Part shown: one piece after another, positions 1 to 64,000 of the stretch | Layout: every line of letters starts with the position of its first letter | Position numbering within the stretch: the stretch's first letter is position 1 | Assembly (NCBI GenBank): GCA_905178155.1 | Contig: CAJINV010000005.1 | Location: 5,287,038 to 5,351,037 of the forward strand | DNA: 64,000 nt | Direction: 5' to 3' | Source of the DNA: Amoebophrya sp. A120 | Taxonomy: Eukaryota > Protista > Dinoflagellata | Position numbers and translations under genes: made by a program | Notes under the pieces: model-generated | What the model saw: the letters and a program-made list of their open reading frames with translations, nothing else | The model's database searches: none | Told to the model about the DNA's origin: nothing

Positions 1-1159
1 GAGCCTTGGCAGTTAAGACTTGCCCGACCCGTGGACCGGTGCGTGGTTGATGTTGTAATCGTGCTGTTTGTTTCTGCATGCATCAAACGAAGTACACTAA
101 TGTGCGAGGAAAATAAATTTCGTTTTCGGTTCTTTAATCGTTCTTCTGGCGCTACCGCCTGCAGCAGTCGTCCTATACGTCCACCACCAGTCGTCCGTCT
201 TTGTCGCTGCACTCACCTGACGTTCTCTCCGCCTTCGTGCCGTGTCGTGCTGTCAAAGTACATCGTGAATAAGGGAGTACGTAGTACACAAAACTTCATA
301 TCATGAAAGCGGTTCTCGTCGTCCTTTCATCGTCTTCGTCATGATCGTACGTAGTCGTGAGCAAACGCACGACGCTACTTAAAAAACAACTCCACGCTCA
401 CTTCGGTGCGATGCTTGTCCGCGCCAAAGCTGTGGCTCATATTTGTCCACCATTTACACCATGAACAGACGCAGGTGCTTTCTCTCACGCGGATTAGTAT
501 TGCCTGAAAAATTTTTTTTTTTGTCTTCACGTCGATTATATATGCGACGCGTAGCGATTATATCAGTTCACATGATCATCAAGCAAGAGGGTTGCACACT
601 CCGACACCAGGCTGGCTGCCCGGTGTCGACCAGCTTCGGCTGGGTCTCTGTCCTTTGTCCAGAAATACCGCATTGTCTTGGCTCGCCTAGATTTTGCGTT
701 TTTTCCCACCCTCCCACCCGACTTGAGGTTGCGAGACCCCTTGCGGCACCCCTCGCAAGCCCGCCCTAGATATTCGGCGGCCCCAGTCGCGCCTCGCGGC
801 TTGGGCCACCTCTATGTCCGGGGCATGGCTCTGTGGGGGTCGAGAGCCTGGCTTGCATGGCCTGCTACCCGTAGCTCGTTGTGCCGGCCGGGTTCTCTCT
901 TGGCTGCCATTGTGACTGTCGCTCGAGGTCTTGCGACTATCACTGCGACGCGCTTCTGCACGTCATTCGCTTCCGTTGGTTGCGCGCGCGTTCACTCTAT
1001 GGGTGAATTGCGCAGAGAAGGTGAAATTATATACGAATTTATCTTTTCAACAAGAAAAAAATACTCTTTTCTCTTGCGATGAGGTTCTTTAACTAATCGC
1101 CTGAACCTTCAGAAACGCCAAGCTAGTACATCAATCAAACCACAACGAACTCGAACCAA

Positions 1160-2151
1160 ATGGCAGATACACCGGCAGCAGATGGGGCCACGGCCTCCAC
1201 GCAGCAGCAGCAACAGGAGAACACCAGCCGGGGGTTGCTGCAAGCGGATTCTAGCGGTGGCGCGCCGCAAACGGAGGGCGTGGATCCACGAGGGTTCCTG
1301 ATGAAGTGCTGTTTTCCCGTCTGCACCATCTGGGCGTGGCAGGGTTGCGATGACTGCTTTCCCATCCTCTGCACCTGCGTCCTCGACTGTTTTTTTCTCG
1401 GGTGCCTGTTCCCGCTGTTTTGCTGGAAGCCCGGCCCGCAGAAGATTTGGAAGGCCGACCCGGAACAAGAGCGCAAGGTCTGTTTATCCTGACGAGTAAA
1501 AACGTCCCCACACCAGAGTCAAGATGGGAAATCTGCTAGACAAATTAGCCAGCTTTGGTCGTTTCGCATGACAACTCTGTCCTCGTAGTGTGATCCTGTT
1601 GAGGTAGTTCAGAAGCATCACAGATCTAGCATATCACGCCGATTATAGCATCACAAATTTGAAAACGCCGCTCGAAAATGCTTCTCATGGTGCTCCGCAT
1701 GAGAAGCTTTTGTGGCATGCAGATTTGCATGACAACTCTGGGCCTGGGGTGGGAACGTTTTTACACAGGATACTGTTTCTGGGCCTGTCACCCGCTGAGT
1801 TGGCCCTGCAAGCTTTTGTGCTGCTTCGTCTCCGTCTACGCCTGGCAGGGCTTTGACGTGTGGTACGACTTGTTTTTTGCTTTGGACCTCGAGTTATGCA
1901 TTGCAAAAGCATCGTACTAGTAGAAGTCGCATTACAAATTCGGCCAGCATGACAAATGGAATTTGTCATGCTGTTTTGCCTTGAAAAAGAGTAATGCATA
2001 AATGCAATTACTACGAGTACGATAGTTTTGCACAGGATACGAGTGCTTCTACACGCTTTGTTGCTGGGTCCCGCGGAAGCAGCAGAAAATATGGGGCGCA
2101 GGGTCGACCGTGGTGGGCGCGCCCATTATGGGCAACTACGGGACGGTTTGA
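1160..2151 (+). CDS. Cysteine-rich protein with two internal CCF-x5-WQG-x-D repeats; 3 exons
   Basis: Removing 1485-1772 and 1895-2039, each with one 5-nt repeat, gives an open frame MADTPAA...KCCFPVCTIWAWQGCDDC...KVCFWACHPLSWPCKLLCCFVSVYAWQGFDVW...LECFYTLCCWVP...NYGTV*. Confidence 0.8.
1485..1772. mobile_element. Introner family B (TIR TATCCTG..AAAAACGTCCCCAC)
   Basis: TIRs at both ends, flanked by CTGTT/CTGTT; removal restores the frame. Confidence 0.9.
1895..2039. mobile_element. Introner family A (TIR TATnnnnTGCAAAAGTATCGTACTCGTA, about 145-175 bp; the most abundant family)
   Basis: Flanked by CGAGT/CGAGT. Many siblings, e.g. 4987-5134, 14101-14249, 17322-17469, 37579-37727, 53093-53241. 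Confidence 0.9.
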
Positions 2152-2806
2152 AGTCCAACAGGAGGGTGAAGTTTTCATCTTGTAAACCTCATCTTTTACT
2201 AGAGAAACAGCAAGTGCAGCATGCATTTTTCCTGTATATTAGTACAAGCCTTGAAGATTATAAATATCTGTACGCCAGGTGCTGGCGCGCATGATGAATC
2301 GGAGCCGGAGGTACGTCTAAATGCGTAGCGTTCGTTTCAAATGTATTTTTTTACAGCGGCATACTTTGCCTATTGCTATTCATTGTTGAGAGTTTATTTT
2401 ACTGCACGTTTATCATAAATTTTATTTTGTTTACATTTTGCATTTTTTGCATATAGATATACTTACATTATTTTTTGGACGTACAACAAGCCTTTGGGCA
2501 AATTTTAATTTTTATTTTACACACGCAGAAGTCGAACACGTCAGTGTTGTAGTGCTAAGAAACAAGAACTGACGCCTGGTGAGTCATAGGCTTTCTCCTT
2601 GAACTTGATAAGACTCGCTTACATTTTTAATATCTTCGTTTTCATATAATATCACTGCGACTGCCCCCCTCCAGCTCCACAGCGAAAGAAGAAGAAAACT
2701 CGAACTACCCAGACGAGCAAAATGAAACAAGACTGTGAGCAAAACCAATCCCCAAGATACTTCTAGGAAGGTTTTTTCATACTTTGACCATAATATGACT
2801 TAGTAT

Positions 2807-4789
2807 TGCGCCGCACCTAGTAGAGTTCTTGCTCGCATCATGCGGTACTAGGGGCGGAACCACTTTGATGGAGGAGGTTGTTCACAAAGACTAAGACATG
2901 AAAAGGTGGGACCGAGAAGATTGGTAGACTACATCGGTTTTAGATACCTTACCAGTTTGCGTTTATTCCAAGAACACCAGAATGTTGAGCGACTTTATGC
3001 TAGTACGAGGAAGAGGGACACAACCTACCACAAAGAAAGCACTCGAGCGACGAAGTTGCCCACTGATGATCTTCGGTGAGTTTGGTGTTGCTTGTAATTC
3101 CTAGTAATGCTATTCGGGCGAACCCGAGCTCGAGCCTTGACAGTGACACCGTACAAGCTGATTGCGCATTCTGTCGACAATTTTGTCATCCAGGAAACAA
3201 GCTGCTAGAAGAAGGCCTCCCTATTAGAGTAGTTGGAGATCGGGAAGAGCAAGGCTATGGGCAAAGAGCAATATTTTCAAAGATCGGGAAGAGCAATATT
3301 TTCAAACTTCCCTTTGGGATTTTAGTTTTCAATATACATAGAGAAGCTTCCTCTCTTCCCACTAGACGTGAGGCAGTTCTTGGTTTGGTGAGAACGTAAG
3401 ATTTATACCTACCCTCGACTGTTCATCTGGTAGCCAAAATTTTAGAAAGGCAACCTCACTACAACTAGGACTAGTGTTATTGATTCTTTAGGCGTTTACG
3501 TCGATATGTTCTTGTCTGTACAATATTCGTGTTGACGGAACAAAAGTAAAAATAGCATTTTGATTGCAATATTTTCTGCCTCAACACTAATGAGACAGTG
3601 ACAGACGCACGAGCAAGGTTTGTGTCGTCTGTTGTGTAGCTTGCATTGTTTTTTTATACATTTTTTTCCAAGTAGGACCATCTACATTTGGTCAGACACC
3701 GGCGCTATTTGGTCTACATCGTGGAACTATGCCTTACTCCTAAGTCTACACCTACCCGATCTTAAGTATTTACTTGTGCGTAATTTGCATCAGAAGTTCT
3801 TGAAGTTGTCCATTTCATTCTAATCCCTTTCAGGCTCCATTCATTCCTCAACATGGCCTGCGTCCTCCCTCTCTTTACATGGCCTGCGTTTACTACTGCG
3901 CCGCACCTAGTAGAGTTCTTGCTCGCAAGCGGTAGGAGCGAAGCCACTTTGATGGAGGAGCTTGTTCGCAAAGATATGAAACGGTGGGACCGAGACCACA
4001 ATTGCTAGACTACATCGGTTTCAGATACCTACTAGTCCAAGAACAGCAGAACGAGCGACTTTATAATGCTACGAGGAAATAAACGAGGGACACAACCACA
4101 AACGAAGCACTCGAGCGACAAAGTTGCCCACAACTGATGATCGGTGAGTTTAGTGTTGCAGTTGCTTGTAATTCCTAATAATGGATGCTATTAGGGCGAA
4201 CTCGAGCCTTGACAGTGACAGCGTAGTACAAGCTGATTGTGCATTCTGTCGACAATTTTGTCATGCAGGAAACAAGGTGCTAGAAAAGCAAAAGAAGAAG
4301 GTCTCCCTATTAGAGTAGTTGGAGATCGGAAACTACAAAACTATACATAGAGAAGATTCCTCTCTTCACACTAGACGTGAGGCAGTTCTTGGTTTGGTGA
4401 AAACGTAAGATTTATACCTACCCTCGATTCTCTGTAGCCAAAATTTTAGAAAGGCAACCCCACTAGCATTAAGTATTGAAATTGATTTTTTAGGCGTTTA
4501 CGTCGATGTCTGTTCTTGTCTGTACAGTATTCGTGTTGGCGGAGCATCAAAATAGCATCTTGGTTCTGCCTCAAAGGTAATGAGACAGACGCACGAGCAA
4601 GGTTAGCGTCGTCTGTTGTGTAGCTTCCATTGTTTTTTTTTCATTTTTTTCCAAGTAGGACCATCTACATTTGGTCAGACATCGGCGCTTTTTGGTCTAC
4701 AACCTAGAAGTTCTTGAAGGTGTCCACTTCTATCCTTTTTGGCTCTGACATTCATTCCTCATCAACATGGCCTGCGTCCTCCCTCTCTT
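2807..4789 (+). repeat. Diverged tandem duplication of about 1 kb (2807-3875 vs 3897-4789) covering the upstream region and first codons of the DoxX-like gene
   Basis: Both copies start TGCGCCGCACCTAGTAGAGTTCTTGCTCGCA and end ATGGCCTGCGTCCTCCCTCTCTT; long colinear matches with indels in between. Confidence 0.9.
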
Positions 4790-6621
4790 CCTGATCGGGG
4801 AAGAGGACGGCGTTTTGCCCAAGATGCAGATCCCGAAGGAAGACAGCCGTGCGTTGGGCGCCATCCTGGTCGTCCTGGCGCAAGCGATCGTCAATCTCTG
4901 GATTTTCTCGGTGTGGACCTGGCGGTTTAACAAGCAAACGCCCTTCCGCGCCCGGAATTCGCAGTCCCTGCTGCAAGAATTTCAATTATGCATTGCAAAA
5001 GTATCGTACTCGTATAAATACATTACAAATTTCCTCAGCATGAGAAATAAAATTTGTAATGCTGATGCACCTTAAGAAAAACGTTTGTAATGCATGATCG
5101 CAATACGAGTGCGATAGTACTTTTGCCCAGGATATCAATCCTACGGCTACGATTTGGAGGTCATGAAATGGACGGGCTTCGTGAAACTCTTCTGCGCGAT
5201 ATGACGGTGCACAAGAACTACTCCCCCTCCGCCTCATTTGTATAATTACGTAAACAGCAATACTGATGCAAACACCCGCACATCATGTGGAGCCTGCGCA
5301 TGACAAGTTCATCTTCTTCTGCCTCGTGTAGAAGTACTACTGGGCTACTTCCGGAATCTGTCATGCAAACAGTGCCTTGCATATTGGTGTTTTATTGCAG
5401 GACAAATGAGGCAAAGGGGGGGCTGTGCGCTTTCATACGCGACGCTCCTCCCCATCGCGATCATGAACCCGGAGTACCCCTTATGCAATGTAAATTTCCT
5501 GTACATGTACAAAATGCATGACAAATTTCGCTAACTTGCAGTGTCCAACTTGTCATGCTAGACTAGGACTGAAGGCAACTTTTGTCATGCAGAGACTGCA
5601 TTTGTACGTGTACGGGAAATTTACTGTGGATACCCCTGGCTCCTGATTTTCTCGTCCGGGGTCCTGTTTCTCCTGATGGTGATCGCGATCGTGTCGCACG
5701 TGCGTGTGAAAGATCCCTGGGTCAAAAACGTACCGGCGTTGGTCATGGCCGTGCTGTCCCTGGCCAGCCTGTTGGGTTTAAAGGAAAACTGCGTCTACAT
5801 GCCGGACTACGCGGAAGATTTCTCATCTTCGTCCGCAGTTTCGTCTACAACTTCATCTGCAGGGACAGCAACAACGACTTTCAATTTGGCTAGTACTTCG
5901 AGCGGGACCACGATATTAACATCTTCAGCCCCAACATTGATGAAGCATATGCAACTGACGCAAGGACGAGGAGGACCAAGTGCTGGTGCTGCAACTACTA
6001 GCCAGGCGTTGGCCGCTTCTTTACCTGCTCCAGGGGGTGTATTATTCACAACGAGCGACGTGGTGGTACCTCCAGCTCCAGGTGACAATGTAGCAGTTGT
6101 ACAGCAACATGTTTTTCAACACAACGAGGACTTTCTGAACCGGCTGGTGTCCCAGGACGGCAGACTGGTAATCGGCTTAACACTGTTGCTACTGGACTTC
6201 GCGATGCTGTTCTATGCGAAGTTTGTGGGACGGAAGTACGCACAGGTACCGAAGTATGGAAGCGTCAGGATTGAAATTGTCAAAGTTGAGATAACTTGTA
6301 ATGCATAAAATCGATACCAGTTGGAAGCCCAATTTTCAAGCGGTGCATGACAAATTTTCCGAGCACCGGAATCCAATTTGTCATGCTGTTTGGGCACAGA
6401 CGCCTGCTTTTGTCATGCTACTTTAGCAGCTCTAATATTTCAAACACTAAGCAGGCTGCCAGTCGGCCTCACTTGCCATTCCAGCAAGACAGGCATTTTA
6501 TGCCTTGCATTTTATGCATGGCAAATCATTTCAACTTTGCCGATTTCAAACCTGACGCTTCCATACGAACTCGCCGGACAACCCGTTCTTTGCCCTCGTG
6601 GAAAGTAACAGCAGAGTCTGA
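4767..6621 (+). CDS. DoxX-like membrane protein with low-complexity C-terminal extension; 5 exons
   Basis: Spliced protein: IVNLWIFSVWTWRFNKQTPFRARNSQSLLQEFQSYGYDLEVMKWTGFVKLFCA...MVIAIVSHVRVKDPWVKNVPALVMAVLSL. This resembles bacterial DoxX_2 proteins (WLxRFNKxTPYR...EFxxYG...HxKxKDP). Introners at 4987-5134, 5200-5437, 5482-5632 and 6255-6565. Stop position is less certain. Confidence 0.7.
5200..5437. mobile_element. Introner family E (TATGACaGTGCACAA..CCCCCTC)
   Basis: Flanked by CGCGA/CGCGA. Siblings at 28290-28507 and 48589-48818. Confidence 0.85.
5482..5632. mobile_element. Introner family G (TATGCAATGTAAATTTCCTGTACA)
   Basis: Flanked by CCCCT/CCCCT. Sibling in the opposite orientation at 37273-37438. 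Confidence 0.85.
6255..6565. mobile_element. Introner family H (TATGGAAGCGTCAGGATTGAAAT)
   Basis: Flanked by CGAAG/CGAAC. Sibling in the opposite orientation at 59377-59682. Confidence 0.85.
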
Positions 6622-7381
6622 GGCGATTTTATGGACGACGGCGAAGCAGGCAGGCGAGAGGTCGTGGACGAAGACGAGCAAAAAGGGGTCCAGTTTATTT
6701 TTATGACGAGGACGCAAATGTTGCTCTTGACGAAGCTTGAGTTACCATACCGAGGCGAAAAGTTTTCCTTTCGCACTTCATTTTGGAAAGTGAATCAGTG
6801 TGGTTGTGTAGGAGAAGGGACCTGTATAGTACTTACTAACGCGAGCAAATCATGCAGGTCAACAACAACATGGTCAACAATGAAAAAAATAGAAATTTTT
6901 GTGTGCAGATGAAGAAGAAGAATACAGTTTCACAGGAAATAAATAAGGCCCGAGAGAACTGAATCAGATCAGTGCAGTGACTTCAATTCTCCGCCGGAAA
7001 AGTGTATTTCTATTTTCCGGATTGAAACAAGAATAATAAAGAATAAGAACATATAGAAGATGAAGTCAGTTAGAGTATAATGTCTGTCACGAGTGCAATC
7101 TTTATTATTATTTCGGCATCCAGAGGGCCATGCCTAAGTGTAGTACGGGTTTGTTCTGTAGTTGCGCTGCCATTTTTTCAGGATGAAGAGCGAAGGAGCT
7201 TTCATCTATCTGCAAGCCCGAGGAGAGACGACTTTGGCCAACTTTGATTTCTGAGCAGAGCATCTACACGACAAATGTTGGGTGTCTTCGTTCTCTTTGT
7301 GATTTGTTCAACACAGCAAGCAGCTCGTTAAGTAGCTGCTGCCATCTTTTTTCGGAGGTATATATTTCATCGAAAATTATC

Positions 7382-9934
7382 ATGTCGGCGTCCTCGTCAT
7401 CTCGAAGTTTCTTGCCAGCCGCGTCGAAACTGCTGCAGGCGACGCAATCTTCTTGCTACAACAACCCTAGAATTTTTCTCGCTACGGCGACGCGTACGAG
7501 TGCCAGGACAACAAGTGTGAAGAACTGCAGGAGGCAAGATCAACAGGGCCGCGGTTCTTGTGGGAGCAGCACATCCAGCAGCTCCTCAAGTGCCTCTACT
7601 TCTACTCTCGTAAAGGTAAAAAACTGCCCAGCGGGTGAACTACACGTAGGTCAACATCAAACATCAGGTCGCACACAACTACTTCGACCGCAGGGGTGGC
7701 CGCGGCCCACCGATTCTGATCCGCAGTCGACGCCACTTTTTGATGTTTTTCCCGGAACAGGTAGGTCTAGGTGGCCAGAAGAACCGGTTGCAATGGCTTA
7801 CGGACATCAAAATCTCTTCCGACCCGCGACCACGCACCAGAGGACCGGCTCTCTCGTAGTTTTCAGCCACGGTCGCGGGGACAGCACCAGGAGCAGTTCA
7901 CTTGTTCATCATCCCAGATTTTTCCATCATCGTCCTGCTCCCATCAGTGCTGGGAGAAGCAGAGCACAACAACTTTCACTGTCACAGATGCGAGCTTTTT
8001 CATCATCTTCTTCCCCTGCGAAGGTGAAAGTGATGTGGATTTACGAAAAGGACGGCCAGAAGATAGGGCCCTGTGAGGTGAAACCGCACCAGACCATGTT
8101 GGACTGCGCACACGACCACGACATCGAAATAGAAGGTATACGATAGGAACTGAAAGGGTCATGCTAAAAAAGCTTGTCATGCGAAACGAGGACATGATAC
8201 TTATCGATATCCACACAAAAAAAAATGCTGAGTGTTCTGATGCGCACCATGATCTTCATGCGTGGTCTCACATCAATATCATACATCATTCATCATTTGA
8301 TCAGGTGCCTGTGGAGGCAATGCTGCCTGTTCGACGTGTCACGTGTACCTAAGCGAAACGGATTACAACAAATTTCCGGAGCCTGATATGATCCGCTCAC
8401 ACGCGACAATCTCAAGCGTTACAATAGAATAGTGAAAATCTGTGATGCAAGAGGTGCGTGATATCTAGCCAACTCTCATAGAATTGCGCATGACAAGTTC
8501 GTCCGGAGGCCGCAACCGCACTACAACCTGGCGAGATCTGTGTTGCAGCAAGTGGAATGCTTTCCGAGTCTGTCATGCTCGTCACGCAGTACAAAGTCCA
8601 GACTCTATTGTAACAGTTGAGATTGTAACGTCTGAGCAGGTCACACCTGACGAAGACGAGCTGGACATGCTGGACCTGGCCGCGTATGAATTGCAAAAGC
8701 ATCGCACTCGTATATGTAATCATGCATTACAAATCCTGTTCTTGAGGCAAATTAGCATTACAGATTGGGGAGGGGCAAATTAGCATTACAGATTTCCCGG
8801 CGGGATATAAGTTGGGGAGCACTGATAGATAAAAAGGCAGCATGCACAGGGGAGAGTGGCCCCTGTTGCAATGCTGACCTATAAAGAAAGACAAAGATCA
8901 CGCAGATCCGTTTTTTACAAGCAAACGACCCACGCATTGCGGGGCGGGATCCGTATCGTGAAAGATCCAGTAGCTTTTCTAGTCTATGTTGTGCCCCTTA
9001 CTAGTTTGCCGTCGAGTAGAAGTAGAGCTGATTTTATTGCAATTGCCGCCTTTGCGATATTGTTTAGCGGACCCCGCCAAAATACCCTCATGCGTTTCCC
9101 GAGTAAATCAGTTGCAACTAGAAGCATCCCCGTCCTGCTTCGGCACACCCCATCTACCTAGTCGCTCCTGGGTAGATGTGGGGATTTTTTGTCTGGGCTT
9201 CTTTCTGCTTAATTAATCTGACAGGGGCTGCGTCTTTTTTTTCTGCCTTGCCAGCAGAGTATGTATGAAAGGGGGGGATTGACGGAAGTGGCGCGAGACC
9301 TTGGTGCTGGAGCAGAGGACAAGAGTGGAAATGGTACAAACAAAAAACAAGCACTAATATACCCGCGCCATCTGCTTAACTGTGTGAATTATTGTGTCGG
9401 CCCGGTACTGTTTAGTCGCAGGTCGGTGTCCGTGAGATCAGAATTCACATGTTAAGTAACGCACACCGGCTCCTAGCTTAAAAAAAGTGATGAATTTATA
9501 TGCGAATGGGGCCCAATCAAAAAAAAAAAAAATTAGCATTACAGATTTTATTTCTCATGCTGAGGAAATTTGTAATGCATTTACTACGAGTGCGATACTT
9601 TTACTTTTGCACTGGATACCGCGGGCCTGAAAGAGGGCACCAGCCGCCTGTGCTGCCAACTCCGCGCCAGGCACATACAAGACCAAAGCAGCGGTGGAAG
9701 CGGCGGGGCTCCTGCTGCACCGGAGACGTATCCAGTGCAAAAGTATCGTACTCGTAGTGATTGCAATTATGCATTACAAATCTCCATGCCAAGGTGAAAC
9801 AGCACCACAAATTCCATTTGTCATGCTGAAGTAATTTGTAATGCAATTACTACTTCTAGTACGATGCTTTTGCAATGCATAACGCGCTAGTTCTAACGAT
9901 ACCGAAGGAGACAAACAACTTTTTCGACATGTAG
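7382..9934 (+). CDS. Mitochondrial 2Fe-2S ferredoxin (adrenodoxin type) with long Ser-rich N-terminal presequence
   Basis: Spliced protein: DIEIEGACGGNAACSTCHVYLSETDYNKFPEPDEDELDMLDLAAGLKEGTSRLCCQL...LVLTIPKETNNFFDM*, which has the C-x5-C-x2-C...C motif. GT-AG intron at 8136-8304; introners at 8387-8645, 8685-9618 and 9729-9881. Confidence 0.9.
8796..9532 (+). mobile_element. Poly(A)-tailed SINE/retroposon-like insert nested in a family A introner
   Basis: About 720 bp with no convincing ORF, ending in an A14 run; flanked by AAATTAGCATTACAGATTT repeats. Confidence 0.75.
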
Positions 9935-12900
9935 GACAACTTCTGCAAGTAGAACGGGGTCTACTTTTCGTGTCACCTCTATGAGGACCAAAAGAACATC
10001 GAGTAACTCTAAGGCGCCGGGTCGTGTCCTCGCTCCGACGGCGATGATTTTCAGTTCTTCATCCCAAAACAGATGAAACTCAGCCGCTTTTTTGAAGTAG
10101 AATATCCGCATCACCCGTGAAGAGAAACTTTTTGAAGCAAATTCAAAGCGAGAATCAATAATAAACTCAAGCTTGAACTACAAGGGTAAACAAGCATCAT
10201 CTTCGTATGGAAATGAGCTGCGCCTACAAGAGCTGCCACTGGTTCATCTTCTTGGAGGGGGGGCTGATTGTGTGGCGAGTCCCTTGGTTGTAAGCGGCAT
10301 CGTTGTTCCTCTGGCATGATCCACCTATTTCCCGACAAAAAGATCTGCATCTTGTTCTTCCACGTTGTGCTGCAATGGAAGCTCTATTTCGGATCCCCAA
10401 TTATTATTTGTTCGTTGTTGTTCCCTATCGATTGCAGTGGCAGTGCATCATTTGCATGGATGATCACCGACGAGACTAGAGGCTACAAACGCCAGCTCCT
10501 GCTTCTAAAAGAAGAGCAGTTTTTGCTTTCTCGCGGACCGTGTACTATTCTATTTATTCACCACGCGAAGTAGATCGTCGATCTCGATTCATTTCGAAAA
10601 AGGGCGAGAAGGATCTCGATAGAACAGTTTCGTGTCGGCCTGCCCTGGGTGATCGAATTGTATTTGTAGTCTGACTGCAGATCACGCACATCCTTTTGCT
10701 AGTCGTATGTGCTAAGAACAGGCTGTAGGAGCAACTGCAACTGCACCTACGCGAGCATTAACATCGATCGTGAGACGAGTTCTACCATCTGGGTGTGGTC
10801 TTTGGCATAGAGCAAAAGAAAGATAAAACCGTACATGTAATTCTTGCGTAAAACTAGAACTTTATCGACCACTACGTACAACATAAAGCTAAAGAGCATA
10901 CACCGGGCATCAACACGGTTTGGGTCTCGCACCGGCGAAGTGCTATCACTGGAATACGATGAAATTTTTACGTAGACAATTTTCTAGTACTGTACCTAGG
11001 GACGTTGCAAACTTCCATCAGCCCTGTTTTACTAGAAAGTGCTTTAATGATCGGGCGAGAAAGGATCAGTCAAACGACACTGCAGCAGGAGATCTTCGTG
11101 CGTATATTAGCCTCCCCTCCGCGACAAGAACTGTGTAGCGGGTAAAAATACAACTTCTTGGCCGCGTTTTGCAACGTCATCTATCTCAATGTTTCTCTCA
11201 GTCTTCTCTCTAGTACAGAATCTATCGCACTAACTAGGAAGACGAAGAAGACGTTCGTGGTTTTTTACTATTTATCGTACTTATACTTAACTTTTTAGCC
11301 GATAGAGTCGAAGAAGTTTACCTTTATTTTCCAATGATTTCGTAGTATTTTTGTCGATAAATTAGTCCTATTTGTTCGTTCTGTCTCTAGCCAAAGAATC
11401 TGCTAGCAATAAAGGTCGTGATCAACGCCCACCCTTTCCCGCCACGGTCCCGGAAATTTTACCAATAGAAAGGAAGTTATTGAATATTGAAATAAGAAAC
11501 AATTATAATACTAGACGAGCGAAAGTTCAATAATCTATTTTTAGAGGTGGAAACGAAGTAGATGTAGCATCCTTTGTTCTTCTTCTTGTCCGATCAGCCA
11601 CTCAAGTCGAATTGTGAAAATTTGGCTTCGGTCGTGTTGGTGAGTTTTCCCTCCGTCACTAGTATCTTTGACCACTTATGTAGAATCCGCAAAGCCAAAG
11701 CGATTTAATCTCATCTAGGTCTTTCACACCACGTTTTGCTTCCACCGGGCTTCCGTTTTAATACTCCGCTTTTTGTCACTGTATAAACATACGCACGCGC
11801 AAGCACCCGCAGATATTTACTGTACAACTTCTCGTGATCTATTGGCCATGTTAGTTTTTTTTTCCTGAATAAAGCTAAGAGTAAGAAGTTGAAGTTTAAG
11901 TTTCTGACGCTTTTTCAACGGCCTATTGAAGAGCTGCAGCAAACTGCTTCACAAAAACCGGCCGCCTGGTACTGTTGGCTACTTTCGTCGGTCGTCCTCT
12001 AGTTGTACCACAGTTTTAAGATAATATAGCTTTCCCGACTTATTTCACCAGGTAGTCTTACACTTACTCTTACTCAGAAATATTCCATCGCAGCAACAAA
12101 AACTAAAACTTCTCTTCCAACTTCCATTCGGGGACTCAACTTGCTTTCGTCTCGTCGGATGGTTTCGAAATAACTTCCGGCGACAAGAAGCAACGAACTG
12201 AGCCGCCTGAATGCCGCATGATCGATAAATCCTTAAAATGAGTCTACTTCTCCACATTGATTTCTAGTAGCCCTCTTTCGAAACCAGGTTGTCTGGAGGT
12301 CGCAATGCCAGTGCTAGGATGTTGCTCGTAGATGTATAGGATTAGTAATCCTGCGTCAGCGTCGGGATCGGGTCGTGCAACTAGAATTTCGTCGTACTAT
12401 CGGAGATCGAACAGGAGACTCTTGCTGCAGTACTTCGATTCGTCATGTACTGCAGTACTGCTCGTAGAGCAGGAGCAATCTATCGTGTCGCAAAAAATTG
12501 AAGAACCTCGTGGTCCCAGCAAATAACATGAATACTAAAACACACCCTTGATGACGGCGAGGCATCAAATATTTTTAAGGCGTTTTTTTTTTGAAGAGTA
12601 AGAAAAGATAAACGTGCATAAAAATATTCGGCAAGGTGGGAGCTACTGAAGCAACAAGAAGGGACAACACTTGTTTCTAGTTGCCAGCCGGGGTTTCCTT
12701 CTTGAGCATTCATCGATCAAGAATTGGTCACTCTGCAGCGGCGCGGCGGTGATCATTTTTGTCGCCAAGTGCAAGAGAAGTGCTGTCCGAGGAATAACAG
12801 AAAAAACCACGAGCGCGCGCTGCTCATCATCTTCTGCGGACGACAAAGATCATTATACGAAGAGCAACGTCTACGTCGGCTTACCGGCAGGCATCAATAC

Positions 12901-14260
12901 CGCGAAGGCCGCGAAGATTTTTAGTTGCGAAGAAGGAAGAACAGCTGGTGCGTGTGACGCACGAAACAGGACAAAAGCATCAACGAAACGGAAGTACCTT
13001 GGCGGCGTAGACAAATCCATAGAATACAGCAGGCGAGGCTTCTAAGAGTATCACAGCAGCGTCAACATCTACTTCATCTCTGGAGGTCAAAGATCCCGTC
13101 GCGCAGGAGAAATTCTTTCTGGTTTTTCCAAGCGATAAAATTACGCCGCATTGTTTTGCGGCCGGACGACTCGTCTCCACCTAGGCAAAAGCAGCAATAG
13201 GACGCTTTTAATAGAAGCTGAAAGTACAAGGTAGACTTCGAGGACGCGGGCGAGCAGCTGCAGCAAGCAGTACACGAGTATTAAAGAAACCACGGGTCGA
13301 CGTCGGCTCCTGATTAAGTAGAACGAGAGAGACAGAGAATAAACCAGAAAAATGGTGACGGGTAGTACTACAGCACCAGGCGGATCTTGTTCCACTGCTA
13401 GCTCTAGCAGCTCATCTTCCGCGCGGAGAACGTCGGGAAGTAACAGTACGGACGCTCTTAGAAGTACTACAACCACACCGGCGAAGGAAGACAGGCGAGT
13501 AAGAACATTCCGAGGGAGCAGGGGCAGCACAGCAAGCGGCAGGAATATGTTGACAACTTCTTCTTGTTCGTCAATTACATCAGCGAGCAGAACAAGGTCA
13601 TCTTTCGTCAGAATATGGTGGAATCATGCAAATAGTGATGATCATCTTGGTCTGAAAAGTAAAAGATGACGTTCAAATCGTCCAGATGCGAATGACAAGT
13701 CGACTTTTCGTTTTGTAAACAAGCTATGTATAGAAACTTCTTTACTCGGCAGGATCATGCACCATCACAGAGCTTAATTATGCAGTGGTCCTGCACCTGC
13801 TGTACTTGTTAGATCTCGAAGAGAGTCGCGACCACTACACCAGGGCGGGACCTTCTCCTGCGTCGATGAGAGGCGCATTTAAGTACTTATCCAGCCAAGG
13901 AGTCTTGTTCGCAAAAATCTACTTCCAGACGACCAAGTGATAGGAAACATCATATTTGCAATGCATACAAGGCCGCCTTCGGCTGCTCCACAGCAGCACT
14001 CCTCCTCTCGCCACAGCATTCAGTGCTCGTCAATGCAGACAGCGCGGCAGGGACCACTCCAGGCGGGGCAGCTGCAGCAGGCCTGCAACAGCCCGGGTCG
14101 TATCCTGTGCAAAAGTATCGTACTCGTGTAAATGCATTACAAACTTCCTCAGCGTGAGAAATAAAATTTGTAATGCAGATTTGCCTTGGAGACAAGATTT
14201 GTAATGCTAAACTTGCATTTGTACGAGTGCGATACTTTTGCACAGGATAGCTCGCAGTTT

Positions 14261-17200
14261 ATGGCGAAACAGGGACAACAAGGCGACCCGATCGACGGTG
14301 CGAACCCCAACAGGGAAATTCCGATCACCGATGCAAACGCTGCTTTGCTCGGAGGGGACAACATCAAAGGAGGTGCCGCACCCGCAGGCGGCTCTGCGCC
14401 CAGTCCACCTGTCGACAACGGGCAGCAATCTACTTCCGTCATGACCAATACAACCGAGGGACCACTGACCTTTGATCAAGTTGTATCGCAGGAAAAAAAT
14501 GTCTTTTCTATGCTGATGACGGTTTTATTTTTGCACAATGTTAATGTCTATGTGCTGCATGAGATGATGCGCACTCATCTGCTCTCTACATCGTTCTTTC
14601 ATCTACTTCTGCCTCTGCTGCAAAAATACAAGTCGCCGACCTTCCTCTCAAAAGTTAAACATTTTTTTTTCTGCGATAAGCCGCGTTAAAGCAGCAGTAC
14701 GACCGGGAAATGAAGGCGGATGTGGACAAGCACCACATTGAGGTCATCGAGCGAGATCTGCCTAGCTACAAGATCAACAACGGTGTGAACGAGGGGAAAA
14801 CTGGATTTCCCTTCGAAAAGGACCACGAATTCCCGGGCGGTAAGATGAAAAATTTATGACCAACATCGACAACTTTGGATTGATTGATGTGTTTGTGGCA
14901 CCAGGACCAGACGAGGACGAGATGGCCATGGTGTTTAGGTGTTCCGGCATGACAAAGATCATTAGCGAATGTCTTTTGGCATGACAAAGACTGTCAATCT
15001 CTACAACTGGCCAGGTTTCTACGTGGACACGGTAATCCGCACCGAGAAGGACCGGTGGACGATTTACAAGGGGCACTATCAAATGCAAATATGTCTGGGT
15101 CCTCTGGAAACTTGTGATGCTGGTGGTGGAGAGAGACGAGGACACTTCGATTGACTGCAAAGCATGACAAGTTTTGAAGGAGCTGCAGTGCTGTCTAAAT
15201 TCCATGACAAAGTGAGCTCCTGCATGACAGAAAAGTGGGGCTACTTTTGGGGATACACGTGCATGACAGACTTGAGAGTCACGCTCGCGAAGCATGACAA
15301 ACCTTGCATCTTCGTTCCAGACCTCCCAGACATATTTGCAGGTGATAGGCACGTTTTCGGAACTACGGACTACTGGGACTTATGTGTGGTTTACGTGCAG
15401 AGGGTGGATCCGAATTTTGTCGGCTCCATGCCCAAAGTGGTATACTTACAATGAACTGGTGCGGTTCATAATCTAATTTGCTTTACTTGGATGTTGTAAA
15501 GCGCTACTGGATGATGGATGTTGAAGATGTTCATGATAGCATGTTGTGTACTAGTCCGTCGATGCTAAAGTGCAGTGGTAAGGAGCAAGGCTGCAACAAC
15601 TTGGGCGGTCCCCATTGATTTGTTCAGGATTGCTATCCAAGAAAAAAAGTGTGTAAGTGTAACCTTTTTGCAGTAACAGCATTACAGATTTGTTTTGCAT
15701 GACAGAGAAAACCTGTCATGCGTAGCTAGTACGCGAAAACACGTATGAAAATAGCCTCTGATGCACATCCAGCATGAAAAATGTAACTGTATTGCAACGT
15801 CTGCAACACAATAAAGCTGCACTTACGCTGCAGTTTTTTTCTTGCATAATTGCGGCTTTCTCCGACCCGTGGTCAGCCGGGAACTGGTGCAAAATCCGTC
15901 CGATGTTTACCCCAACGAAGCCCCCTACTGCGTCCTGCTCTCCGAGAAGGAAGACACGTGGTACCAGGGCAAGCAGTACCGGTTATCAAGAAGGAAAATC
16001 CTCCCTCGTCCGCCCCATATCAAAACGGAAATCTGTGATGCAGATTTGTGGCCACAAATCAGCTTTGTCATGCTAGAAAGGAGAGAAAAGATGTGCAGAA
16101 AGTGCTTCCTCGCCCACCCCCCGGGGAGGGGATCCTTGACCTGTGGCGCTGGGAGCGGGTGTCCACTACGTGATGATGATGATGATGATGACTGCAGTGC
16201 TGTGCGGCGTGAGAAGGCCTCGCTCCATGTTGAGCATGACAGGAGGCAGCTGGAAGTGGGAAACAGCGTGACAAATTGTCTGCAAACGAGGCCACGACTG
16301 CCGCTTTTGGCCTTCTAGCAATACAACTCGATTTGTGTACTCATGTACCGCATGACAAATTTCGTTTTCGATATGGGGAGGGGGGATTTTTCCTTTTGAT
16401 GCCGGTATTCCGCATGGCAGTTTTTCCAACGCGTTCCGAAGTTCCAGCCGTCCTTTCGCCCGCGGGAAACTTTCGAATCCGGACAATTGCCGGGCGTGTA
16501 TAATTGTTTCTGATAGAAGTGCTGATGTACTTTCGACGTCTTACTTTTACGAACACATTCTTGCTACCGAACAAGTTGTGATGTCCCATCATGTTGATAC
16601 GACCATGTTGTGGATGTGGTTTCAGTTTCTGGGAAGTAGGAATAGCTTTGATGCCATGCAAGATTTTTTCAGCATGATTTGATGCACGACGTACAAAAAA
16701 TACAACGACTGGTCGATGTTGATAATGTTAAAAACACGACAGGAAATACCGTTTTGAGAAGTTCCTCGGGCGGGGCACGTACGGCGAGGCCTACCTCGGT
16801 ATTCGGCTAACGGACAATCGCCCCGTGGTGATCAAGGTTCTGTCGGCAAACCCCAAAACCTCCGCGCACACCGATATCCACCGGAGAAAAAGTTTCCTGG
16901 TTGTGCAACTACTCTTTTTGCAACAAGCAGAGCATGGTCATCTCCAAATTCTGGTTGCAGGATTCGGATTGCATTTTCACCACAGATGCTGCGATCATGC
17001 CATCCTAGTGCTCGTCCGTACCCTGTGCAGTCGCATGTAGCTGCTGCACCAGGTTTGTGTTTGTCACAGAGACTGAGAGAGTAGAGATGTGTATATTAAT
17101 GCACTTTTATTTGTTTTCTAAATCGAAGTACGCCAGCTTGAGACTTTTGTAGAGCATAGCCGACAAGGGCCCGCAGGTGGTGTTCGACAAGCCAAAACAA

Positions 17201-20200
17201 CTGCTTCCCGGTTCAACGAAATCCGAGCGGGACGCTTGCAACTTGTCGCAGGAGCTGTTTGCGCAGATCTCAGACAAGTCCAAGTCGCGGTTTGTCGCCT
17301 GCTTGGAGGGGGATGGGTGGATATGCATTGCAAAAGTATCGTACTCGTGTGAATGCATTACAAATTTCCTCAGCATGAAAAATAAATTTGTAGTGCGGAT
17401 TGACCTCAAGAAAAAGATTTGTAATGCATAAACGCAATTAGTACGAGTGCGATACTTTTGCACAGGATAGTGGATCACGCACAGCTCGGGCGTGGAGTTG
17501 CTGTACGCCATTTGGGAGTACGGGGGCAGTTCGATCGAGCAGGACCCGCCTATGGCGCTCTCAAACGTTACTTTCTCAACTGTTACATGAATCTGTAATG
17601 CAAGAATGGCAAAAGCAAAAGGGGGAAGATTGTAAAATTTGCATTACAAATCCCGCGCAGATTTAGGCGCTGTTTAGCCCCTCGCAAATTTGTCATGCGA
17701 AGCAGCTTGATCTTGTGGATGATGATGGTAGTTTTGCATGGCAAATTCATGCAACAGACGGGAATGCAACGCTTGAGAACTCCATACCGCCCAGAACCCT
17801 CTCGGACGCCCTGATCATCATGAAATCGGTGCTGGAAGCAATTCAAATTATCGTCCGGAAAGGTATAAAAATGTGAAAGAAGTATGAGATGAATCATGAC
17901 CATGAGCTTATTTTTAATAGCCGCGCATTTGTCGTGTAATTTTTCGTAAATATTATTTCAAAATTGTTTACTGTCATGCCCGGACTGTAAGGCGTTTCCT
18001 TTGCCTTTCACATCACAGGCGACATCGTCCATCGCGACATTAAGATCCCAAACATCGTCTGGGATGCCAACAAGATCGTGCGCTTGATTGACTACTCGCT
18101 TTCTCGCCGCATGCGGTCCTCCATGCAGCACGGCAACCGGTGCTACCACACCCAGCGCTACAACCGCACAAAAATGCTGCTGGAAACTTTGTATCCCATT
18201 GGTGCAAAAATAGAAAATATCGCACTCGTTGGAGATCATGATAGATATTCACTCTTGCTGTCTGACATGTTGACCGATATACTTGCTACTTTGTATACCT
18301 AAATTTTTGCAAATTCACCTCCATCATTTTTATTTGCGTGTTAGTTGTGGAAGAAGCAAGTACAAATTGCCATGCAATTTCTACGTACGATCGAGTGCGA
18401 TAATTTCTGTAAAGCTGCATACCTGAAACGAAAAATTCCGCGGGGAAGGCCGGGCCTGGGAGCTGGGATGGCACAGGGCAATTTCCGAATGGCCGGACTT
18501 TTTCCGGGTACTACACTTGACAAATTGCTTGTTAAGAACCGGTCGTGTCCACCTCTGCATTGATGATAGTACATAGATAGAGCGGCTCTCATTGGTGAAT
18601 GACACGAATGCGCATTCCTGATTGTCTTCGTCGTGCTCTTGCATGTATAAACTGATTTGTTCATGTTTCAATTCTCACAGCTCCGCGACGCGATTTGCGA
18701 ACAGGAAAAATTCGGATCCGCGCTCGAGAAGCAGGTGGAAAAGGCAATATGGACGGGGAAGAAGAGTATGTCCAAGATCACAAAGTTGTTCCTAACCTGA
18801 TTACACTTTGAATAGGGGGCGTTTACACTTGATCAGTTTGTGACGCTGGCGGAACAACAGTCATGTCATTACATACGAGATCCAGAAATAGTAAAGGTAG
18901 AGATGAAACAGAAACAACACTCTTCTTACACCATGGTACATGAGGACTGCTCTACTTTCTTGTTGCATACCGCACCGGGGATTTTCACTGCCGGGTGCGC
19001 GTTCGGCAGCCTACTTTGTACTCCAAAGAGTCTCCGCATCTGGACCCACAGACCGAGGCCTCGATCACCAAGAAAAGATATGAAAACCGAAAAACAATGT
19101 GTACAACGTACTAGTACTGCTGTTGTGAACACTTTAGAAATAATTTTACCACCGCTGCCGTCGGTCTTGACGTGACAACTTGAAAATTGAAAGTTGTGTT
19201 TTGCATGAACAAGAAGGCGGTGACATAAAGCGCAGGTAGGATGCATGGAGTTGTTATACGTAGTTTTTCTTCGCATAGCAGCCCAGTGGTCTTCCGATGG
19301 GGCCTGTGGTGCGAGGAATACGGGTACAGTCATCAACTTTTCATGCATTCTAGTGTGGGTACCAGCCGGTCTACTGGAATGATATGTAAGAATGCCAATT
19401 TCGATTTGTGATGCTGAGTGTGGAGTTGTATGTTAGACAAAAACCTCTGTAGTTGCACAGATCAACCACAAATAAAACTATACAGGTATGTGGTGGAGCA
19501 TTTCGGGGAGTATTTTGGGATCCATGAGTTTGACGAGTGGGCAGACGATGACTTTGCCCTGCCGCAGTTGCAGAACGGGAGGCTGGTAACCGTGGTCACC
19601 GAGGATCAGCTGGGTTCCGATGCGCTGAAAAAGGATGTATCAAATGCAAAAATGTCTGGGTCTGGAAACTTTAACTTGTGTTGCTAAAATGTGGACGATA
19701 GAAACACTTCCGAATGCTACCTAGCATGACAAATTTCCAGAACGCTTTCTCATAGGCAATCCGCATGAAAAGCTTCTTGTTTGGGTTTGCATGTACAAAA
19801 TAGGCTGCGACTTTTGTAGGTTATGCAATACAGATTTCCCAGGTCGTATGGAAAGCTAGCATTACAAGTTCCAGCCTTCCAGACCCAGAGATGTTTGCAA
19901 TGCATAGGATGCCAAGAAAAACGAAATCACCTGCGCGAACGGCTTGGACCACTGGTTCGCCGACTGGCCGCACCAAGAAATCCTGAACTCCCTGCAAGCG
20001 AAGGGCAAGGACGAGCGCGACGTCGGGGCTTACCTGGCGACCCTGCCGGAAGTCCAGGAGGAGGCCCGAAACAAACACACCCACTGCATCAGCTGGACCG
20101 CAGAGGCGGCGCCGAATGAAGTGAAGTCCTATATGGTGGAATTCGACGAGCAGGACCCCCGGTCCTTCGATGTGCACTCCCTCGGTGTGGTCATGTCTCA

Positions 20201-21721
20201 CTTGCTGCGGGACCAGTTTGAAGACTACCATGATTCTACCCTGTATCAACTGGAAAAATTAAAATACCCCCTCCGCCCCATATCGAGAAGGAAATTTGCC
20301 ATGCTGATTTGTGACCACAAATCAGCTCTGTCTTGCATATGGGGCATCAAATGGGGCCCGTTTGGCACATTCCACAGCCAATCTGTCATGCGCTTTTGCA
20401 TACTGCAAAGGTGTCTGCCATGCCTAACCGCTAGCCTGATCAGGCTTAGGAAGTGCATCCAAGCGCATTGTGCAATACAGCGCTGATTTGTGTACAGAAA
20501 TCCAGCAACAGAAATTTCCTTTTTTCTATGAGGTGGGGGCTTTTTTCACTTTGATACGCTGTACCAATTCATCGCCTCGATGGTGGAGCTATGCATGGCA
20601 AATATGATCCCCAGATGTCTGGAAGATTGCAAGAACTTGTGATGCTGTCTGCGGATTCTGAAAGAAATTGTATTGCATGACCAGCAAGGAAGACGAATCC
20701 TCCAGTTTGTGCTACGTGGGGAGGGCATTGTTTCTCATGCGGGATAGGCATCAGAAAGCTTTCTAAAAATCTGTGATGCTAGATCATGCATTACAGGTAT
20801 CACTGGTCTTCATGCAAATTATGCACGACAAACCGCTTTCAATCTTCCAGACGTCCAGGGATATTTGCATTTGATAGGACCAGATGACCGAAATCGACGT
20901 GGCGAAGCGAATGACGGTTGAGTATCAGATGCAAAAATGTCTGGGTCTGGAAACTTGTGTTGCTGATACATGCATTGCAAACTTGTTGCTTGTACGGCAT
21001 AACAGCATGAGAAATTTCTCTGGGCTCCTTGCGGATTCATTCGTGTTTAGCATTACACATACAAACTGCCATCCAGCACGACAAAAAACCTGGCCATTGG
21101 TATTCATGCATTACAGATCTTGTTGTCCTTGAAGTCCTGCATCACAAATCCAGACCCAGACATATTTGCAATCCATATTGAGGAGGGCTTGGCGAAGCTT
21201 TCCTTCGTGCAGACCTACTACGATTCGCGCGAGCGGGGTTTGACCGGGCGCAATTTGATCACTTCGCTGCATTATGCATTGCAAATATGTCTAGGTCTGG
21301 TGGAAGGATACAACTTGTGATGCTGCATTGGGATGTCAAAAAAAATCTGTATTGCATGAGCAGCAAAAGGAATCTTATTTTTGCTACGCGGAGGGAGCAT
21401 TTCCATTTGTCATGTGGAATAGGCATCAAGAAGCCCCCCTCAAAAAATCTGGGATGCTAGGGCATGCATCACAGACATCATAGCTCATGCAAAATGGTGC
21501 ATGACATTCTTCCAGACCTCCCAGACATATTTGCAGTTGATATGCATCGCAACTGGGTGGGAGACCGGAACTACTCCGGAAGCACGAGCGGTACCAGCGA
21601 TTCTGCGGATTCCCGCTCCACCGCGCCAAGTGGCGGGGCCGCCGGGGGGCCAACGACCGGCACCGGAGCTGCAGGCGGGGCCGCAGGTTTGTACGGCAGC
21701 AAGGCGCACGAGCAGTTGTAA
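14261..21721 (+). CDS. Large divergent Ser/Thr protein kinase; about 15 introners plus several GT-AG introns; 5' end may extend toward 13352
   Basis: Spliced motifs: KFLGRGTYGEAYLGIRLTDNRPVVIKVL (about 16750-16845), DIVHRDIKIPNIVWD..RLIDYSL (about 18020-18100), IFTAGCAFGSLL (about 18980-19020). A GTAT..CAG intron at 15440-15627 joins the N-terminal exons in frame. Some junctions are unresolved. Confidence 0.7.
15077..15347. mobile_element. Introner family C (TATCAAATGYAAAAATGTCTGGGTCTGGAA, about 250-290 bp, several subfamilies)
   Basis: Flanked by GGCAC/GGCAC. Many siblings, e.g. 19638-19906, 25129-25385, 35352-35606, 41808-42061, 47856-48117. Confidence 0.9.
15634..15848. mobile_element. 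Introner family J (TATCCAAGAAAAAAAGTGTGTAAGTGTAAC)
   Basis: Flanked by ATTGC/ATTGC. Sibling at 58932-59140. Confidence 0.8.
15984..16401. mobile_element. Introner family D (TATCAAgAaGGAAAAATCCCCCCTCCCCATAT) carrying a nested (GAT)n-tailed fragment
   Basis: Flanked by CCGGT/CCGGT. Siblings at 26146-26462, 27909-28222 and 32385-32710 lack the 16098-16191 insert. Confidence 0.85.
17551..17786. mobile_element. Introner family I (TATGGcGtTCTCAAgCGTTAC)
   Basis: Flanked by CCGCC/CCGCC. Inverted sibling at 29268-29962. Confidence 0.85.
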
Positions 21722-24410
21722 GAAGAAGTGTGAGCAGGACTCGACTACTAGTAAGTACTAAGTTGCATCAGACACAGACTATCACTTGTTCAGAAAATAT
21801 TGAAAAATAGAAGATCTGCAACTACTACTTACAGGAGGTCGTCAACTGCATCTTCCAGCTCTACTGCGTCCGTTGTAGAGCGAGAAGAAGACAGTACAGA
21901 TCTTAGAAGTCTTAAGCTGTCGTGCCGGGGGACGAGTAGAAATGAGTAGTCAGAGATTTTTACGTTCTTACAAAGAAATTGAAATTGCTGCTGACTTCAA
22001 CTGTGCCGGTAGTTGGATCAGTGCGTAGAAGTTTAAGTTTTTCAAATCCACCACGTCGTGTAGCTGCTACACACTGCGCTCTTCAGAAGTAGGCAGAAGT
22101 GAAGTTGTCGTGTCCTGCTCAGTGTTGATTAGTATCTGACGTCGCGGCGGTGACCTATTCGCGTGGCTTATGCGACCGCAGATATCTCCCTGAAAATTTT
22201 TGTTCTTTTACTTTCCTCGATTTATCCATCTATTATGTACGTCACTTGTAGTTGTTCTTTGAAATAAACGATAAAATAATGAAAACTACCACGAATCAAG
22301 TGTTTCTATCTTTTACAACTTTGATATTATTCCGTACAAAGCAACAAAATTGAAAACACAGTCAGCTTCGGGAGAAATCGGAGCGCTAGTTGTCAGTCAG
22401 TAGCTGAGAAAAATAATTCTTGTACCAACGAGTTCTGCCTTGAAGATTTTTTATTTTTACCGAGTTTGTTATTGTTGCTGTTGTGACGCATTAGAAATCA
22501 AATTGTTACATCCAAGAATATAAAATTTCCATTCGTTTGATCATTCATCAAAAAGCCTTTTCCTCTATCCGCTACCTGTACCAAGACACACCATTTTACC
22601 AGCGTTCGACACCACCTTCGGAATACGTAATGTAAATATATATGGTGCGAGCAAGAGCAAGACAAGTTGAAGTTCGAAGAAGTAGTAGTAGAAATTTTCC
22701 CTGAACCTACCACATATTTTTTCCCACAGCGAGCCTTGTTTCGAGCTTCTTTTGTATATAGCATATAATATCGGCAGCACGGTGCGGGCACGACCAGGAG
22801 CGACACAGAACCTCGGCGCAGGAGGAGGGTCGTGCTTATTGATAAAAACACAACAACTTAAGATTACAGCTATAATACTATCATTGGAGTCAGCAAATTT
22901 TCGTTTTAGTAAGCAGCAGAATCAAACGCGTTACACCTGATGTTTATCCTGGTGAAAAATCCAGACAACCTTGTTTCATCATCATCTTGAGAATACAGAT
23001 CAGAAAGAAAACCTTTCATCGCATTTGAAAATTTTGAGCCACGGCGGCCCTCCTTGAAGATGTGGTGCTTAATAAATCGAGCAGAAAACGACCAGGTAAT
23101 TATGTCGCCGCACAGATGGCCATGTTTTTCTTTCCGAGCGAAATTTTCTTCCTGTACATAGTACTAATTTCGTTTATTCGCCTGTACCTAATTCTGGAAC
23201 AAATTATACGTCGTGAATGAGATTCACGAGAAATTGAGACTCAATACGAAAGTTTGAGCGCGCCGGAAAATCATAATTTTCTGACCGGACAAGCGAACGA
23301 CTACGACGAGGAATTGTACTTTTTACCTGACGCGACCACCACGGCAGGTGGAATGAATCAAAAATTTCGTGAGCAAACGAAAATTGGTATAAGCGAAAGA
23401 AAAAGAAAAAGTAGTAGCACCAGAAGCGGTCTAGAGAAACTAGAAGAGAGCGTGCAACGACCACTACCGCGGATGAAATCAGTGGATGATGTTCTCGTCT
23501 GGCGGTTGACGCCTCTTCATGGCTACGCAGGCGCATGATCGTCGCTGTGTGTTGAGTTTGTAGTTCACAACTACCCATAATTGCACCGAGGACAGGTAAA
23601 AGTACTGCAAATTAGTTACCACTCAAACTAGTATTTCAAATCGCAGCTTTGGAGAGAGAAAACCAGCACTGCTGCACCAAATTCACAACGGCGAGAATAT
23701 CAAGTATAATACTAGAAACGAAAGCATCAAAGTCATACTCGATCATGGCATGTTTTTCCATTTTTCATCTTCCCACCAGGTCTCAATTAAGAAGATCAAG
23801 AACAGTTTTCAACCACCCAGGGGAGAGTGTTTGATCGGCTTGACAAATAAAAATCTTGAAATCGATGTAAAGAAAACGTGGAACAAGTAGATCAAGGTCA
23901 TTGCTTGCAGCCGTTTTGATGGTTTCCTCCTTTCAACACAACGCTGCACACCACGTGGGAACATTTTTTGTCGTATAACTAGGATGTGCTCCTGTGAACC
24001 AAATAGCCCAAAAGGCGAAGCACTAGACTAGGAAGCACCGCAAGTAGAAGTTTATTGTTGTGTAACACAGGGATAGCAGGGGCGACACAGTAATAGCTCT
24101 TGACGACTTATTTCACTTTCTCCAGGATCGCAGCGACAAAACAATCAGAGCATCTATTGGTTCATTTATTTTCGTTACATTTTTTGAACAGACACGACAT
24201 TGTGATGCTCCTCCAAGAGAAGACATTTTGAAGTGAAAAAAAAGACCTCTGACACGGACGATTAGGACTGATTTTTCTGACAGATGTGCTATTCTACCAA
24301 TGCTCGCATTGATATTGGGTTGGAGTAGGAGTACTCCGTTCTAGTTGCTCTAGAATATTTGATATAAATTTGTATAATTTCACCATATTGGTCAACATAC
24401 CATCATCACC

Positions 24411-27400
24411 ATGGGCTACAGCAATTCGAGCCGCGACCACCACTACGACCGGCGGGGCGGGGACAGAGACCGAGACCGAGAGCGGCGACACCATGATAAC
24501 AGCACTCGACGAGATGATGACCGCGACCGGAGAGGAGCAGATCCTAGAGCAGATAGAGATCGACACCACCGCGCCGATGGAGAGCAGCGGATGAAAAAGC
24601 CTCGCGAGGACGCCAAGCGGTCCGCCCGAGCTGGCGCCGAGGATGTTGAGAGGGCTACGACCGAGGACTTCATCGAGACCCACAAGCGGGCGAACAGCCG
24701 GCACCACGAGCAAGTCGCGCAGCAGCAGCAGTACCAGCGGGAGCTGTTTATGAATTGCAAAAGTGTAGTCGTACGAGTGTTATAAATTGCATTACAAATA
24801 ATTTGTATTTGAATTTGCGCAGCATTACAAATGGAATTTGTAATGCTGTTTTACCTTACAAAGAAGATTTGTCATGCATATATTGCAATTACTACGAGTG
24901 CGATACTTTTTCACTGGATACTGTACTTGCAGCAACAACAGCAGGACAGCCAGTTGAACGTGAAAAAGGCGCGGTCGGAGATGCTCCGGGAGCAGCTGAA
25001 TTACACCAACGAGGAGAACCCCTTCGGGGACAGCAAGCTCACCGAGAAGTTCACGTGGCACAAGAAGAACGAAGCGGACGGCAACCGGAAGCTGACGAAG
25101 GAGGAAAAAATTGCCATGAACGCGGAAATATCAAATGCAAAAGTGTCTGGGTCTGGAAGAATGCAACTTGTAATGCGTATTTCAGAACACAGAAAAGGCT
25201 CTCATGCATGCGTCGCAAGAAAAGCTGCCCACTTTTTGTCAGCAAAATAGGGGACTTGTCATGCGGATTCGGCATTCTTGCGGAAGCTTCTCGAAACCTG
25301 TGATGCTAGAGCTTCCACGCCAGACCTTTTGTGTCATGCAAAAACAGCATGACTCTTCCAAACCCAGACATTTTTACATTTGATAGGAAAAGATCAAGGA
25401 AATCCAAAAAGTCCGGGCCCGGCGGGAGGAGCGAGAAAAGGAGCGCCTGGAGCTGGAGCAGCAGCGGGAATTGCTGGATATGCATTGCAAATATGTCTGG
25501 GTCGTCTGGAACATTCAACATTGCGAGACTTGTAATGCTGAACGCCCATAGTCCTGAACTCCAACTCTGTCATGCATGTTGCGGAATAGCACCGCAGCTT
25601 CTGTTCGATTTCGAAGAAACAAAGGGTTGTTTCTCATGCGCGTGACGCACCACAGAACCTTCGCTCAAAAACTGCTCATGCGTTGCTGTGTACCTACTGT
25701 GCTGAGTTTGTGATTCATGCATTAGCATGACAATTTTCCAGACCTCCCAGGCATATTTGCAATGCATAGTGGAAAGGGAAAAGCAAATGGAAGAGAACAA
25801 CGACTGGTTTAACAAGGAAGACTATCAAGTGCGAAAGTGTTTGGGTCTGGAAGGTTGGAGCTTGTGATGCTAACTTTGGGCTCTAAAAAAATCTGTATTG
25901 CATGATCAGCAAGACGAGGAGTCTAGTTTGTGCGACGAGAGGAGGGCATTTGTCATGCGCAATAGGCATCAGGAAGGGTGCTAAAAATCTGTGATGGTAG
26001 GGCATGCATCACACACAATCCTGGATCATGCAAAATATGCATGACAAACCCGGCAAGATTCTAGACCCAGACACTTTTGCATTTGATAAAGACGAGTTTC
26101 AGTACGTCCAGACGGTGGAGAAGGCGCACATGAGAATCCAGCAGATATCAAGAAGAAAAATCACCCCTCCCCATATCAAATCGGAAATCTGTGATGCAGA
26201 TTTGTGGTCACAGATCAGCTTTGTCATGCTAGAAGGGAAAAGATGCGGACTATGGTGCCGGTTGGTGTGCTGGGAAAGCCTTGCATCTTCAGCATGACAG
26301 GAGGCAGCTGGAAGTGGGAAGCACAATGGCAAATCGCCTGCAATCGAGGCCACAACTGCGGCTCTTGGCCTTCTAGCATTACAAGTCGACTTGTGTACTC
26401 AAATACAACACTACAAATTTCGTTTTCGATATGGGGCGGAGGGGGAATTTTTTCTTTGGATAGCGGAGACGCGAGAACCTCTTGGATTTGCTGCTGTGCT
26501 CCCTCTATGCTCTGCAAAAGTATCGTACTCGTAATAATTGTAATCATGCATGACAAATCTTGTTTCTTAGCCAAATCAGCATTACAAACTTCATTTTTCC
26601 ACTTCTCGGAAAATTTGTATTGCGATTTATACTAGTACGATGCTTTTGCAATGCATACCCTCCTGGTCTGCGACAACGACATTGTGAAGGCGGTTAGTAA
26701 CGAGTTCTCCGGCACCGGGGCGCACGTATGCATTGCAAAAGTATTTTCACACTTCTACACTACGTAGAAATCGCATGGCAAATTTTCTCAGCATGAAAAA
26801 TGAAATTTGTAATGCTGGTTTACTGTAAGAAGAGGATTTGTCATGCACCGTGTCCATGCCTGCGATTACTACGGTACGAGTGCGAGGATACTTTTGCAAT
26901 GCATAGCACGGGTTGCTCGACGACGGGAGCGCGGAGTTGAAAAAGAAGCGGGAAAACCTGTCCGGCGACATCGTTATGAACTGCAAAAGCATCGTACTCG
27001 TATAAATGCATTACAAACTTCCTCAGCATGAGAAATAAAATTTGTCATGCGGATTTACCTTAAGAAAAAAATTTGCAATGCAAGACTTGCATTTAATATA
27101 CGAGTACGATACTTTTGCACAGGATAATCGTTTTGCTCGACCAAAACCCGGTGGACAAAATCGAGCAAGTTTTGTCGCACGGGCAGCTGAGAATTCTCCT
27201 CGACGGCGCGAAATTGGTCGACGACACGAAACACTACGACTACTGGAAGTCGCTCTGTTTGGTGTTGCAATTCAACATTGACAAGATGAACAACTTGAAG
27301 AACGCCGGGGAAAATTTGGACCGGGACCTGCACGAGCTGTTGGAGGGGCAGTCCACCGAGGAACTGGAGCAGACCAGGCTGGAACTCGAGGAGTCTCTGG

Positions 27401-30400
27401 AAAACGAAAAATACAACGACCCGGAGGACTACACGGACTACGTGTTCTACAAACGCGTCATCGAGCGGATCCCGCTCTACCAGGCACGGTGCCTGCTGGC
27501 TTTCAAGCACTTCGAGTCGCTTCGCTTGGCCAAGGAGGTCGCGATGGGCAGTCGGGGCAAGATATCCTGTGTAAAAACGTCCCCAGCCCAGAGTTGTCAT
27601 GCAAATGTGCAATGACAGGAACAGTTGTAATGCGCAGTTCCATGAGACGAGGCATTTCCAATCGTGTTTTGGAATTTGTAATGTTGTAAACAGGTTGAGA
27701 GTGTGGCTTTCTCATGCGGCTTCCCTTGCCAACCAGCACTACACTGCAGAGGGAAAGAACTTGTCATGCACAGCTCCCAAAGCTTGGAGATTTGTGTTGC
27801 TAGATTCCCAACTTGACGTATGTGGCCGGGACGTTTTTGCTTAGGATACAAGATCGCGGTGCGCCAGTCGCAAGGGATCATCGACGACAGCAAGTATGAG
27901 GCAAAACATATCAAAAGGAAAAATCCCCCCTCCCCATATCAAAGCGAAGTTTCTGATGCTGGATTTGCGTACACAAATCAGATTTGTCTTGCTAGAGAAG
28001 ACTTCTGCAGGTCTATGCTGAGCCTGAATAGAAGGTTTTGGCCTAGGCGCTGAGCATGGCAAACGTCTGGTCTGTAGGGCCAACAGCATCACAAACTGCT
28101 TGCAGAATCCGGCGGAGCCTGTGGAGTTGCGTTCTTGCAAGACAGAGACGATTTGCGTTTGCGAGTCAGCATTACAAATCGTGCCTTTTCTATATGGGGA
28201 GGGGGGATTTTTCCTTACGATAAAACAGGAGCTGAACACCTACGGGGGAGACAATATTTGGGGAAACCGGCGGGAGATTATCACGGAAATATGACAGTGC
28301 ACAACTCCCTGCCCCCTCATTTGTATAGCATGAACGGCAATACAAGCATCAGCAAGAGTGCCAGTCTTGCATGACAAATTTGCACTGGATTATAGTGCTA
28401 TTTCAGCTACCAAAATTTGTCATGCACGCAGTGCCAAGAGGCAAAGGGTAGTAAATTGGGTACTTTGCATGACAAACGAGGGGGAGGGGGAGTTGTGCAC
28501 GGTCATAGGAAACACTAGACGACGTGAAGGGCCTCGGGGTGAACATCGGGGGCAAGTCTGATATCTCCGAAGTCGCGCAAAATATCCCACGAAAAAACTG
28601 TTTCACTGTGAACTTGTGATGCATGGAATGGAACACAAAACTATTTGTCTTGCTGCACATGCATAGAGCATTGGAGTTTCAAGTGTGTTTTTCCCTATGG
28701 GAACTGTGCGCATGGCAAATTTTCTGTGCCATGTGTAACAAACTACTTGTGATGCAGATCTTGCAAAATCATCACAGTGAAACAGTTTTTCCCTGCGATA
28801 CAAAACGCAGCAAAAGCAGTCGCGGCCTCGAAAAACGCGGGAGGGGCGGGGGCGAAAGATGTACTTTTAGACTTACTTTATAAAATTTGGATAGGATAGC
28901 TTAGCTGCAGCTTGGTTGATGATCATCTTTTTTCCTCGGTTGTAAATGCAAGACATTCGTCATTCGTTCTCGTTTCATTAAGTGTAGTGAGCATAGCGAA
29001 TGCTTAGTTGTGTTGCTCATTTCCCTAACTTTCGCCACCTCGGTTGTAGTACATCGATCTTGTGTCAAATTAGGTTCTTCTTGAATGAAGTCCGATACTA
29101 AACCTTATCAACAGCCCAACGCCAAGGGTCCGCAGCGCAGCACGGTGATGACGCGCGACATGAAAGCGGATATCAAAACCGAGGCTGCGAAAGACCAATT
29201 TGAAATGGACGACGACGACAAGGCCTACAGTTCCGACGACGAGGAGGCCAAACCCTACAAGACCCGGTATGGCGTTCTCAAGCGTTACATTCTCAATTGC
29301 GACACGATTTGTCATGCAAAATGAGCATCAACATCCACACAGTGAAGATGGTTTGACAACTTTGAGCATCAACTGGTCGATGGTTTGACAGCTGTGGTCT
29401 GTGCACTTGCCCTGTTCGCCCGTGCCGCAGGTAAGGCACAAACGGCCCAGCCTCCCCTGTCCGGGCGGGGTTGCGGTTTAGGGGAGAGTCTCGCCCCTTA
29501 ACCCAAAGGGGTACGTCGTCTCTTCCGTGAGAACAAAAACGTAAGGCGTAAAATGGGTCGGGTCCTGGATCGTTCTGTATGTTGGGCTGTCGCGCTCGGC
29601 TAGCTGGCCGGGCTGTACTGATCAGGTGTGGTGGGTAGCTCCCGACTGGTTGGCACTTTTCAAGGGGCGACTTGCCGTGGTAGCGCTCGGCTTTTGTATG
29701 ATGAGGTCGCCGAAAGTGCTTCCTCGTCCATCCCCCCGGGGAGGGGATCCTTGACCTGTGGCGCTGGGAGCGGGTGTCCACTACATGATGATGATGAAGA
29801 GGCTACTTCGCATGACAAATGTTGGAAAGGCTAAACAGCACCTAAATCTTATCTGCGCGGAGTTTCTAATGCTACAGGTGCAACCTCCATTCTTTGTCTC
29901 TTGCCATTTTTGCATTAGAAATTTATGTAACAGTTGAGAATGTAACGTTTGAGAACTCCATACCCGGCGCAAGCAGTACTTCTGTCCCGAGCCGCGACAG
30001 ATTTATGCTGAGTAAAACCGTCCCCACCCCAGGGTCGTCATGCAAATCTGCATGCCAAAAAAGTTTCTCATGCGGAGCCCCATGAGAAGCATTTTCTAGT
30101 CGTGTTATGGAGTTTGTGGTGCTAGAATCAGCATGATATGCTAGAGCTGTGATGCTGCTGAACTAGCGAAACAGGATCACACTATGACGGCAAACTTGTC
30201 ATGCGAAACAGCGAAAGCTGGGTGATTTGTCTAGCAGATTTCCCATCTTGACTCTGGTGCGGGGACGTTTTTAAACAGGATAAGATGGACGACGGTTTTA
30301 CGATGGACGGCCGCACCGGGGAGGAGGGCATGGAGGACAACGGTGGCGGCGCCGCGGGCAGTTCCCCCATGAAGATTTCGCCCGAGTCACCTGACCCCGA

Positions 30401-33212
30401 GGACGACGAAGATGAGGAGAGCGAGTTCATCAGTCTGAGCCCACGACTGGTCCCCCTGAAGCAGCACATCAAGCGCGACCAGCTGGAGGAACAGCAAGAG
30501 AAGAATAGCGGCAATAAAGACGCGTCTTCGTCGAATAAAGACAAGAACAGTCTGACCAATATCAACTGTAAAAGTGTCTGGGTCTGGAAGAATGCCAGAC
30601 TTGTCATGCAGATTTTACATGACTCATGAGGTCTCGCAAGTAGGACAGAGCATGACAGATTCTGTGAGAGTTCTATCATGCCTCTCCTGCATGAGAAACT
30701 GCCTCTCGATTAGGTCAAAAGTGGACAGCTTTTGGCTATCATGCAACACAGATTTTTGCATGCTTCCAGTTTAGCATGACAAGTTGCATTCTTCCAGACC
30801 CAGACATATATTTTTACATTTGATAACCAAAATTCAGTCCATGACCTCTCTCGACGACATCGATTCGCTGATTCAGTCCCAGCAGATGGATATGCACTGC
30901 AAAAGTTGTATCGTACAACCTTGTATAAATGCATCTCAAATTTCCTCAGCATGAGAAATATGAATTTGTAATGCGGATTTTGCTTCAGAAAAAGATTTGT
31001 GATGCATTTTCACAATTCCTACGAGTACGATGCTTTCGCAGTGCACAATGGATTTCAAACTCCTAACCCTGGACGAGGACGAGAAACAGCGGCGGAAAAA
31101 TTTTATCGAAAGAAAAAAAGTTACAGTTACACATTTGTAGTGAATTCAGCATCACAAAGTTGCCCCGCATGACCACAGAGGAAGCTTGCAATGCAGAGAT
31201 TATAAGGCAAAAGCTAACTCGAACGAGGCTCGCAAGCATTTTGCGCATGACAGAGGCTGTCTGTCTTGCTGGTTTTGCATCACAGTGTGTAATAACTGTA
31301 ACACTTTTTCTTGGGATAAATTTCCAAAACTTGCTCCTCAGATACGGCGAAGAGCCGGACGAACAGGGGGATAAGTGGCTGGAAATGATGCGCAACCGCG
31401 AGGGCGCCTCAACCGGCAACGATTATCCCGAGCAAAAATGTCCCCACCCCGTAGTCAAGTTGGTAAATCTGCAACACAAATTCCGAAGTTTTGGGAGTTG
31501 TGCATGTCAAGTTTCCATCTGCAGTGTAGTGGTGGTTAGCACCAAGGGAATCCGCATGACAAAGCCACTGTCTCACCCTATTTACAGCATGACAAATTCC
31601 AAAACACGTCTGGGAATTCCTCTCATGGAGATGCGCATTGCAAATCGATTCCTGTCATTGCGGATTTGCATGACAAGAACTCTGGGGTCGGGACGTTTTT
31701 GCTCAGGATAACGACTGGGCCGACTTCAACGTGGGGGGCAAAGTCGACGTATCCTGTGCAAAAGTATCGTACTCGTACTGATCGCGTTCATGCATTACAA
31801 GTTTCTTTCTCAAGTGAAATCCACATGACAAATTTTATTTTTCATGCTGAGGAAGTTTGTCATGCGATTTATACTAGTACGATGCTTTTGCATGTCATAC
31901 GACGACGCGGTGGCTAATTTACCGATCGACAGCGAAACTGGCATGCTGATCGAGGGAGCCGCCGGTCCCGCTGCTGGAATAAACAAGGCGAAAAATAACG
32001 ACACCCACCACGGATTGGTGCAATTGAGCAAAATCCACTACGATTGGGAGAAGAAGTACCGACCACGCAAGCCGCGGTTTTTATCAAATGTAAAAATATC
32101 TGGGTCTGGAAGAATGCTAGACTTGTCATGCAGGTTTTCCATGACTCATGACGTCTGGTATGTAGGACATAGCATGACAGATTCTGTGAGAGTTCTATCG
32201 TGCCTATCCTGCATGAGAAACTGCCGCTCGATTAGGTCAAAAGTGGGCAGCTTTTGGTAATCGTGCAACACAGACTTTTACATGATTCAGATTTAGCATG
32301 ACAAGCTGCTTTGTTCCAGACCCAGACATTTTTGCATTCCATAGCTTTTCAACCGTGTGAAAACCGGGTTTTGGTGGAACAAGTTATCAGAATGAAAAAT
32401 CCCCCCTCCCCGTACTTATTCAAACGGAAATTTCTGTTGCTGGATTTGCGTACACAAAGTAGATTTGTCTTGCTGTCGAGGACTGCAGGCGCATATCAAG
32501 CCTGAGAAGACAGGTTTTGGCCTAGGCGCTTAGCATGACAGACGTCTACGCTGTAGGAGTATGAGCATGACAAACCGCTTGTAGAATGCGGCGGCGCCTG
32601 TGGAGTTGCCTTCATGCAATACAGAGACGATTTGTGGTCACAAATCAGCAACGCAAATTTTCGAAAACGTGCCTGGTCATGATGGGGAGGGGGGATTTTT
32701 CCTTGTGATACAAGTACAACTCCACCCACTACGACACCGAGGTGCCGCCCCCGAAAGTGGTGCAGGGGTACCGATTCAACATTTTCTACCCGGATTTGGT
32801 GGACGCGAAGCGATCCATATCCTGTGCAAAAGTATCGTACTCGTAGTATTTGTATTATATCGCAGCTGTGTGTATGTATTACAAATCTAGTTGGTTAGGT
32901 AAGTTCGCATTACAGATTCAATTTGTAATGTTGAGCTTATTTGTATTGCGATTTGTACTAGTACGATACTTTTGCAGTGCATAATCCACGCCGAAATACT
33001 ACATTGAGAAGGACCAGACGCAGGGGAACACCATGGAGACGCAGGAAACGGTACTCTTACGGTTCTCCGCCGGGGCGCCCTACGAGGACATTGCGTTCAA
33101 AATTGTGAACAAGGAGTGGAACCTGAATCCGCGAAGGGGGTTCCGGGCGGTCTACGATCGCGGAGTCTTGCAGCTCTACTTCAACTTTAAGGGATTCAAT
33201 TACCGGCGATAG
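24411..33212 (+). CDS. CACTIN: Cactin (spliceosomal C/C* complex factor), interrupted by about 22 introners
   Basis: RD/RS-rich N-terminus; YTNEENPFGDSKLTEKFTWHKK; KYRPRKPRFFNRVKTGFWWNKYNSTHYDTEVPPPKVVQGYRFNIFYPDL; RFSAGAPYEDIAFKIVNKEW...LYFNFKGFNYRR*, the cactin C-terminal domain. Confidence 0.93.
28583..28800. mobile_element. Introner family F (TATCCCACGAAAAAACTGTTTCACTGTGA)
   Basis: Flanked by CAAAA/CAAAA. Siblings at 47268-47476, 53875-54087 and 57059-57279. Confidence 0.88.
29349..29794 (+). mobile_element. GC-rich (GAT)n-tailed retroposon-like element nested in a family I introner
   Basis: Absent from sibling 17551-17786; flanked by TGAAGA/TGAAGA; its last ~85 bp recur at 16098-16191. 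Confidence 0.75.
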
Positions 33213-34378
33213 TTTTTATTTTCCCCTCAACATGTAGTAGTTGGGGCTTGCTGTGGAGAAGGAGAACCTGCTGTGTGGATGGTGTCCGTGTGTAGAAGTT
33301 TGATGTTCCGAGGACCTGCAGCTGGTGCTGTGCCACTCGCAGCAGGGGTGAGTCTTTGTCTTGCTGGTGGAACAAGACGCGTGCAGCAGCTAGTACAGCT
33401 ACTACAACCAGAGCAACGAGGACCACAACCTCAACCACGTCAGAGCAGTGAAAGACGAATTGGTGACACACACTGTCACCAGTGTGTTGTGCCTCTACAA
33501 CCAAGCTCCTGCGCGGCCCCCGAGGTGCAGTTCTTGTGGTCTACTTTCTTAAAGTACCTCCTGCACGACAGCGACCCAAATGGACGGGAGGGACCATGTT
33601 GAAGAAGAAGGGTTCTTTGCCGCGGGGTCGTAAGCAAGTAGTTGTAAGTGAAAATATCAACATGTTCTTCGCACCAGTAAAGCTAAAACTCGCTCTCGCG
33701 GCTTTCCTCCCCTGGCGAAGCAGAGGCTGCTATTGGTGTCTCAAACCAGCCAGTACTATCACAAACCTTAACCTGTTGAAAAAAAAAAAGGATTTCAAAA
33801 TGAATGTGAGCAGTAGATGAGAGCGGCGCTCTCGTTATGCAGAAAGTTGCTCCCAGCAACGACTAAGGCGATGAACTACACGGAAATGATTTCATGGAAA
33901 GCGAAAAACACTGTGCGCTGGCACATACTATCCTTCGATGGAATTCCAGTTGTTCTCACGAAGAACGTCAGAAAAGGTCTCGTCGTTGCACTTTTGTTCA
34001 ACTTTTTCTTTCCCTTTTGCCTTCGTGGTAAAAGAACCTCTTCCTCTTGCTCTTGTTCGTCTGTTCTAGTTTTCGTGCAAGTAGGCTGTATGAGCATGAT
34101 CGGTAAAAACTACAGTAAACTTTCTCAGGAGAGAGCTTGCTACCCCTACACAACACATAGTTGCTCCAGCAGAATAGGCAGTTTCACAATTGTTTCCACG
34201 AGAGCTCACATTTTCGAGTTTATCTCTTCTATCCCATTCGTCATCTTCGTGTATTGGCGTGCTCGAACTGCTTTTTGCGTCATCGGATTTATTTCATCTA
34301 TATTTTCCATTTATTGTTTCACTTTCTCTACCTTATAAACCGCACCCGGGACGAGGAGCGAGGACCACGACGTCGATC

Positions 34379-36044
34379 ATGTTTCCCTGTTTCCGCACGA
34401 CCGAATGGATGGACAAAGTTTTTTCCAAGCAAGGCTGCGAAGAGTTGCTCCAGGAATCGTCTCGCGGCTGCTCGTCCACGTTTACTTCCTCGTCCTCCTC
34501 TTCTGCTTCTAGCAGCGCGACATCAACAACTCCAGCAACCGCAGGGAATGAAATGAGCAGTACTAGTACAGCCGGCATATTAACGAACATTGGCGAGGAA
34601 AAAATAAACCAAAAAAAACCTCCGCAGCTCCTTCCACTCAGCGAAATCGACCTGACCCCTTCGTACATCAAGAATTTCCCAACCGCCAACCTTTTCCCGC
34701 AGAAAGTTCAGGAGGTTCGGGAGCAGATTCGAAGGACTTTATTTCGGCAGGTTTTGTTCAAGATACAGAACGTGGAGGTGACGTACATGAAAAAGTGCAA
34801 GCAGGACAGAAGGTTGGTGGAAGTGGTGAAGAGCAGAACTGATAGCTCTTCAACAAGAGGTGGTGTTAAAAATAGTGGTGGTCCAAATTTTATCCAGGAA
34901 AAAACACCCATCCCCATCCATTTTTTGCATGACAAATACGGGATTTTATGCATGTTTTGCATCACAAATTGGATGGGGATGGGTGTTTTTTCCTGGATAA
35001 TTTTTTTCTCGGATGTTGGCAGAAGCGAAGAACCGGAGCCACCGCGACGAGCCACCACGACGGGACTAACAGCAACATCTTCAGCATCGACCAGCCCCAC
35101 AACTTCTTCGTCTACATTCGATTTTCACCCTGAACTTCTTCTCGGCCGCATGCGCAGCTTCTTCTTTGACGCGCTGCACCGGCGGAGTTTGATCGAGAAC
35201 CTGAATTGGCTGCCGGGGTTGCCGCCTCTTCTTTCAGGGTTCTTTTCATCTGGTCCCACGTCTTCAGACGACGTTGATACAGGAAGTAGGGGAGCGGCCC
35301 AGCTGCACCAGCCTGGCAGTGCGTACAACAAAATCGAGTTTCTTCGGGAAATATCAAATGCAAAAATGTCTGGGTCTGGAAGAATGTAAGTTTGTCATGC
35401 TTGTCTGGCATGACTCGAGAATCTGTGTTGCAGAGGCACGAAAAGGCCCTCTTACCTGTCATGCACAAACGCAGTGTGCCATGCGGAATACGTAAGGCAT
35501 GGCAGCCAGAAAATTTGTCATGCATAGCTGCGTATTGCAGTGCGGCTTATCATTCACTTTTAGCATTACAAGTTTATTCCAGACCCAGACATATTTGCAA
35601 TCCATAGGAAGAGATTTGGCGAGTGGACAGGTGTGAGGAGCTGCGCGAATACCGTGTACGGTATATCCTGAGTAAAAACGTCCCCACACCAGAGTTGTCA
35701 TGCAGATTTGCAATGACAGGAACATTTGTAATGCGCATCGCCAGGAGAGGCATTTTTAGTCGTGTTTTGGAATTTGTAATGCTGTAAACAGGATGAGCAG
35801 ATGGATTTCTGATGCAGCTGGCCTTGCGAACCTGTACTACACTACGGACTGCAACTTGTGATGCGTGACCCCAAAAAGTTCTAGGTTTGTGTTGCAAAAT
35901 CCCCATCTTGGCTCTGGTGTGGGGATGTTTTTACTCAGGATACGGCACTACCGGGAGGCCCAGGGTGACGGTTTTTCCACCTTTGTGATGCCAAAACACT
36001 GGCGAGATAAGGTCGCGTTTGTGTGGTACCACTTCTGGCAATAG
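34379..36044 (+). CDS. Hypothetical protein; 4 exons
   Basis: MFPCFRTTEWMDKVFSK...; the frame stays open after removing 34891-34999, 35352-35606 and 35664-35942; ends ...KVAFVWYHFWQ*. Confidence 0.7.
34891..34999. mobile_element. Near-palindromic 109-bp introner
   Basis: 30-bp perfect TIR TATCCAGGAAAAAACACCCATCCCCATCCA with GCATGACAAA/GCATCACAAA inside; flanks AATTT/ATTTT. Confidence 0.85.
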
Positions 36045-37046
36045 ATCAGATTCAGGATGTCAGTGCCGTGGTGTTGGGTCCTGGACCTGTGACATTCAAG
36101 TAGTTCTTTCTTTTCATCGGCAAAACAAAGGTGGACAACGCTGAGGCTATAGAAGCAATAATCATCAAAATCAAATAACAAGTCTTCGTCTGGATCGTTC
36201 CGACAAGTAGGTACTGGTTACGACAGCTTCTGACGATCTTGATGAGCTGCACCAGAGTTGTGCTTTCACAGCCTTTTAATGTCGTGTTCGCTCCACTTGT
36301 TATCAGGAGGTCGATGGTGTCTTCATCCGGGATCTTTGGCTACATCGATATTCGAGAGAAAAACTCGCTTCGACGAATATATAGCTTTTGTAAAAAAAAA
36401 CAAAAGATAACACTAGACTCTGCCCCTCTAGAAGTAGTAAGCACTTCGAGAGCTGCGCGACCCGGGCTGCAGAAAACCAATACAAAAATTCGTCGTGAGA
36501 GGAGCAGCTTATCATGCAGAGAGAAAAATTGGAGCGAGCGGGGCAGTGGACAATAGAGAAAATAAGCTCTCAAGTCATTTTTCAGAGAGCCCCTTGGCTT
36601 CGTTTCATCTCCGTTTTAGCATATAAACCGCTTTTTACAACGCAGGAACTCCTCTCATCCACGTGGATCGGATCGCGCTCTATCGCTAGTACAGACAAAT
36701 TCTCTCCTGTATGTGCAGCAGGCTGCTTGTACTCGTCTCGCATTTCGATTTGTGTCTACTCCTTCAGCAGACGAAACGAAACCTAAAGGAATACGAAGCA
36801 TTCATCACGTCAGATGAGAAAAACAAAACGTAGAAAAAACTGAGCGGCAAAAATAGTAAGGCAGGATCTTTGAGCGGCCTCAGAATGACACCCTGCAGAA
36901 GTTCTACAACTTCCGAGGTCAAGAACATATTCCTGGCCACTCTGTAGCGGAAGAGAAGTGAAAAAAAATCCTTCGCCGCGTCCGTTCAGCAATCAACAGG
37001 TGGCATTAGTCCATCGTTAGGCTGAAAACACTTCTACATTGTCAAG

Positions 37047-38319
37047 ATGGAGTTCACCGCCGACCAAATTGTATCCACTGCAAAAGTATCGTACTCGTAA
37101 TATTGCAATGATGCATTACAAATCTTTCCCTTAGGGTAATTCAGCATTACACATTTTATTTCTCATGCTGAGGGAATTTGTAATGCATGACTTTATACGA
37201 GTGCGATACTTTTGCTTTTCATAAATTGACGAGTTTAAGGAGGCCTTCGCGCTGTTCGATCGCGATAACTCCTACGCACTGTAAATGTCCCGTACACGAC
37301 GTACAAATGCAGTCTCTGCATGACAAAATTGGGCTTTGATCCTAGTTTACTAGCATGACAAGTTCAAGTGTTACGCTCCAAATTGGTGAATGAAGTTGTG
37401 ATGCATCTCGTATATGTACGGGAAATTTGTATTGCATAACTCCGGCACAATCACGGCAGACGAGCTCGGCGTGATAATGAAGTCGCTGGGGAAAAATCCC
37501 ACCGATGACGAGCTAGAGGCGATGATAGCGGAGGTAGACGAGGACGGCAGTGGCGAGATCGAGTTCCCGGAGTTTCTGTATGGATTGCAAAAGTACCGTA
37601 CTCGTATAAATGCATTACAAATTTCCTCAGCATGAGAAAAAAAATTCGTAATGCAGATTTGCCTTGGAAACAAGATTTGTAATGCAGGACCTGCATTTAT
37701 ACGAGTGCGATACTTTTGCACAGGATATTCTGGCGTTGATGTCAAAAAAACTGCAAGCAGCAGACAGCGTGGAGGAGATGCGAGAGGCGTTTCTCGTACT
37801 GCTTAGACTGTTGTAATTTTCTTGTCATGCAAGGTGGCAGGACGCAACATGGTAGGGTTGCTTTGTCATGCGTATATTAATGCAACATACAGCATCTCAT
37901 ATATGTATATGAATCAAAAAAACAAGGTGTTCGACCGAGACAAGTCCGGTTCAGTAACAGCAGCGGAATTGAAGCACGTGATGAATAACCTCGGAGAAAT
38001 CGTGACTGACGACGAAATATCAAATGCAACAGTTTGATGAAATTGAGTCGCAATGTCGATGCTGCATGACAAAACTTCACTCAGCAATTAATTTACTTGG
38101 GTAAGTAGTTGTACCACAAAGGCAGTTTGCACTCAGTTCCTGTAAAATATAAATGCACAAATGCGAAGTGGAAAGATGCAGCGCGATTCCCATTATTCTG
38201 TTCTTGCAGTGAGTGCATATTTCGTTGAGGAGATGATCCGAGAAGCAGACGAGGACGGTGACGGGGAGTTGTCGTTCGACGATTTTCTTCAGTTCATCCG
38301 AAGAAAAGGACTGATTTGA
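37047..38319 (+). CDS. Calmodulin-like protein with 4 EF-hands; 6 exons
   Basis: Spliced protein: [74 protein letters not shown]...[23 protein letters not shown]...[15 protein letters not shown]. Introners at 37072-37223, 37273-37438, 37579-37727 and 38018-38219; GT-AG intron at 37796-37926. Confidence 0.93.
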
Positions 38320-39134
38320 CGACAAGGCAGAATGCATCCTGGAGATGAAGATGTACTCGAAACCAATCGATGAAAAATCAAAATTTAAATTGTTGATTGC
38401 ACAACTTTTGCCAATATTACTACTGAGAATAAAAATCCGTTTCTAGTACTATTGGCACGGTCGTTTCGGTGCTTTTTGGGCAAGAATATTTTCCTCTTGT
38501 TGTTGAGAATAGACAAAATTTACTTCATCAAACCAACGTTAGTTTCTCTCCCGGCGCTTGCGCTCGCGGAAAGGGAAAGTTCTGACAAAAAAGAATAAAC
38601 ATGAGGAGCTCGCGAAACAAGTGAAAGTGTTGCGCAGCTTTCTCAGCGGCGGGTTGAGTGACGTGGTCGTGGCTCACGTGTTCTTCCGGAGTGTGAGGAT
38701 AGACATGTGTCCGCGATGTTGAGTTGTTTCCTTTGGTAGTGTGTGAGTGCTCAGCAGGTTGTTCTTCAAATGTTCTTGTTCACTCGACGTCGTCCGACAG
38801 TCTTCCAGTTCCGTGTTCTTTGTCGTCCGAATGGGTTTGGTTTCCATTTCAGTACATTTGCATCTAATTCATAACTATTTCATGCATCTTTCGTGAGTCG
38901 AGTTGAGAAGCGAAGCGTTTTTTTCATCGCGCACCCGGAGCTGTTCTGTGGTACGTTCCGCGCCCGCTGCTTCCTCATTTTAAGTACACCAGTCGGAACT
39001 AAAACTCTTAGAAGCATAGAGAGGGTAGACCATTCAGTTTTGGATCTAAAAGCAAGACAACTGCAGTGCGCAAAAGTGACGTAGCGACGTATAGCATGAT
39101 CATGTAAGAGCAGCACAGCACGCATCAAAAAAAA

Positions 39135-42100
39135 ATGGACCCGGAAATTCGATCTCGTCTCCGGAATGGCGCGGTCGCCTGCCGTTTCCGCGACCCGGGG
39201 TTACCCCTCTGCATCGACGGGTTTGTGCAGTGCAAACACCTATGCATTGCAAAAGTATCGTAGTACTAGTATAAATTGCATTACAAACTGACTTAGCATA
39301 TACAAATTGAATTTGTAATGCGGATCTGCCTTTCAGAAAAAGATTTGTAATGCATAAACGCGATTAAGTAGTACGAGTGCGATACTTTTGCACTGCAGAA
39401 CACCGGAAACTGAAGTTCACGGCGAACGAGCGGTTTGCGTACGGCGGCCGTGACATCGGCGGCGCCTCCGCTTTCTCGACGAACAGCTATGGCGCATCCA
39501 GTTCGACGACGAAGATGGAAGCGGGCCTATCCTGTGCAAAAGTATCGTACTCGTACTGCAATCAAAATCATGCATTACAAGTTTTTTCGTTAAGGTAAAT
39601 CAGCATTACAAATTCTATTTCTCATGCTGAGCGAACAATTTGTCATGCATTTATACGAGTGCGATACTTTTGCAGTTCATAGGGCCTGTCGCAGCTGTTG
39701 CCGCCGACCACCTGCATGTACCAAGACCGACACGGCGACAAGAACCAGATGCCGAATATCAAATGTAAAAATGTCTGGGTCTGGAAAGTTGGAACTTGTG
39801 ATGCTAGCTTTGGAGTCTAAAAAAATCTGTATTGCATGACCAGCAAGAGGAGCCACATTTGGGCTACGCGAGGAGGGCATTTGTCATGCGGAAATGGCAT
39901 CAGGAAGCTTTCCAAAAATCTGTGATGCTGGGTCATGCATTACAAGCATCATGGGTCATGCCAGACAAGCATGACAACCCTTCCGTTCTTCCAGACCCAG
40001 ACATTTTTGCATTTGATACCGAACCCCGGTGTACCAGACGACATTTCTGACGTCGATGGAAGCTCGGACCGTCTGAACTACGGGATTCTGCTGTACTATC
40101 GGGCGAGGGAATTGCAACTGGTACAAGCAAGTAGCGTGGGAGGACAAAACGGTAGTACAAGCACTGCCCGCGCGGACAATACCATGTATCCGATTGAATT
40201 CTATGTCGAGTCCGAGCAGCTTCGGCGGCAGATCCTCGAGGTGATAACCGACCGGCAGACGAATCCGAACCCCAGGCCGCTGTCCACGCAGCTGTACGAA
40301 AGTCTGTTCGCATCGTCAGCACCAGCGAACAGCTATCCTGTGCAAAAGTTGTACTCCTGCGCAGATGGGACGGACTTGCAGTTCTCGTGCAACACTGCAT
40401 GATGACAAAAAACTTATCAATTTTAATTTATTCTCTGCAGCCTCATTTTGCATTCACAAGCTGGTGGATTTGAATGAGATTGAGAATAACAAAATCATTT
40501 AGATACCATTGTAAACATATTAACTCATGCTACTTACTTATACTTATGTTTGTACATGTTCTTCATCTTCTACGACACGCACGAAACTTTTGCCGACCTT
40601 CATAACACCTCCGCCTCTACGGCCTATGACCCCGGCCGGGAAACGGATCAGATCAAACTGCATTCCAATTACCAATACGGTGGCTCCTCCGCCTCCAGTA
40701 CGCGCAGTACCCCTGGGGGCCGGCTATCCGGAACCAGGAGCAACCACGGGCGGGCGGCCGGCACGGCGAGCGTGATGCTGGAGCGAAGCCGGAATTTGAT
40801 GGCCAAGTTCTGTTTGGCACAGAACGATATCCATTGCAAAAGTATTGTACTCGTAGTAATCGCAGTCATGCAATACAAATTTCCATCTCAAGGTAAAACA
40901 GCATTTTTACAAATTCCATTTGTCATGCTGAGCTAATAATGCGATTACTACTAGCACGATACTTTTGCAATGCATAAACGACGGTGGAGGTCCCGGAGCA
41001 GGCGGGCGGAGGCAGGCGAGATCGGAAAACGGATTTAACGGCCGCGGAGGCGCGGGAAAGAACACCAGAAACAGTAGAACGAGCAAACTGTTTCGCAGCA
41101 CGTTCGGAGGAAAGAGATTGACCCGAAGCAGCTTCGAAAGTAACGAAGGCGCGGGGTCTATCCTGTAGAAAAACTACGTCCCCACCCCAGAGTTGTAATG
41201 CAAATCTGCATGCCTCAAATGTTCCTCATGCGCATGATCCGCCTGAAAAGCTGCACTTTCTAATCGTGTTTTGGAATTTGTCATGCTAGAACCAGGATAA
41301 GAGTGCCCATTTCTGATGCGTCTGCGCGAGCTGAACACTATAAGTACACGGCAAGCCCAAACTTGTCATGCGAGAATGCTAAAAGTTCTCGATTTGTGTT
41401 GCAAAGTTGCCATCTTGACTCGGGTGGGGACGTTTTTCCTCAGGATAGGGTCCCTAAACGTCCGATCCGATTTGGAAATTTTGCAAAATTATCTGCTATC
41501 AAATGCAAATATGTCTGGGGCTGGAAGATTGCTACGTTTGTCATGCATGTCTGACATGACTCAAGAATCTGTGATGCATGAGCACGAAGCGACCCTCTTG
41601 CCTGTCGTGCAAAAACGCAGCTTGCCATGCGGAACACGCAACACATAGGAGCCCAAAAATTTGTCATGTTTGGCTCGGTATTTTTGCAGTGGAACTCTCA
41701 TTCACTTTTAGCATGATATACAAGTTTCCAGACCCAGACTACACATTTGCAATGCATACCTCCGCCACGACTGCGAAACGGCCTTGAGCAAGCTTGTTGA
41801 GAAGAGTTATCAAATGTAAAAATGTCTGGGTCTGGAAGATTGCCAGGTTTGTCATGCACGTTTTGCATGACGTGTGAGGTCTGTGATGCATGCCTTAGCA
41901 TCACAGATTCTGTGAGATCTTTACCATGCCTTTTCCGCATGAGAAACTGCCTCTAAAAGTGAACAGCTTTATTGGTAATCATGCAACACAGATTTTTGTA
42001 TGATTCAGATTTAGCATGACAAGTTGTACTCTTCCAGACCCAGACACTTTTACACTTGATAAGAGTAAGGGCAACACCAGCAGCACCGCTACTACAACTT

Positions 42101-45100
42101 TATCTCACGTCAAACTCGGCACAAAAACTACTTTCCAGAGATACGAGGCTCTGGTGGAGAATATCATCAGCGAGTATTCCGATTTGGGGCATCTAGAAAC
42201 CTTTTTCGAGGTGAATTACCCGAGCGGCATGCGGGAAGAACAATTTGGGTGGTTTTTAGTGCAAATGCAGGACGAGAATTCCCTGGTCGCGAAGGAGGTC
42301 TTTTCCTTCCTGAAACCGCCCTGGAAAACGAGTAACTCATCCAGCATTGCGTCGAACAGTAGTTCTGGTGCGACGTCGGCGCACCAGCAATACCAGTCGC
42401 AGAACACCACTTCGAGCAGTAATATGTTGGACCAGCTCCACATGTCGAGTTTTGACCAAACCGCGAATGCTCTGAACAAGTTCGGCCTCCGGCGCTGGTT
42501 GTGCGATGCGAGCCGGAATTGCATCTGTAGTGGGCATATGAATTGCAAAAGTAAATTGTACTCGTATAAACGCATTACAAATGTCCTCAGGTTGACAAAT
42601 ATAATTTGTAATGCGGATTTAGCTTGACAAAGAAATTTGCAATGCATGATTGCAATTGCTACGAGTGCGATACTTTTGCACAGCATAGGGCACGAGAATG
42701 GCGGTTCTGGTGCGACGAGTCTGAATCTTGGGGAAGATAGCTTCATCGAGGACCATATCTTGTGCACAAGTATCGTACTCGTACTGCAGTCATGCATCAC
42801 AAATCTTTTTCTTGAGGTAGATCCGCATTACAAATTATATTTTTCATGCTGAGGAAATTTGTGATGCATTTATACGAGTGCGATACTTTTGCAGTTCATA
42901 GACCATGTGGATCACAGCTTGATCGAAGTCGACGAGCGAACCCTCGATTACCCGTTCGCCAGCTACCTGGTGGCGTCGACCGGGTTTTATTGCGGCGGCA
43001 ATCGTAATTCTGCTTCAACATCATCACTGGGCAAGAACGACCCCGGACGAGCAGATGTACATCAACTTCTAGAGGAGAAGTTTCTGAATGACTTCCTCCC
43101 ACTAATAGCCAACAAGTATCGGTGCCTTTCGTTTCTGGTTTGCGCAGATGGAAGTGACAGTAGTACAACCGGCGATCATGAAGCAGGAGCAGGCGGAGAG
43201 CCAGTAGCTGCGGAACTACCTTCTTCAGCGATGAAAAACAAAACCCTAGATGATCATGCTGGCTACTCCGTGCACATTTCGCCGACTCTGAAAATCTCGA
43301 TACTAGCGATCCTTGGAAAGTTGGCACAAGTGGAAGAGAAGCAGGACCGGGGCCGAAACAAGTTCCCCCTGACTGTAGTGCTGCTGAATGGGGTTAATCA
43401 TAGTAGTCAACATTTGCTGGCAAGAACTTCTAGAAACACCAGTCCAGCACCCGCCTCTCTAGCAGCCTATCTAGAGAAGATGAGCTTACCTTCGCCAGTG
43501 TTTCGGGTGATGCACTCGGCTGGATCTGCTGCGCCGGCATCATCTTCAGCTTCTTCTGGACAACAGCAACGAAGTAAGAACTACCTCGTTCCCGATATCA
43601 AATGTGAAAATGTCTGGGTCTGGAAGATTGATGCCAGGCTTGTCATGCATATTTTGCATGATTCGTGATGCCTGTAATGCATGACCTAGCATCACAGATT
43701 TTTAAAGAGCCTTCTGATGCGTATTCCGCATGAGAAACGCCCGCTCCGCGTAGCACGAATTGAACTCCTCTTGCTGGTGATGCAATACAGATTTTTTTTA
43801 CCTTTCAAAGACAGCATCACAAGTTCCAACCCTTCCAGACCCAGACACTTTTGCAATCCATACCAGAGACCCCCATGCAACTACTCCGAACAGGCACGAA
43901 GATTGCGATCGAGATAAAGGTATGCAGTGTAAAAGTATGGTATTGGTAGTGATTGCAATACAAATTCGCTCAGGTTTGCTTTGGCAACGAGATTTGTAAT
44001 GCATAAATGCAATTCCTACGAGTACGATATTACTTTTGCACAGGATAAGCAGAAGGTGCTTGCCCGAGCTTTCCCGCCGCCTGGAAGAATTGTAGGCCGC
44101 CACCAGAAGTAAACGTAGAGTCCTCGTCTGAGGCCGCGCAGGACGTCGGGGGTGCAGCGGGTGGAGGTCAACATCTTCGTGCTGGGTCAACATCTAGTAG
44201 GGCGCATGATCTTGCAGGCAGCGGTGGAGGAGGTGCAGGCGCCAACGAGGAGGAGGAGGTGAGGCATTTCTTCGCGCCGATTGTCCTCCGGAGTGGGAAT
44301 GGAAACGACCCATCGGAAGACTTTTACGATGACAGTGAGGATGGAGACGGGTTCTCTTCTGATGATTTAAATTTTCCGGAGGACAAAATGCACCACTACC
44401 ACTGGCCGTGTTTGCAGCTTCACGGAGAAGGTTGTAATGGTGCTGCAGGAGACGCAAATAGAATTATTCCGGCTTCCGTCGACGTGTGCAATTTGTGGGC
44501 GAGTGGGATACAGAGAGTCTGCTGTCCACCCCCAACAGGCGTGTTTTCAACATCAATCAACACGTTGACCAAGAACTACATCAATCCACCTAAACCAGAA
44601 CACATCCTATCAAATGCAAATATGTCTGCGTCTGGAAGGCTGAGAGACTTGTCATGCAGGTTTTCCATTATGTGTGGGGTCAGTCATACATGACCCAGCA
44701 CGACAGAAGATTCTGTCCGACGACTTCTATCATGCTTCGTCTGCGTGAGAAACTCCCTCTCAGCTTGGTCAAAAGTGGACAGCTTCTGGTAATCATGCAA
44801 CACAGACTTTTGCACTATCCAAGATTAGCATGACAAGTTGCAACCCTCCAGACCCAGACACATTTGCAATGCATACATCCTGTTCGAAAACAACGGGTTT
44901 CAACTTCAGGACCTCCCTATCCTGTGCAAAAGTATCGTACTCGTAGTCGTATTGCAATCATGCACTACGAACCAATCCTTTTGCTGAGGTAAATCCGCAT
45001 TACAAATTTTATTTCTCATGCTGAGGAAATTTGTAATGCATTTATACGAGTGCGATACTTTATTTGCAGTTCATACTCGCACAACTCCGCCCCTGGCACG

Positions 45101-46708
45101 TTTGCATCCGCCCGCTTTTGTTGGAAAGAGCCTTCTGTGTCGGGGAAAAATTGCCGGGGGCGCAAATGCAAAATCAAGCGTCGGCTGACGATGGATTTCG
45201 AGACGTGCTTCGCAGCATCACAGACGATACAACTACAGTAGGTGTTGGAGGTGACTCTGCATCCACATCCACATCCAGCGGGGGCGCAAATGATAACAGC
45301 TGTTATAATAGTGCGTCTTCTCATTCGTTCACTACTGGTACTGCGGCAAGTAGAACTTTGACTTCTTCCCCCACTTCTATCGACAAAAGACAAGTCTTTT
45401 TCACCGCTAAACTGGAATCTTTCGCACGTAAGCGCGGCCCAAGTTACTTCGGGAAAATGGAGTTTGAAACGAGCGCGAATTTGTTTCAAGCCGACGTCAA
45501 CATCTCGGCGATTCGAAAGGATGTTGAGATGATAAACCAGGCTGGAACTACTGCTTCTGTGGCAACGCCTGCCACAGCGGCCAGTGGGCAGTATACCAAC
45601 ACTTCCAGCGCGACGGGGGGTGCGTCCACAAATTCTGCGAATCAACATACGGGTCGTACTTCTAGCAGTGCAACGTCTTCCAGAACGGCTTCTAGAGCAG
45701 CCGGACCCGGAGGTCAGCATATGTATTGCAAAAGCATCGTACTGGTAGAAATGACATCACAAATTCGTTCAGCATGGCAAATGGAATCTGTCATGCTGTT
45801 TTCCCTTGGGATGGAAGTTTGTAATGCATGATTGCGATTACTACGAGTACGATACTTTTGCACAGGATACAGCAACGTAGGCCGCAATTTGTGCAGGCGA
45901 GACACCCCAACGGGCAGCAACAGAGCAAATATCAAATGCAAATATGTCTGGGTCTGGAAACTTGTGATGCTGGGTGGCGTATCATGAGGAGGCCACAAGT
46001 GCTGGCTCAGCATGACAAGTTTCTGAGCTTCTAGGTGTTGCCTATTCTGCATGACAAACTGTGTTTCATCTGCATGAGCATGACAAGAAAATGGGTCTCT
46101 TGGGTAATGTGCATGACAGATGTAAGAGTCATGCGAAACAAGCATGACAAACTTGCACTTTTCCAGACCCAGACATATTTGCATTTGATAGCAAAAGCAA
46201 CTTTACAAATGACGAGTGGCTGAATTCGGAGCTACTCCAGCAAATTCGGTTTAAGTGTCCGCACCCGGAGTCGGGTTTGCTAACTCTGAAGCTGAACCAC
46301 GTAGATGCCGTCACGCGAAAAATCTCGACGGTCTATCAAATGCAAAAATGTCTGGGTCTGGAACAAAGCAACTTGTCATGCTAAATCTGAATCATGTAAA
46401 AATCTGTGTTGCATGATTACCAAAAGCTGTCCACTTTTGACCTAATCGAAAGGCAATGTCTCACGCAGGATAGGCATGATAGAACTGTCACAGAATCTGT
46501 CATGCTATGACCTACATACCAGACCCCATGGGTCATGGAAAACCTGCATGACAAGTCTGGCACTCTTCCAGACCCAGACACTTTTGCAGTTGATACGGTC
46601 AGTCACTACGCAATGCGACTCTTGCACTTGCGACCAGGGCTGCGCTGGGTGCCGTTTGCGGGAAATCGGGAGTTTCGGGGGATGCTGGTGCATGTGGAAT
46701 TTTTGTAA
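39135..46708 (+). CDS. Divergent phosphoinositide phospholipase C-like protein (PH/EF/X/Y/C2 order), probably non-catalytic; about 17 introners
   Basis: The frame stayed continuous across the junctions checked. X-box-like TLDYPFASYLVAST; Y-box-like RIIPASVDVCNLWASGIQRV and LFENNG; C2-like ending LLTLKLNHVD..SHYAMRLLHLRPGLRWVPF. Assignment is from remembered motifs only. Confidence 0.6.
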
Positions 46709-46726
46709 ATACTGGAGTGGAATGGT

Positions 46727-49163
46727 ATTTGGCATGAACAACTTGTTCATCGCTTTCGCTTCCTGTCTTTGCAAATCTGCATTACAACTCTGGCGTGGGT
46801 ACGTTTTTACACAGGATATGCACCCAATTGAATTCTATGTCGAGTCCGAGCAGCTTCGGCGGCAAATCCTCGAGGTGATAACCGACCGGCAGACGAATCC
46901 AAATCCCAGGCCGCTGTCCACGCAGCTCTACGAAAGTCTGTTCGCATCGTCAGCACCAGCGAACAGCTCCGCCTCTACGGCTTATGGAGACCCAGGCCGG
47001 GAAACGGATCAGATCAAACTGAATTCCAATTACCAATACGGTGGCTCCTCCGCCTCCAGTACGCGCAGTACCCCCGGGGGCCGGCTATCCGGAACCAGGA
47101 GCAACCACGGGCGGGCGGCCGGCACGGCGAGCGTGATGCTGGAGCGAAGCCGGAATTTGATGGCCAAGTTCTGTTTGGCACAGAACGACGCCGGTGGAGG
47201 TCCCGGAGCGGACGGGCGGAGGCAGGCGAGATCGGAAAACGGTTTCAACGGCCGCGGAGGCGGTGGATATCGCAAGAAAAAACTGTTTCACTGTGAACTT
47301 GTGATGCATAGAATGGAACACAGAACTATTTGTCTTGCTACACCTGCAAGACCTTGACTCTCTAGGGGTGTTTTTCCGTTGGAAGCGCGCATGGCAAATT
47401 TTCTGTGTCATGTGCAACAAACTTGTGATGCAGATCTTGCAAAATCATCACAGTGAAACAGTTTTGTCGTGGGATAGTGGAAACACCAGAAACAGTCGAA
47501 CGAGCAAACTGTTTCGCAGCACGTTCGGAGGAAAGCGATTGACCCGGAACAGCTTCGAAAGTAACGAAGGCGCGGGGGCACCCAACGTCCGATCCGATTT
47601 GGAAATTTTGCAAAATTACCTGCGCCACGACTGCGAAACGGCCTTGAGCAAGCTTGTGGAGAAGAGTAAGGGCAACACCAGCAGCAACACCGCTAGTACA
47701 ACTTCATTTCACGTCAAGCTCGGCACAAAAACTACTTTCCAGAGGTACGAGGCTCTGGTCGAGAGTATCGTCAGCGAGTATTCCGATTTGGGACATCTAG
47801 AAACCTTTTTCGAAGTGAATTACCCGAATGGCATGCGGGAAGAACAATTTGGGTGTATCAAATGTAAAAATGTCTGGGTCTGGAAGATTGCCAGGTTTGT
47901 CATGCACATTTTGCATGACTCCTGATGTCTGTGATGCATACCCTAGCATAACAGATTTTGTGAGGGCTTCCTGATGCCTATACCGCATGACAAATGCTCT
48001 TTCCGTGTAGCAAAACTTGGACTCTCTTTGCTGCTCATGCAATACAGATTTTTTTAGAGTCCGAAATCAGCATGACAAGTTTGATTCTTCCAGACCCAGG
48101 CATTTTTACAGTTGATAGGGTGGTTTTTGGTGCAAATGCAGGACGAGAATTCCCTGGTCGCGAAGGTATCAACTGTGAAAATGTCTGGGTCTGGAAGAAT
48201 TCATGTTTGTCATGCTTGTCAGGCATGACTCTTAAATCTGTCATGCACGTTACCCAAGAGCTCCGTTTTTCTGTGATGCAGAAGCGCAGTTTGTCATGCA
48301 GAATAGGCAACACCTAGGAGCTCAGAAACTTGTCATGCTGAGCCAGCAGCTGTAGCCTCATCATGAGACGCTACCCAGCATCACAAGTTCCCAGACCCAG
48401 ACACTTTTACTTTTGATAGAAGGAGGTCTTTTCCTTCCTCAAACCGCCCTGGAAAACGAGTTGTAACGCAGCCAGCATTGCGTCGAACAGTAGTTTTGGT
48501 GCGACGTCGGCGCACCAGCAATACCAGTCGCAGAACACTGCGACCAGTAGTATGTTGGACCAGCTCCACATGTCGAGTTTTGACCAAATATGACAGTGCA
48601 CAACTCGTCCCCCTCCCCCCTCATTTGTAATGCAAAATACGAAGTTCACATCTTGCCCTCAAGCACAGTCTGCGTCACAAATTTTGGAGCTTCATCAAAC
48701 AGTACTACAATCCATGTGCAGACTTGTCATGCGGAAGTCACATTTCTGGCGTTGCTTGTATTGCTGTTCATGCCAACATTCGAATGAGGGGGAGGGGGAG
48801 TTCTTGTGCACTTTCATACCAAACTGCGAACGCTCTGAACAAGTTCGGCCTCCGCCGGTGGTTGTGCGATGCGAGCCGAAATTGCATCTGTAGCGGGCAC
48901 GAGAACAATGGCGGTTCTGGTGCGACGAGTCTTAATCTTGGAGAAGACAGCTTCATCGAGGACCATGTGGACCACAGCCTGATTGAAGTCGACGAGCGAA
49001 CCCTCGATTACCCGTTCGCCAGTATGCTGTGCAAAAATGTTTGTCCCCACCGCCCCACAGTCAAGATGGCAAATCTGCAACACAAATGTCCAAGTTTTGG
49101 GAGTTCTGCATGACAAGTTTCCATCGCATTTGGCATGAACAACTTGTTCATCGCTTTCGCTTC
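46727..49163 (+). repeat. 36-bp direct repeat (46727-46762 and 49128-49163) flanking the duplicate
   Basis: ATTTGGCATGAACAACTTGTTCATCGCTTTCGCTTC occurs at both sites. Confidence 0.9.
46819..49022 (+). pseudogene. Partial duplicate of PLC-like exons (homologous to 40184-42962) with its own distinct introners
   Basis: High nucleotide identity to the upstream gene's exons; lacks both the N- and C-terminal coding parts; bounded by half-introners and a 36-bp direct repeat. Confidence 0.85.
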
Positions 49164-51081
49164 TGCATCACAAATAGAAGTATTTTCTTTGGTGGAAGCG
49201 TGAGCATTGACAAGCTCTTCAAACACCTCGCCTTCTGATCATCATCAAGCTCGACGAACAAATTTATCTTGGTCTATTAATCTTCCGATGAATCTGTCTA
49301 CTTCTTGCGACATCAAAGAACCGCAATCGCACCGCAGGTCGGGCAAAGATGCCTTTTTTTCTGTGGTGTGTTTGATTTTTGACAAACGAATGGCTGGTCG
49401 GTCTTCGCGTTTGCTCTCTTATTCGGTATCTGAAAATTTCTCTTTCTAGCTGCTGATGAATGTTTTAACGACAAAGATTCATCCTACCATTGTGATCATC
49501 GGTGCTGCAACGAGCAAAGTTGAGAAGTCGGATGATGCTGACCCACGACATCAAATCGGCCTACGATGAGATAATTTCTGTCGGAGATAGTTGAAAAATT
49601 CTGTCTTTGCTTTTTTACGCAATGCGAGCAACTGCTCCTGTTGCTACTTGTAGCAGTAGAGACCTATCATCTTTCGGTTTTGCTTTCGTCGCTTCGGATC
49701 TGCGCTTGTGCAAGGTCGGTGAAGTCAAAATTGTTGAGTAAAAACGACTAAAAAGATAGTTATGTGAAGAAAATTTTCGAATTGAACTTACAATGTAAAA
49801 ACGGAAGCAAATCGCAGATCCACTCAAGTCTAACCCATTCACGATATTCTATATCACCTCTGACTTTATTTCTTTTTGCGCCACTCGACCGAAAGAACCC
49901 AGTAACTCATAAATACAAAAGTATTTTTCTTTTGACAGAAAATTGCACCTATGTGCCGTAGCCGCAGCAACGGCGATGCGTGAAGTCGAAGCCTTTCCAC
50001 AGAAAAGTAGATGAGGAAGATCTGAAATACTATTCCCGAGGAGCACAGCCTGGAGTTGTGTGACAGACGAAAGAGATGAAAACAAGATCCCCGCGACTGT
50101 TAAGCATTGTGCAATTTATTTACAACAACATTGACACGACACTGTTCTACTAGTTCCTTCTTCATCTAGCTACCTCAATACAGAGAGCTCTTAAGTAGAG
50201 AAGCGGAAGAGACCAATAATCAAGACGATCTAATACTAGTAGTTGCATCTGACTCTGAACACCAGGTGGCTCATCACACTAAAGTAGTGACAGATGAACA
50301 GAACAAATATGGCCTAAAAGCGACACATCAAAGAACTGCACTAGTAGTTTCATTTTTTTGTTGGCAAAAAGGAGGAGAACTACTTACACACTACGTCTAG
50401 TTGTACTAGGTTGGTTACTTTCATAAGATTTTTGGACGTGGTGTGGAGCTTCTAGTGCGCTGCTGGTCGTGCAACGACAGCGAGACCACATAGTAGAGAA
50501 GGAGGATCAACATCATCATTGACACGAAGATCAAGAGCTTTCCTTTCCTCCGATCTCATTTTTCCTGCCTAGAAGTTCTTAGGCTCTCATTATATTATCG
50601 GCCTAGAGCTAGACCAAGCCAAGATTTTAGTACTTCTGAAATACGGTCGACGCGGTCGGTGAACGAAGGAAGTCATGACCACTTGTACTTACTGGTAAGG
50701 CCCACCAGCAAGCGCTGCAAGGGCCGCGAGATCTATTCCTGCTATCTAAGTACATAGTAGAGCGCCGCACTCCGTCTCAGACGATCTTCTTCAAAGTTAA
50801 AAGCGCTAGCTTTGCTAAAAGCTACGGCTCTGTAGCTGCCTTATCTCCACGTAGAAGTCCTCGCATTTTGCTATATACAGCCTAGTTTCTTTGGTGTTTT
50901 GCATGCGCAGCGCACGATTTTGACGTGATAGTTTATCATACTAGCGGCGAGAAAAAATTATAGCAAAGTGTCATAAAAATTCTCAAATAAGTATATTTTT
51001 ACCTACAGCGACTTTACTGCGACAACGCGTTTTAAATACTTCATTCAAGTCTACTGGTGGCCTGAGAGAACTTCTGTCAAA

Positions 51082-54000
51082 ATGTACCTTGCTTCGGGGG
51101 AAAACGTAGACGCCAACTCGGATACTTCCGATTCGTCCGATGTGGAGGACAGCGAGGCAATCGCGGCGAGCCGGCGACTCCAGTCCGCGCCCCCGATGCA
51201 GTTCATGTACGAGAGAAGGTCGGAGTTTGAGTCCCCCCAAAACTTCCTATCAAATGAAAATATGTCTGGGTCTGGGAGATTCTGAAACTTACTTCTCATG
51301 CACGTTTCGCATGGGCCACGATGTCTGTGATGCATGCCGTAGCTTCACAGCTTTTTCGAGGGGTTCTTGATGCCTATTGCGCATGACAAATGCCCTAACC
51401 GCGTAGCAAAAATTGCATTCCCTTTGCTATTCATGCAATACAATTTTTTTTGGAATCCAAATGCAGCATCACAAGTTGCATTCTACTTCCAGGCCCAGAC
51501 ATTTTTGCATTTGATACTTTCGAACACCCGACGAAACGAAAAACAGCAGTTCTGGCGGGACGGCGTCTTCCCCTGGAACGAGCAAGATATGAATTGCAAA
51601 AGTATCGTATTCGTATTGCAATCATGCATTACAAATCCTTTTGTTAGGGTAAATCTGCATTACAAATGTTATTTCTCATGCTGAGGAAATTTGTAATGCA
51701 TTTATACGAGTGCGATACTTTTGCAGACGATACAAGAAGAAGAGCAACAATAATTCGCCGTCGAAAAAGAACAATCTGAGTAAAACGCCGCAAAGCGGCG
51801 GACCGACCGTAGGAGGCAATGGAAGTCGAGGTATAGCAGGTGTTTGGATTTCCAACCAGGAGTGAAGTGTTATGTTACGTCTATAAAAATCTTGATGGTG
51901 TATGTTCTTGTTCTAATATCACGATGCGACAAGTGCGAATGGTCTGGTGCAACCTACTGCAGGAAATGGAAATACAACATCGCATATAATTGAGCCGTCC
52001 TTTACTTCAAACTGCATATACAGGTGGAAATAACGGCCGGAAGCTGTCTACCCAGCACGAATCAGACGATGAAGATGAATCCGAACAGGAAGAGCTTGTC
52101 CGTCACACTGCACTATCAAATGCAAAAGTGTCTCGGTCTGGAAGAATGTAACTTGTGATGCTGCGTTTGGATGTCTAACAAATTTGTGTTGCGTGAGCAG
52201 CAAAAGGATTCTAATTTTTGCTACGCGGAGGGCATTCGTCATGCGGAATAGGCATCAAGTTTAAGAATCCCTCAAAAAACCTGTGATGCTATGGCATGCA
52301 TCACAGACATCACGGCTCATGCAAACCGTGCACGACAAGCACAAATCTCAGAATCTTCCAGACCCAGACACTTTTGCATTTCATATGCACCAATGACCTA
52401 TGCAAACCCCCAAAGGACAACCCCAAAGTCGTTTTCAGGTCATCTAGAAGGTGGCATCAATGCGGCGAGACAAAAAGCAAAATCGGAATATCGGCACCCA
52501 GGAGCTCCTGCAGGTGCCACCGCGGCCCAGGGAGGAGGTTCTTCTACACCGTCTTCGAAGAAAAACAAACAAAACGCGCAGAGTACGTCGTACCAGTTGA
52601 GCTCCCCGCCAAGACAAGACCGTGGGATCGTGTCTATGCCGTCCGAAGATCATGCTGGGGTGTATTCTCTCGACGGTCATGGAACAGCCGCTATCAAGAG
52701 AAAAAGTGTTAACGTTAACGGTTTTCACAGATAGCAGTCATGCGTCGCAAATGTAGCTCAATATGCATGCTATGCATGACAAATTTAGGCACGTTTTGTG
52801 ATGCATTTCTGCATAACGAATTTCGATAACGTTAACACTTTTTCCTGTGATAGCCGCGACCATGTCGATGCCACCCGGGATGATGATGAAGATGTCGAGA
52901 GCAGGTGGAGTTGCACAAGACAAGTCAACACCGAACAAGTCAACAGCTATAACTCCTACGTCCGGGAAAAAGAAGGTGAATCAAAAGCAAAGCACTAGCC
53001 CGGTCGTGACCAAAGCAGGCGCTGGAAGTGCGACAACTTCAAGTCCCTCTAAGATGGGCAACAAGAAGAACAACAAACAGCTGCAAGGAACTTATCCTGT
53101 GCAAAAGTATCGTACTCGGATAAATGCATTACAAATTTTCTCAGCATGAGAAATAAAATTTGTAATGCTGATTTGCCTTGACAAAGAAATTTGTAATGCA
53201 AGACCTGCATTTATACGAGTACGATACTTTTGCACAGCATAGAACTACACTGACGTCGATGCAGCCCACCAGCTACAACAGTGCAACAGTAACGTACTAG
53301 TATAAATTGCATTACAAATTGGCTCAGCATTACAAATTCAATTTGTAATGCTGATTTACCTTGAAAAAGAGTTTTGTCATGCATAAATGCAATTAGTACG
53401 AGTGCGATACTTTTGCACAGGATACCAGCTACAACAGTGCATCAACCGGGGCGGGCGAGAGGAAGGAATCGGACGAGAGCGTCGGTTATCCTGTGCAAAA
53501 GTATCGTACTCGTACTAATCGCATTCATGCATTACAAATGTCTTTCTGAACTCAAATCCGCATTACAAATTTTATTTCTCATGCTGAGGCAATTTGTCAT
53601 GCGATTTATACTAGTACGATGCTTTTGCATTTCATATCGGTTCGTTTCTCCGCCAAGAAAGCCGCCAGGATTCGGAGATCATCATTCCCGGGCGGAAAAT
53701 GTATTCCGAATTTTTCCCCGGCAGGGTAAAACCTGTGACGGAAGGGCACCCAAAACACCAGCAGCAGCTGACGAGGCAGCAGCGGGCGGAGCGACGACCA
53801 AGTAGGAAAGTCCCGGGGGAACCGGGAAAATTGAGTCCGGGAGGGAAGATAAAGATTAAACCAGGGGCGCAACATATCCCACGAAAAAACTGGTTCACCG
53901 TCGTGATGATCTTGCAAGATCTGCATCACAAGTTTCTTACACATAACACAGAAAATTTGCCATGCGCGCTTCCCAAGTGAAAACACGCGGAAAAATCCAG

Positions 54001-57000
54001 TGTCTTGCAGGTGTAGCAAGACAAATCGTTCTGTGCTCCATTCTCTGCATCGCAAGTTCACACGTGAAACAGTTTTTTCGTGCGATACAACAAGTCTCCT
54101 CTACAACGTCCAGCGACGTATCAAATGTAAAAATGTCTGGGTCTGGAAGAATGCAACTTGTGATGCTGAATTTGGATTCCAAAAAAATCTGTATTGCATA
54201 AGCAGCAAAGGGAGTGTAATTTTTGCTACGCGGAGAGGGCATTTGTCATGCGGAATAGGCATCGCGAGGCCCTCAAAAAATCTGCGATGCTAGGGCATGC
54301 ATCACAGACATCAGGAGTCATGCAAAACGTGCATGACAAACCTGGCAATCTTCCAGACCCAGACATTTTTACATTTGATACGACGACACGGCGAACCAAC
54401 GAGCCACAGTGGCGACGATGGGAGGTGGTCACGACCCGTATCCTGTGCAAAAGTATCGTACTCGTAGCAATCGCAGTCATGCATTGCAAATCTCCATCCC
54501 AAGGTAAAACAGCATGACAAATTCCATTTGTCATGCCGAGCTAATTTGTATTGCAATCACTACTAGTACGATACTTTTGCAGTTCATGACCCGAACAGGA
54601 GAACAACGATGGGCGGCGCGGTGAACAAATTCCGACAGCAACTAGAGGAGCAGCTGGGTAAAGTGAACAATGACGGGGAAAGCACAACCAAGTCGAAAAA
54701 ATCGACCGACAGCTTGTCCAGGACGGTTTCCGGTGCGAAGAAAAAATCGTCCGCTTCCCGGTCCACGCGGAACAACAGCCGTATGAAAGCCTCAGAATGG
54801 AAATCCTCAAAGTGGAAATGATTTATGATGCATGAAATGCGACGCAAAAAAGACTGTATTGCAGAGCACGCAATGGAGGCCGACTATTGTCCTGCTAGGG
54901 GTGAAGAATTGGAGTGCTGCTTTGCACGACAGAAGGGCACCCCCTTGCCTTAACCTGCATGACAAACATGCTGTAAGTGCCCGGAAAATTTGTCATGCGC
55001 CGACTACAAATGCCGCTTCAACTGGAGTCGTTTATTTGCATTACAAAGTATTTCCACTATTGAGGATTTCCAACCTGAGGCTGTCATAAGCCGGTTTTCC
55101 GATAACCCGCCACCCCCACCGGCTTTCCAGCCGCCGGTAGACATGGATCCGCCACTGTTCCGGATGAACTCGATAAACCCGACGGGAGTGGTGATTGCAC
55201 CGGGGGAATTGGATTATCCAGGTATAGTTGGAAACTTTTTAACGATGACAATGTAAAATTAAATACTTTTCGGGATGATCAAATTATGTCTTACCGGAAC
55301 AAGATTTTTTCCCCTCCTCGTTCGTGTTTGTGCTGTCCTCTGCTTCTGCATGTACACAAACCTTCCTCATTACACAAAAACGCATGCAAATACTTATTTA
55401 TCACCCTCTTTACGACAACAGCCACCTCGATTCCGACGGTCCTAGTGCCCATCGACATCGCGAACCAGCCAAAGGTGCTGATGCCCATCGATAATAACGG
55501 GACCTACACCGAAGCGGTCCCCGTGCTGATGTCCTCTGATTTCGCCACCCCCACGACCCTATGCAGTGCAAAAGTATCGTATTCGTACAAATGCAAGTCC
55601 TGCATTACAAATTTTTTTCTTAAGGTAAATCAGCATTACAGATTTTATTTCTCATGCTGGGGAAATTTGTAATGCAATTTGTACTACTACGATACTTTTG
55701 CAGTTCATAGACCCCCATCAATGCAGCGGCGTCCCCGTTCATCCCCCACACGACTATCAAATGCAAAAATGTCTGGGTCTGGGAGATTCCGAGATTTGTC
55801 ATGCAGTTGTTCCAAGCTCCCCCACGTCTGAAGTGCAGGGCCTAGCATCAGAGGTTCTGCAGCTCCTTGGTGATGTGTATTCTGCATGAGAAATGCCCGC
55901 TCAGCATCGCCAGAAGTGGGCACCTTTCGCACGTTATGCATCACAGGTCTTTGTGGGATCCAAAACACGCATCACAAGTTCGAATCCTTCGAGACCCAGA
56001 CATATTTGCACTTGATAACGACTGGCACCCCGCAATTGCTGCCGTTCGCCACGCCAACCAGTAGCGGTCCGCACGCGATCAACACTGGTGGAGGGACAAG
56101 TACTACTACTCCCGCGTTTTCGCTCGTGTCAGGAGGTGGAGGAATGAATGCCGCAGCAGCGGAGTTCACGCCGCAGAGTGGTGCGAACAATAATGCGATC
56201 CTGGGCAACGTGAATGCGAGTATGTTGAGCGGGGGTAACATGGACCTGCAAATGGACGACACATCAACCGCGAACATTACCGACGGCTCGGGCTGGGTTG
56301 CAAACAATACTAGTTTCAACTCTCAGAGTAAAACTGGCTCGGCGTACAACAACAATAAAGGTGGAAAAATGATGAACAGAAGCAGTGGCGGAAAGGGGAA
56401 TTACAACAATCAGAACGCCATGGGAGACGGCGGCCAACCAGGCAGCTGGATCAACAATAACAGCAACGACAACTACGGGAATAACTATTGGGGCGGTAAT
56501 GCAGCTAATCAGGACCAGCAGAGGGGCAGCGGAAACAACCAATACACGGCCTACAAGGGCAGTGGCAATTACGAGTACGACCCCAATGTTGACCCAGGGA
56601 GTTATAGTGCGTCTTACATGGAAACAAACAACCCGCAAGGTGGTCCGTTGAACACCAAGGGGACATCAACGACAAACGGGTACAACAATAGCTACGCTGC
56701 TGGTGGTATCCCCCAGAAAAAGACCGACAGGTCATATTTGTAATGCAAAAATAAATAGATAAAAAAATCTGTATTGCATGCCCTAAACAGGATGTTATGG
56801 CCTCGCCCATGACAGATTTTCCTGTGTATTTATTTTTGCATTACAAATATGACCTGTCGGTCTTTTTCTGTGGGATAGGTGGTGGTGCAACCTCTTCCTC
56901 ACAGCAGAACGCTGGAGCAGGTGGTGGCAAGAAGGGCTACAACTATTCCGGGCAGAAGCAGCCCCGGAACAAATACGGGCATTTGGTCGTGCAAAACCAA

Positions 57001-60000
57001 GACCAGCGGCAAAACCAAAACCTCCAGCGGGATACAACGTCGAGTGCAGACCTCAATGTATCCCACGAAAAAACTGTTTCACTGTGATGATTTTGCAAGA
57101 ATCGCATCACAAGTTGTTTGTGACACATGAGGACACAGAAAATGTGTCAGGCGCGTTTTTCCCATAGGGAAAAACACGGTTGGAACTCCAATGCTCTATG
57201 CAGGTGTAGCAAGACAAATCGCTCTGCGCTCCATTTTCTGCATCACAAGTTCACAGTGAAAGAGTTTTTTCTTGCGATACAATGCCGCGCAGATGTATTC
57301 GGTTTTTTCCCCGGGCACCGGCGGTTTATCCTACGTAAAAACGTCCCCACACCATAGTCAAGATGGGAAATCTGCAACATAAATCTCCAAGTTTTGGAAG
57401 TTCTGCATGACAAGTTTCCATCTGCAGTGTAGTGCTGGTTAGCCAGGAAAGCCGCATGAGAAAGCCATTTACTCATTCTGTTTACAGCATTACAAATTCC
57501 AAAACACGACTGGAAACGCCTCTCAAGGAGATGCGCGCTACAAATGTTCCTGTCATTGCACATTTGCATGACAACTCTGGGGTCCGCCTGCGCCTTCGGT
57601 GTCCGCCTGACCTACCCCCCCTGCGTGTCAAGCCATCTGCGGCCTGGGGCAGAGGGGGGGGGGCAAAGTGTGCTGCAATTCCTTTAGCATGACAACTCTG
57701 GGGTGGGGTCGTTTTTACACAGGATACGGCTTTCACCGGAGTTACTCGGCTTTCAACAAAAACCAGAAGGACTACGTCCAGGGAGCGGATGGGCAATACT
57801 ATCCGCAAAACAACTACATGGGAGGTGGTGGGGATGATGCCGGATCTTCATGGGGAGCCGGGTACCAGCATCCCCAGGGGAATTACAACGCGAACTGGTA
57901 TGGAGGGACCACGAACAGCAGCTACAACCAATACGGGAATCCAAATCAGCCGGGGCTGCACAACAAGGGTTACGGGAAACACCAGCAACAAGGTAAAAAC
58001 TACCCTGCGAGCAACCAGCTCGCAGTACCACCGTCGGCGGCGACCAAGCCACGCGCTTCCTCCTCGAGTTCAGCGACGACAGCGCAGCTGACGAACAAGC
58101 AGCTCTCCCACGGGACCGCGGACACACCCACAAGGCGGAGAAAACACCACGCACCGAAGCTGTCAAAAGCGAAAAAGCTGGAGCGGCTGGCTACGCATTG
58201 CAAAGCAAGTATCGTACTAGTAGTAATCGCATTACAAATTTGCCCGGCATGAGAAATGAAATCTGCCATGCTGTTTTGCCCTGGGACGTAGATTTGTAAT
58301 GCATGCTTGCGATAATTACTACCTACGAGTGCGATACTTTTGCACAGGATACTAGCGCACGTGGCGTGGCACGCAGAGGCGACGAGTATGGGGTGGCTAG
58401 ATGAGGACACCATGATATGAATTGCAAATGTGTCTGGGTCTCCTGGAAGCTGGTAACTTGTCATGGTAAATCTGAAGCATACAAAAATCTGTGTTGCATG
58501 ACTGCCAAAAGCAGCTCTTCACTTTCGACCAAGGTGGGAGGGAGTTTGTTCTCATGTAGGATAGGCATGATAGGGATCTCGTCACAGAATGTCTGTCATG
58601 CTAGGTCCCGCATCCCAGACCTCATGGGTCATGGAAAACCTGCATGACAAGTTTACGCTCTTCCAGACGACCCAGACATAATTTTTGCATTTGATACATG
58701 AAATTCGTGAAGCACGACGCGTTTCACGGCAGGTTATCGGCGCTAAGCGAAAATATGAACTGCAAAAGTATCGTACTCGTATAAATGCAAGTCTTGCATC
58801 ACAAATCTTGTTCCCAAGGCAAATCAGCATTACAAATTTCATTTCTCATGCTGAGGAAACTTGTGATGCATTTATACGAGTACGATACTTTTGCACAGCA
58901 TAGAAAATCACGTGCGGCAACATGGGGTATATATGCAAGAAAAAAACTGTGTAAGTGTAACTCTGTAATGCAGAACATGCAACAGAGCTACACCTGTCAT
59001 GCCAGACAGCCATGAAGTCCTCTGCTCAAGTGTGTTTTCCCTTACAAGCCACGCATGACAGGTTTTCTCTGCCATGTAGAGCAAATTTGTGATGCTGTTT
59101 CTCAAAGAAAGTTACACTTACACACTTTTTTTCCTGGATAGTATAGGATTTTGCGACTACAACCTAACAAGGATTGTCATTCGGTTTTTTCGTTCTGTTC
59201 CTCGCCAAGGGATGAAGCGGAACGAAATACTTAAATAATACAAAGTGTAGAAGTCGTGTTTTATTTGAGCTCCTCAGTACTAGAACTTGTTCGTGATGAA
59301 GAAAACGTCTGCAATTTGAATTTTAGTCACAGTGACTGCATTAAGACAAAAGCAAGACTACTAGTACAGCACAAATTATGGATGTGTCAGGATCGAAATC
59401 GACAAAATCGAAAAACTTGTGATGCGTAAAATGTAGAGCACTGAAGGCCTGTCTTGGGGCGCAGGCATATGAGGCCGATTGTAAGCCTGTTTAGGGGTAT
59501 GCAATGTGCTGCCAGAGTAGCATGGCCGGAGCAGTCTTCTTTGTCCAAACAGCATGACAGACTGCATTTGGGTGCTCCCGAAATTTGTCATGCGCCACTT
59601 GAAGACTGAGGCTCCAACTGACATCGATTTTGTGCATCACAAATTTTTCGATTTTGTCAATTTCGATTCTGACGCTCCCATACAAATTCAAAAAATTGAA
59701 ATTGTATCAGGTCCACCGCTACTGCGTATGCTGTGCAAAAGTATCGTACTCGTATAAATGCAGGTCTTGCATTACAAATTTCTTTGTCAAGGCAAATCCG
59801 CATTACAAATTTTATTTCTCATGCTGAAAAAATTTGTAATGCATTTATACGAGTACGATACTTTTGCAGTTCATACTGCGTCTCATTTCACCAAGTGCAC
59901 CACAAAGCTTTGAGTAATGCGGACGGAATATGGATTGCAAAAATGTCTGGGTCTGGAAGATGTCATGCTGTTTTTGCATGACGCAGAAGGTCTGGAATGG

Positions 60001-61703
60001 AAGCTCTAGCATCACAGATTTCGAGAAGGTTCTGCAATGCCTAATCCGCATGACAAATCCCCCACTTTGGTGACAAGAAGTGGGCATCTTTTGCTGCCTA
60101 TGCATGACAGATTTGTCTGTGTTGTGAACTGCGCATCACAAGTTCACATCCTTCCAGACCCAGACATTTTTACATTTGATACGGAATGGGCTTCGTGTTT
60201 TCCTCCTTGCTGCCCTGTACGAAGAATATCCAGAAAATCAAGTCGATTTTTCTGAACAAGAAGGGCCAGGTATAGTAAAAATAAATCGATCTGCTGAGCA
60301 GCGGTCGTGTATCCTCTGATTTTGCCAAACGATATGAACCGTAAATGCTGTGAGTCGTGCATGAGAAACACATTTTGAAGTGCATGGAAAAATGCATGAC
60401 AAATCATAATCAAATACTATGAACACCAGATCATGATCCGGCGAGAGAAGGAGCTCAACAAATGCATCATCCCGCTGGAAACGGACGACCCGAACGCACA
60501 CACCACCGCAGAAGGCCACGAAAAATCGAAGCACAGCGCAGCGATCGTCGACCACGAAACCAAATCCTCCTCCTCTGCGGACGGAGAAGATCATAGGAAA
60601 AACGCGCCCAGCACCTCGAGCGACACCGGAAGAGCCATCCCCTGGAAGGAAAACACGAGGCTGCACATGCAGATTGACCTGGACAACTACAAAGTGAGCT
60701 TTTGGCTCGAGGAAAAATACGAAGAAGATACGGACGAATACCACGCGACGGATGTGCCGGTGCCGGAGGATGCGGTATTATTTGATGCAATACAAATGTA
60801 TTTGATGCAATACATTGTATTGCATCAAATACAAACAGACAAATGGGATAACCATGTATTTGATGCAATACAAATTTGTTCGACGGACAAGTTGAAATTT
60901 ATACATACACATCAGATCACCGTCGATTACCGTTCCTACTTCGACCTAGAACAAGACGACCTGTCCCAGGGTTTTCTCACCATTGTGCTCAAATCCGCGG
61001 TATGCATTGCAAAAGCCTCGTACTAGTCTAAATTGCATCACAAATTTTGGCAAGAAGGTTAGTGGAATTTGTAATGCTGTTTTCCCTTATGAAAAACATT
61101 TGTCATGCATATTTGCAATTAGTACGAGTGCGATACTTTTGCAGTTCATACGCGGGCGCTGGTGCGAGATTTGTGTCGTACGACAACCTCACCCCCAAGC
61201 CGGAGTTGCCCGCCGACCCCCAGCACGACATCGAGGAGCTGACGACCCCGACGGTGTCCTCGAACTTGGGCAACAAAACGCCATCCGGGGCAGCGGGTGC
61301 AGAAAACAAGAAGAAGAAAACAAGACGGAACAAGAAGAAAAACGCGGCTGCGAATTCCGCCGGAAACTCACCAACGAACGGGGCGGTGAACAAGGATGAT
61401 GAGGACGAAAACACGAAACCGACGGATCACGCAACGTTTCTCGGCGAGGTCAGCGGGGAGGTGATTGAACAGTTGGAGGACAGATTATTGACGCAGTCGA
61501 AATCAACAAGGAAGAAGAAAACGACTTCTGCTGGTGGTGGTGGTCCAAAAACCGCTGGTGCTCCTGCAGCTGCCGGCTCAACCACGTCGTCCGTGTCAGT
61601 AAGCAAGTCTTCGCCAAGCAAAAAGCCCAGTGAGGCAGCTACCTTGTTGGACCAATCTCCCGGGAGTGGCAGCACTGCGGATTCTAGGACGGCGGACGCT
61701 TGA
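51082..61703 (+). CDS. Large low-complexity (N/G/Q/S/P-rich) hypothetical protein with a globular C-terminal domain; about 24 introners
   Basis: Exon fragments join in frame where checked. C-terminal domain FHGRLSALSENHVRQHGVHRYCVSF..ADGMGFVFSSLLPCTKNIQKIKSIFLNKKGQI resembles a motif I recall from dinoflagellate hypothetical proteins. Could be more than one gene. Confidence 0.6.
56707..56877. mobile_element. Single-copy introner with a ~50-bp TIR
   Basis: TATCCCCCAGAAAAAGACCGACAGGTCATATTTGTAATGCAAAAATAAATA and its near-exact complement; flanked by GGTGG/GGTGG. Confidence 0.85.
57584..57686. mobile_element. 103-bp GC-rich insert nested in family B introner 57327-57726
   Basis: Flanked by an 18-bp duplication GCATGACAACTCTGGGGT; absent from other family B copies. 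Confidence 0.8.
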
Positions 61704-62904
61704 TCTTCAGCTCTAGTACTTGTTCAATTATGTAGCGCGTCTGATCAACATCAAGAAGGAAATTTCTAAAAACGAAAGGTATTTTTTGCTAATATTAAAG
61801 TCGGAAGGTGTGATGTCGTGGCCGCCCAAGCCTATGCTATGCTCTCTATCTTCCCGACGAGGTGGACGACCTCTGCTTTATCTATTGTATTTGTGACTGA
61901 CACGAAGAGAAGAGCTCCGATTCTTCGCTTCTCCTGGCCGAGGTAGCAAGAGTTGAGGTGCTCGAACTGAAAACTCTCTAAATCAAACGCATTTTTTTCA
62001 TTTCAACGCGACACAGTGGTCTCAAGATGAACTGCGAAAACTTTTACGTGACTTTGTGATTTTCATCTCCTATGTGAAGCTTTCCGGCCTAACTTTTTCG
62101 AAACTTTTATACTTTTTGTGAGGACGAGAATGTCAAGGGTTGTTGAAAATGTGTACTGGTATTCTATTTCACGAAAGGGCTCTATAATAAGTCGAGTTCG
62201 ACTTTTTTCACTTTTTTGCTTTCAAGAGGTGATGAGTGTTTGTGTGTATCGCAAACATTATAGAAGAGATGATGTGGTAGATTCGATTAGGACTAGCAGG
62301 AGGGTGCAACAACATCAAGAGGTACAACTATAAATCGCATGAATCATGTATCTGACAGCTAAATCTGAGACTACGGTCCAAAAACCTGCTTCTTTTTGCG
62401 CGCATGAGGTTTGTTAAACATAATTTCACGCAACATATACTTCACTGGCTTTCCAAGAAAAAAAGCAATTGTGTGAGTGTGCCTCCTCCTTTCTGGAGGA
62501 ACGGAAGAGCAACCGACGCAAAGTCTGGCTTTGAAAAGACAAAAGCTCCATTAAAGTCGTGTTCAGATGATGCAACCTAACGTGTGAATTGTTTCTTCGT
62601 TGCCAGCGGAAGTGATACATAGATATGGCAAGGCCCGACGAGGATTTTTGTTGTTGATGCTGGCGGGCTCCCTAGTGTGTGAGACAACATGCAGATCCCC
62701 GACCTGTCTCACTCGTCCTTTCCCTACTTTTTGCCGCGCAACACAGACCACAGAGGCGGAGGCAATTAGAGGGCTTCATTTTAATATTGAGACGTGGCAA
62801 ATAGAAGAGCCATTGTTTACCAAGTTTAGGCTTTGTATTTGAAAAATTTGGACGTTTGAACATCGACGACGGCCATCATGATGTTTCTTCTCCGCAACAA
62901 AAAC

Positions 62905-63438
62905 ATGCTGATCAGAAGATCTTTGGCCGCCGGAGGATCTTCGAGCAGAGCACGAGTTTCTGCTTGTTCTTCGGGTGGCTACAACTTCCAACAAGCTCTA
63001 CTAGGTTGTCCTTTTTCATCCAGCGGCCGCACCACAAGTACCGTTTTGCTGCAACAACACCTACGGAGAACTATTAGCGGCGATCCTTGCAGCAGAGCCT
63101 TCTTTTCAACATCTGCAGCAGACACGGCTAGCAGTGCCACGTCTAGCTCTCCCGCCACCGCCGTGGAAAAATCTGCCCCACCAGCATCTACTTCCGAGCA
63201 AAAGAGCAGCGGCGCCTCTTCATCAGGAAGTACCTCGCGCCCCGCTCCCGGCATTTTTTCCCGGGCGAAGTCCTTCACATTCGGCGTGATTTTCGCTTCC
63301 GGCGTCAGCTTCTGGGTGTTGCTGCTGGAGGGACAGAAGATGCTGGATCGGCTGGAGACGTCGGTGCAAAAGGTGCTGGAGTACCAGACAAGGGTGGAGA
63401 GAAGGCTGGATCGGGTGGAAACGGCGCTGGCGGTGTGA
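62905..63438 (+). CDS. Intronless hypothetical protein, likely mitochondrial (presequence, one TM helix, coiled coil)
   Basis: Arg/Ser-rich N-terminus (RRTISG..RAFFSTS), hydrophobic FTFGVIFASGVSFWVLLL, then heptad-like LDRLETSVQKVLEYQTRVERRLDRVE. Confidence 0.7.
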   Translation: MLIRRSLAAGGSSSRARVSACSSGGYNFQQALLGCPFSSSGRTTSTVLLQQHLRRTISGDPCSRAFFSTSAADTASSATSSSPATAVEKSAPPASTSEQKSSGASSSGSTSRPAPGIFSRAKSFTFGVIFASGVSFWVLLLEGQKMLDRLETSVQKVLEYQTRVERRLDRVETALAV

Positions 63439-64000
63439 AGATCATGGGTGTTAAACGACGATAAGTCCTCTACGTATAATCGGTTTATCAAACACCAAAT
63501 TATGGCTACTTGCGAAGATGTCTCAAATTTGCAGAATCAACAAGAGATGAACAAACATCCTTGTCCTTCCCAATGGCTGCGAGAACCTGAAGCATGTTCC
63601 TTGTTCCGTGTTTGGAAGATTAGCAGCGTAGTTCTTGAGAAGTCTTCATGTATTTGATGGTCAACAACAACATTTCCTGTGGATGCTGAAACGAAAGACT
63701 GGGTGTTCTACTAATTCAATCTGGAACATCATCGCGAAACTGTTGCAGTGGTTTTTTTTTTTTGTTTGAGGTAGGAGCAAAAAGCACTATTACTGTAACT
63801 AGAACTACCTTGCGCGTGCTGCTGATATTTGTCAAGCGGGCGGCGGCTCCTGACGTCGGCGAGGAAAAGAAAGACGATCTCATTGTCGGTTAAGGTTTTT
63901 CTTTTGAAGTTGGGCGTTCTCAAATTATATCTGATCGTGAAAGTCGTGCTCATGATCGTCATCTTTGAAAGTTCGCCTGTTTTACTAGTACGATCGAACC

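What the first reader, a model, noticed from the sequence alone, without database searches (positions are those of the whole stretch)
1485..61150. About 100 non-canonical intron-transposons from at least 10 unrelated families share one end grammar (5-nt repeat + TAT...ATA)
Seen: almost every coding interruption is [5-mer]-TAT(C/G)...TIR...TIR'...(C/G)ATA-[same 5-mer], and deleting the element plus exactly 5 nt restores conserved proteins (calmodulin, cactin, ferredoxin). GT-AG ends are not needed. Known: IR/DR-flanked introner elements have been reported in Amoebophrya, but to my knowledge their mobilising enzyme and splicing route are unresolved. Inference: one trans-acting machinery serves every family. 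No transposase is visible in this window.
Basis: partly seen in the sequence, partly recalled or inferred. Interest (0 to 1): 0.85.

Follow-up and report, generated by a model that had tools for sequence, protein, structure and literature searches.

The report
Transposon introns with fixed splice code
Genes of a parasitic dinoflagellate are interrupted here by about 100 small transposon copies, already known as a class, that are cut out of the RNA at one fixed offset wherever the cut could be placed and without the usual GT-AG signals, likely by an altered spliceosome, and a DNA motif they share likely marks one common mobilising enzyme.

Summary
Observation confirmed. 100 elements (71 with a perfect 5-bp duplication) fill 37% of the window. 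The host is Amoebophrya sp. A120 by three 100%-identical annotated proteins, so these are the introners of Farhat 2021, which already reports TAT-starting repeats and 3-5-nt direct repeats. Transcript contigs remove element+5 nt over 26 elements, and a paralogue pair shows empty sites. Not found in print: (1) one splice register, intron = N-TAT(C/G)...(C/G)ATA-NNNN, fits all 14 informative protein junctions and is fixed exactly by one transcript contig; the paper calls the borders variable or unknown. (2) U at +2 never varies (0 of 473) and A at -7 almost never (2), while the mirror positions do (9, 9). This reads like a spliceosomal donor without G and a fixed-distance branch A without AG. 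(3) The families are not unrelated: 48 of 55 clusters share an internal motif, WGCATKACAAAT, in tandem pairs 31-33 bp apart, blind to transcript strand and lost in old introns, as expected for transposase sites. No transposase was found. The spliceosomal route, the branch point and the single enzyme are inferred.

The parts
1485..61150 (.). Array of 100 introner elements (coordinates listed in the Full report section); 23,511 bp
1895..61150 (.). Family A, about 150 bp, 32 clustered members (e.g. 14101-14249, 26506-26657, 53093-53241), both orientations
15077..60181 (.). Family B, about 260 bp, 25 clustered members (e.g. 25129-25385, 39757-40018, 54119-54380), both orientations
1485..57726 (.). 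Family C, about 285 bp, 7 members (1485, 27563, 30004, 31424, 35664, 41159, 57327); internal motif often in one direction only
15634..59140 (.). Family D, about 215 bp, 7 members (15634, 28583, 31104, 47268, 53875, 57059, 58932)
15984..32710 (.). Family E, about 315 bp, 5 members (15984, 20244, 26146, 27909, 32385)
5200..59682 (.). Small families with their own terminal repeats: 5200/28290/48589; 6255/54782/59377; 17551/29268
29268..29962 (.). Longest plain element (695 bp), 91% identical over 596 bp to an 815-bp copy in L054; length and ends resemble published family 38; no transposase domain found
13352..21718 (+). Kinase gene (P0001): 17 elements and 6 GT-AG introns
24411..33212 (+). Cactin gene (P0004): 22 elements and 1 GT-AG intron (28861-29114); spliced form in two transcript-type runs
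37047..38319 (+). Calmodulin-like gene: 4 elements and 1 GT-AG intron (37796-37926)
38017..38223 (+). Old intron with decayed duplication (CGAAA vs TTTCG); contig piece resumes at 38224, which only the N-TAT...ATA-NNNN register predicts
13613..13971 (+). Old intron, keeps TATG and CATA, no internal motif, no predicted end pairing; register 3-4
18191..18425 (+). Old intron, duplication decayed; register 4-5
18747..18973 (+). Old intron, duplication decayed; register 3-5
19078..19281 (+). Old intron, duplication decayed; register 2-4; ends in CAG at register 4
20589..20880 (+). Intron with mismatched duplication (GGAGC/GGACC); protein has E, as does the A25 orthologue: register 4 or more
24748..24924 (+). 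Intron with mismatched duplication (CTGTT/CTGTA); contig and protein exclude register 5
30003..30286 (+). Intron with mismatched duplication (AGATT/AGATG); contigs and protein exclude register 5
44917..45079 (+). Intron with mismatched duplication (CTCCC/CTCGC); protein P0003 gives register 4-6
40184..42962 (+). Paralogue copy 1: 7 elements absent from copy 2
46818..49022 (+). Paralogue copy 2 (95.2% identical): 4 elements absent from copy 1
7979..9934 (+). Ferredoxin-like gene (3' part): 3 elements (8387, 8685, 9729) and 1 GT-AG intron (8136-8304)

Best explanation
These are the non-coding transposon introns of Amoebophrya sp. A120: they insert in either orientation with a 5-bp target duplication, are likely all moved by one DDE transposase system that would bind a shared internal motif, and leave the RNA as N-UAU(C/G)...(C/G)AUA-NNNN, likely through a modified U2-type spliceosome. 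Shown: insertion, the 5-bp duplication, net removal of element+5 nt, the register at informative junctions, the shared motif and the polarity-dependent constraint. [quoted passage not shown] Step odds: register 0.9, one mobilising system 0.75, spliceosome with branch A at -7 0.6, integrase-type enzyme 0.45.
For: Transcript-type contigs remove exactly 5 nt more than the elements in blocks of 8, 8 and 4; a block of 6 leaves 254 nt over, which is a GT-AG intron. Paralogue empty sites: 5-nt gap at 9 of 11, 2-nt gap beside a codon indel at 2. Register: all 14 informative junctions in P0001/P0003/P0004 allow 4; 3 is excluded by 18192, 20590, 44918; 5 by 13614, 19079, 24749, 30004; contigs exclude 5 twice, 0-1 once and fix 4 at 38224. 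Terminal variants in 473 oriented elements: +2 0, +3 5, +4 9, -7 2, -6 13, -5 9; Fisher p=3e-4, 0.0014 in 453 strict cases, 0.015 in 364 from outside loci only. Pair-breaking changes at +4 and -6 occur and the wobble-keeping A-7>G does not. 9 of 9 canonical donors start GTA, 8 GTAY. 6 of 32 folded elements lack predicted end pairing, yet 5 of these are removed by protein or contig evidence. Motif: 336 sites in 88 of 91 elements vs 6 in shuffles; 48 of 55 clusters; 31-33-bp tandem pair in 23 of 27 families vs 3.4 expected; 980 vs 1000 sites by transcript strand; absent from 5 of 7 old introns. Spliceosome nearly complete, U1 snRNA undetected (PMC7789003). Fixed branch-to-end distances exist in Trichomonas, Giardia and Yarrowia (PMC2483917).
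Against: No transposase or autonomous element found; Farhat reports none in A120. No lariat data. The A-7 contrast alone is weak (9 vs 2, p=0.065) and two -7 variants exist. Most register evidence comes from annotated proteins, whose borders depend on the annotators' transcript alignments; only four junctions rest on contigs, from runs labelled RNA by guess. Orientation of outside loci is inferred from codon use (window check: 85 plus, 3 minus, 6 uncalled of 94), and 129 of 509 were dropped as uncalled. No clear branch consensus surrounds A-7. T>C and A>G are also the commonest mutations, so TAC matching GTAC is weak. 4 of 7 canonical introns also carry motif hits. One kinase junction mapped as a single 408-nt intron that fits no register unless a 5-nt micro-exon is assumed.
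Confidence: 0.6

Rival explanations
1. The register is real, but removal is by a non-spliceosomal, structure-guided nuclease and ligase that cuts 1 nt before and 4 nt after the terminal stem, as proposed in outline for euglenid nonconventional introns.
For: Strong end-closing hairpins in most copies (z about -11; 26 of 32 with predicted end pairing); both orientations are tolerated in all 20 larger clusters; no G+1 or AG preference; U1 snRNA undetected; Euglena uses paired motifs at fixed spacer lengths (abstract).
Against: Constraint is on base identity at +2 and -7, not on pairing; old introns without predicted stem are still removed at the same offset; the constrained bases match the host donor GTAY.
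Confidence: 0.25
2. The families come from several unrelated transposon classes with different duplication lengths (the classification in the PMC12130899 dataset), and their common ends reflect convergence on what can be spliced.
For: Interiors do not align between clusters; the dataset lists non-LTR, LTR-like and TIR labels and automated duplications of 2-6 bp in the 41 of 58 rows seen.
Against: 5-bp duplication in every family here; the same strand-blind internal motif with the same 31-33-bp spacing across 23 of 27 families, not needed for splicing.
Confidence: 0.1
3. The internal motif binds a host DNA or chromatin protein that favours retention or copying of the elements; it is not a transposase site.
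For: No transposase found; the motif also occurs in some canonical introns and at 1.15 per kb outside elements.
Against: It sits at set distances from the ends, the terminal repeat resembles it at one offset, and it decays once copies age.
Confidence: 0.15
4. The splice position floats within the duplication, as the published figure legend has it, and the duplication itself guides joining.
For: 71 of 100 junctions cannot be placed by sequence; PMC7789003 Fig. 3 legend calls the sites variable.
Against: All 14 informative protein junctions and 4 contig junctions agree on one register; introns with 0-2 of 5 matching bases are still removed with the same net length.
Confidence: 0.05

Closest known systems
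Introner elements of Amoebophrya sp. A120 (Farhat et al. 2021, PMC7789003)
   Same: Same organism by protein identity; inverted repeats starting TAT + 7 nt + AAA; direct repeats of 3-5 nt, with a 5-bp example; non-canonical borders; many families; no transposase.
   Different: The text read calls the splice sites variable or unknown, the repeats variable in length, and rejects general transposase mobilisation. Here: one 5-bp duplication, one register, polarity-specific bases and a shared internal motif.
A120 introner family 38 and the other A120 families (Gozashti et al. 2025, PMC12130899)
   Same: Family 38: 808-810 bp, TIR, noted '5-bp TSD, TA/TA termini', Copia/Gypsy-like ORF; family lengths of about 150, 210, 260, 280, 305 and 320 bp match ours.
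   Different: Treats the families as mechanistically diverse; no shared motif or register in what I read. I could not reproduce the integrase homology on the 815-bp copy.
IS3EU/GingerRoot and Ginger2 DNA transposons (PMC10045372)
   Same: TA..TA termini (IS3EU/GingerRoot); 4-5-bp duplication (Ginger2); integrase-type DDE enzymes.
   Different: IS3EU/GingerRoot make 6-bp duplications; Ginger2 ends are TG-type (recalled); no enzyme was found here.
Euglenid nonconventional introns (PMC12501133, PMC11282704)
   Same: No GT-AG; paired ends; motifs at fixed, unequal offsets from the two cuts; likely MITE origin.
   Different: Code is N3-CDG...CH'G-N5-6|R and rests on pairing; products are circular; here the offsets are 1 and 4 and constraint is on identity.
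Fritillaria borealis non-canonical introns; Aureococcus, Micromonas and Polarella introners
   Same: Transposon-born introns handled by an adapted or ordinary spliceosome.
   Different: They carry or co-opt recognisable splice dinucleotides from the duplication; here neither end dinucleotide is fixed except U+2.
Fixed branch-to-3'-end introns of Trichomonas, Giardia and Yarrowia (PMC2483917)
   Same: 3' end set at a fixed short distance from the branch A (-8 or -6).
   Different: They keep GT, AG and a strict ACTAAC; these elements have none of them.

Membership tests
Amoebophrya A120 introner elements | Terminal inverted repeat starting TAT, about 7 variable nt, then AAA | tested here: met
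Amoebophrya A120 introner elements | Direct repeat of 3-5 nt at the borders | tested here: met
   5 nt
Amoebophrya A120 introner elements | Repeated families, removed from transcripts, non-GT-AG borders | tested here: met
Amoebophrya A120 introner elements | Host is A120 | tested here: met
   three exons 100% identical to proteins named A120
MITE (non-autonomous TIR transposon) | TIRs, fixed-length duplication, empty homologous sites, no enzyme of its own | tested here: met
MITE (non-autonomous TIR transposon) | Autonomous partner with the same ends | tested here: inconclusive
   none in 64 kb plus 654 kb of loci; whole genome not held
IS3EU/GingerRoot | TA..TA termini | tested here: met
IS3EU/GingerRoot | 6-bp duplication | tested here: not met
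   5 bp
IS3EU/GingerRoot | Transposase falling in the clade | not testable with these tools
   no transposase found
Ginger2/TDD | 4-5-bp duplication | tested here: met
Ginger2/TDD | TG-type termini (recalled) | tested here: not met
   all 100 start TA
U2 spliceosomal intron | G at +1 and terminal AG | tested here: not met
   GT 24, AG 11, both 1 of 100; both 7 of 380 in loci
U2 spliceosomal intron | Conserved U at +2 | tested here: met
   0 variants in 473
U2 spliceosomal intron | Branch adenosine near the 3' end | tested here: inconclusive
   A-7 varies in 2 of 473 vs 9 at the mirror site
U2 spliceosomal intron | Lariat product and snRNA dependence | not testable with these tools
   needs lariat sequencing or inhibition
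Euglenid nonconventional intron | N3-CDG...CH'G-N5-6|R signature | tested here: not met
   register N-TAT...ATA-N4
Euglenid nonconventional intron | End pairing required | tested here: inconclusive
   predicted in 26 of 32, absent in 6
Euglenid nonconventional intron | Circular excision product | not testable with these tools
   no such data

The most novel reading that the evidence does not exclude
One undescribed TA-ended, 5-bp-duplicating transposase spawned all A120 introner families, and the host spliceosome, lacking U1 snRNA, was rewired to read the transposon end itself: U+2 of N-UAY as donor and a branch A seven bases from an AG-free 3' end. Any insertion, in either orientation and any target, is then a perfect intron at once.
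Probability: 0.4. Interest if true: 0.9.

Novelty: new variant of a known kind. Interest (0 to 1): 0.7.

Why it matters
The elements are published, but how more than 60% of this genome's introns are removed without GT-AG, and what moves them, is open in the papers read. A single register turns 'unknown borders' into exact predictions: where the lariat should branch, which two bases to mutate, and what U2, U5 and U6 would have to pair with. It would also correct the borders of tens of thousands of annotated introns. The shared motif gives a bait for the missing transposase and argues that about 1,950 families are one system. If the spliceosomal reading holds, it is a spliceosome that has dropped both G+1 and AG, a strong case of a host adapting to its transposon.

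Tried and rejected
No whole genome is held, so no genome-wide search for the autonomous element. Reads were laid on one 20-kb stretch only; a DNA-like run swamped the joint table, so junctions were read from piece offsets. The raw-read run X8 laid 31 reads and gave nothing. No listed run is on record as RNA. Transposase hunt: 12 ORFs of three long elements in Pfam; the 159-aa ORF of the 815-bp copy against the Atlas (no hit), 1.84 billion representatives (one copy of the same ORF and one repeat protein), PDB and viral contigs; 109 of 223 ORFs of 200 aa or more from window and loci in Pfam (no transposase or integrase; 114 not scanned). A resemblance of that ORF to a Copia integrase C-terminus is by eye and recall only and is not counted. 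End pattern in viral contigs: 0. Tandem motif in viral contigs: 12 matches, AT-rich repeats without element ends in the stretches printed, read as chance. A G>C bias at intron position -1 seen in 3 window cases did not hold in loci (1 of 19). No target-site base preference and no G+1 or AG gain. Dropped from the relaxed list as mispaired or doubtful: 12481, 13725, 43936, 49023, 53050, 58161, 62530, 11460, 49074; 43921, 40334 and 38018 were kept or re-paired by hand. Earlier findings of the scan: none. The Current Biology version of Roy et al. is not held.
Full report
What is there. A strict scan found 64 pairs of [5-mer]TAT...ATA[same 5-mer] with complementary ends, against about 1 in shuffles. 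Relaxed scans, protein mapping and inspection gave 100 elements, 23,511 bp: 1485-1772, 1895-2039, 4987-5134, 5200-5437, 5482-5632, 6255-6565, 8387-8645, 8685-9618, 9729-9881, 13614-13967, 14101-14249, 14484-14678, 15077-15347, 15634-15848, 15984-16401, 16875-17158, 17322-17469, 17551-17786, 18192-18421, 18748-18969, 19079-19277, 19638-19906, 20244-20556, 20590-20876, 20923-21177, 21273-21542, 24749-24920, 25129-25385, 25479-25768, 25823-26088, 26146-26462, 26506-26657, 26727-26905, 26975-27126, 27563-27848, 27909-28222, 28290-28507, 28583-28800, 29268-29962, 30004-30282, 30560-30825, 30891-31047, 31104-31318, 31424-31710, 31750-31899, 32082-32343, 32385-32710, 32818-32983, 34891-34999, 35352-35606, 35664-35942, 37072-37223, 37273-37438, 37579-37727, 38018-38219, 39241-39399, 39528-39681, 39757-40018, 40334-40604, 40828-40976, 41159-41447, 41497-41758, 41808-42061, 42537-42687, 42756-42900, 43596-43862, 43921-44047, 44608-44875, 44918-45075, 45720-45869, 45930-46190, 46334-46595, 47268-47476, 47856-48117, 48167-48418, 48589-48818, 51248-51516, 51588-51732, 52114-52385, 52692-52852, 53093-53241, 53274-53424, 53487-53636, 53875-54087, 54119-54380, 54439-54588, 54782-55088, 55560-55709, 55755-56017, 56707-56877, 57059-57279, 57327-57726, 58192-58351, 58416-58696, 58754-58902, 58932-59140, 59377-59682, 59727-59875, 59929-60181, 61001-61150. 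Eight of these were added or re-paired by hand. The duplication is perfect in 71 and 4/5 in 20.

Host and prior knowledge. Three window exons are 100% identical to proteins named Amoebophrya sp. A120. Farhat et al. 2021 (PMC7789003; I read passages, sections 10, 11, 12 and 16, and text hits in the supplement; figures not seen) describe these elements: repeats starting TAT, direct repeats of 3-5 nt, 1,954 families, 29,850 copies, U1 snRNA undetected, no transposase in A120, and splice sites 'variable' with border 'unknown'. Gozashti et al. 2025 (PMC12130899; passages, SI hits and 41 of 58 A120 dataset rows) note '5-bp TSD, TA/TA termini' and a Copia-like ORF for family 38, and otherwise class the families as diverse. 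So the class, and most of the end grammar, is known.

They are insertions with a 5-bp duplication. The window holds a gene segment twice, 95.2% identical (1164 of 1223 columns). Seven elements sit only in copy 1 and four only in copy 2. The empty site lacks exactly 5 nt at 9 of 11, and 2 nt beside a codon indel at the other two. Target 5-mers show no consensus. Members lie in both orientations in all 20 clusters of five or more.

They are removed from transcripts. Contigs of two runs, labelled RNA by guess but holding spliced forms, skip 5 nt more than each element in blocks of 8, 8 and 4 elements. A block of 6 leaves 254 nt over, a GT-AG intron at 28861-29114. This covers 26 elements. One contig holds an element at depth 4 against 149 for the spliced form. 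In five genes, 55 of 64 interruptions are elements.

The splice register is fixed. Let k be the number of duplication bases kept from the 5' copy. Mismatched duplications reveal k. Mapping P0001, P0003 and P0004 on the window gave 13 informative junctions, and 20590 was read by eye because the script stopped at residue 848 of P0001. All 14 allow k=4. k=3 is excluded at 18192, 20590 and 44918; k=5 at 13614, 19079, 24749 and 30004. Contigs exclude k=5 at 24749 and 30004 and k=0-1 at 20244; at the calmodulin-like gene's old intron the piece resumes at 38224, which only k=4 predicts. The intron is thus N-TAT(C/G)...(C/G)ATA-NNNN. At this register 1 of 100 is GT-AG. Caveats: annotated borders depend on the annotators' alignments, and one kinase junction mapped as a 408-nt intron that needs a GT-AG intron plus a 5-nt micro-exon to fit, which is untested.

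What the RNA machinery reads. A pattern scan of metagenome contigs gave 135 loci, 654 kb, with the same families at 72-97% identity. I oriented 380 of 509 elements there by codon use (129 uncalled and dropped; window check 85 plus, 3 minus, 6 uncalled of 94). With the window's, 473 elements show terminal variants at +2: 0, +3: 5, +4: 9, -7: 2, -6: 13, -5: 9. The same repeat position is thus frozen at one end of the intron and free at the other (Fisher p=3e-4; 0.0014 strict; 0.015 loci only). A symmetric transposase cannot cause that. Pure pairing fits poorly: pair-breaking changes at +4 and -6 are seen, and the wobble-keeping A-7>G is not. Old introns keep TAT(C/G) and (C/G)ATA after losing duplication, motif and predicted stem. 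The host's canonical donors start GTA in 9 of 9 and GTAY in 8, so N-TAY matches them from +2. I infer a U2-type spliceosome with G+1 relaxed and a branch A at -7 that sets the 3' cut by distance, as in Trichomonas, Giardia and Yarrowia (PMC2483917, passages). The -7 contrast alone has p=0.065, and no lariat data exist here. The euglenid-like rival (PMC12501133, abstract; PMC11282704, passages) stays at 0.25.

The families are one system. Interiors form 15-18 clusters among 91 window elements and 55 among 473, yet they share WGCATKACAAAT-like sites: 336 in 88 of 91 elements against 6 in shuffles, 15.7 against 1.15 per kb, in 48 of 55 clusters. Same-direction pairs 31-33 bp apart, three DNA turns, mark 23 of 27 multi-member families against 3.4 expected (max 9 in 2,000). 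Sites are blind to transcript strand (980 vs 1000); 60 elements have them in one direction only; 5 of 7 old introns lack them. This points to a duplex-DNA-binding protein used for mobility, most simply the transposase. Against it: 4 of 7 canonical introns also have hits, and no enzyme was found. TA..TA ends match IS3EU/GingerRoot but their duplication is 6 bp; Ginger2 has 4-5 bp (PMC10045372, passages). I do not file the elements under either.

Novelty. Searches for a published register, motif or mechanism returned only the papers above; 'subterminal' and 'lariat' do not occur in PMC7789003's text. Two later papers add nothing on this point (PMC12005148 and PMC12787238, passages); Roy et al. 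(bioRxiv 2020.10.14.339549, part 1 of 4) concerns other dinoflagellates. Subscription papers, theses, Farhat's Figs 3, 4 and S19-S25 and 17 dataset rows were not seen and could hold part of this. Verdict: known elements, with a splice code and a shared binding-site grammar that appear undescribed; interest 0.7.

Noticed in passing
window 46727-46818 and 49023-49175: The duplicated gene segment is flanked by the right half (before it) and left half (after it) of one family-C element, with 36 identical bases at 46727 and 49128. This looks like a circularly permuted or reversed-ends product: introner ends moving host exons.
   Followed up: partly
window 14840-15014: A GT-AG intron holds two internal motif sites 32 bp apart; three other canonical introns have single or paired hits. 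Some canonical introns may be decayed introners.
   Followed up: partly
window 19078-19281 and 18191-18425: Old introner introns that end in CAG (first) or start with GT (second) at the fixed register: possible drift towards canonical ends. No such trend was seen in the wider count.
   Followed up: partly
window 15440-15852: A GT-AG intron and an element separated by a putative 5-nt micro-exon; a single 408-nt intron gives the same protein.
   Followed up: no
window 53269-53435: Element whose first 11 bases equal the exon after it, giving a 16-nt direct repeat; chance or conversion from spliced sequence.
   Followed up: no
window 8685-9618: Family-A ends around about 750 bp of unrelated non-coding DNA, inside the ferredoxin-like gene: cargo capture.
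   Followed up: partly
window 2800-3875 and 3890-4789: Intergenic tandem duplication of about 950 bp at 78-85% identity, without ORF or element ends.
   Followed up: no
window 60779-60870: Palindromic stretch of motif-like repeats inside an open frame; possibly an exonised or decayed element.
   Followed up: no
window 59377-60181: Three elements upstream of the 60400-61700 frame in AT-richer sequence; whether they lie in coding or untranslated RNA was not resolved.
   Followed up: no
L054 4305-5119; L003 505-1608; L039 1561-2313: Long members (815, 1104, 753 bp) that share ends with short families; best leads to an autonomous element, but no domain found in the ORFs tested (L039 not scanned).
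   Followed up: partly
whole window: All modelled genes lie on the plus strand, as in the unidirectional clusters described for this genus.
   Followed up: partly

What the first reader, a model, noticed from the sequence alone, without database searches (positions are those of the whole stretch)
1485..61150. Shared GCAT(G/T/C)ACAAA motif arrays inside every introner family
Seen: families with unrelated TIRs and bodies each carry several copies of GCATGACAAA, GCATTACAAA or GCATCACAAA and their complements (TTTGTCATGC etc.). They occur in both orientations, often just inside each TIR, and are scarce in exons and intergenic DNA. The 109-bp element at 34891 is little more than TIRs plus these motifs. 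Inference: this is a common protein-binding code, either transposase subterminal sites or a factor marking the element for splicing.
Basis: partly seen in the sequence, partly recalled or inferred. Interest (0 to 1): 0.8.

Follow-up and report, generated by a model that had tools for sequence, protein, structure and literature searches.

The report
Phased motif pairs across parasite introners
Small jumping introns of otherwise mostly unrelated sequence in this Amoebophrya-like algal parasite carry the same 9-letter DNA word, nearly always as a same-direction pair three DNA turns (31-33 bases) apart, which is likely the landing pad for one shared, still unidentified jumping machine rather than a splicing signal, because old copies that have lost the word are still cut out of the RNA.

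Summary
Of 144 exact GCAT[GTC]ACAAA copies, 135 lie in 92 intact TAT...ATA elements with 5-bp target duplications, 1 in exons and 1 intergenic. The real motif is GCAWBACAR. All 92 intact elements carry two or more sites, on both strands equally.

New here: the sites have a fixed geometry. Same-direction pairs 31-33 bp apart occur in 12.1 of 14 window families (null mean 1.9) and in 231 of 303 copies from a second assembly. Opposite-strand spacings of 14, 18 and 36 bp also recur. The 109-bp element is two TIRs plus one pair.

Corrections: the TIRs share a terminal consensus (TATS....GCAAAA), and decayed elements with 0-1 site are still excised precisely in transcript contigs. One register, N-TAT...ATA-NNNN, fits all 10 junctions checked.

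Best reading (0.62): a double-stranded-DNA binding code for one shared transposition machine, with splicing using the ends. A host intron mark stays possible (0.2), because GT-AG introns are also enriched for the motif.

The elements match published Amoebophrya A120 introners; I found no description of the internal code. New variant of a known kind.

The parts
1485..61150 (.). Span of 92 intact TAT...ATA introners (109-934 bp) with 5-bp target duplications. Starts by family. A (~149 bp, 33 copies): 1895, 4987, 8685, 9729, 14101, 17322, 24749, 26506, 26727, 26975, 30891, 31750, 32818, 37072, 37579, 39241, 39528, 40828, 42537, 42756, 43921, 44918, 45720, 51588, 53093, 53274, 53487, 54439, 55560, 58192, 58754, 59727, 61001. 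B (~262 bp, 26): 15077, 19638, 20590, 20923, 21273, 25129, 25479, 25823, 30560, 32082, 35352, 39757, 41497, 41808, 43596, 44608, 45930, 46334, 47856, 48167, 51248, 52114, 54119, 55755, 58416, 59929. C (7): 1485, 27563, 30004, 31424, 35664, 41159, 57327. D (5): 15984, 20244, 26146, 27909, 32385. E (4): 28583, 47268, 53875, 57059. E2: 15634, 58932. E3: 31104. E4: 52692. E5: 56707. E6: 34891. F: 6255, 54782, 59377. G: 5482, 37273. H: 5200, 28290, 48589. I: 17551, 29268. I2: 8387.
   Evidence: TSD exact in 71 of 92, one mismatch in 18, two or three in 3
34891..34999 (.). Minimal 109-bp element (E6): long TIR plus one same-direction pair (10-mers at 34927 and 34959, 32 bp apart) with a degenerate opposite half-site between them
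   Evidence: 3 of 4 copies in the second assembly keep the 32-bp pair
35664..35942 (.). Family C example: six sites, all on one strand, in three pairs spaced 31, 33 and 31 bp (centres at element positions 37/68, 116/149, 198/229)
27909..28222 (.). Family D example: three pairs spaced 33, 32 and 32 bp (48/81, 149/181, 232/264)
53487..53636 (.). Family A example: sites 46>, 77>, 95<, 113< (31-bp pair plus 18/18 module)
39757..40018 (.). Family B example: pairs 45</76< (31 bp) and 184>/216> (32 bp), divergent 14-15 bp neighbours
56707..56877 (.). Family E5: palindromic element with two 31-bp pairs (37</68<, 104>/135>)
52692..52852 (.). Family E4: 32-bp pair (54>/86>)
31104..31318 (.). Family E3: triad 145>/163</177> (18+14 = 32)
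58932..59140 (.). Family E2 example, inserted at the 5' end of a predicted GT-AG intron (58927-59710): 31-bp pair plus 18/18 module
28583..28800 (.). Family E example: 31-bp pair (37</68<)
54782..55088 (.). Family F example: pairs spaced 31, 33 and 33 bp
5482..5632 (.). Family G example: 38>, 74<, 106< (36 + 32)
28290..28507 (.). Family H example: 51>/83> pair (32 bp)
17551..17786 (.). Family I example: four sites but no 31-33 bp pair (the exception; 0 of 10 copies in the second assembly have one); excised in transcript contigs
16875..17158 (+). Decayed TAT...ATA intron with no motif site; skipped as element + 5 nt in transcript contigs
18192..18421 (+). Decayed TAT...ATA intron, one weak site; RNA junction unambiguous (skips 18191-18425)
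18748..18969 (+). Decayed TAT...ATA intron, one site; skipped in transcript contigs
19079..19277 (+). Decayed TAT...ATA intron, one weak site; skipped in transcript contigs
38018..38219 (+).
40334..40604 (+). Decayed element with family-A-like left end and no good site; removal + 5 nt is part of the excision set that gives a 1300-codon frame; empty site in the paralogue
   Evidence: no RNA joint seen
14484..14678 (+). Decayed TAT...ATA element, one weak site
   Evidence: no RNA joint seen
14840..15014 (+). Predicted GT-AG intron without TIR that holds a perfect 32-bp pair (14947, 14979)
   Evidence: in-frame when removed; not RNA-checked
37796..37926 (+). RNA-supported GT-AG intron without TIR with two near-perfect same-direction sites 41 bp apart
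19324..19485 (+). RNA-supported GT-AG intron with one perfect and one weaker site
60270..60429 (+). Predicted GT-AG intron with two good sites 35 bp apart and a CCAG repeat at its borders, possibly an old element that landed in a proto-splice site
60775..60915 (+). Predicted GT-AG intron with repeated GCAATACAA sites
8136..8304 (+). Predicted GT-AG intron with one near-perfect site

Best explanation
The shared GCAWBACAR word, set in same-direction pairs 31-33 bp apart, is likely a double-stranded-DNA binding code through which one shared, as yet unidentified transposition machine would grip all these short TAT...ATA elements, while their removal from RNA likely relies on the ends and not on the word. 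Shown: motif, enrichment, conservation, spacing grammar, shared termini, 5-bp target duplication with empty paralogous sites, and excision of motif-poor copies from transcript contigs. Inferred: (1) a transposase or a TnpA-like helper binds the paired sites cooperatively on one face of the helix (31.5 bp is three turns), with optional opposite sites at 14, 18 and 36 bp, and helps assemble the two ends of a 109-320 bp element; (2) a DDE-type catalytic domain cuts at TAT/ATA and inserts with a 5-nt stagger; (3) only copies with intact pairs breed, so motif and spacing persist while family bodies drift apart; (4) after a copy dies the motifs decay, but TAT...ATA is kept because the splicing machinery cuts at N-TAT...ATA-NNNN, removing the element plus one target copy.
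For: Geometry: same-direction 31-33 bp pair in 12.1 of 14 window families (family-weighted; null mean 1.9, max 5.7 of 2000; best-window null mean 4.2, max 6.4 of 200; four nested copies and seven decayed ones left out). It is in 231 of 303 copies from a second assembly, in at least half the copies of 15 of 16 families, and in two further families absent from the window. Conservation: core 0.92 vs spacer 0.79 and variable position 0.79, mean of 10 families; pair spacing within 1 bp of the mode in 85-100% of copies. Strand-blind: 232 + / 227 - sites; family C copies with all sites on one strand occur in both directions; families A and B insert 17/16 and 12/14 relative to transcription. No compensatory change between opposite sites (A 49 of 128 vs 58.6 expected, 68 of 124 vs 68.5; B 35 of 95 vs 33.4). 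One shared terminus and one TSD length point to one enzyme. Four decayed introns with 0-1 site are skipped, as element + 5 nt, in one unbranched contig in each of 4 runs (2 samples, 1 study); 3 of 5 RNA-supported GT-AG introns have no site scoring 8 or more. Precedent: cooperative transposase binding to MITE subterminal motifs depends on their arrangement (PMC1636448, passages); TNPA binds CACTA subterminal repeats (PMC2613891, passages).
Against: No transposase or binding protein was found: no genome was held and the contigs behind the loci could not be searched. Farhat et al. report no putative transposase in A120 and take this to rule out general transposase-mediated mobilisation (PMC7789003 section 16). 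GT-AG introns with no TIR hold 10 strong sites in 2,567 bp (3.9/kb) against 6 in 38,008 bp of exon plus intergenic DNA, more than the decayed elements (2 in 1,603 bp); one predicted GT-AG intron holds a perfect 32-bp pair. A neutral relic should not outlast its TIR so often. Family I has no 31-33 bp pair (0 of 10) yet is multicopy. The 18-bp spacings are not whole helical turns. 178 of 435 sites pair with another site in predicted RNA folds. Contigs show presence of splicing, not its efficiency. The test for selection after insertion was inconclusive. The second assembly holds the same families (up to 96% identical), so it adds copies, not an independent lineage.
Confidence: 0.62

Rival explanations
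1. A host DNA-binding (chromatin or transcription-coupled) protein reads the paired sites and marks the stretch as intron, raising splicing efficiency in a lineage reported to lack U1 snRNA; elements carry the word because it makes their insertions tolerable.
For: GT-AG introns without TIRs are enriched about 25-fold over exons plus intergenic DNA for strong sites (10 in 2,567 bp vs 6 in 38,008 bp), including two in RNA-supported intron 37796 and a 32-bp pair in predicted intron 14840-15014. Two decayed introns keep their one site 50 bp from an end, near the modal 49 bp. U1 not detected and no transposase in A120 (PMC7789003). Strand symmetry and spacing fit any DNA-binding protein.
Against: Intron 16875 (no site) and three introns with one site are skipped in unbranched contigs; 3 of 5 RNA-supported GT-AG introns lack a good site. 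Exons are not depleted below Markov expectation (5 vs 3.9 at score 10). Site positions are tied to the element ends, as expected for end synapsis.
Confidence: 0.2
2. The word works in RNA, as complementary stems that fold the intron or as a site for an RNA-binding protein, for splicing or for an RNA-mediated way of spreading.
For: Both orientations occur; 178 of 435 sites pair with another site in minimum-energy folds; the motif is pseudo-palindromic.
Against: No covariation at the variable position in any tested opposite pair. The universal unit is a direct pair, which cannot form a perfect stem. Copies with all sites on one strand exist in both directions. A fixed 31-33 spacing over sequence-free spacers suits a DNA helix.
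Confidence: 0.08
3. The motif is a functionless relic: all families descend from one ancestral element and simply inherited the word.
For: Shared termini; residual similarity and matching layouts for A-G and E-E2.
Against: Spacers between most families are at chance similarity while motif and spacing are kept; within families the core is better conserved than spacers; the number and orientation of pairs differ between families. Common descent is plausible but needs selection to keep the word.
Confidence: 0.06

Closest known systems
Introner elements of Amoebophrya sp. A120 (Farhat et al. 2021, PMC7789003; Gozashti et al. 2025, PMC12130899)
   Same: IR starts with TAT, about 7 variable nt, then a run of A; short direct repeats at the borders; non-canonical junctions. 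Published A120 family lengths (about 149, 106, 252-261, 305, 160, 214-227, 278, 319, 811 bp; 20 of 58 supplement rows seen) match the families here.
   Different: In the parts I read, these papers describe ends, direct repeats and families, not an internal motif common to families, its spacing, or one splice register. They class most families as TIR DNA of unknown superfamily.
CACTA (En/Spm) subterminal repeats bound by TNPA (PMC2613891, passages)
   Same: A short motif repeated in both orientations inside the ends, taken as cis-determinant of transposition.
   Different: CACTA termini and 3-bp TSD are absent here; CACTA motifs differ between families, whereas here one motif spans at least 17 families; no fixed three-turn pair appeared in the passages read.
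Emigrant MITE and pogo-like Lemi1 (PMC1636448, passages)
   Same: Non-autonomous short element whose transposase binds subterminal motifs cooperatively and according to their arrangement.
   Different: [quoted passage not shown]
Euglenid nonconventional introns (review PMC11282704, passages)
   Same: TIR- and TSD-derived introns with non-canonical junctions at a fixed offset from paired end bases (+4..6 with -8..-6).
   Different: Here the paired bases are +2..4 (TAT) and -7..-5 (ATA); no internal motif array was mentioned for euglenids in the passages read.
Ginger / Copia-integrase-like DNA transposons (A120 family 38 in PMC12130899)
   Same: A120 has TIR elements with Copia/Gypsy-like ORFs; a 5-bp TSD is typical of such integrases (recalled), so they are a candidate driver.
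   Different: The paper says family 38 lacks Ginger termini and TSDs; I could not see its sequence, so whether it carries TAT ends or the motif is untested.

Membership tests
Amoebophrya A120-type introner | IR begins TAT, about 7 variable nt, then 3 or more A | tested here: met
   154 ends: T1 154, A2 151, T3 153, S4 154, A11-14 129-150 (these ends were called with TAT-like seeds); description
Amoebophrya A120-type introner | 3-5 nt direct repeat at the exon-intron border | tested here: met
   5-bp TSD exact in 71 of 92; single copy at paralogous empty sites, 5 of 7 with at most 4 mismatches in 30 nt
Amoebophrya A120-type introner | Removed from transcripts at non-canonical junctions | tested here: met
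   9 listed joints plus 1 inferred from lengths skip element + 5 nt; long frames restored in silico
Amoebophrya A120-type introner | Repeated, in families | tested here: met
MITE (non-autonomous TIR DNA transposon) | Short, TIR, fixed TSD, no transposase ORF | tested here: met
   Typical copies 109-330 bp; seven long copies listed for open frames only, not scanned for domains
MITE (non-autonomous TIR DNA transposon) | A cognate autonomous element with the same ends supplies the transposase | not testable with these tools
   no genome held; records behind the loci not held
CACTA / En-Spm | CACTA termini and 3-bp TSD | tested here: not met
   TAT termini, 5-bp TSD
CACTA / En-Spm | Subterminal motif repeated in both orientations | tested here: met
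   works-like only
CACTA / En-Spm | Element-encoded TNPA-like protein binds the motif | not testable with these tools
   no protein identified
Ginger / Tdd integrase-like transposons | TG(T) termini (recalled, from no call) | tested here: not met
   TAT termini
Ginger / Tdd integrase-like transposons | Integrase-related transposase | not testable with these tools
   the PF00665 search could not run on these records
Canonical U2 spliceosomal intron | GT...AG ends | tested here: not met
   18191-18425 reads GT..TG; the common register gives N-TAT...ATA-NNNN
RNA-stem signal | Compensatory change between paired sites | tested here: not met

The most novel reading that the evidence does not exclude
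A host-encoded DNA-binding protein, not a classical transposase, reads the 32-bp lattice and serves both to mobilise the elements and to flag introns on the DNA template in place of the missing U1. Any stretch that gains TAT...ATA ends plus one motif pair becomes a new self-copying intron family, which would explain the many unrelated families and the motif in ordinary GT-AG introns.
Probability: 0.17. Interest if true: 0.92.

Novelty: new variant of a known kind. Interest (0 to 1): 0.72.

Why it matters
How Amoebophrya A120-type introners move (no transposase was reported) and how they are spliced (U1 was not detected) are stated open questions (PMC7789003). This result collapses the many families into one system with one terminus, one TSD length and one internal code. 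It supplies a defined bait (the 32-bp pair, with spacing controls) to catch the protein, and a signature to find the autonomous element. It also separates a likely mobility signal (internal pairs) from a likely splice signal (N-TAT...ATA-NNNN), which makes both testable with existing genome and RNA data.

Tried and rejected
No whole genome was held, so genome-wide counts and a transposase search were not possible; a PF00665 search on the records behind the loci could not run.

Viral contigs: 0 matches to a family A end. 67 single matches to the pair pattern, most with 2-4 sites per 2-kb locus, treated as chance and not studied further.

No holder was on record as RNA; I treat X1-X4 as transcript contigs because they skip GT-AG introns exactly while X5 pieces run into elements.

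TSD mismatch as an age proxy: motif divergence 0.066, 0.063 and 0.089 for 0, 1 and 2-3 mismatches (349, 104 and 18 copies; 39 of 514 dropped for damaged ends; 4 more had 4 TSD mismatches and fall in no class). Inconclusive.

A universal three-site unit was rejected: the middle opposite half-site is in 6 of 17 families only. A strict 32-bp lattice counted from the terminal base fits the 109-bp element but not families A-D. No target-site base preference in 303 insertions. A first symmetric motif fit merged both strands and was replaced. My first GT-AG calls at 16498/16636/17053 and 28861-29073 were wrong and were corrected from RNA. The likeness to the Oct4-Sox2 composite element is recalled, comes from no call, and is taken as coincidence.

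Three look-ups of earlier findings returned nothing.

Literature searches: searches showed no paper on an internal motif in these introners. Not seen: figures (Farhat S19, S24, S25), files 13-14 of the PNAS 2025 supplement, 38 of its 58 A120 rows, the 2023 Current Biology version, and bioRxiv supplements; any of these may mention the motif.
Full report
What the window is. The window holds 11 gene stretches, all read on the + strand, including exons matching protein kinase, cactin C-terminal and EF-hand families. They are interrupted by short elements that begin TAT and end ATA. I called 99 elements: 92 intact and 7 decayed. The 5 bases before TAT are repeated after ATA, exactly in 71 of 92 intact copies. 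Removing each element plus 5 bases, and the predicted GT-AG introns, restores long frames such as 1300, 1489, 338 and 152 codons. Transcript-like contigs skip element + 5 nt at 9 listed joints, and two spliced lengths in the cactin gene match the model (558/558 and 560/560); a third (472 vs 431) was fixed by moving one GT-AG acceptor to 29114. A partial gene duplicate at 46819-49022 shows single-copy empty sites. The ends, direct repeats and family lengths match the published introners of Amoebophrya sp. A120. No whole genome was held.

The observation. There are 144 exact GCAT[GTC]ACAAA copies, 72 per strand. 135 are in intact elements, 1 in a broken one, 1 in a decayed one, 5 in GT-AG introns, 1 in exons and 1 intergenic; Markov expectation is below 1 per class. 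A fitted model gives GCAWBACAR, a pseudo-palindrome, with about 500 sites in element bodies. All 92 intact elements have two or more sites; 70 have the exact 10-mer. With motifs and termini masked, most family pairs align no better than shuffles (A vs B 29; shuffle maximum 29 of 600), but A-G, E-E2 and D/I-F reach 40-42 and may be distant kin. Lumping likely kin leaves about a dozen groups (my judgement from layouts and lengths).

The geometry. Site maps show a recurring same-direction pair 31-33 bp apart. Family-weighted, it is present in 12.1 of 14 window families; random placement gives 1.9 (max 5.7 of 2000), and the best 3-bp window under the null gives 4.2 (max 6.4 of 200). There, 231 of 303 unique copies have the pair, as do at least half the copies in 15 of 16 families and two families not seen in the window. 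Family I is the exception (0 of 10). Opposite-strand spacings are also quantised: convergent 18 and 36, divergent 13-15 and 45-47; 18 + 14 = 32. Outermost sites lie mostly 37-39 or 46-54 bp from the ends. Across 10 family alignments the core is conserved at 0.92, spacers at 0.79 and the variable fifth position at 0.79. Pair spacing stays within 1 bp in 85-100% of copies, against 44-100% for the somewhat longer end-to-site distances. The 109-bp element is near-palindromic, yet its two roughly symmetric sites point the same way in all five copies. Outside masked elements in the second assembly, strong sites fall from 18 to 0.63 per kb.

DNA or RNA. Sites are 232 + and 227 - relative to transcription, family C copies with one-strand arrays occur both ways, and A and B insert both ways. 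Opposite sites show no compensatory change, although 178 of 435 pair in predicted folds. A fixed three-turn spacing over free spacer sequence is what a protein bound twice on one face of a double helix would need; that step is inference.

Is it a splicing mark? In 16400-19620, one unbranched contig in each of four runs (2 samples, 1 study) skips two intact elements, four GT-AG introns and four decayed elements with 0, 1, 1 and 1 sites. So the array is not required for excision, though efficiency is unmeasured. An intron start one base before TAT, ending four bases after ATA, is the only register compatible with all 10 junctions; it is forced by 18191-18425 and, by contig-length inference, 38017-38223. 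The GT-AG introns here mostly start GTAT or GTAC, so N-TAT looks like a relaxed donor (inference). Against a purely transpositional role, GT-AG introns without TIRs hold 10 strong sites in 2,567 bp versus 6 in 38,008 bp of exon and intergenic DNA, and predicted intron 14840-15014 holds a perfect 32-bp pair. Only 5 of these 14 introns have an RNA joint. They may be old elements that became canonical, or the word may help the host. A test using TSD mismatch as age did not decide this.

Mechanism and odds. I favour one shared transposition machine that reads the termini for cutting (5-nt stagger) and the paired sites for cooperative assembly, with splicing using the ends (0.62). Rivals: host DNA-level intron mark (0.2), RNA-level code (0.08), functionless relic (0.06). 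The protein is unknown.

Comparison and novelty. Subterminal motifs bound by a transposase or helper are known for Emigrant/Lemi1 and CACTA, and the elements themselves are published. The elements fail CACTA and Ginger end tests, so they work like those systems without belonging to them. What I did not find in print is one internal word with a fixed spacing grammar shared by many non-alignable introner families, or the single splice register.

What I saw of each paper: PMC7789003 abstract, 12 passages, section 16 whole, supplement text search with no hit for the motif; PMC12130899 passages, supplement files 1-12 searched with no hit for the motif, 20 of 58 A120 rows; PMC1636448, PMC2613891, PMC11282704, PMC11453091 and bioRxiv 2020.10.14.339549 passages only. 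Figures were not visible and may show the motif. Verdict: real, new variant of a known kind, interest 0.72.

Noticed in passing
window 16870-19280, 37065-38224: One splice register fits all 10 element junctions checked: the intron starts one base before TAT and ends four bases after ATA, so the mRNA keeps four bases of the left target copy and the fifth of the right.
   Followed up: partly
window 39135-46708 and 46819-49022: Partial gene duplicate with a different set of introner insertions. It is bounded by a broken right end (46818) and a broken left end (49023) of a family-C-like element that share a short internal repeat, which suggests element-mediated duplication.
   Followed up: partly
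window 8685-9618: Family A copy with a ~790-bp insert that ends in a poly(A) run and is flanked by a ~18-bp duplication containing a motif site; looks like a retroposed insertion.
   Followed up: partly
window 57327-57726: Family C copy with a ~120-bp GC-rich insert flanked by an 18-bp duplication that also contains a motif site; 2 of 2 such cases include a site, which chance could give.
   Followed up: partly
window 16099-16192 and 29712-29800; L089 6184-6998: The same ~90-bp sequence with an (ATG)n tail sits inside two different elements. The long family I variant (695-815 bp) is itself multicopy (91% over 596 bp), and a separate 668-nt contig of run X1 matches 29372-29795.
   Followed up: partly
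window 53274-53424 and 39241-39399: One terminus has been overwritten by sequence resembling the exon flank on the other side (a 17-bp match at 53269/53425), as if by conversion or template switching; the reading frame is kept.
   Followed up: no
window 58927-59710: Predicted GT-AG intron that contains two elements, one inserted into its GTATA donor so that the donor is duplicated as the TSD.
   Followed up: partly
window 60775-60915: Predicted GT-AG intron built from direct and inverted copies of a ~17-bp unit containing GCAATACAA; may be another repeat family.
   Followed up: no
window ~2810-3890 and ~3890-4780: Diverged tandem duplication of about 1 kb of intergenic DNA; holds the only intergenic exact motif (4257), and the twin position near 3181 has one mismatch.
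   Followed up: no
window 38016/38224: In run X1 the contigs end and restart exactly at this motif-poor intron while three motif-rich ones upstream are crossed; run X3 appears to cross it. A single case that may reflect branching from retention or from paralogues.
   Followed up: partly
L081 7087-7392, L083, L085, L109; L077 4881-5122: Two element families absent from the window (about 306 and 242 bp) that follow the same spacing rules.
   Followed up: yes

Follow-up and report, generated by a model that had tools for sequence, protein, structure and literature searches.

A Probable Single Splice Register at Amoebophrya Introners and Its Likeness to the Host Donor Core

The readable junctions of introners in Amoebophrya sp. 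A120, a dinoflagellate parasite in the plankton, are probably explained by one fixed register, N-TAT...(C/G)ATA-NNNN, cut by the major spliceosome with relaxed requirements for the G at +1 and the terminal AG. More than 60% of Amoebophrya introns are described as non-canonical (Farhat 2021; PMC7789003), and how the organism removes its non-GT-AG introns, which number in the tens of thousands, has been a standing question since 2021, partly because flanking repeats mask the cut sites. The register offers a testable splice rule for this unsolved kind of splicing, in which a relaxed spliceosome likely treats TAT like the start of a host GTAT intron. It would define the substrate as N-UAU...SAUA-NNNN, predict every junction and mend annotation, direct attention to U6, U5, Prp8 and step-II factors, and account for the spread of a transposon through essential genes at no coding cost. 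During the second step of splicing the first G and the last AG of an intron normally pair, so that a system in nature that dispenses with the two but retains +2 to +4 would bear on splice-site docking.

Introners and Their Insertion Sites

The window, i.e., the whole 64,000-nt stretch of DNA that was analyzed, is Amoebophrya sp. A120-type DNA, with 100% identity between three exons and named A120 proteins. This stretch contains 100 introners (Table 1), located in coding exons (98/100) or nested in a GT-AG intron (2/100), which start with TAT in 97 cases and with TAC in 3, as anticipated from the letters alone. They form 9 multi-copy clusters, the largest with 31 copies, and are spliced in both orientations, the 37578 element being opposite to its relative at 37072. 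Their TAT start and the A-run at positions 11-13 correspond to the A120-type terminal inverted repeat, and they are the published A120 introners, the same elements for which repeats of TAT + 7 nt + AAA and direct repeats of 3-5 nt were described in A120 and A25 (Farhat 2021; PMC7789003).

The flanking 5-bp repeats are perfect in 71/100 window introners and mismatched in 29/100; perfect repeats were also found in 183/254 elements of 130 loci (L001-L130) that share no overlap with the window exons. The target duplication is real, as comparison of two paralogues with 95% identity gave 11 empty sites with a single copy each, identical to the left repeat copy in 8/11. The match of the left copy at 40334 (ACAGC/ACACC) with its empty site, which the sequence-only reading had pointed out, was confirmed in the paralogue at 46963. 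A codon-score test for the exonic repeat copy in the 130 loci was null (20/37).

Table 1. Introns and introners of the window. Repeat pairs are given as left/right copy.
Feature	Positions	Strand	Evidence
GT-AG intron, GTATAC	8136..8304	+	P0005
GT-AG intron, GTAAGA, sole non-GTAY donor	14840..15014	+	P0001
GT-AG intron, GTATAC	15440..15627	+	P0001
GT-AG intron, GTATAA	16498..16742	+	P0001
GT-AG intron, GTATAA	17863..18018	+	P0001
GT-AG intron, GTACTA	18508..18680	+	P0001
GT-AG intron, GTACAG	19324..19485	+	P0001
GT-AG intron in cactin, GTACTT	28861..29114	+	Spliced-contig arithmetic, 431 = 431
GT-AG intron in calmodulin-like gene, GTACTG	37796..37926	+	RNA joint 37795->37927
GT-AG intron, GTATAG	51831..52023	+	P0004
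GT-AG intron, GTATAG	55222..55421	+	P0004
GT-AG intron with two nested introners	58927..59710	+	P0004
GT-AG intron, GTATAG	60270..60429	+	P0004
Candidate GT-AG intron, GTATTA, 141 nt, in frame, no stop	60775..60915	+	Kept in P0004
Introner in calmodulin-like gene, A-TAT...ATA-TTTC	38017..38223	+	RNA joint 38016->38224, ambiguity 0
Introner in cactin, CTGTT/CTGTA; position 5 = right copy	24748..24924	+	RNA joint 24743->24921, ambiguity 4
Introner in cactin, CTGGA/GTGGA; position 1 = left copy	25478..25772	+	RNA joint 25474->25770
Introner in cactin, GCAGA/GCGGA; position 3 = left copy	26145..26466	+	RNA joint 26143->26466
Introner in cactin, AGATT/AGATG; position 5 = right copy	30003..30286	+	RNA piece start 30283, run X1
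Introner, AATTT/ATTTT; position 2 = left copy	34890..35003	+	RNA pieces end 34887, start 35002, 3 runs
Introner, GGAAA/GGAAG; position 5 = right copy	35351..35610	+	RNA piece end 35346, 3 runs; near side only, by leftmost placement convention
Introner in cactin, GTTTT/GCTTT; removed	32081..32347	+	Lengths summed over 8 elements = contig, 560 = 560
Introner, unused TTTTGCACAG decoy acceptor 8 nt before predicted 3' site	26974..27130	+	RNA joint, element+5 removed
Introner, unused TTTTGCACAG decoy acceptor as in 26974 element	37578..37731	+	RNA joint
Introner in calmodulin-like gene	37071..37227	+	RNA joint
Introner starting TAC, spliced	37272..37442	+	RNA joint
Decayed introner, CAGAA/CAAGG; keeps 3 or 4 left bases and lacks a predicted stem	13613..13971	+	P0001; fold
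Introner, AGTTG/AGCCG; ≥3 left bases kept	14483..14682	+	P0001
Introner, ACCGA/GCCGA; ≥1 left base kept	16874..17162	+	P0001
Decayed introner, CTTTG/CCTGA; ≥4 left bases kept; no predicted stem	18191..18425	+	P0001
Decayed introner, GGCAA/CCGCA; ≥3 left bases kept	18747..18973	+	P0001, P0002
Decayed introner, AAAGA/GCAGC; 2-4 left bases kept	19078..19281	+	P0001
Introner, GGAGC/GGACC; ≥4 left bases kept	20589..20880	+	P0001; A25 orthologue likewise Glu
Introner in 2Fe-2S ferredoxin gene, AGACG/ACGCG; ≥3 left bases kept	9728..9885	+	P0005
Introner, AAAGG/AGCAG, GT start; element+5 removed	43920..44051	+	P0003, open frame
Introner, CTCCC/CTCGC; ≥4 left bases kept	44917..45079	+	P0003
Introner, decayed right end, ACAGC/ACACC; left copy = empty site 46963	40333..40608	+	Paralogue comparison
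Introner, CGAAG/CGAAC; right-hand C predicted kept	6254..6569	+	Sequence only
Introner, GAAGG/GAAGG, sole GT-AG among 100 in 4+1 register	48166..48422	+	End-dinucleotide tally
Complete introner set: 100 TAT/TAC...ATA pairs, each between 5-bp repeats	1484..61154	+

Splice Register

Spliced RNA contigs from three runs of one sample, which are assemblies and not reads, covered window positions 24300-44200. None of the listed runs is recorded as RNA, and a raw-read run, X8, placed 9 reads and weighs for neither side. The element plus five bases was removed at 14/14 element joints among the 15 joints listed of 45. The sole exact junction is that of the 38018 introner (element 38018-38219) in the calmodulin-like gene, found in 3/3 runs at depths of 178, 149 and 54; exactly 4 left and 1 right bases are kept, giving an intron with the ends AT..TC and the peptide DDEVEEM that had been deduced from the DNA. 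Its flanks do read CGAAA/TTTCG, although they are not the degenerate direct repeat they were taken for: the right flank is now the reverse complement of the left and lengthens the stem. Six other RNA sites bound the register, and together with 38018 their agreement has a chance of 0.027 under a uniform random register. Retention of right-copy positions 1-4 or of left-copy position 5, either of which would contradict the proposed cut, was found at 0/7 informative RNA sites. The repeats GTTTT/GCTTT at 32082, where the left copy had been called for by KPRFFN, the presumed consensus, are present as described.

Junctions in database proteins allowed 4 left bases at 51/51 scored sites. Ten of these are informative, three excluding 3 or fewer left bases and two excluding 5, with a combined crude chance of 9e-6. 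This evidence is indirect because the proteins were built from transcript alignments followed by longest-ORF selection (PMC7789003); the provenance of P0005 is unnamed. The scored rows 48167 and 48589 are paralogue sites matching P0003, while 15634 and 59727 were missed in the scoring due to a second intron within the peptide window. The bound at 18192 is forced by a stop, as fewer than 4 left bases produce TGA. At 18748 the A25 orthologue counts against 4+1, as it has Gly, the residue of a 2+3 register. All 17 informative junctions (7 from RNA, 10 from database proteins) intersect solely at 4+1, in agreement with the sequence-only reading, which placed the cuts one base before TAT and 4 nt after ATA.

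Ends of Introners and of Host Introns

The 14 candidate GT-AG introns of the window begin with GTA in 14/14 cases and with GTAY in 13/14, compared with 12.6% of the GT dinucleotides of the window (p=3e-11). Ten of their donors had been listed previously; GTAT or GTAC stands at all ten, but intron support extends to nine, since the 60775 sequence is retained in frame in the database protein P0004. The additional donors are 14840, 16498, 18508 and 19324. The intron at 58927 encloses introners at 58932-59140 (repeat GTATA, 5 bases into the donor) and 59377-59682; its interpretation as an introner alone was ruled out by P0004, which supports a GT-AG intron at 58927-59710.

Introners share +2 to +4 with these introns, with T at +2, A at +3 and a pyrimidine at +4 in 100/100 each. 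At +5, C or G occurs in 99/100 introners vs. A or T in 13/14 canonical introns, and the exon base at -1 is G in 32/100 vs. 11/14. The proposed mimicry of a GTAY donor by the left end covers +2 to +4 and stops there; +1, +5 and exon -1 are not shared. Among the six possible registers, 4+1 alone sets T-A-Y at +2 to +4, the host donor core. That a spliceosome reads the left end as a donor, like spliceosomal chemistry for the introners, is inferred.

The base at +1 is relaxed and the 3' dinucleotide free, as had been suggested. The base at +1 is G in 80/279 elements, which equals background, and C or T in 41/100 window introners; the elements taken from the 130 loci number 179, 67 of the 254 being not orientable and 8 with more than two mismatches being dropped. 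AG at the predicted 3' end occurs in 31/279 (11%), and elsewhere in the repeat in 18, 13 and 13 (p=0.0014), an excess that disappears against position-wise base frequencies (expected 27.4), and gain and loss of AG in the right repeat are even (6 to 5). U2-type ends (GT/GC...AG) do not describe the set, GT-AG occurring in 1/100 window introners and 6/279 elements and the exact RNA case being AT..TC. Plausible CAG decoy acceptors are passed over in spliced introners, and the 43920 introner has AG at 5 and 8 nt past ATA, yet the element plus five bases is removed. Right position 5 is A or G in 57/97, so that a purine rule is not evident.

No branch-point consensus was found near the 3' end of introners or canonical introns: CTRAY lies within the last 45 nt in 2/100 and 2/14, respectively. 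GCATNAC is not supported as a branch site: it is equally frequent on both strands (149 vs. 146), comes no closer than 43 nt to the 3' end and occurs in only 3/14 canonical introns. An Rfam search of the window gave 0 families and no snRNA.

Proposed Mechanism

In the preferred explanation, a small DNA element with TAT...ATA ends enters an exon and duplicates 5 bases, as the empty sites show, and the mRNA retains four left-copy bases plus one right-copy base. Keeping 4+1 restores the original coding sequence regardless of target and orientation; this reading is exact at one RNA site and bounded at 16 others. The left TAT falls at +2/+3/+4, where host introns have T, A and T/C, and U6 would read the U at +4. 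It is likely that the 3' cut is set by a count of 4 bases from a (C/G)ATA signal; the terminal stem would help it, probably without defining it, and any leftover preference for AG would be weak at most.

The nine commonest non-canonical end pairs of A120 in Table S4 of Farhat (2021; PMC7789003) all have T at +2, and in A25, whose repeats start with TTA, the nine pairs are all TT-NN, although junction placement in that table may reflect aligner habits. snRNP27 is undetected in both strains, and SNRNP27K loss accompanies +4 U donors in yeasts (PMC10581693). There is about an even chance that the A120 spliceosome needs no terminal dinucleotides, accepting any base plus UAY as donor and a site 4 nt past (C/G)AUA as acceptor beside GT-AG splicing, which would let a transposon with palindromic ends insert at nearly any exonic position, in both orientations, and be lost from the message, and that A25 reached +2U/+3A independently.

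Alternative Explanations

The same register might be produced by a non-spliceosomal system, an endonuclease-ligase or another machine that measures 1 and 4 nt from a terminal stem in a euglenid-like manner; we regard this as unlikely, though it is the main rival. Nonconventional introns of Euglena likewise have paired motifs at fixed spacers, free ends and flanking repeats (PMC12501133; PMC12621601), and their arrangement 5'-N3CDG...CH'GN5-6|R resembles the introners in its short 5' and longer 3' spacers outside the paired motif (PMC12501133). A terminal stem is predicted in 87/98 folded elements (the remaining 2/100, longer than 450 nt, were left out), the ends of 38018 are predicted to pair (0.96) across flanks that are now complementary, and such a machine needs no G, AG or branch consensus; U1 is reported as not found. 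Such a machine leaves unexplained both that a 1+4 split lands TAT on the host donor positions +2 to +4 and that A25 has TT-NN ends. In the Euglena work the spacers are 3 and 5-6 around CAG/CTG, the next exon begins with a purine and the introns are released as circles (PMC12501133; PMC12621601), whereas the Amoebophrya spacers are 1 and 4 around TAT at +2 and ATA at -7 to -5, and the motif matches the host donor; the euglenid signature N3-CDG...CH'G-N5-6|R was not found.

The decayed elements bear on the same question. TAT and (C/G)ATA are kept where no stem is predicted (13614, 18192, 40334), which favors a sequence ruler over structure, and the register seems maintained at 13614 and 18192, as judged from database proteins. 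TAT:ATA is also predicted to be unpaired at the RNA-confirmed 24749, 35352 and 37579, both ends have C/G at terminal position 4 but do not pair there (57/100; shuffled 50), and the weak AG excess at the predicted acceptor points away from a stem-measuring machine. Of the two options offered for the 3' end by the sequence-only reading, distance or structure, distance from (C/G)ATA thus fits better, mostly on database-protein junctions. Structure possibly still plays a part in view of the predicted stems, including that of 38018, and the constancy of TAT/ATA in young copies can be explained through transposase recognition alone.

It is improbable that the register differs among elements, with the calmodulin 4+1 being special and the remainder a product of aligner or ORF-selection bias. 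The right end of the single exact RNA site is unusual, the six others bound one side, and the legend of Fig. 3 in Farhat (2021) describes splice sites as variable relative to the hairpin; nevertheless, the 17/17 informative sites meet at 4 alone, and each of the nine leading A120 classes in Table S4 has T at +2. Removal by the minor (U12-type) spliceosome is very improbable.

The minor spliceosome came into consideration because U12 donors (RTATCCTT, with the branch site CCTTRAY) tolerate varied end dinucleotides; TAT at +2 to +4 matches, and N-TATCC occurs in 26/100. Full RTATCCTT, however, is found in 0/100, as is a U12-type branch site within the final 40 nt (0/100), +1 is C or T in 41/100, and U11, U12, U4atac and U6atac are reported absent. 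In Physarum polycephalum, U12 introns derived from elements with terminal inverted repeats, including AT-AG, AT-AA and GT-AT ends, likewise use inverted ends as splice signals (RTAT...ATAT), but with a full U12 donor, a TTTGA branch motif and a TA target (bioRxiv 10.1101/2020.10.12.336362), none of which was found in the Amoebophrya window. Least credible of all, reverse-transcriptase template switching at direct repeats, for which repeats flanking hairpins are the classic setting, or element-free DNA among contig runs only guessed to be RNA is opposed by the 38018 joint, which shares no bases across, by the omission of GT-AG introns from the same contigs, which end near gene ends, and by the frames of cactin, calmodulin and the kinase, which open only once introners are removed.

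Comparison With Known Systems

The fixed 4+1 register differs from the account in the text of Farhat (2021; PMC7789003), where no clear splicing signature is recognized and the border is called unknown. That text gives four nucleotides upstream for the commonest A120 direct repeats, and the pattern is latent in it and in Table S4 without being stated there as a rule. Fritillaria borealis likewise has transposon-derived non-GT/AG introns in a genome with a modified major spliceosome; its ends are preferentially AG/AC and AG/AT and a YAY target provides the 3' site (PMC13326754), while the Amoebophrya target is free and solely +2 to +4 and -8 to -5 are fixed. The same geometry is described for class 12 introner-like elements in Polarella glacialis, which also duplicate 5 nt and in whose NNAGG frame the last target base becomes +1 and the 3' site follows base 4 of the right copy, i.e., 4+1 (Roy et al.; 10.1101/2020.10.14.339549). 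In that class the target must supply the G at +1 and the AG, in one orientation, whereas here GT-AG ends arise in 6/279 elements and both orientations are used.

Genes, Introners and Canonical Introns

Every reconstructed gene of this eukaryotic window lies on the + strand, with Pfam domains of kinase, 2Fe-2S ferredoxin, cactin and EF-hands. Three query exons are 100% identical to Amoebophrya sp. A120 proteins P0001 (a kinase, whose orthologue in strain A25 is P0002), P0003 and P0004; a fourth matches P0005, from the ferredoxin gene. The P0003 model may be truncated, since the open frame continues ~440 codons upstream of its start. Cactin, encoded here by a gene rich in introners, is itself a step-II spliceosome factor.

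Introners (TAT...ATA elements with 5-base flanking repeats, named by their first base) were collected by scans and curation, which yielded 100 paired elements, 97 starting with TAT and three with TAC. The final four bases are (C/G)ATA in about 95, the exceptions including ATG, ACA and AGA. The repeat is present at both flanks of every introner (perfect in 71, mismatched in 29) and is a target duplication, because every empty site in a 95% identical paralogue pair differing by 11 introners holds a single copy. The motif scan is biased toward TAT/ATA, whereas the junctions of four database proteins are free of that bias; all 51 non-GT-AG junctions of these proteins are introners (49 TAT, two TAC), and four decayed introners were detected solely through them. 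Within families both orientations are about equally common; the largest family has 217 pairs against 205. Gene spans contain all 100 paired introners (98 of them within coding exons), and the 17.9 kb between genes has none, a pattern suggestive of insertion directed to exons or of rapid loss elsewhere. A few unpaired introner ends occur outside genes (13137, 22945, 49023, 63486).

Donors of the 14 candidate GT-AG introns begin with GTA in every case and with GTAY in 13 (p=3e-11); one candidate, 60775, is kept in P0004 and has no support as an intron. At their 3' ends the canonical introns are rich in A and C (ACAG is frequent) and show little polypyrimidine tract; the CTRAY branch motif was not found in 12 of the 14 in the window. 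Removal of the introner nested in the 58927 donor, leaving four left-repeat bases and one right-repeat base, would regenerate GTATAG, the donor of 51831, 55222 and 60270; from its sequence, this intron possibly undergoes ordered, twintron-like splicing.

Features of the window with their coordinates
Feature	Position	Remarks
Tandem duplication	about 2800-3850 and 3890-4790	Diverged, intergenic, roughly 1 kb, by eye
934-base introner	8685-9618	Includes long insert
Second repeat type	about 16110-16180 and 29720-29795	Within two introners unrelated to each other; contig coverage is deep near 29731
Cactin gene	24411-33212	24 introners
Introner 38018	38013-38224	TTTC, the four intronic bases following ATA, reverse-complements the left flank; stem thereby spans both splice sites; inner repeat decayed
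Open frame upstream of P0003 start	39138-42264	Crosses ten introners
Paralogous segments	40185-42975 vs 46819-49022	Exons 95% identical; 7 vs 4 introners, none in common
Introner with ambiguous borders	53274-53424	17-base flanking duplication; true borders ambiguous because the left copy also forms its TAC end
GT-AG intron	58927-59710	Introner inserted 5 bases into donor, GTATA duplicated; second introner nested further in

Splice Register of the Introners

The sequence-only reading had placed the cuts one base before TAT and four nucleotides after ATA, removing N-TAT...ATA-NNNN (the 4+1 register; k, the count of left-repeat bases retained after splicing, is then 4). Contigs from three runs of one sample, presumed to be RNA, were compared with region 24300-44200. 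Among the 15 joints listed of 45, one is GT-AG intron 37796 and the other 14 all remove an introner plus five bases. At 38018, in a calmodulin-like gene, the joint (38016 to 38224) gives k=4 with zero ambiguity, an AT..TC intron and the peptide DDEVEEM, as predicted for this site. Further joints bound k at 24749 (at most 4), 25479 (at least 1) and 26146 (at least 3), and piece boundaries do so at 34891 (at least 2), 30004 and 35352 (both at most 4); the chance of all seven RNA sites permitting k=4 is 0.027 under a uniform random register. For unlisted cactin introns, length sums of the RNA contigs match exactly (355, 431, 560 nt). Splicing is independent of orientation, introners of opposite orientation both being spliced (37072 vs 37579; 26506 vs 26975).

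Junction peptides of the database proteins permit k=4 in 51 of 51 scored cases, k=3 in 48 and k=5 in 49. Ten junctions are informative: k is at least 4 at 18192 (forced by a stop codon), 20590 and 44918, at most 4 at 13614 and 19079, at least 3 at 9729, 14484, 18748 and 43921, and at least 1 at 16875; at 18748, the residue of the A25 orthologue would suit k=2. These junctions are weaker than reads because the A120 models, according to the text of PMC7789003, rest on transcript alignments and longest-ORF selection. Over RNA and protein together, k=4 is the sole value compatible with all 17 informative sites (crude chance 9e-6), exact at 38018 and within bounds at the other 16, and the 4+1 register very probably governs introner splicing.

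Terminal Bases

In this register the first intron base is A in 35, G in 24, C in 22 and T in 19 of the 100 introners, which present 50 distinct end pairs, GT-AG occurring once. A metagenome scan (130 loci, L001-L130; one assembly accounts for every one of the 80 listed) added 254 introners, of which 179 could be oriented by a classifier correct on 74 of 76 window cases. They belong to the same families and have 5-base repeats, perfect in 183 of 254. Pooled, G at +1 is at background (80/279 vs 28.7%). The predicted 3' end carries AG in 31/279, vs 18, 13 and 13 at other repeat positions (p=0.0014), which also exceeds exon background (p=0.009); the count is not above position-wise base frequencies (27.4 expected), and AG gains equal AG losses there. 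TTTTGCACAG, 8 bases upstream of the 3' site, is skipped in the RNA contig at 26975 and 37579, and a YAG decoy of the same kind exists in 37 of 100 introners; at 43921, AGs 5 and 8 bases past ATA would disrupt the frame if joined to its GT donor. The relaxed +1 and free 3' dinucleotide anticipated earlier are both supported.

Donor Resemblance and Mechanism

Among six registers, 4+1 alone sets T, A and Y at +2, +3 and +4, the invariant core of host donors, whereas C/G stands at +5 in 99 of 100 introners and A/T in 13 of 14 canonical introns; the proposed mimicry of the GTAY donor therefore holds from +2 to +4 and fails at +5. In Farhat Table S4 (PMC7789003), where junction placement inside repeats is unstated, the nine commonest non-canonical end pairs of A120 all have T at +2 and those of A25 are all TT-NN, A25 repeats beginning with TTA; these tabulated pairs point the same way. 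The text of the same paper gives snRNP27 as undetected in A120 and A25, and in yeasts, according to the text of PMC10581693, its loss is linked to donors that carry U at +4 and pair with unmethylated U6, a link that by analogy might apply to Amoebophrya.

A U12 reading was rejected on sequence (0/100). We lean towards removal by the major spliceosome, which would read N-UAU as donor with U6 at +4, U1 being absent or diverged, and would count the acceptor from (C/G)AUA. The main rival, a rather unlikely one, is a Euglena-like pathway measuring from a stem: a stem is predicted in 87 of 98 folded introners and, counter to sequence counting, the ends of 38018 do pair, but 13614 and 18192, read from protein models, and 40334, read from sequence, have no predicted stem and keep TAT and (C/G)ATA. 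TAT:ATA itself is paired in only 70; at 24749, 35352 and 37579, all three confirmed by RNA, the prediction leaves it open. Complementarity at terminal positions 4-7 reaches just 38-60%, and C/G occupies position 4 at both ends, where the bases do not covary (57 vs 50 shuffled). Because stemless introners keep both motifs, pairing is partial and position 4 does not covary, the predicted folds favour an acceptor counted from sequence.

Relation to Published Work and Further Observations

The Amoebophrya-introner text of PMC7789003 (figures aside; Fig. 3 and S19-S23 may show part) does not state the 4+1 register and says that the border remains unknown. Nor is it stated in the text covered of PMC12130899 (datasets aside), PMC9860276, PMC11282704, PMC11453091, PMC12621601, PMC12501133 and PMC13326754, or of bioRxiv 2020.10.12.336362 and 2022.06.08.495308 (supplements aside); the preprint text of bioRxiv 2020.10.14.339549 (not the 2023 Current Biology version) has no mention of Amoebophrya. 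The 2024 reviews, in the passages concerned, still give variable motifs. Introners were already known; their splicing rule, partly verified here, has apparently not been stated before.

In unrelated introner families, GCATNAC(AA) and its reverse complement reach a density of ~6 per kb, ~30-fold above intergenic DNA, with the first copies lying 34-47 nt in from the ends, and form a candidate transposase or host-factor site. Their density in canonical introns is 1-2 per kb; some canonical introns may be old introners. The second paralogous segment is bounded by introner halves (about 46727 and 49126) with a common 34-base stretch, which suggests an origin by recombination between introners.

What the first reader, a model, noticed from the sequence alone, without database searches (positions are those of the whole stretch)
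40184..49022. Two copies of the same exons carry completely non-overlapping introner sets, giving 11 natural empty sites
Seen: the gene segment 40184-42962 has 7 introners (40334, 40828, 41159, 41497, 41808, 42537, 42756), all absent from the duplicate. The duplicate has 4 (47268, 47856, 48167, 48589), all absent from the gene. Empty sites generally hold one copy of the 5-mer, e.g. GAGAAGAGTAAGG, GAGGACCATGTGG, CGCGAAGGAGGTC; a few differ by exon substitutions. This shows the direct repeats are target-site duplications. Inference: either the invasion post-dates the split of two still highly similar copies, or one lineage passed through an intronless cDNA and was recolonised.
Basis: partly seen in the sequence, partly recalled or inferred. 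Interest (0 to 1): 0.9.

Follow-up and report, generated by a model that had tools for sequence, protein, structure and literature searches.

The report
Gene copies with unshared jumping introns
In a marine parasite, a gene and a truncated copy beside it share none of their eleven transposon-like introns, which likely means these already-known introns jumped in separately, and recently, after the two copies diverged.

Summary
Observation confirmed. The window is Amoebophrya sp. A120 and the elements are its published TAT..ATA introners. The gene segment has 7 and the copy 4, at different sites (nearest pair 76 nt apart). Eight of 11 empty sites hold exactly one copy of the 5-mer; three differ by 1-2 bases. 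The repeat is exactly 5 bp, so it behaves as a target-site duplication. The exons diverged under purifying selection (dS 0.17, dN/dS 0.11), which rules out a dead retrocopy; two rough clocks put most introners at or after the split. This likely reflects a reinserted DNA circle. DNA contigs hold the copy at about 0.4-1.25 of single-copy depth; RNA-like contigs show it precisely spliced. Its right junction is supported by contigs; its left junction was seen in 0 of 4 runs. No parent gene was found, so the donor was a lost paralog or a divergent allele. Known elements, a useful natural experiment, one locus.

The parts
39135..46708 (+). Host gene, 1299 codons after precise removal of 17 introners; PI-phospholipase-C-like by a language-model lead only
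   Evidence: Open frame after excision; NCBI model P0002 covers its last 869 aa; Atlas feature score 0.93; no Pfam PLC or PDB hit
40184..42962 (+). Duplicated segment of the gene, residues 154-560
40334..40604 (.). Gene-only introner; decayed TIRs, AT-rich interior with no relative in the window; oldest candidate
   Evidence: one single-copy-depth DNA contig spans it in X1 and X2
40828..40976 (.). Gene-only introner, 150-nt family, exact 5-bp TSD
41159..41447 (.). Gene-only introner, 285-nt family, exact 5-bp TSD
41497..41758 (.). Gene-only introner, 262-nt family; each TSD copy differs by one base from the empty site
41808..42061 (.). Gene-only introner, 262-nt family, exact TSD
42537..42687 (.). 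Gene-only introner, 150-nt family, exact TSD
42756..42900 (.). Gene-only introner, 150-nt family, exact TSD
46727..46762 (+). First copy of the 36-bp direct repeat X, 18 nt behind the stop codon; last 4 nt are microhomologous to the introner interior
   Evidence: gene 3' end joins X in X2, X3, X5; exit to 46763 seen in 0 of 4 runs
46763..46818 (.). Last ~56-60 nt of a 285-nt-family introner (left boundary of the copy); not spliced out
   Evidence: high-copy 31-mers in DNA runs; retained in RNA-like contigs
46818..49022 (+). Truncated copy: 410 open codons, dS 0.17, dN/dS 0.11, precisely spliced
   Evidence: X3 contig of 1366 nt equals the span 46781-49119 minus four elements plus one TSD each; NCBI model P0001
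47268..47476 (.). Copy-only introner, 212-nt family, exact TSD
47856..48117 (.). Copy-only introner, 262-nt family, exact TSD
48167..48418 (.). Copy-only introner, 262-nt family; the only one of 21 with a possible GT-AG register
48589..48818 (.). Copy-only introner, two-member family in the window, exact TSD
49023..49127 (.). First ~100 nt of a 285-nt-family introner, same subfamily and orientation as the left half (right boundary); not spliced out
   Evidence: joined to X in contigs of X3 and X5
49128..49163 (+). Second copy of X, followed by single-copy flank

Best explanation
The gene and its neighbouring fragment carry unshared sets of TAT..ATA introners with 5-bp target duplications, most likely because two functional versions of the gene split first and were then invaded separately. 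Shown: distinct sites, single-copy empty sites, open frames under purifying selection, precise splicing of the copy's four elements. Inferred: a transposase or integrase makes a 5-nt staggered cut and inserts the element, and splicing removes the element plus one repeat, restoring the message. Inferred with less support: a piece of the second version was excised as a circle closed through a 285-nt-family introner (recombination between two such elements, or one element attacking a site 2.2 kb away), opened inside that element, and joined by microhomology behind the first version's stop codon with a 36-bp duplication. The donor was either a paralog since lost or a divergent allele met in a cross; the data do not separate these.
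For: dS 0.172 (0.12-0.23), dN/dS 0.114 (0.06-0.19), Fisher p 5e-16, no stop in 410 codons, five 3-nt gaps in the free DNA alignment and seven one-codon gaps in the codon alignment. 0 of 11 shared gives an upper 95% bound of 24% pre-split sites if none were lost. Clock 1: TSD copies differ at 21 of 365 positions (5.8%, 3.6-8.7), about 0.04 substitutions per site by my conversion, against 0.086 per lineage for the split. Clock 2: 6 of the 9 elements aligned have a neighbour in the window closer than the exons' silent distance of 0.154, among them 3 of 6 in the gene and 3 of 3 in the copy. Both boundary halves are one subfamily in one orientation and do not overlap; that subfamily is 4 of 88 catalogued elements, so about 2% by chance. 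DNA contigs: gene-only and flank at like depth (X1 36-49 and 47; X2 28-35 and 31); copy implied at 0.8-1.25 (X1) and 0.4-0.65 (X2) of single copy; an X1 contig bridges the empty site of 40828 and runs into the copy-only element 47268. X has two entries and single-copy flank behind it, so a second exit should exist, and the assembly supplies it. The paper states that the assembly was checked against Nanopore reads and cut at chimeric joins (PMC7789003 section 23).
Against: The left junction appears in 0 of 4 runs; an X5 contig instead has 37 nt of introner interior before 46759. Contig pruning next to 400-copy words can explain this but was not shown. The right-junction contigs carry only 30 letters of X, one under the tool's bar for bridging. 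X2 gives the copy only about half depth, on the assumption that its contig has the X1 layout. Both clocks are rough: the catalogue favours intact TSDs, and introners may evolve more slowly than silent sites. 41159 (0.26 to its nearest neighbour), 41497 (0.18), 41808 (0.16), 48589 (79% identity) and 40334 (unalignable) are not shown younger than the split, so some precise loss is possible. About 125-130 nt of the junction element are missing and no donor was found, so the circle is inferred from two ends only. No RNA contig was listed over the gene's seven elements; their splicing is inferred from the restored frame.
Confidence: 0.62

Rival explanations
1. The copy is real and the introners are post-split, but its place is an assembly error: it lies elsewhere, or behind a longer repeat, with a whole introner on its left.
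For: Left junction in 0 of 4 runs; X5 contig continues into introner interior; both ends fall in repeats, where contigs break; the assembly used gap filling.
Against: The copy's right end joins X, the gene's own 3' sequence, in X3 and X5; the half elements stay unspliced while four whole ones are removed; a seamless join on 4 nt of microhomology is not a usual assembler product (own knowledge); flank depth is single copy.
Confidence: 0.17
2. An old tandem paralog, invaded independently, was cut down in place by two separate deletions, each ending in a 285-nt-family introner; X is then homologous 3' UTR, not a target duplication.
For: Explains adjacency and shared introner families with no travel; the copy's elements have close relatives among resident ones (0.10-0.135).
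Against: Needs X to stay 36 of 36 identical (0.2-16% for 15-5% divergence), two independent breakpoints within 36 bp of each other, and both in one subfamily (about 2%).
Confidence: 0.1
3. One lineage passed through an intronless cDNA, or lost its introners precisely, and was recolonised.
For: TSD mismatches are 3 of 35 in the gene against 0 of 20 in the copy, the expected direction but p 0.29; 40334 looks older than the rest; cDNA recycling in dinoflagellates is recalled, not confirmed.
Against: dN/dS 0.11 limits any neutral phase to the last 23% (37% at the upper bound) of the copy's branch; no poly(A), no leader relic, ends inside the coding sequence at introner halves; three gene elements are themselves closer to neighbours than the exons' silent distance. 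The segment has no old canonical intron, so the direct test is not available.
Confidence: 0.07
4. The two versions are haplotypes of a mixed culture, laid in tandem by the assembler.
For: Both versions enter the same X and only one exit is seen; X2 depth for the copy is about half.
Against: Flank depth should equal gene plus copy (about 87 in X1, 47 in X2) but is 47 and 31; the gene's 5' and 3' exons lie on unbroken contigs with no other letters.
Confidence: 0.04

Closest known systems
Amoebophrya A120 introner elements (Farhat et al. 2021, PMC7789003)
   Same: Same strain, TAT-starting inverted repeats, 5-nt direct repeats, non-canonical precise splicing, 29,850 copies reported.
   Different: In the sections read, the paper shows no empty sites, says gain cannot be told from loss, and argues against general transposase mobilisation; this locus gives 11 empty sites and a time bound inside one genome.
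TIR DNA-transposon introners with TSDs (Gozashti et al. 2022 PMC9860276; 2025 PMC12130899)
   Same: Non-autonomous TIR elements with target duplications acting as introns; the 2025 paper attributes A120 introners partly to TIR DNA transposons; the 2022 paper uses an ortholog lacking the element as comparison in Aureococcus.
   Different: Here only 1 of 21 elements can use GT-AG in any register, and the comparison is between two versions in one genome.
IS3EU/GingerRoot DNA transposons (PMC10045372)
   Same: TA..TA termini.
   Different: Those usually make 6-bp TSDs; here 5 bp (0 of 73 at 6). No transposase is in hand, so this is a lead only.
Duplication through an extrachromosomal circle (Takahashi and Innan 2020, PMC7188851, abstract)
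   Same: A fragment circularised, cut elsewhere in the circle and reinserted, leaving a permuted order.
   Different: Here the permutation is seen only in the junction introner, the insert sits beside its homolog, and the donor is absent.

Membership tests
Amoebophrya A120 introner | Inverted repeat starting TAT, seven variable bases, then at least three A | tested here: met
   11 of 11 start TAT and end ATA; 8 of 11 have AAA at positions 11-13, three deviate (42756, 48167, 48589) (definition)
Amoebophrya A120 introner | Direct repeat of 3-5 nt at the boundaries | tested here: met
   5 nt; 9 of 11 exact, two with 1-2 mismatches
Amoebophrya A120 introner | Repeated in the genome | tested here: met
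   10 of 11 have relatives in the window; 40334 is a singleton
Amoebophrya A120 introner | Removed from RNA at non-canonical boundaries | tested here: met
   4 of 4 copy elements and 5 downstream gene elements are skipped precisely in X3 contigs; GT-AG possible for 1 of 21; the gene's seven were not covered by listed RNA contigs
Amoebophrya A120 introner | Host is strain A120 | tested here: met
   Exon translations match A120 proteins at 100%
Non-autonomous TIR DNA transposon (MITE) | TIRs and a fixed-length TSD, single at the empty site | tested here: met
Non-autonomous TIR DNA transposon (MITE) | Cognate autonomous element with matching ends | not testable with these tools
   No genome held
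IS3EU/GingerRoot | TA..TA termini | tested here: met
IS3EU/GingerRoot | TSD usually 6 bp | tested here: not met
   5 bp; 0 of 73 exact at 6
IS3EU/GingerRoot | Transposase of that clade | not testable with these tools
   No autonomous element in hand
Processed retrocopy | Lacks the parent's introns | tested here: inconclusive
   Lacks 7 but has 4 of its own and two boundary halves; no old intron in the segment
Processed retrocopy | Poly(A) tail, leader relic or transcript-like ends | tested here: not met
   Ends at residues 154 and 560, in introner halves; the leader motif searched was recalled
Processed retrocopy (dead on arrival) | Neutral decay since copying | tested here: not met
   dN/dS 0.11, open frame
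Circle-mediated duplication | Permuted junction sequence at the two ends | tested here: met
   Element end on the left, start on the right, same subfamily and orientation; about 125-130 nt missing
Circle-mediated duplication | Donor locus with the unpermuted order | tested here: inconclusive
   No second copy of the other exons in DNA contigs or protein clusters
PI-phospholipase C (host gene) | PI-PLC-X and PI-PLC-Y profile matches | tested here: not met
   No Pfam or PDB match; Atlas features 0.93 and TM 0.35-0.42 give a lead only

The most novel reading that the evidence does not exclude
The fragment is a captured piece of a divergent allele from a cross. Then two interbreeding Amoebophrya haplotypes, 15% apart at silent sites, share none of 11-13 intron positions in this gene, most of A120's ~30,000 non-canonical introners are not fixed in the species, and introners themselves cut out and move pieces of host genes as circles.
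Probability: 0.28. Interest if true: 0.8.

Novelty: new member of a known kind. Interest (0 to 1): 0.5.

Why it matters
The A120 genome paper could compare only strains too distant to tell intron gain from loss. This pair is close enough: it shows the pre-insertion state for 11 sites, fixes the duplication at 5 bp, and suggests that about 4-6 introners per kb of coding sequence can build up within dS of about 0.17. That predicts near-total presence/absence polymorphism among close strains, which resequencing can test. Whole elements are spliced in either orientation while half elements are not, which points to paired ends as the signal for the unexplained non-canonical splicing. It is one locus, and the elements and their transposon nature are already in print.

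Tried and rejected
Run search: no holder on record as RNA; X3 and X5 are treated as RNA because their contigs skip elements that DNA contigs retain. Contig depths in X3 and X5 rise towards the 3' end, as a read-through transcript would give, but contig depth cannot rank parts of a gene, so this is not used; nor is the lack of RNA cover over the gene's 5' exons. Metagenome scan with P0001: 60 pattern matches, 0 relatives. Protein searches found only the two A120 models, a partial A25 homolog and two distant unnamed homologs: no outgroup close enough to polarise sites. GT-AG splicing that adds a codon was considered and rejected: precise removal fits the contig lengths. Reversed-ends transposition (PMC3744419, search listing only; mechanism recalled) was rejected because the element ends remain attached to the copy. 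The C/T difference at 47075 is read as merging of gene and copy in the contigs. Earlier findings of this scan: none. Literature searches for empty-site or strain-polymorphism evidence in Amoebophrya listed none; supplement figures of PMC7789003 and the datasets of PMC12130899 were not seen and may bear on this.
Full report
Identity. Exon translations match proteins named Amoebophrya sp. A120 at 100%. The elements fit the published A120 introners: inverted repeats that start TAT, and short direct repeats (PMC7789003 section 11; its supplement legend shows 5-bp repeats). No whole genome was available.

The observation. Self-alignment shows 40184-42962 repeated at 46818-49022 in blocks broken by insertions. 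All 11 insertions are at the stated places, start TAT and end ATA. Their sites do not coincide; the nearest pair is 76 nt apart. Eight empty sites equal the upstream 5-mer exactly and three differ by one or two bases. Across 73 family-assigned elements of 88 catalogued, 56 have an exact 5-bp repeat, against 0 or 1 at other lengths and 0.18 in shuffled pairs; the catalogue required at least 3 of 5 matches. The repeats therefore behave as 5-bp target-site duplications.

Splicing. Removing each element plus one repeat gives an open 1299-codon gene and an open 410-codon copy. A 1366-nt contig of run X3 equals the span 46781-49119 minus exactly the copy's four elements and one repeat each, and other X3 contigs skip five downstream gene elements the same way. 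DNA contigs of X1 and X2 keep the elements. Only 1 of 21 elements allows GT-AG in any register. Members of the 262-nt family lying in opposite orientations are both skipped (45930 and 48167; 46334 and 47856), while the two half elements are kept. No listed RNA contig covers the gene's seven elements.

Age and selection. The copies differ at 44 silent and 18 replacement positions: dS 0.172 (0.12-0.23), dN/dS 0.114 (0.06-0.19), with only in-frame gaps (five 3-nt gaps in the free DNA alignment). Both lineages were thus functional for most of their history; a neutral phase can cover at most 23% of the copy's branch, 37% at the upper bound. With no loss, 0 of 11 shared sites bounds the pre-split share at 24%. 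TSD copies differ at 5.8% of positions, which I convert to about 0.04 substitutions per site, half the per-lineage split of 0.086 (conversion assumes one copy is neutral and one coding). Six of nine elements aligned have a window neighbour closer than the exons' silent distance, three in each copy. Against this, 41159, 41497, 41808 and 48589 are not shown younger, and 40334 has no alignable relative. Most sites are likely post-split gains; an occasional precise loss is not excluded.

The ends of the copy. The copy covers residues 154-560; a full-length homolog aligns at the first motif around its residue 93, so this start is internal. On the left it abuts the last 56-60 nt of a 285-nt-family introner and on the right the first ~100 nt of the same subfamily in the same orientation, with about 125-130 nt missing between them. 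Outside both lies an exact 36-bp repeat, X, found only at 46727 and 49128, 18 nt behind the gene's stop. The left join has 4 nt of microhomology with the family interior seen. That subfamily is 4 of 88 elements, so matching ends by chance is about 2%. The simplest single event is a circle closed through an introner, opened inside it and reinserted with a 36-bp duplication, as described for human duplications (PMC7188851, abstract). This step is inferred.

Is it real? Gene-only contigs and the flank have like depth (X1 36-49 and 47; X2 28-35 and 31). The copy is implied at 0.8-1.25 of single copy in X1 and 0.4-0.65 in X2. Alleles sharing the flank would raise flank depth to gene plus copy, which is not seen. 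The gene's 3' end enters X in X2, X3 and X5, and the copy's right half element enters X in X3 and X5, with 30 letters on the X side, one short of the tool's bar. The exit from X into the left half element is seen in 0 of 4 runs, and an X5 contig has introner interior there instead. Two single-copy entries and one single-copy exit imply a second exit, and contigs are pruned beside words of 18,000-fold depth, so the assembled join is plausible; the paper also reports a Nanopore check for chimeras (section 23). It remains unconfirmed.

The donor. The gene's other exons lie on unbroken single-copy contigs and each A120 model is alone in its cluster, so no full-length parent was found. Either a paralog was lost, or the donor was a divergent allele. 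The copy's introners belong to resident families and lie 0.10-0.135 from resident elements, so the donor shared a gene pool with A120. A preprint reports spores expressing meiotic genes in A120, with no zygote seen (10.1101/2025.04.10.648098, abstract and passages); another paper finds low or no gene flow between ribotypes (PMC7018713, passages), so any cross would be within one. I rate the two donors about equal.

Host gene. A language-model search points to PI-phospholipase C (score 0.93, TM 0.35-0.42); Pfam and PDB give nothing. This is a lead and does not affect the verdict.

Known and new. The elements, their direct repeats and their likeness to MITEs are published (PMC7789003: abstract, sections 10, 11, 12, 16, 23, passages and supplement text); a later survey assigns A120 introners partly to TIR DNA transposons (PMC12130899, passages; PMC9860276, passages). 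TA..TA ends recall IS3EU/GingerRoot, but those usually make 6-bp TSDs (PMC10045372, passages), so membership is not claimed. Searches and one search listed no report of empty sites or strain polymorphism for these elements. The locus adds direct empty sites, a time bound and a likely introner-mediated gene-fragment move. Verdict: real, largely explained, moderately interesting; interest 0.5.

Noticed in passing
window 1485-61150: Catalogued introners are never closer than 29 nt (0 of 74 gaps under 700 nt; 9.5 expected if random) and are in excess at 29-80 nt (29 against 13.9); three gaps in the finding are exactly 49 nt. The commonest family is 145-155 nt long, near a nucleosome core (recalled). 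Suggests a minimum exon size or chromatin-guided insertion (some elements were missed by the catalogue).
   Followed up: partly
window 40334-40604: Element with 150-family ends but an AT-rich interior unlike any other in the window and single-copy k-mers; candidate for an old intron or a captured fragment.
   Followed up: partly
window 45930, 46334, 47856, 48167: Same-family elements in opposite orientations are all spliced from + strand transcripts, while single-ended halves are not; fits a splicing signal that needs both ends.
   Followed up: partly
window 39135-42260 and 46720-49110: The public annotation misses the gene's first 430 codons (P0002 starts late) and calls the fragment a separate 472-aa gene that starts across the unconfirmed left junction and ends in the half introner.
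   Followed up: yes
window 43921-44047: Introner with a decayed TSD and a nearby AG; the annotated protein agrees with precise five-base excision.
   Followed up: partly
window 57327-57726: A 285-family element lengthened to 400 nt by an internal GC-rich insertion near its end.
   Followed up: no
window 2800-4789: Tandem repeat of 400-480-nt blocks at 77-85% identity with no long open frame.
   Followed up: partly
window 16095-16185 and 29709-29800: A 92-bp non-introner repeat at 95% identity, each followed by a GAT run.
   Followed up: no

Follow-up and report, generated by a model that had tools for sequence, protein, structure and literature searches.

In a 64,000-nt stretch of the genome of Amoebophrya sp. 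A120 (hereafter the window), a block of exons lies just behind the stop codon of its own homolog, enclosed by two exact copies of a 36-bp sequence and ending on either side in half of an introner of the same family (family B). Our preferred explanation, held with moderate confidence, is an insertion that arose through template switching or the repair of a break and duplicated its target, its source being either an allele that had diverged from the adjacent gene or a paralog that has since been lost. Amoebophrya sp. A120 is a parasitic dinoflagellate whose introners carry inverted and short direct repeats, according to the available text of PMC7789003. The original prediction saw in the block the integration of a DNA circle, and what it missed is a diverged functional source with a wholly different set of introners. 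The features are listed in Table 1.

Table 1. Features of the exon block and of the adjacent host gene, in window coordinates.
Feature	Position	Strand	Details
Host gene	39135-46708	+	About 1,300 codons, 17 introners, one open frame after element removal
Host span homologous to the block	40186-42962	+	7 introners, none at block sites or breakpoints
Annotated gene model P0001 (472 aa)	46722-49113	+	Predicted
Target repeat, copy 1	46727-46762	+	Exact, maximal 36-bp match
Right 59 nt of a family-B introner	46760-46818	+	Profile positions 221-279, 43.7 bits
Exon block	46819-49022	+	Five pieces, 1,231 nt spliced, 410 open codons
Whole introner, block only	47268-47476		5-bp repeat GTGGA
Whole introner, block only	47856-48117		5-bp repeat GGGTG
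Whole introner, block only	48167-48418		5-bp repeat GAAGG
Whole introner, block only	48589-48818		5-bp repeat CCAAA
Left ~105 nt of a family-B introner	49023 to about 49125-49128	+	Profile positions 1-~97
Target repeat, copy 2	49128-49163	+	Exact, maximal 36-bp match

The 36-bp duplication that brackets the exons, already recognized in the original prediction, consists of exact copies at both ends of the block with 2,365 bp between them. The host stop codon (46706-46708) lies 18 nt before the first copy; the insertion had rightly been placed behind the stop codon of the homolog, at a distance of about 19 bp. Read from the left, the block opens with a family-B right end and closes with a family-B left end, and between the two lie five exon pieces and four whole introners. 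What had been described as 2.2 kb of PLC exons is thus about 1.23 kb of exon, the remainder being the four whole introners. The two halves belong to one subfamily, have the same orientation and do not overlap. They were placed with a profile built from the 7 family-B copies of the window, on which the alignment of the left half past position ~97 is of low confidence. The right piece is family B, as predicted, with its start at 46760-46763 in place of 46771, and contig loose ends fall at 46759-46760. The middle of the element is indeed missing, with profile positions about 98-220 (~123 of 279, or 44% of the element) absent between the halves. The 5-bp flanks of the two halves, TGCAC and GCCAG, are unlike each other; identical 5-bp flanks occur in 16 of the 21 elements of the host gene and the block that were set by hand. 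Microhomology at the junctions, gauged against family-B copies in place of the donor, is 3-4 nt on the left, between the half-element and the end of the 36-bp repeat, and 0-1 nt on the right, between the half-element and the start of the repeat. The P0001 model, as read from the sequence, would start in the flank, continue in the same frame across the repeat and the right half-element, and stop inside the left half. The RNA runs X10 and X11 gave 0 reads at 46600-46780, a count that carries no weight on its expression.

The 36-mer has only two copies within the 64-kb window, and it holds an 8-bp perfect inverted repeat (hairpin of -5.9 kcal/mol, z -3.0, with 3 of 200 shuffles as stable). It is found on 1 contig in each of two read-derived contig sets (X1 and X2), and it is therefore target sequence rather than the sequence of a repeat family or of an element. 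The same count of one contig per set rules out the 36-mer as the middle of an introner, despite a weak, low-confidence extension of the profile.

As the original prediction pointed out, the halves face outward, profile positions 221-279 coming before positions 1-~97, unlike the ends of a composite transposon. Composite and Pack-type TIR transposons hold a gene fragment between two element ends. Here the ends are reversed, with introner termini facing the exons and no terminal inverted repeat at the block boundary, and the duplication is 36 bp, not the 5 bp of the family. Capture by a transposase, in a composite or reversed-ends transposition, would suit elements that resemble TIR DNA transposons with 5-bp duplications, but the boundaries of the block lie inside the elements and not at their termini. 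Retroposition of an unspliced RNA could draw on the non-LTR retrotransposons that A120 has according to the available text of PMC7789003, but the four introners are kept and no poly(A) tail is found at the block. The anatomy of the junctions largely refutes both routes, and we leave them a very slight chance.

An automatic scan of the window gave 61 rows for 60 elements, which have ends of the TAT...ATA type and are flanked by 5-bp repeats; with 25 elements added by hand there are 85 introners in 14 clusters, and family B has 7 whole copies. The family of the half-elements has the marks of introners, being repeated and having terminal inverted repeats and short direct repeats. Deleting each of 17 + 4 elements, which belong to several families, together with one 5-bp repeat restores open frames. 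The left parts of the family-B copies in the window are 69-87% identical to one another, and among the 7 copies compared the two halves have different nearest ones, those at 57327 and 31424 for the left half and that at 35664 for the right half. Other outward-facing pairs of half-introners were not seen within the 64-kb window. The window holds several further elements and repeats. The family-B copy at 57327-57726 has a GC-rich internal insert of ~120 nt, whose flanks are a short duplication of the element's own right end. A left and a right half of a 150-nt introner family (8685-8766 and 9530-9618) face inward with ~760 nt between them, probably a single element split by an insertion, with matching 5-bp flanks (CCGCG). 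The introners at 53093-53241 and 59727-59868 match at 98% over 142 nt, where most copies are 60-90% alike, and this points to recent mobility. Single-copy palindromic stretches at 34890-35000, 52687-52857, 56707-56877 and 60779-60831 are possibly rarer introner families. The EF-hand gene at 37048-38320, which we take to be calmodulin-like (one exon has a Pfam EF-hand match with E 6.7e-10), is split by three introners despite its conservation. Finally, 2800-3875 and 3890-4789 form a degenerate tandem duplication with a period of about 1.09 kb, 77-85% identical and with no introners inside.

The homolog of the block is the adjacent gene, with 3.8 kb between the homologous span and the insertion. 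The block exons are collinear with this span and 95.1% identical to it (1156 matches, 60 mismatches and 21 gap columns), and the differences are spread evenly (6-14 in every 150 columns). Each of the seven alignment gaps is 3 nt long. Over 404 aligned codons there are 44 synonymous and 19 non-synonymous differences (p 3e-16), with dS 0.18, dN 0.021 and dN/dS 0.115. Low dN/dS, even divergence and an open frame indicate that the donor was one functional, diverged copy. None of the 13 introner sites (7 host introners, and 4 whole and 2 half block introners) is common to both copies, the nearest pair being 57 columns apart, and no introner is found at either breakpoint position of the host gene. 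With disjoint sites and no introners at the breakpoints, the adjacent gene was not the template; from this comparison of sequences, the donor would have gained its own introner set after diverging. Differences are about twice as dense near introner sites (18 in 165 columns against 64 in 1072, p 0.027), an excess that comes partly from mismatched 5-bp repeats.

The annotated protein P0002 is the 3' 869 aa of the host gene. The spliced host frame reaches back about 430 codons beyond the annotated start (39135-42260), and the public P0002 model looks 5'-truncated or split. Protein searches with the window exons found annotated Amoebophrya sp. A120 proteins at 100% identity; altogether they gave two A120 models and three distant relatives (32-38% identity), and nothing closer. 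A search of the host gene against Pfam and PDB sequences gave no significant match. The structural model of the host product has a mean pLDDT of 40 from a 4-sequence alignment and a best Foldseek E of 0.0095. The top matches of its predicted C-terminal C2 fold are PLC enzymes (Z 10.1-10.7; for PLC-beta3, Z 10.7, rmsd 3.4, 110 aligned), tied with other C2 domains. Of the PLC label in the original prediction, a predicted C2 fold and its PLC top matches stand, set against the lack of a Pfam or PDB sequence match and the ties with other C2 domains. The host gene is PLC-like at most; an X-Y catalytic barrel with catalytic histidines, as a phosphoinositide phospholipase C would have, could be judged only from this model of mean pLDDT 40 and from the Pfam and PDB sequence searches that gave no match.

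In a 115.5-Mb genome the chance of landing less than 5 kb from the homolog is ~1e-4, and the donor was therefore probably close to the locus. The simplest nearby donor would be an allele on a diverged homologous chromosome, the alternative being a tandem paralog that has since been lost. The dS is large for alleles, and k-mer data in the available text of PMC7018713 suggest little gene flow between Amoebophrya ribotypes; for these reasons a lost paralog stays a fair alternative as the donor. Meiosis-associated spores are reported in Amoebophrya, in the accessible part of bioRxiv 10.1101/2025.04.10.648098. A title-level literature search, with few subscription papers, returned no matching title on introgression in Amoebophrya. 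To our knowledge, mating has not been observed in an Amoebophrya parasite. No donor was found in the window, in the sample contigs, or in protein and metagenome searches; against metagenome contigs, the block protein had 0 relatives among 60 pattern matches and a repeat pattern had 0 matches.

For the course of the insertion we propose that a diverged functional copy carried family-B introners at both breakpoints, and that these introners may have acted as break or switch points. The copy would have been near the locus, most simply as the allele of the homologous chromosome, the cell being a hybrid or heterozygous, or else as the tandem paralog. One repair event, by template switching or by end-joining at a staggered break and with no need for a circle, would have copied or captured a linear internal piece of 2,365 bp and duplicated 36 bp of the target. 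The remainder of the donor would not have been inherited, the fragment alone being kept. The junctions have short microhomologies (3-4 and 0-1 nt) and target sequence is duplicated at the insertion site, as in templated insertions. Insertions with such junctions are ascribed to NHEJ, MMEJ or FoSTeS/MMBIR in the available text of PMC5120786, and the FoSTeS/MMBIR or MMEJ insertions described there likewise have short microhomologies, junction repeats and one duplicated insertion site. Those insertions are large, human and of same-genome source, whereas, unlike what that text presents, the block has 2.4 kb, comes from a donor copy diverged by a dS of 18% whose remainder is unseen, and lies beside its homolog. 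A single repair event explains everything except that both ends lie in family-B elements of the same orientation. This feature, which the original prediction had brought up, is confirmed. Both ends fall in non-overlapping halves of the same family and orientation in 0.6% (window), 0.9% (genic) or 1.9% (host gene) of random fragments, simulated in 400,000 draws per region over the 85 elements, for a case that was picked for showing the pattern. A chance of 1-2% for random linear ends hints that the pairing of two elements played a part.

An alternative in which such elements recombine is close to the original prediction. Two family-B introners in direct repeat would have recombined (or one of them would have undergone a one-ended, aberrant transposition) to give a circle; this would have been opened within the hybrid element, with a loss of ~120 nt, before a staggered break took it up. 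In a variant, the two elements pair and a linear loop is released. The frequency of 0.6-1.9% for non-overlapping halves of one subfamily and orientation speaks for it, the different nearest copies of the two halves weakly fit two donor elements, and duplications mediated by circles are already known (PMC7450558, as far as its available text goes). The diagnostic of a circle in that text is a permuted order with both opening ends adjacent in the donor. In the block, the order of unique sequence is unpermuted, and the loss of ~123 of 279 positions leaves the outer ends non-adjacent. The label "circularly permuted" goes too far for collinear exons and an element with lost positions, only the repeat halves being permuted. 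In addition, the hybrid element would be just 11% of the circle, and the left parts of family B show 69-87% identity, which makes a poor recombination substrate. A free circle also gives no reason for landing beside the homolog, and the block is as abundant as a sequence that each genome has once, whereas a free circle would be expected at a low level. With a homolog that lacks introners at the breakpoints and a donor not found, these points count against circle integration as originally proposed. By a rough estimate, the likelihoods of the circle (11% times the chance of a ~120-nt loss) and of random linear ends are level; a circle is possible, and we consider it unlikely. Segmental duplications through circular DNA (cattle KIT, tilapia vasa) likewise have outward pieces at their ends and microhomology scars, but unlike the cases in the available text of PMC7450558 the block has no permuted unique sequence, its opening ends are not adjacent and no donor was found for it. 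Exon shuffling, also part of the original prediction, finds no support either, the exons having come to lie after the stop codon of the very gene to which they are homologous; the title-level search, with few subscription papers, found no matching title on introner-mediated circles or exon shuffling.

Support for the block as assembled comes from the contig sets X1-X3, which derive from one sample, contain 52-77% of the words of the region and may be the assembly's own source; the contig tables give the best 32 of 78,209 pieces. A further set, X9 (share 0.06), has short repeat pieces only. A contig over a block exon and a block introner has a depth of 62.8, where 61.9 is predicted if host and block are each present once, which fits a block present at one copy per genome. 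Among the best 32 pieces, contigs start at the predicted branch points 49128 (X1), 49134 (X3) and 42933 (X1 and X2), the first two being the first and seventh base of the 36-bp repeat, and the predicted starts 46733, 42925 and 40193 are absent. No contig in X1 or X2 crosses either block junction, and one X2 contig follows the path of an empty site, passing from 23 nt of upstream flank through the repeat straight into the downstream flank. An empty site in another strain was looked for in metagenome contigs, with 0 matches. Graphs of 31 letters cannot phase a 36-bp repeat, and this X2 path is ambiguous and may come from graph pruning. The last exon of the host is uncovered in X1 and X2 too, which indicates that short pieces between repeats get lost from contigs, and the gap at 46600-46703 carries no evidential weight. 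A misassembly, in which scaffolding or gap filling misplaced a real orphan fragment and duplicated the 36 bp, would agree with block ends in repeats, where contigs break, with the uncrossed junctions and the empty-site contig, and with the Illumina scaffolds that the published A120 assembly keeps after gap closing. The starts at 49128 and 49134, on the other hand, are predicted by two entries and two exits of the repeat, the published scaffolds were checked for chimeras with Nanopore reads (both points on the published assembly from the available text of PMC7789003), and a diverged orphan fragment would still need an origin. We regard misassembly as very unlikely.

We assign a similarly low probability to an old tandem duplication that covered the entire gene, after which one copy gained its own introners and lost its 5' and 3' parts by two deletions, the 36-mers then being paralogous 3' UTRs. 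It would account for proximity, orientation and independent introner gain without a foreign allele, and the window does hold an older tandem duplication of ~1.09 kb at 2800-4789. However, the 36-mers are identical, an outcome with p of about 0.002 if they diverged like synonymous sites and 0.16 if they diverged like the exons overall, and two separate deletions would have to stop exactly on either side of the same 36 bp. Remnants of other exons are not seen in the window or among the best 32 of 78,209 contig pieces, nor is a second full copy of the gene in the sample. In X1 and X2 the contigs over the host exons beyond the block span run without a break, show 0 differences and have the depth of a single copy (in X1, 36-44 against 47 over the downstream flank).

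Templated insertions, circle-mediated duplications and differences in introner presence are each already known. The Amoebophrya introners of PMC7789003 and PMC12130899 are likewise short, with terminal inverted and short direct repeats and many per gene; the available text of both describes intron gain, not half-elements that bound a duplicated exon block. In Micromonas, introner presence/absence polymorphism likewise gives position differences between the homologs of different lineages, but unlike what the accessible text of PMC4540971 describes, both states here adjoin in one genome with the same introner families. At title level, and with few subscription papers, no paper on introner-bounded exon insertions was found in the literature.

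A more specific reading takes the block as an allele fragment of another Amoebophrya lineage, released as a circle or loop by recombination between two introners in a hybrid cell and then captured next to its homolog. We hold it to be quite unlikely; if true, the block would record outcrossing between lineages whose introner sets do not overlap, and for the first time exons would be seen to have been mobilised by introners, yielding a new in-frame gene (the predicted 472-aa model). Two copies 5% apart with 0 of 13 sites in common likely gained their introns independently after the split, which would date the introner burst whatever the route of insertion. The main value of the block lies here, in what is likely the relic of an allele from another lineage by which the burst can be dated, and in the side-by-side record of two copies with disjoint introner sets, possibly of two lineages. 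With an allele as donor, the block would testify in the genome to sex or hybridisation, and lineages could be told apart by their introner maps. If the piece came free through the pairing of introners, genes rich in introners would tend to be excised and duplicated.
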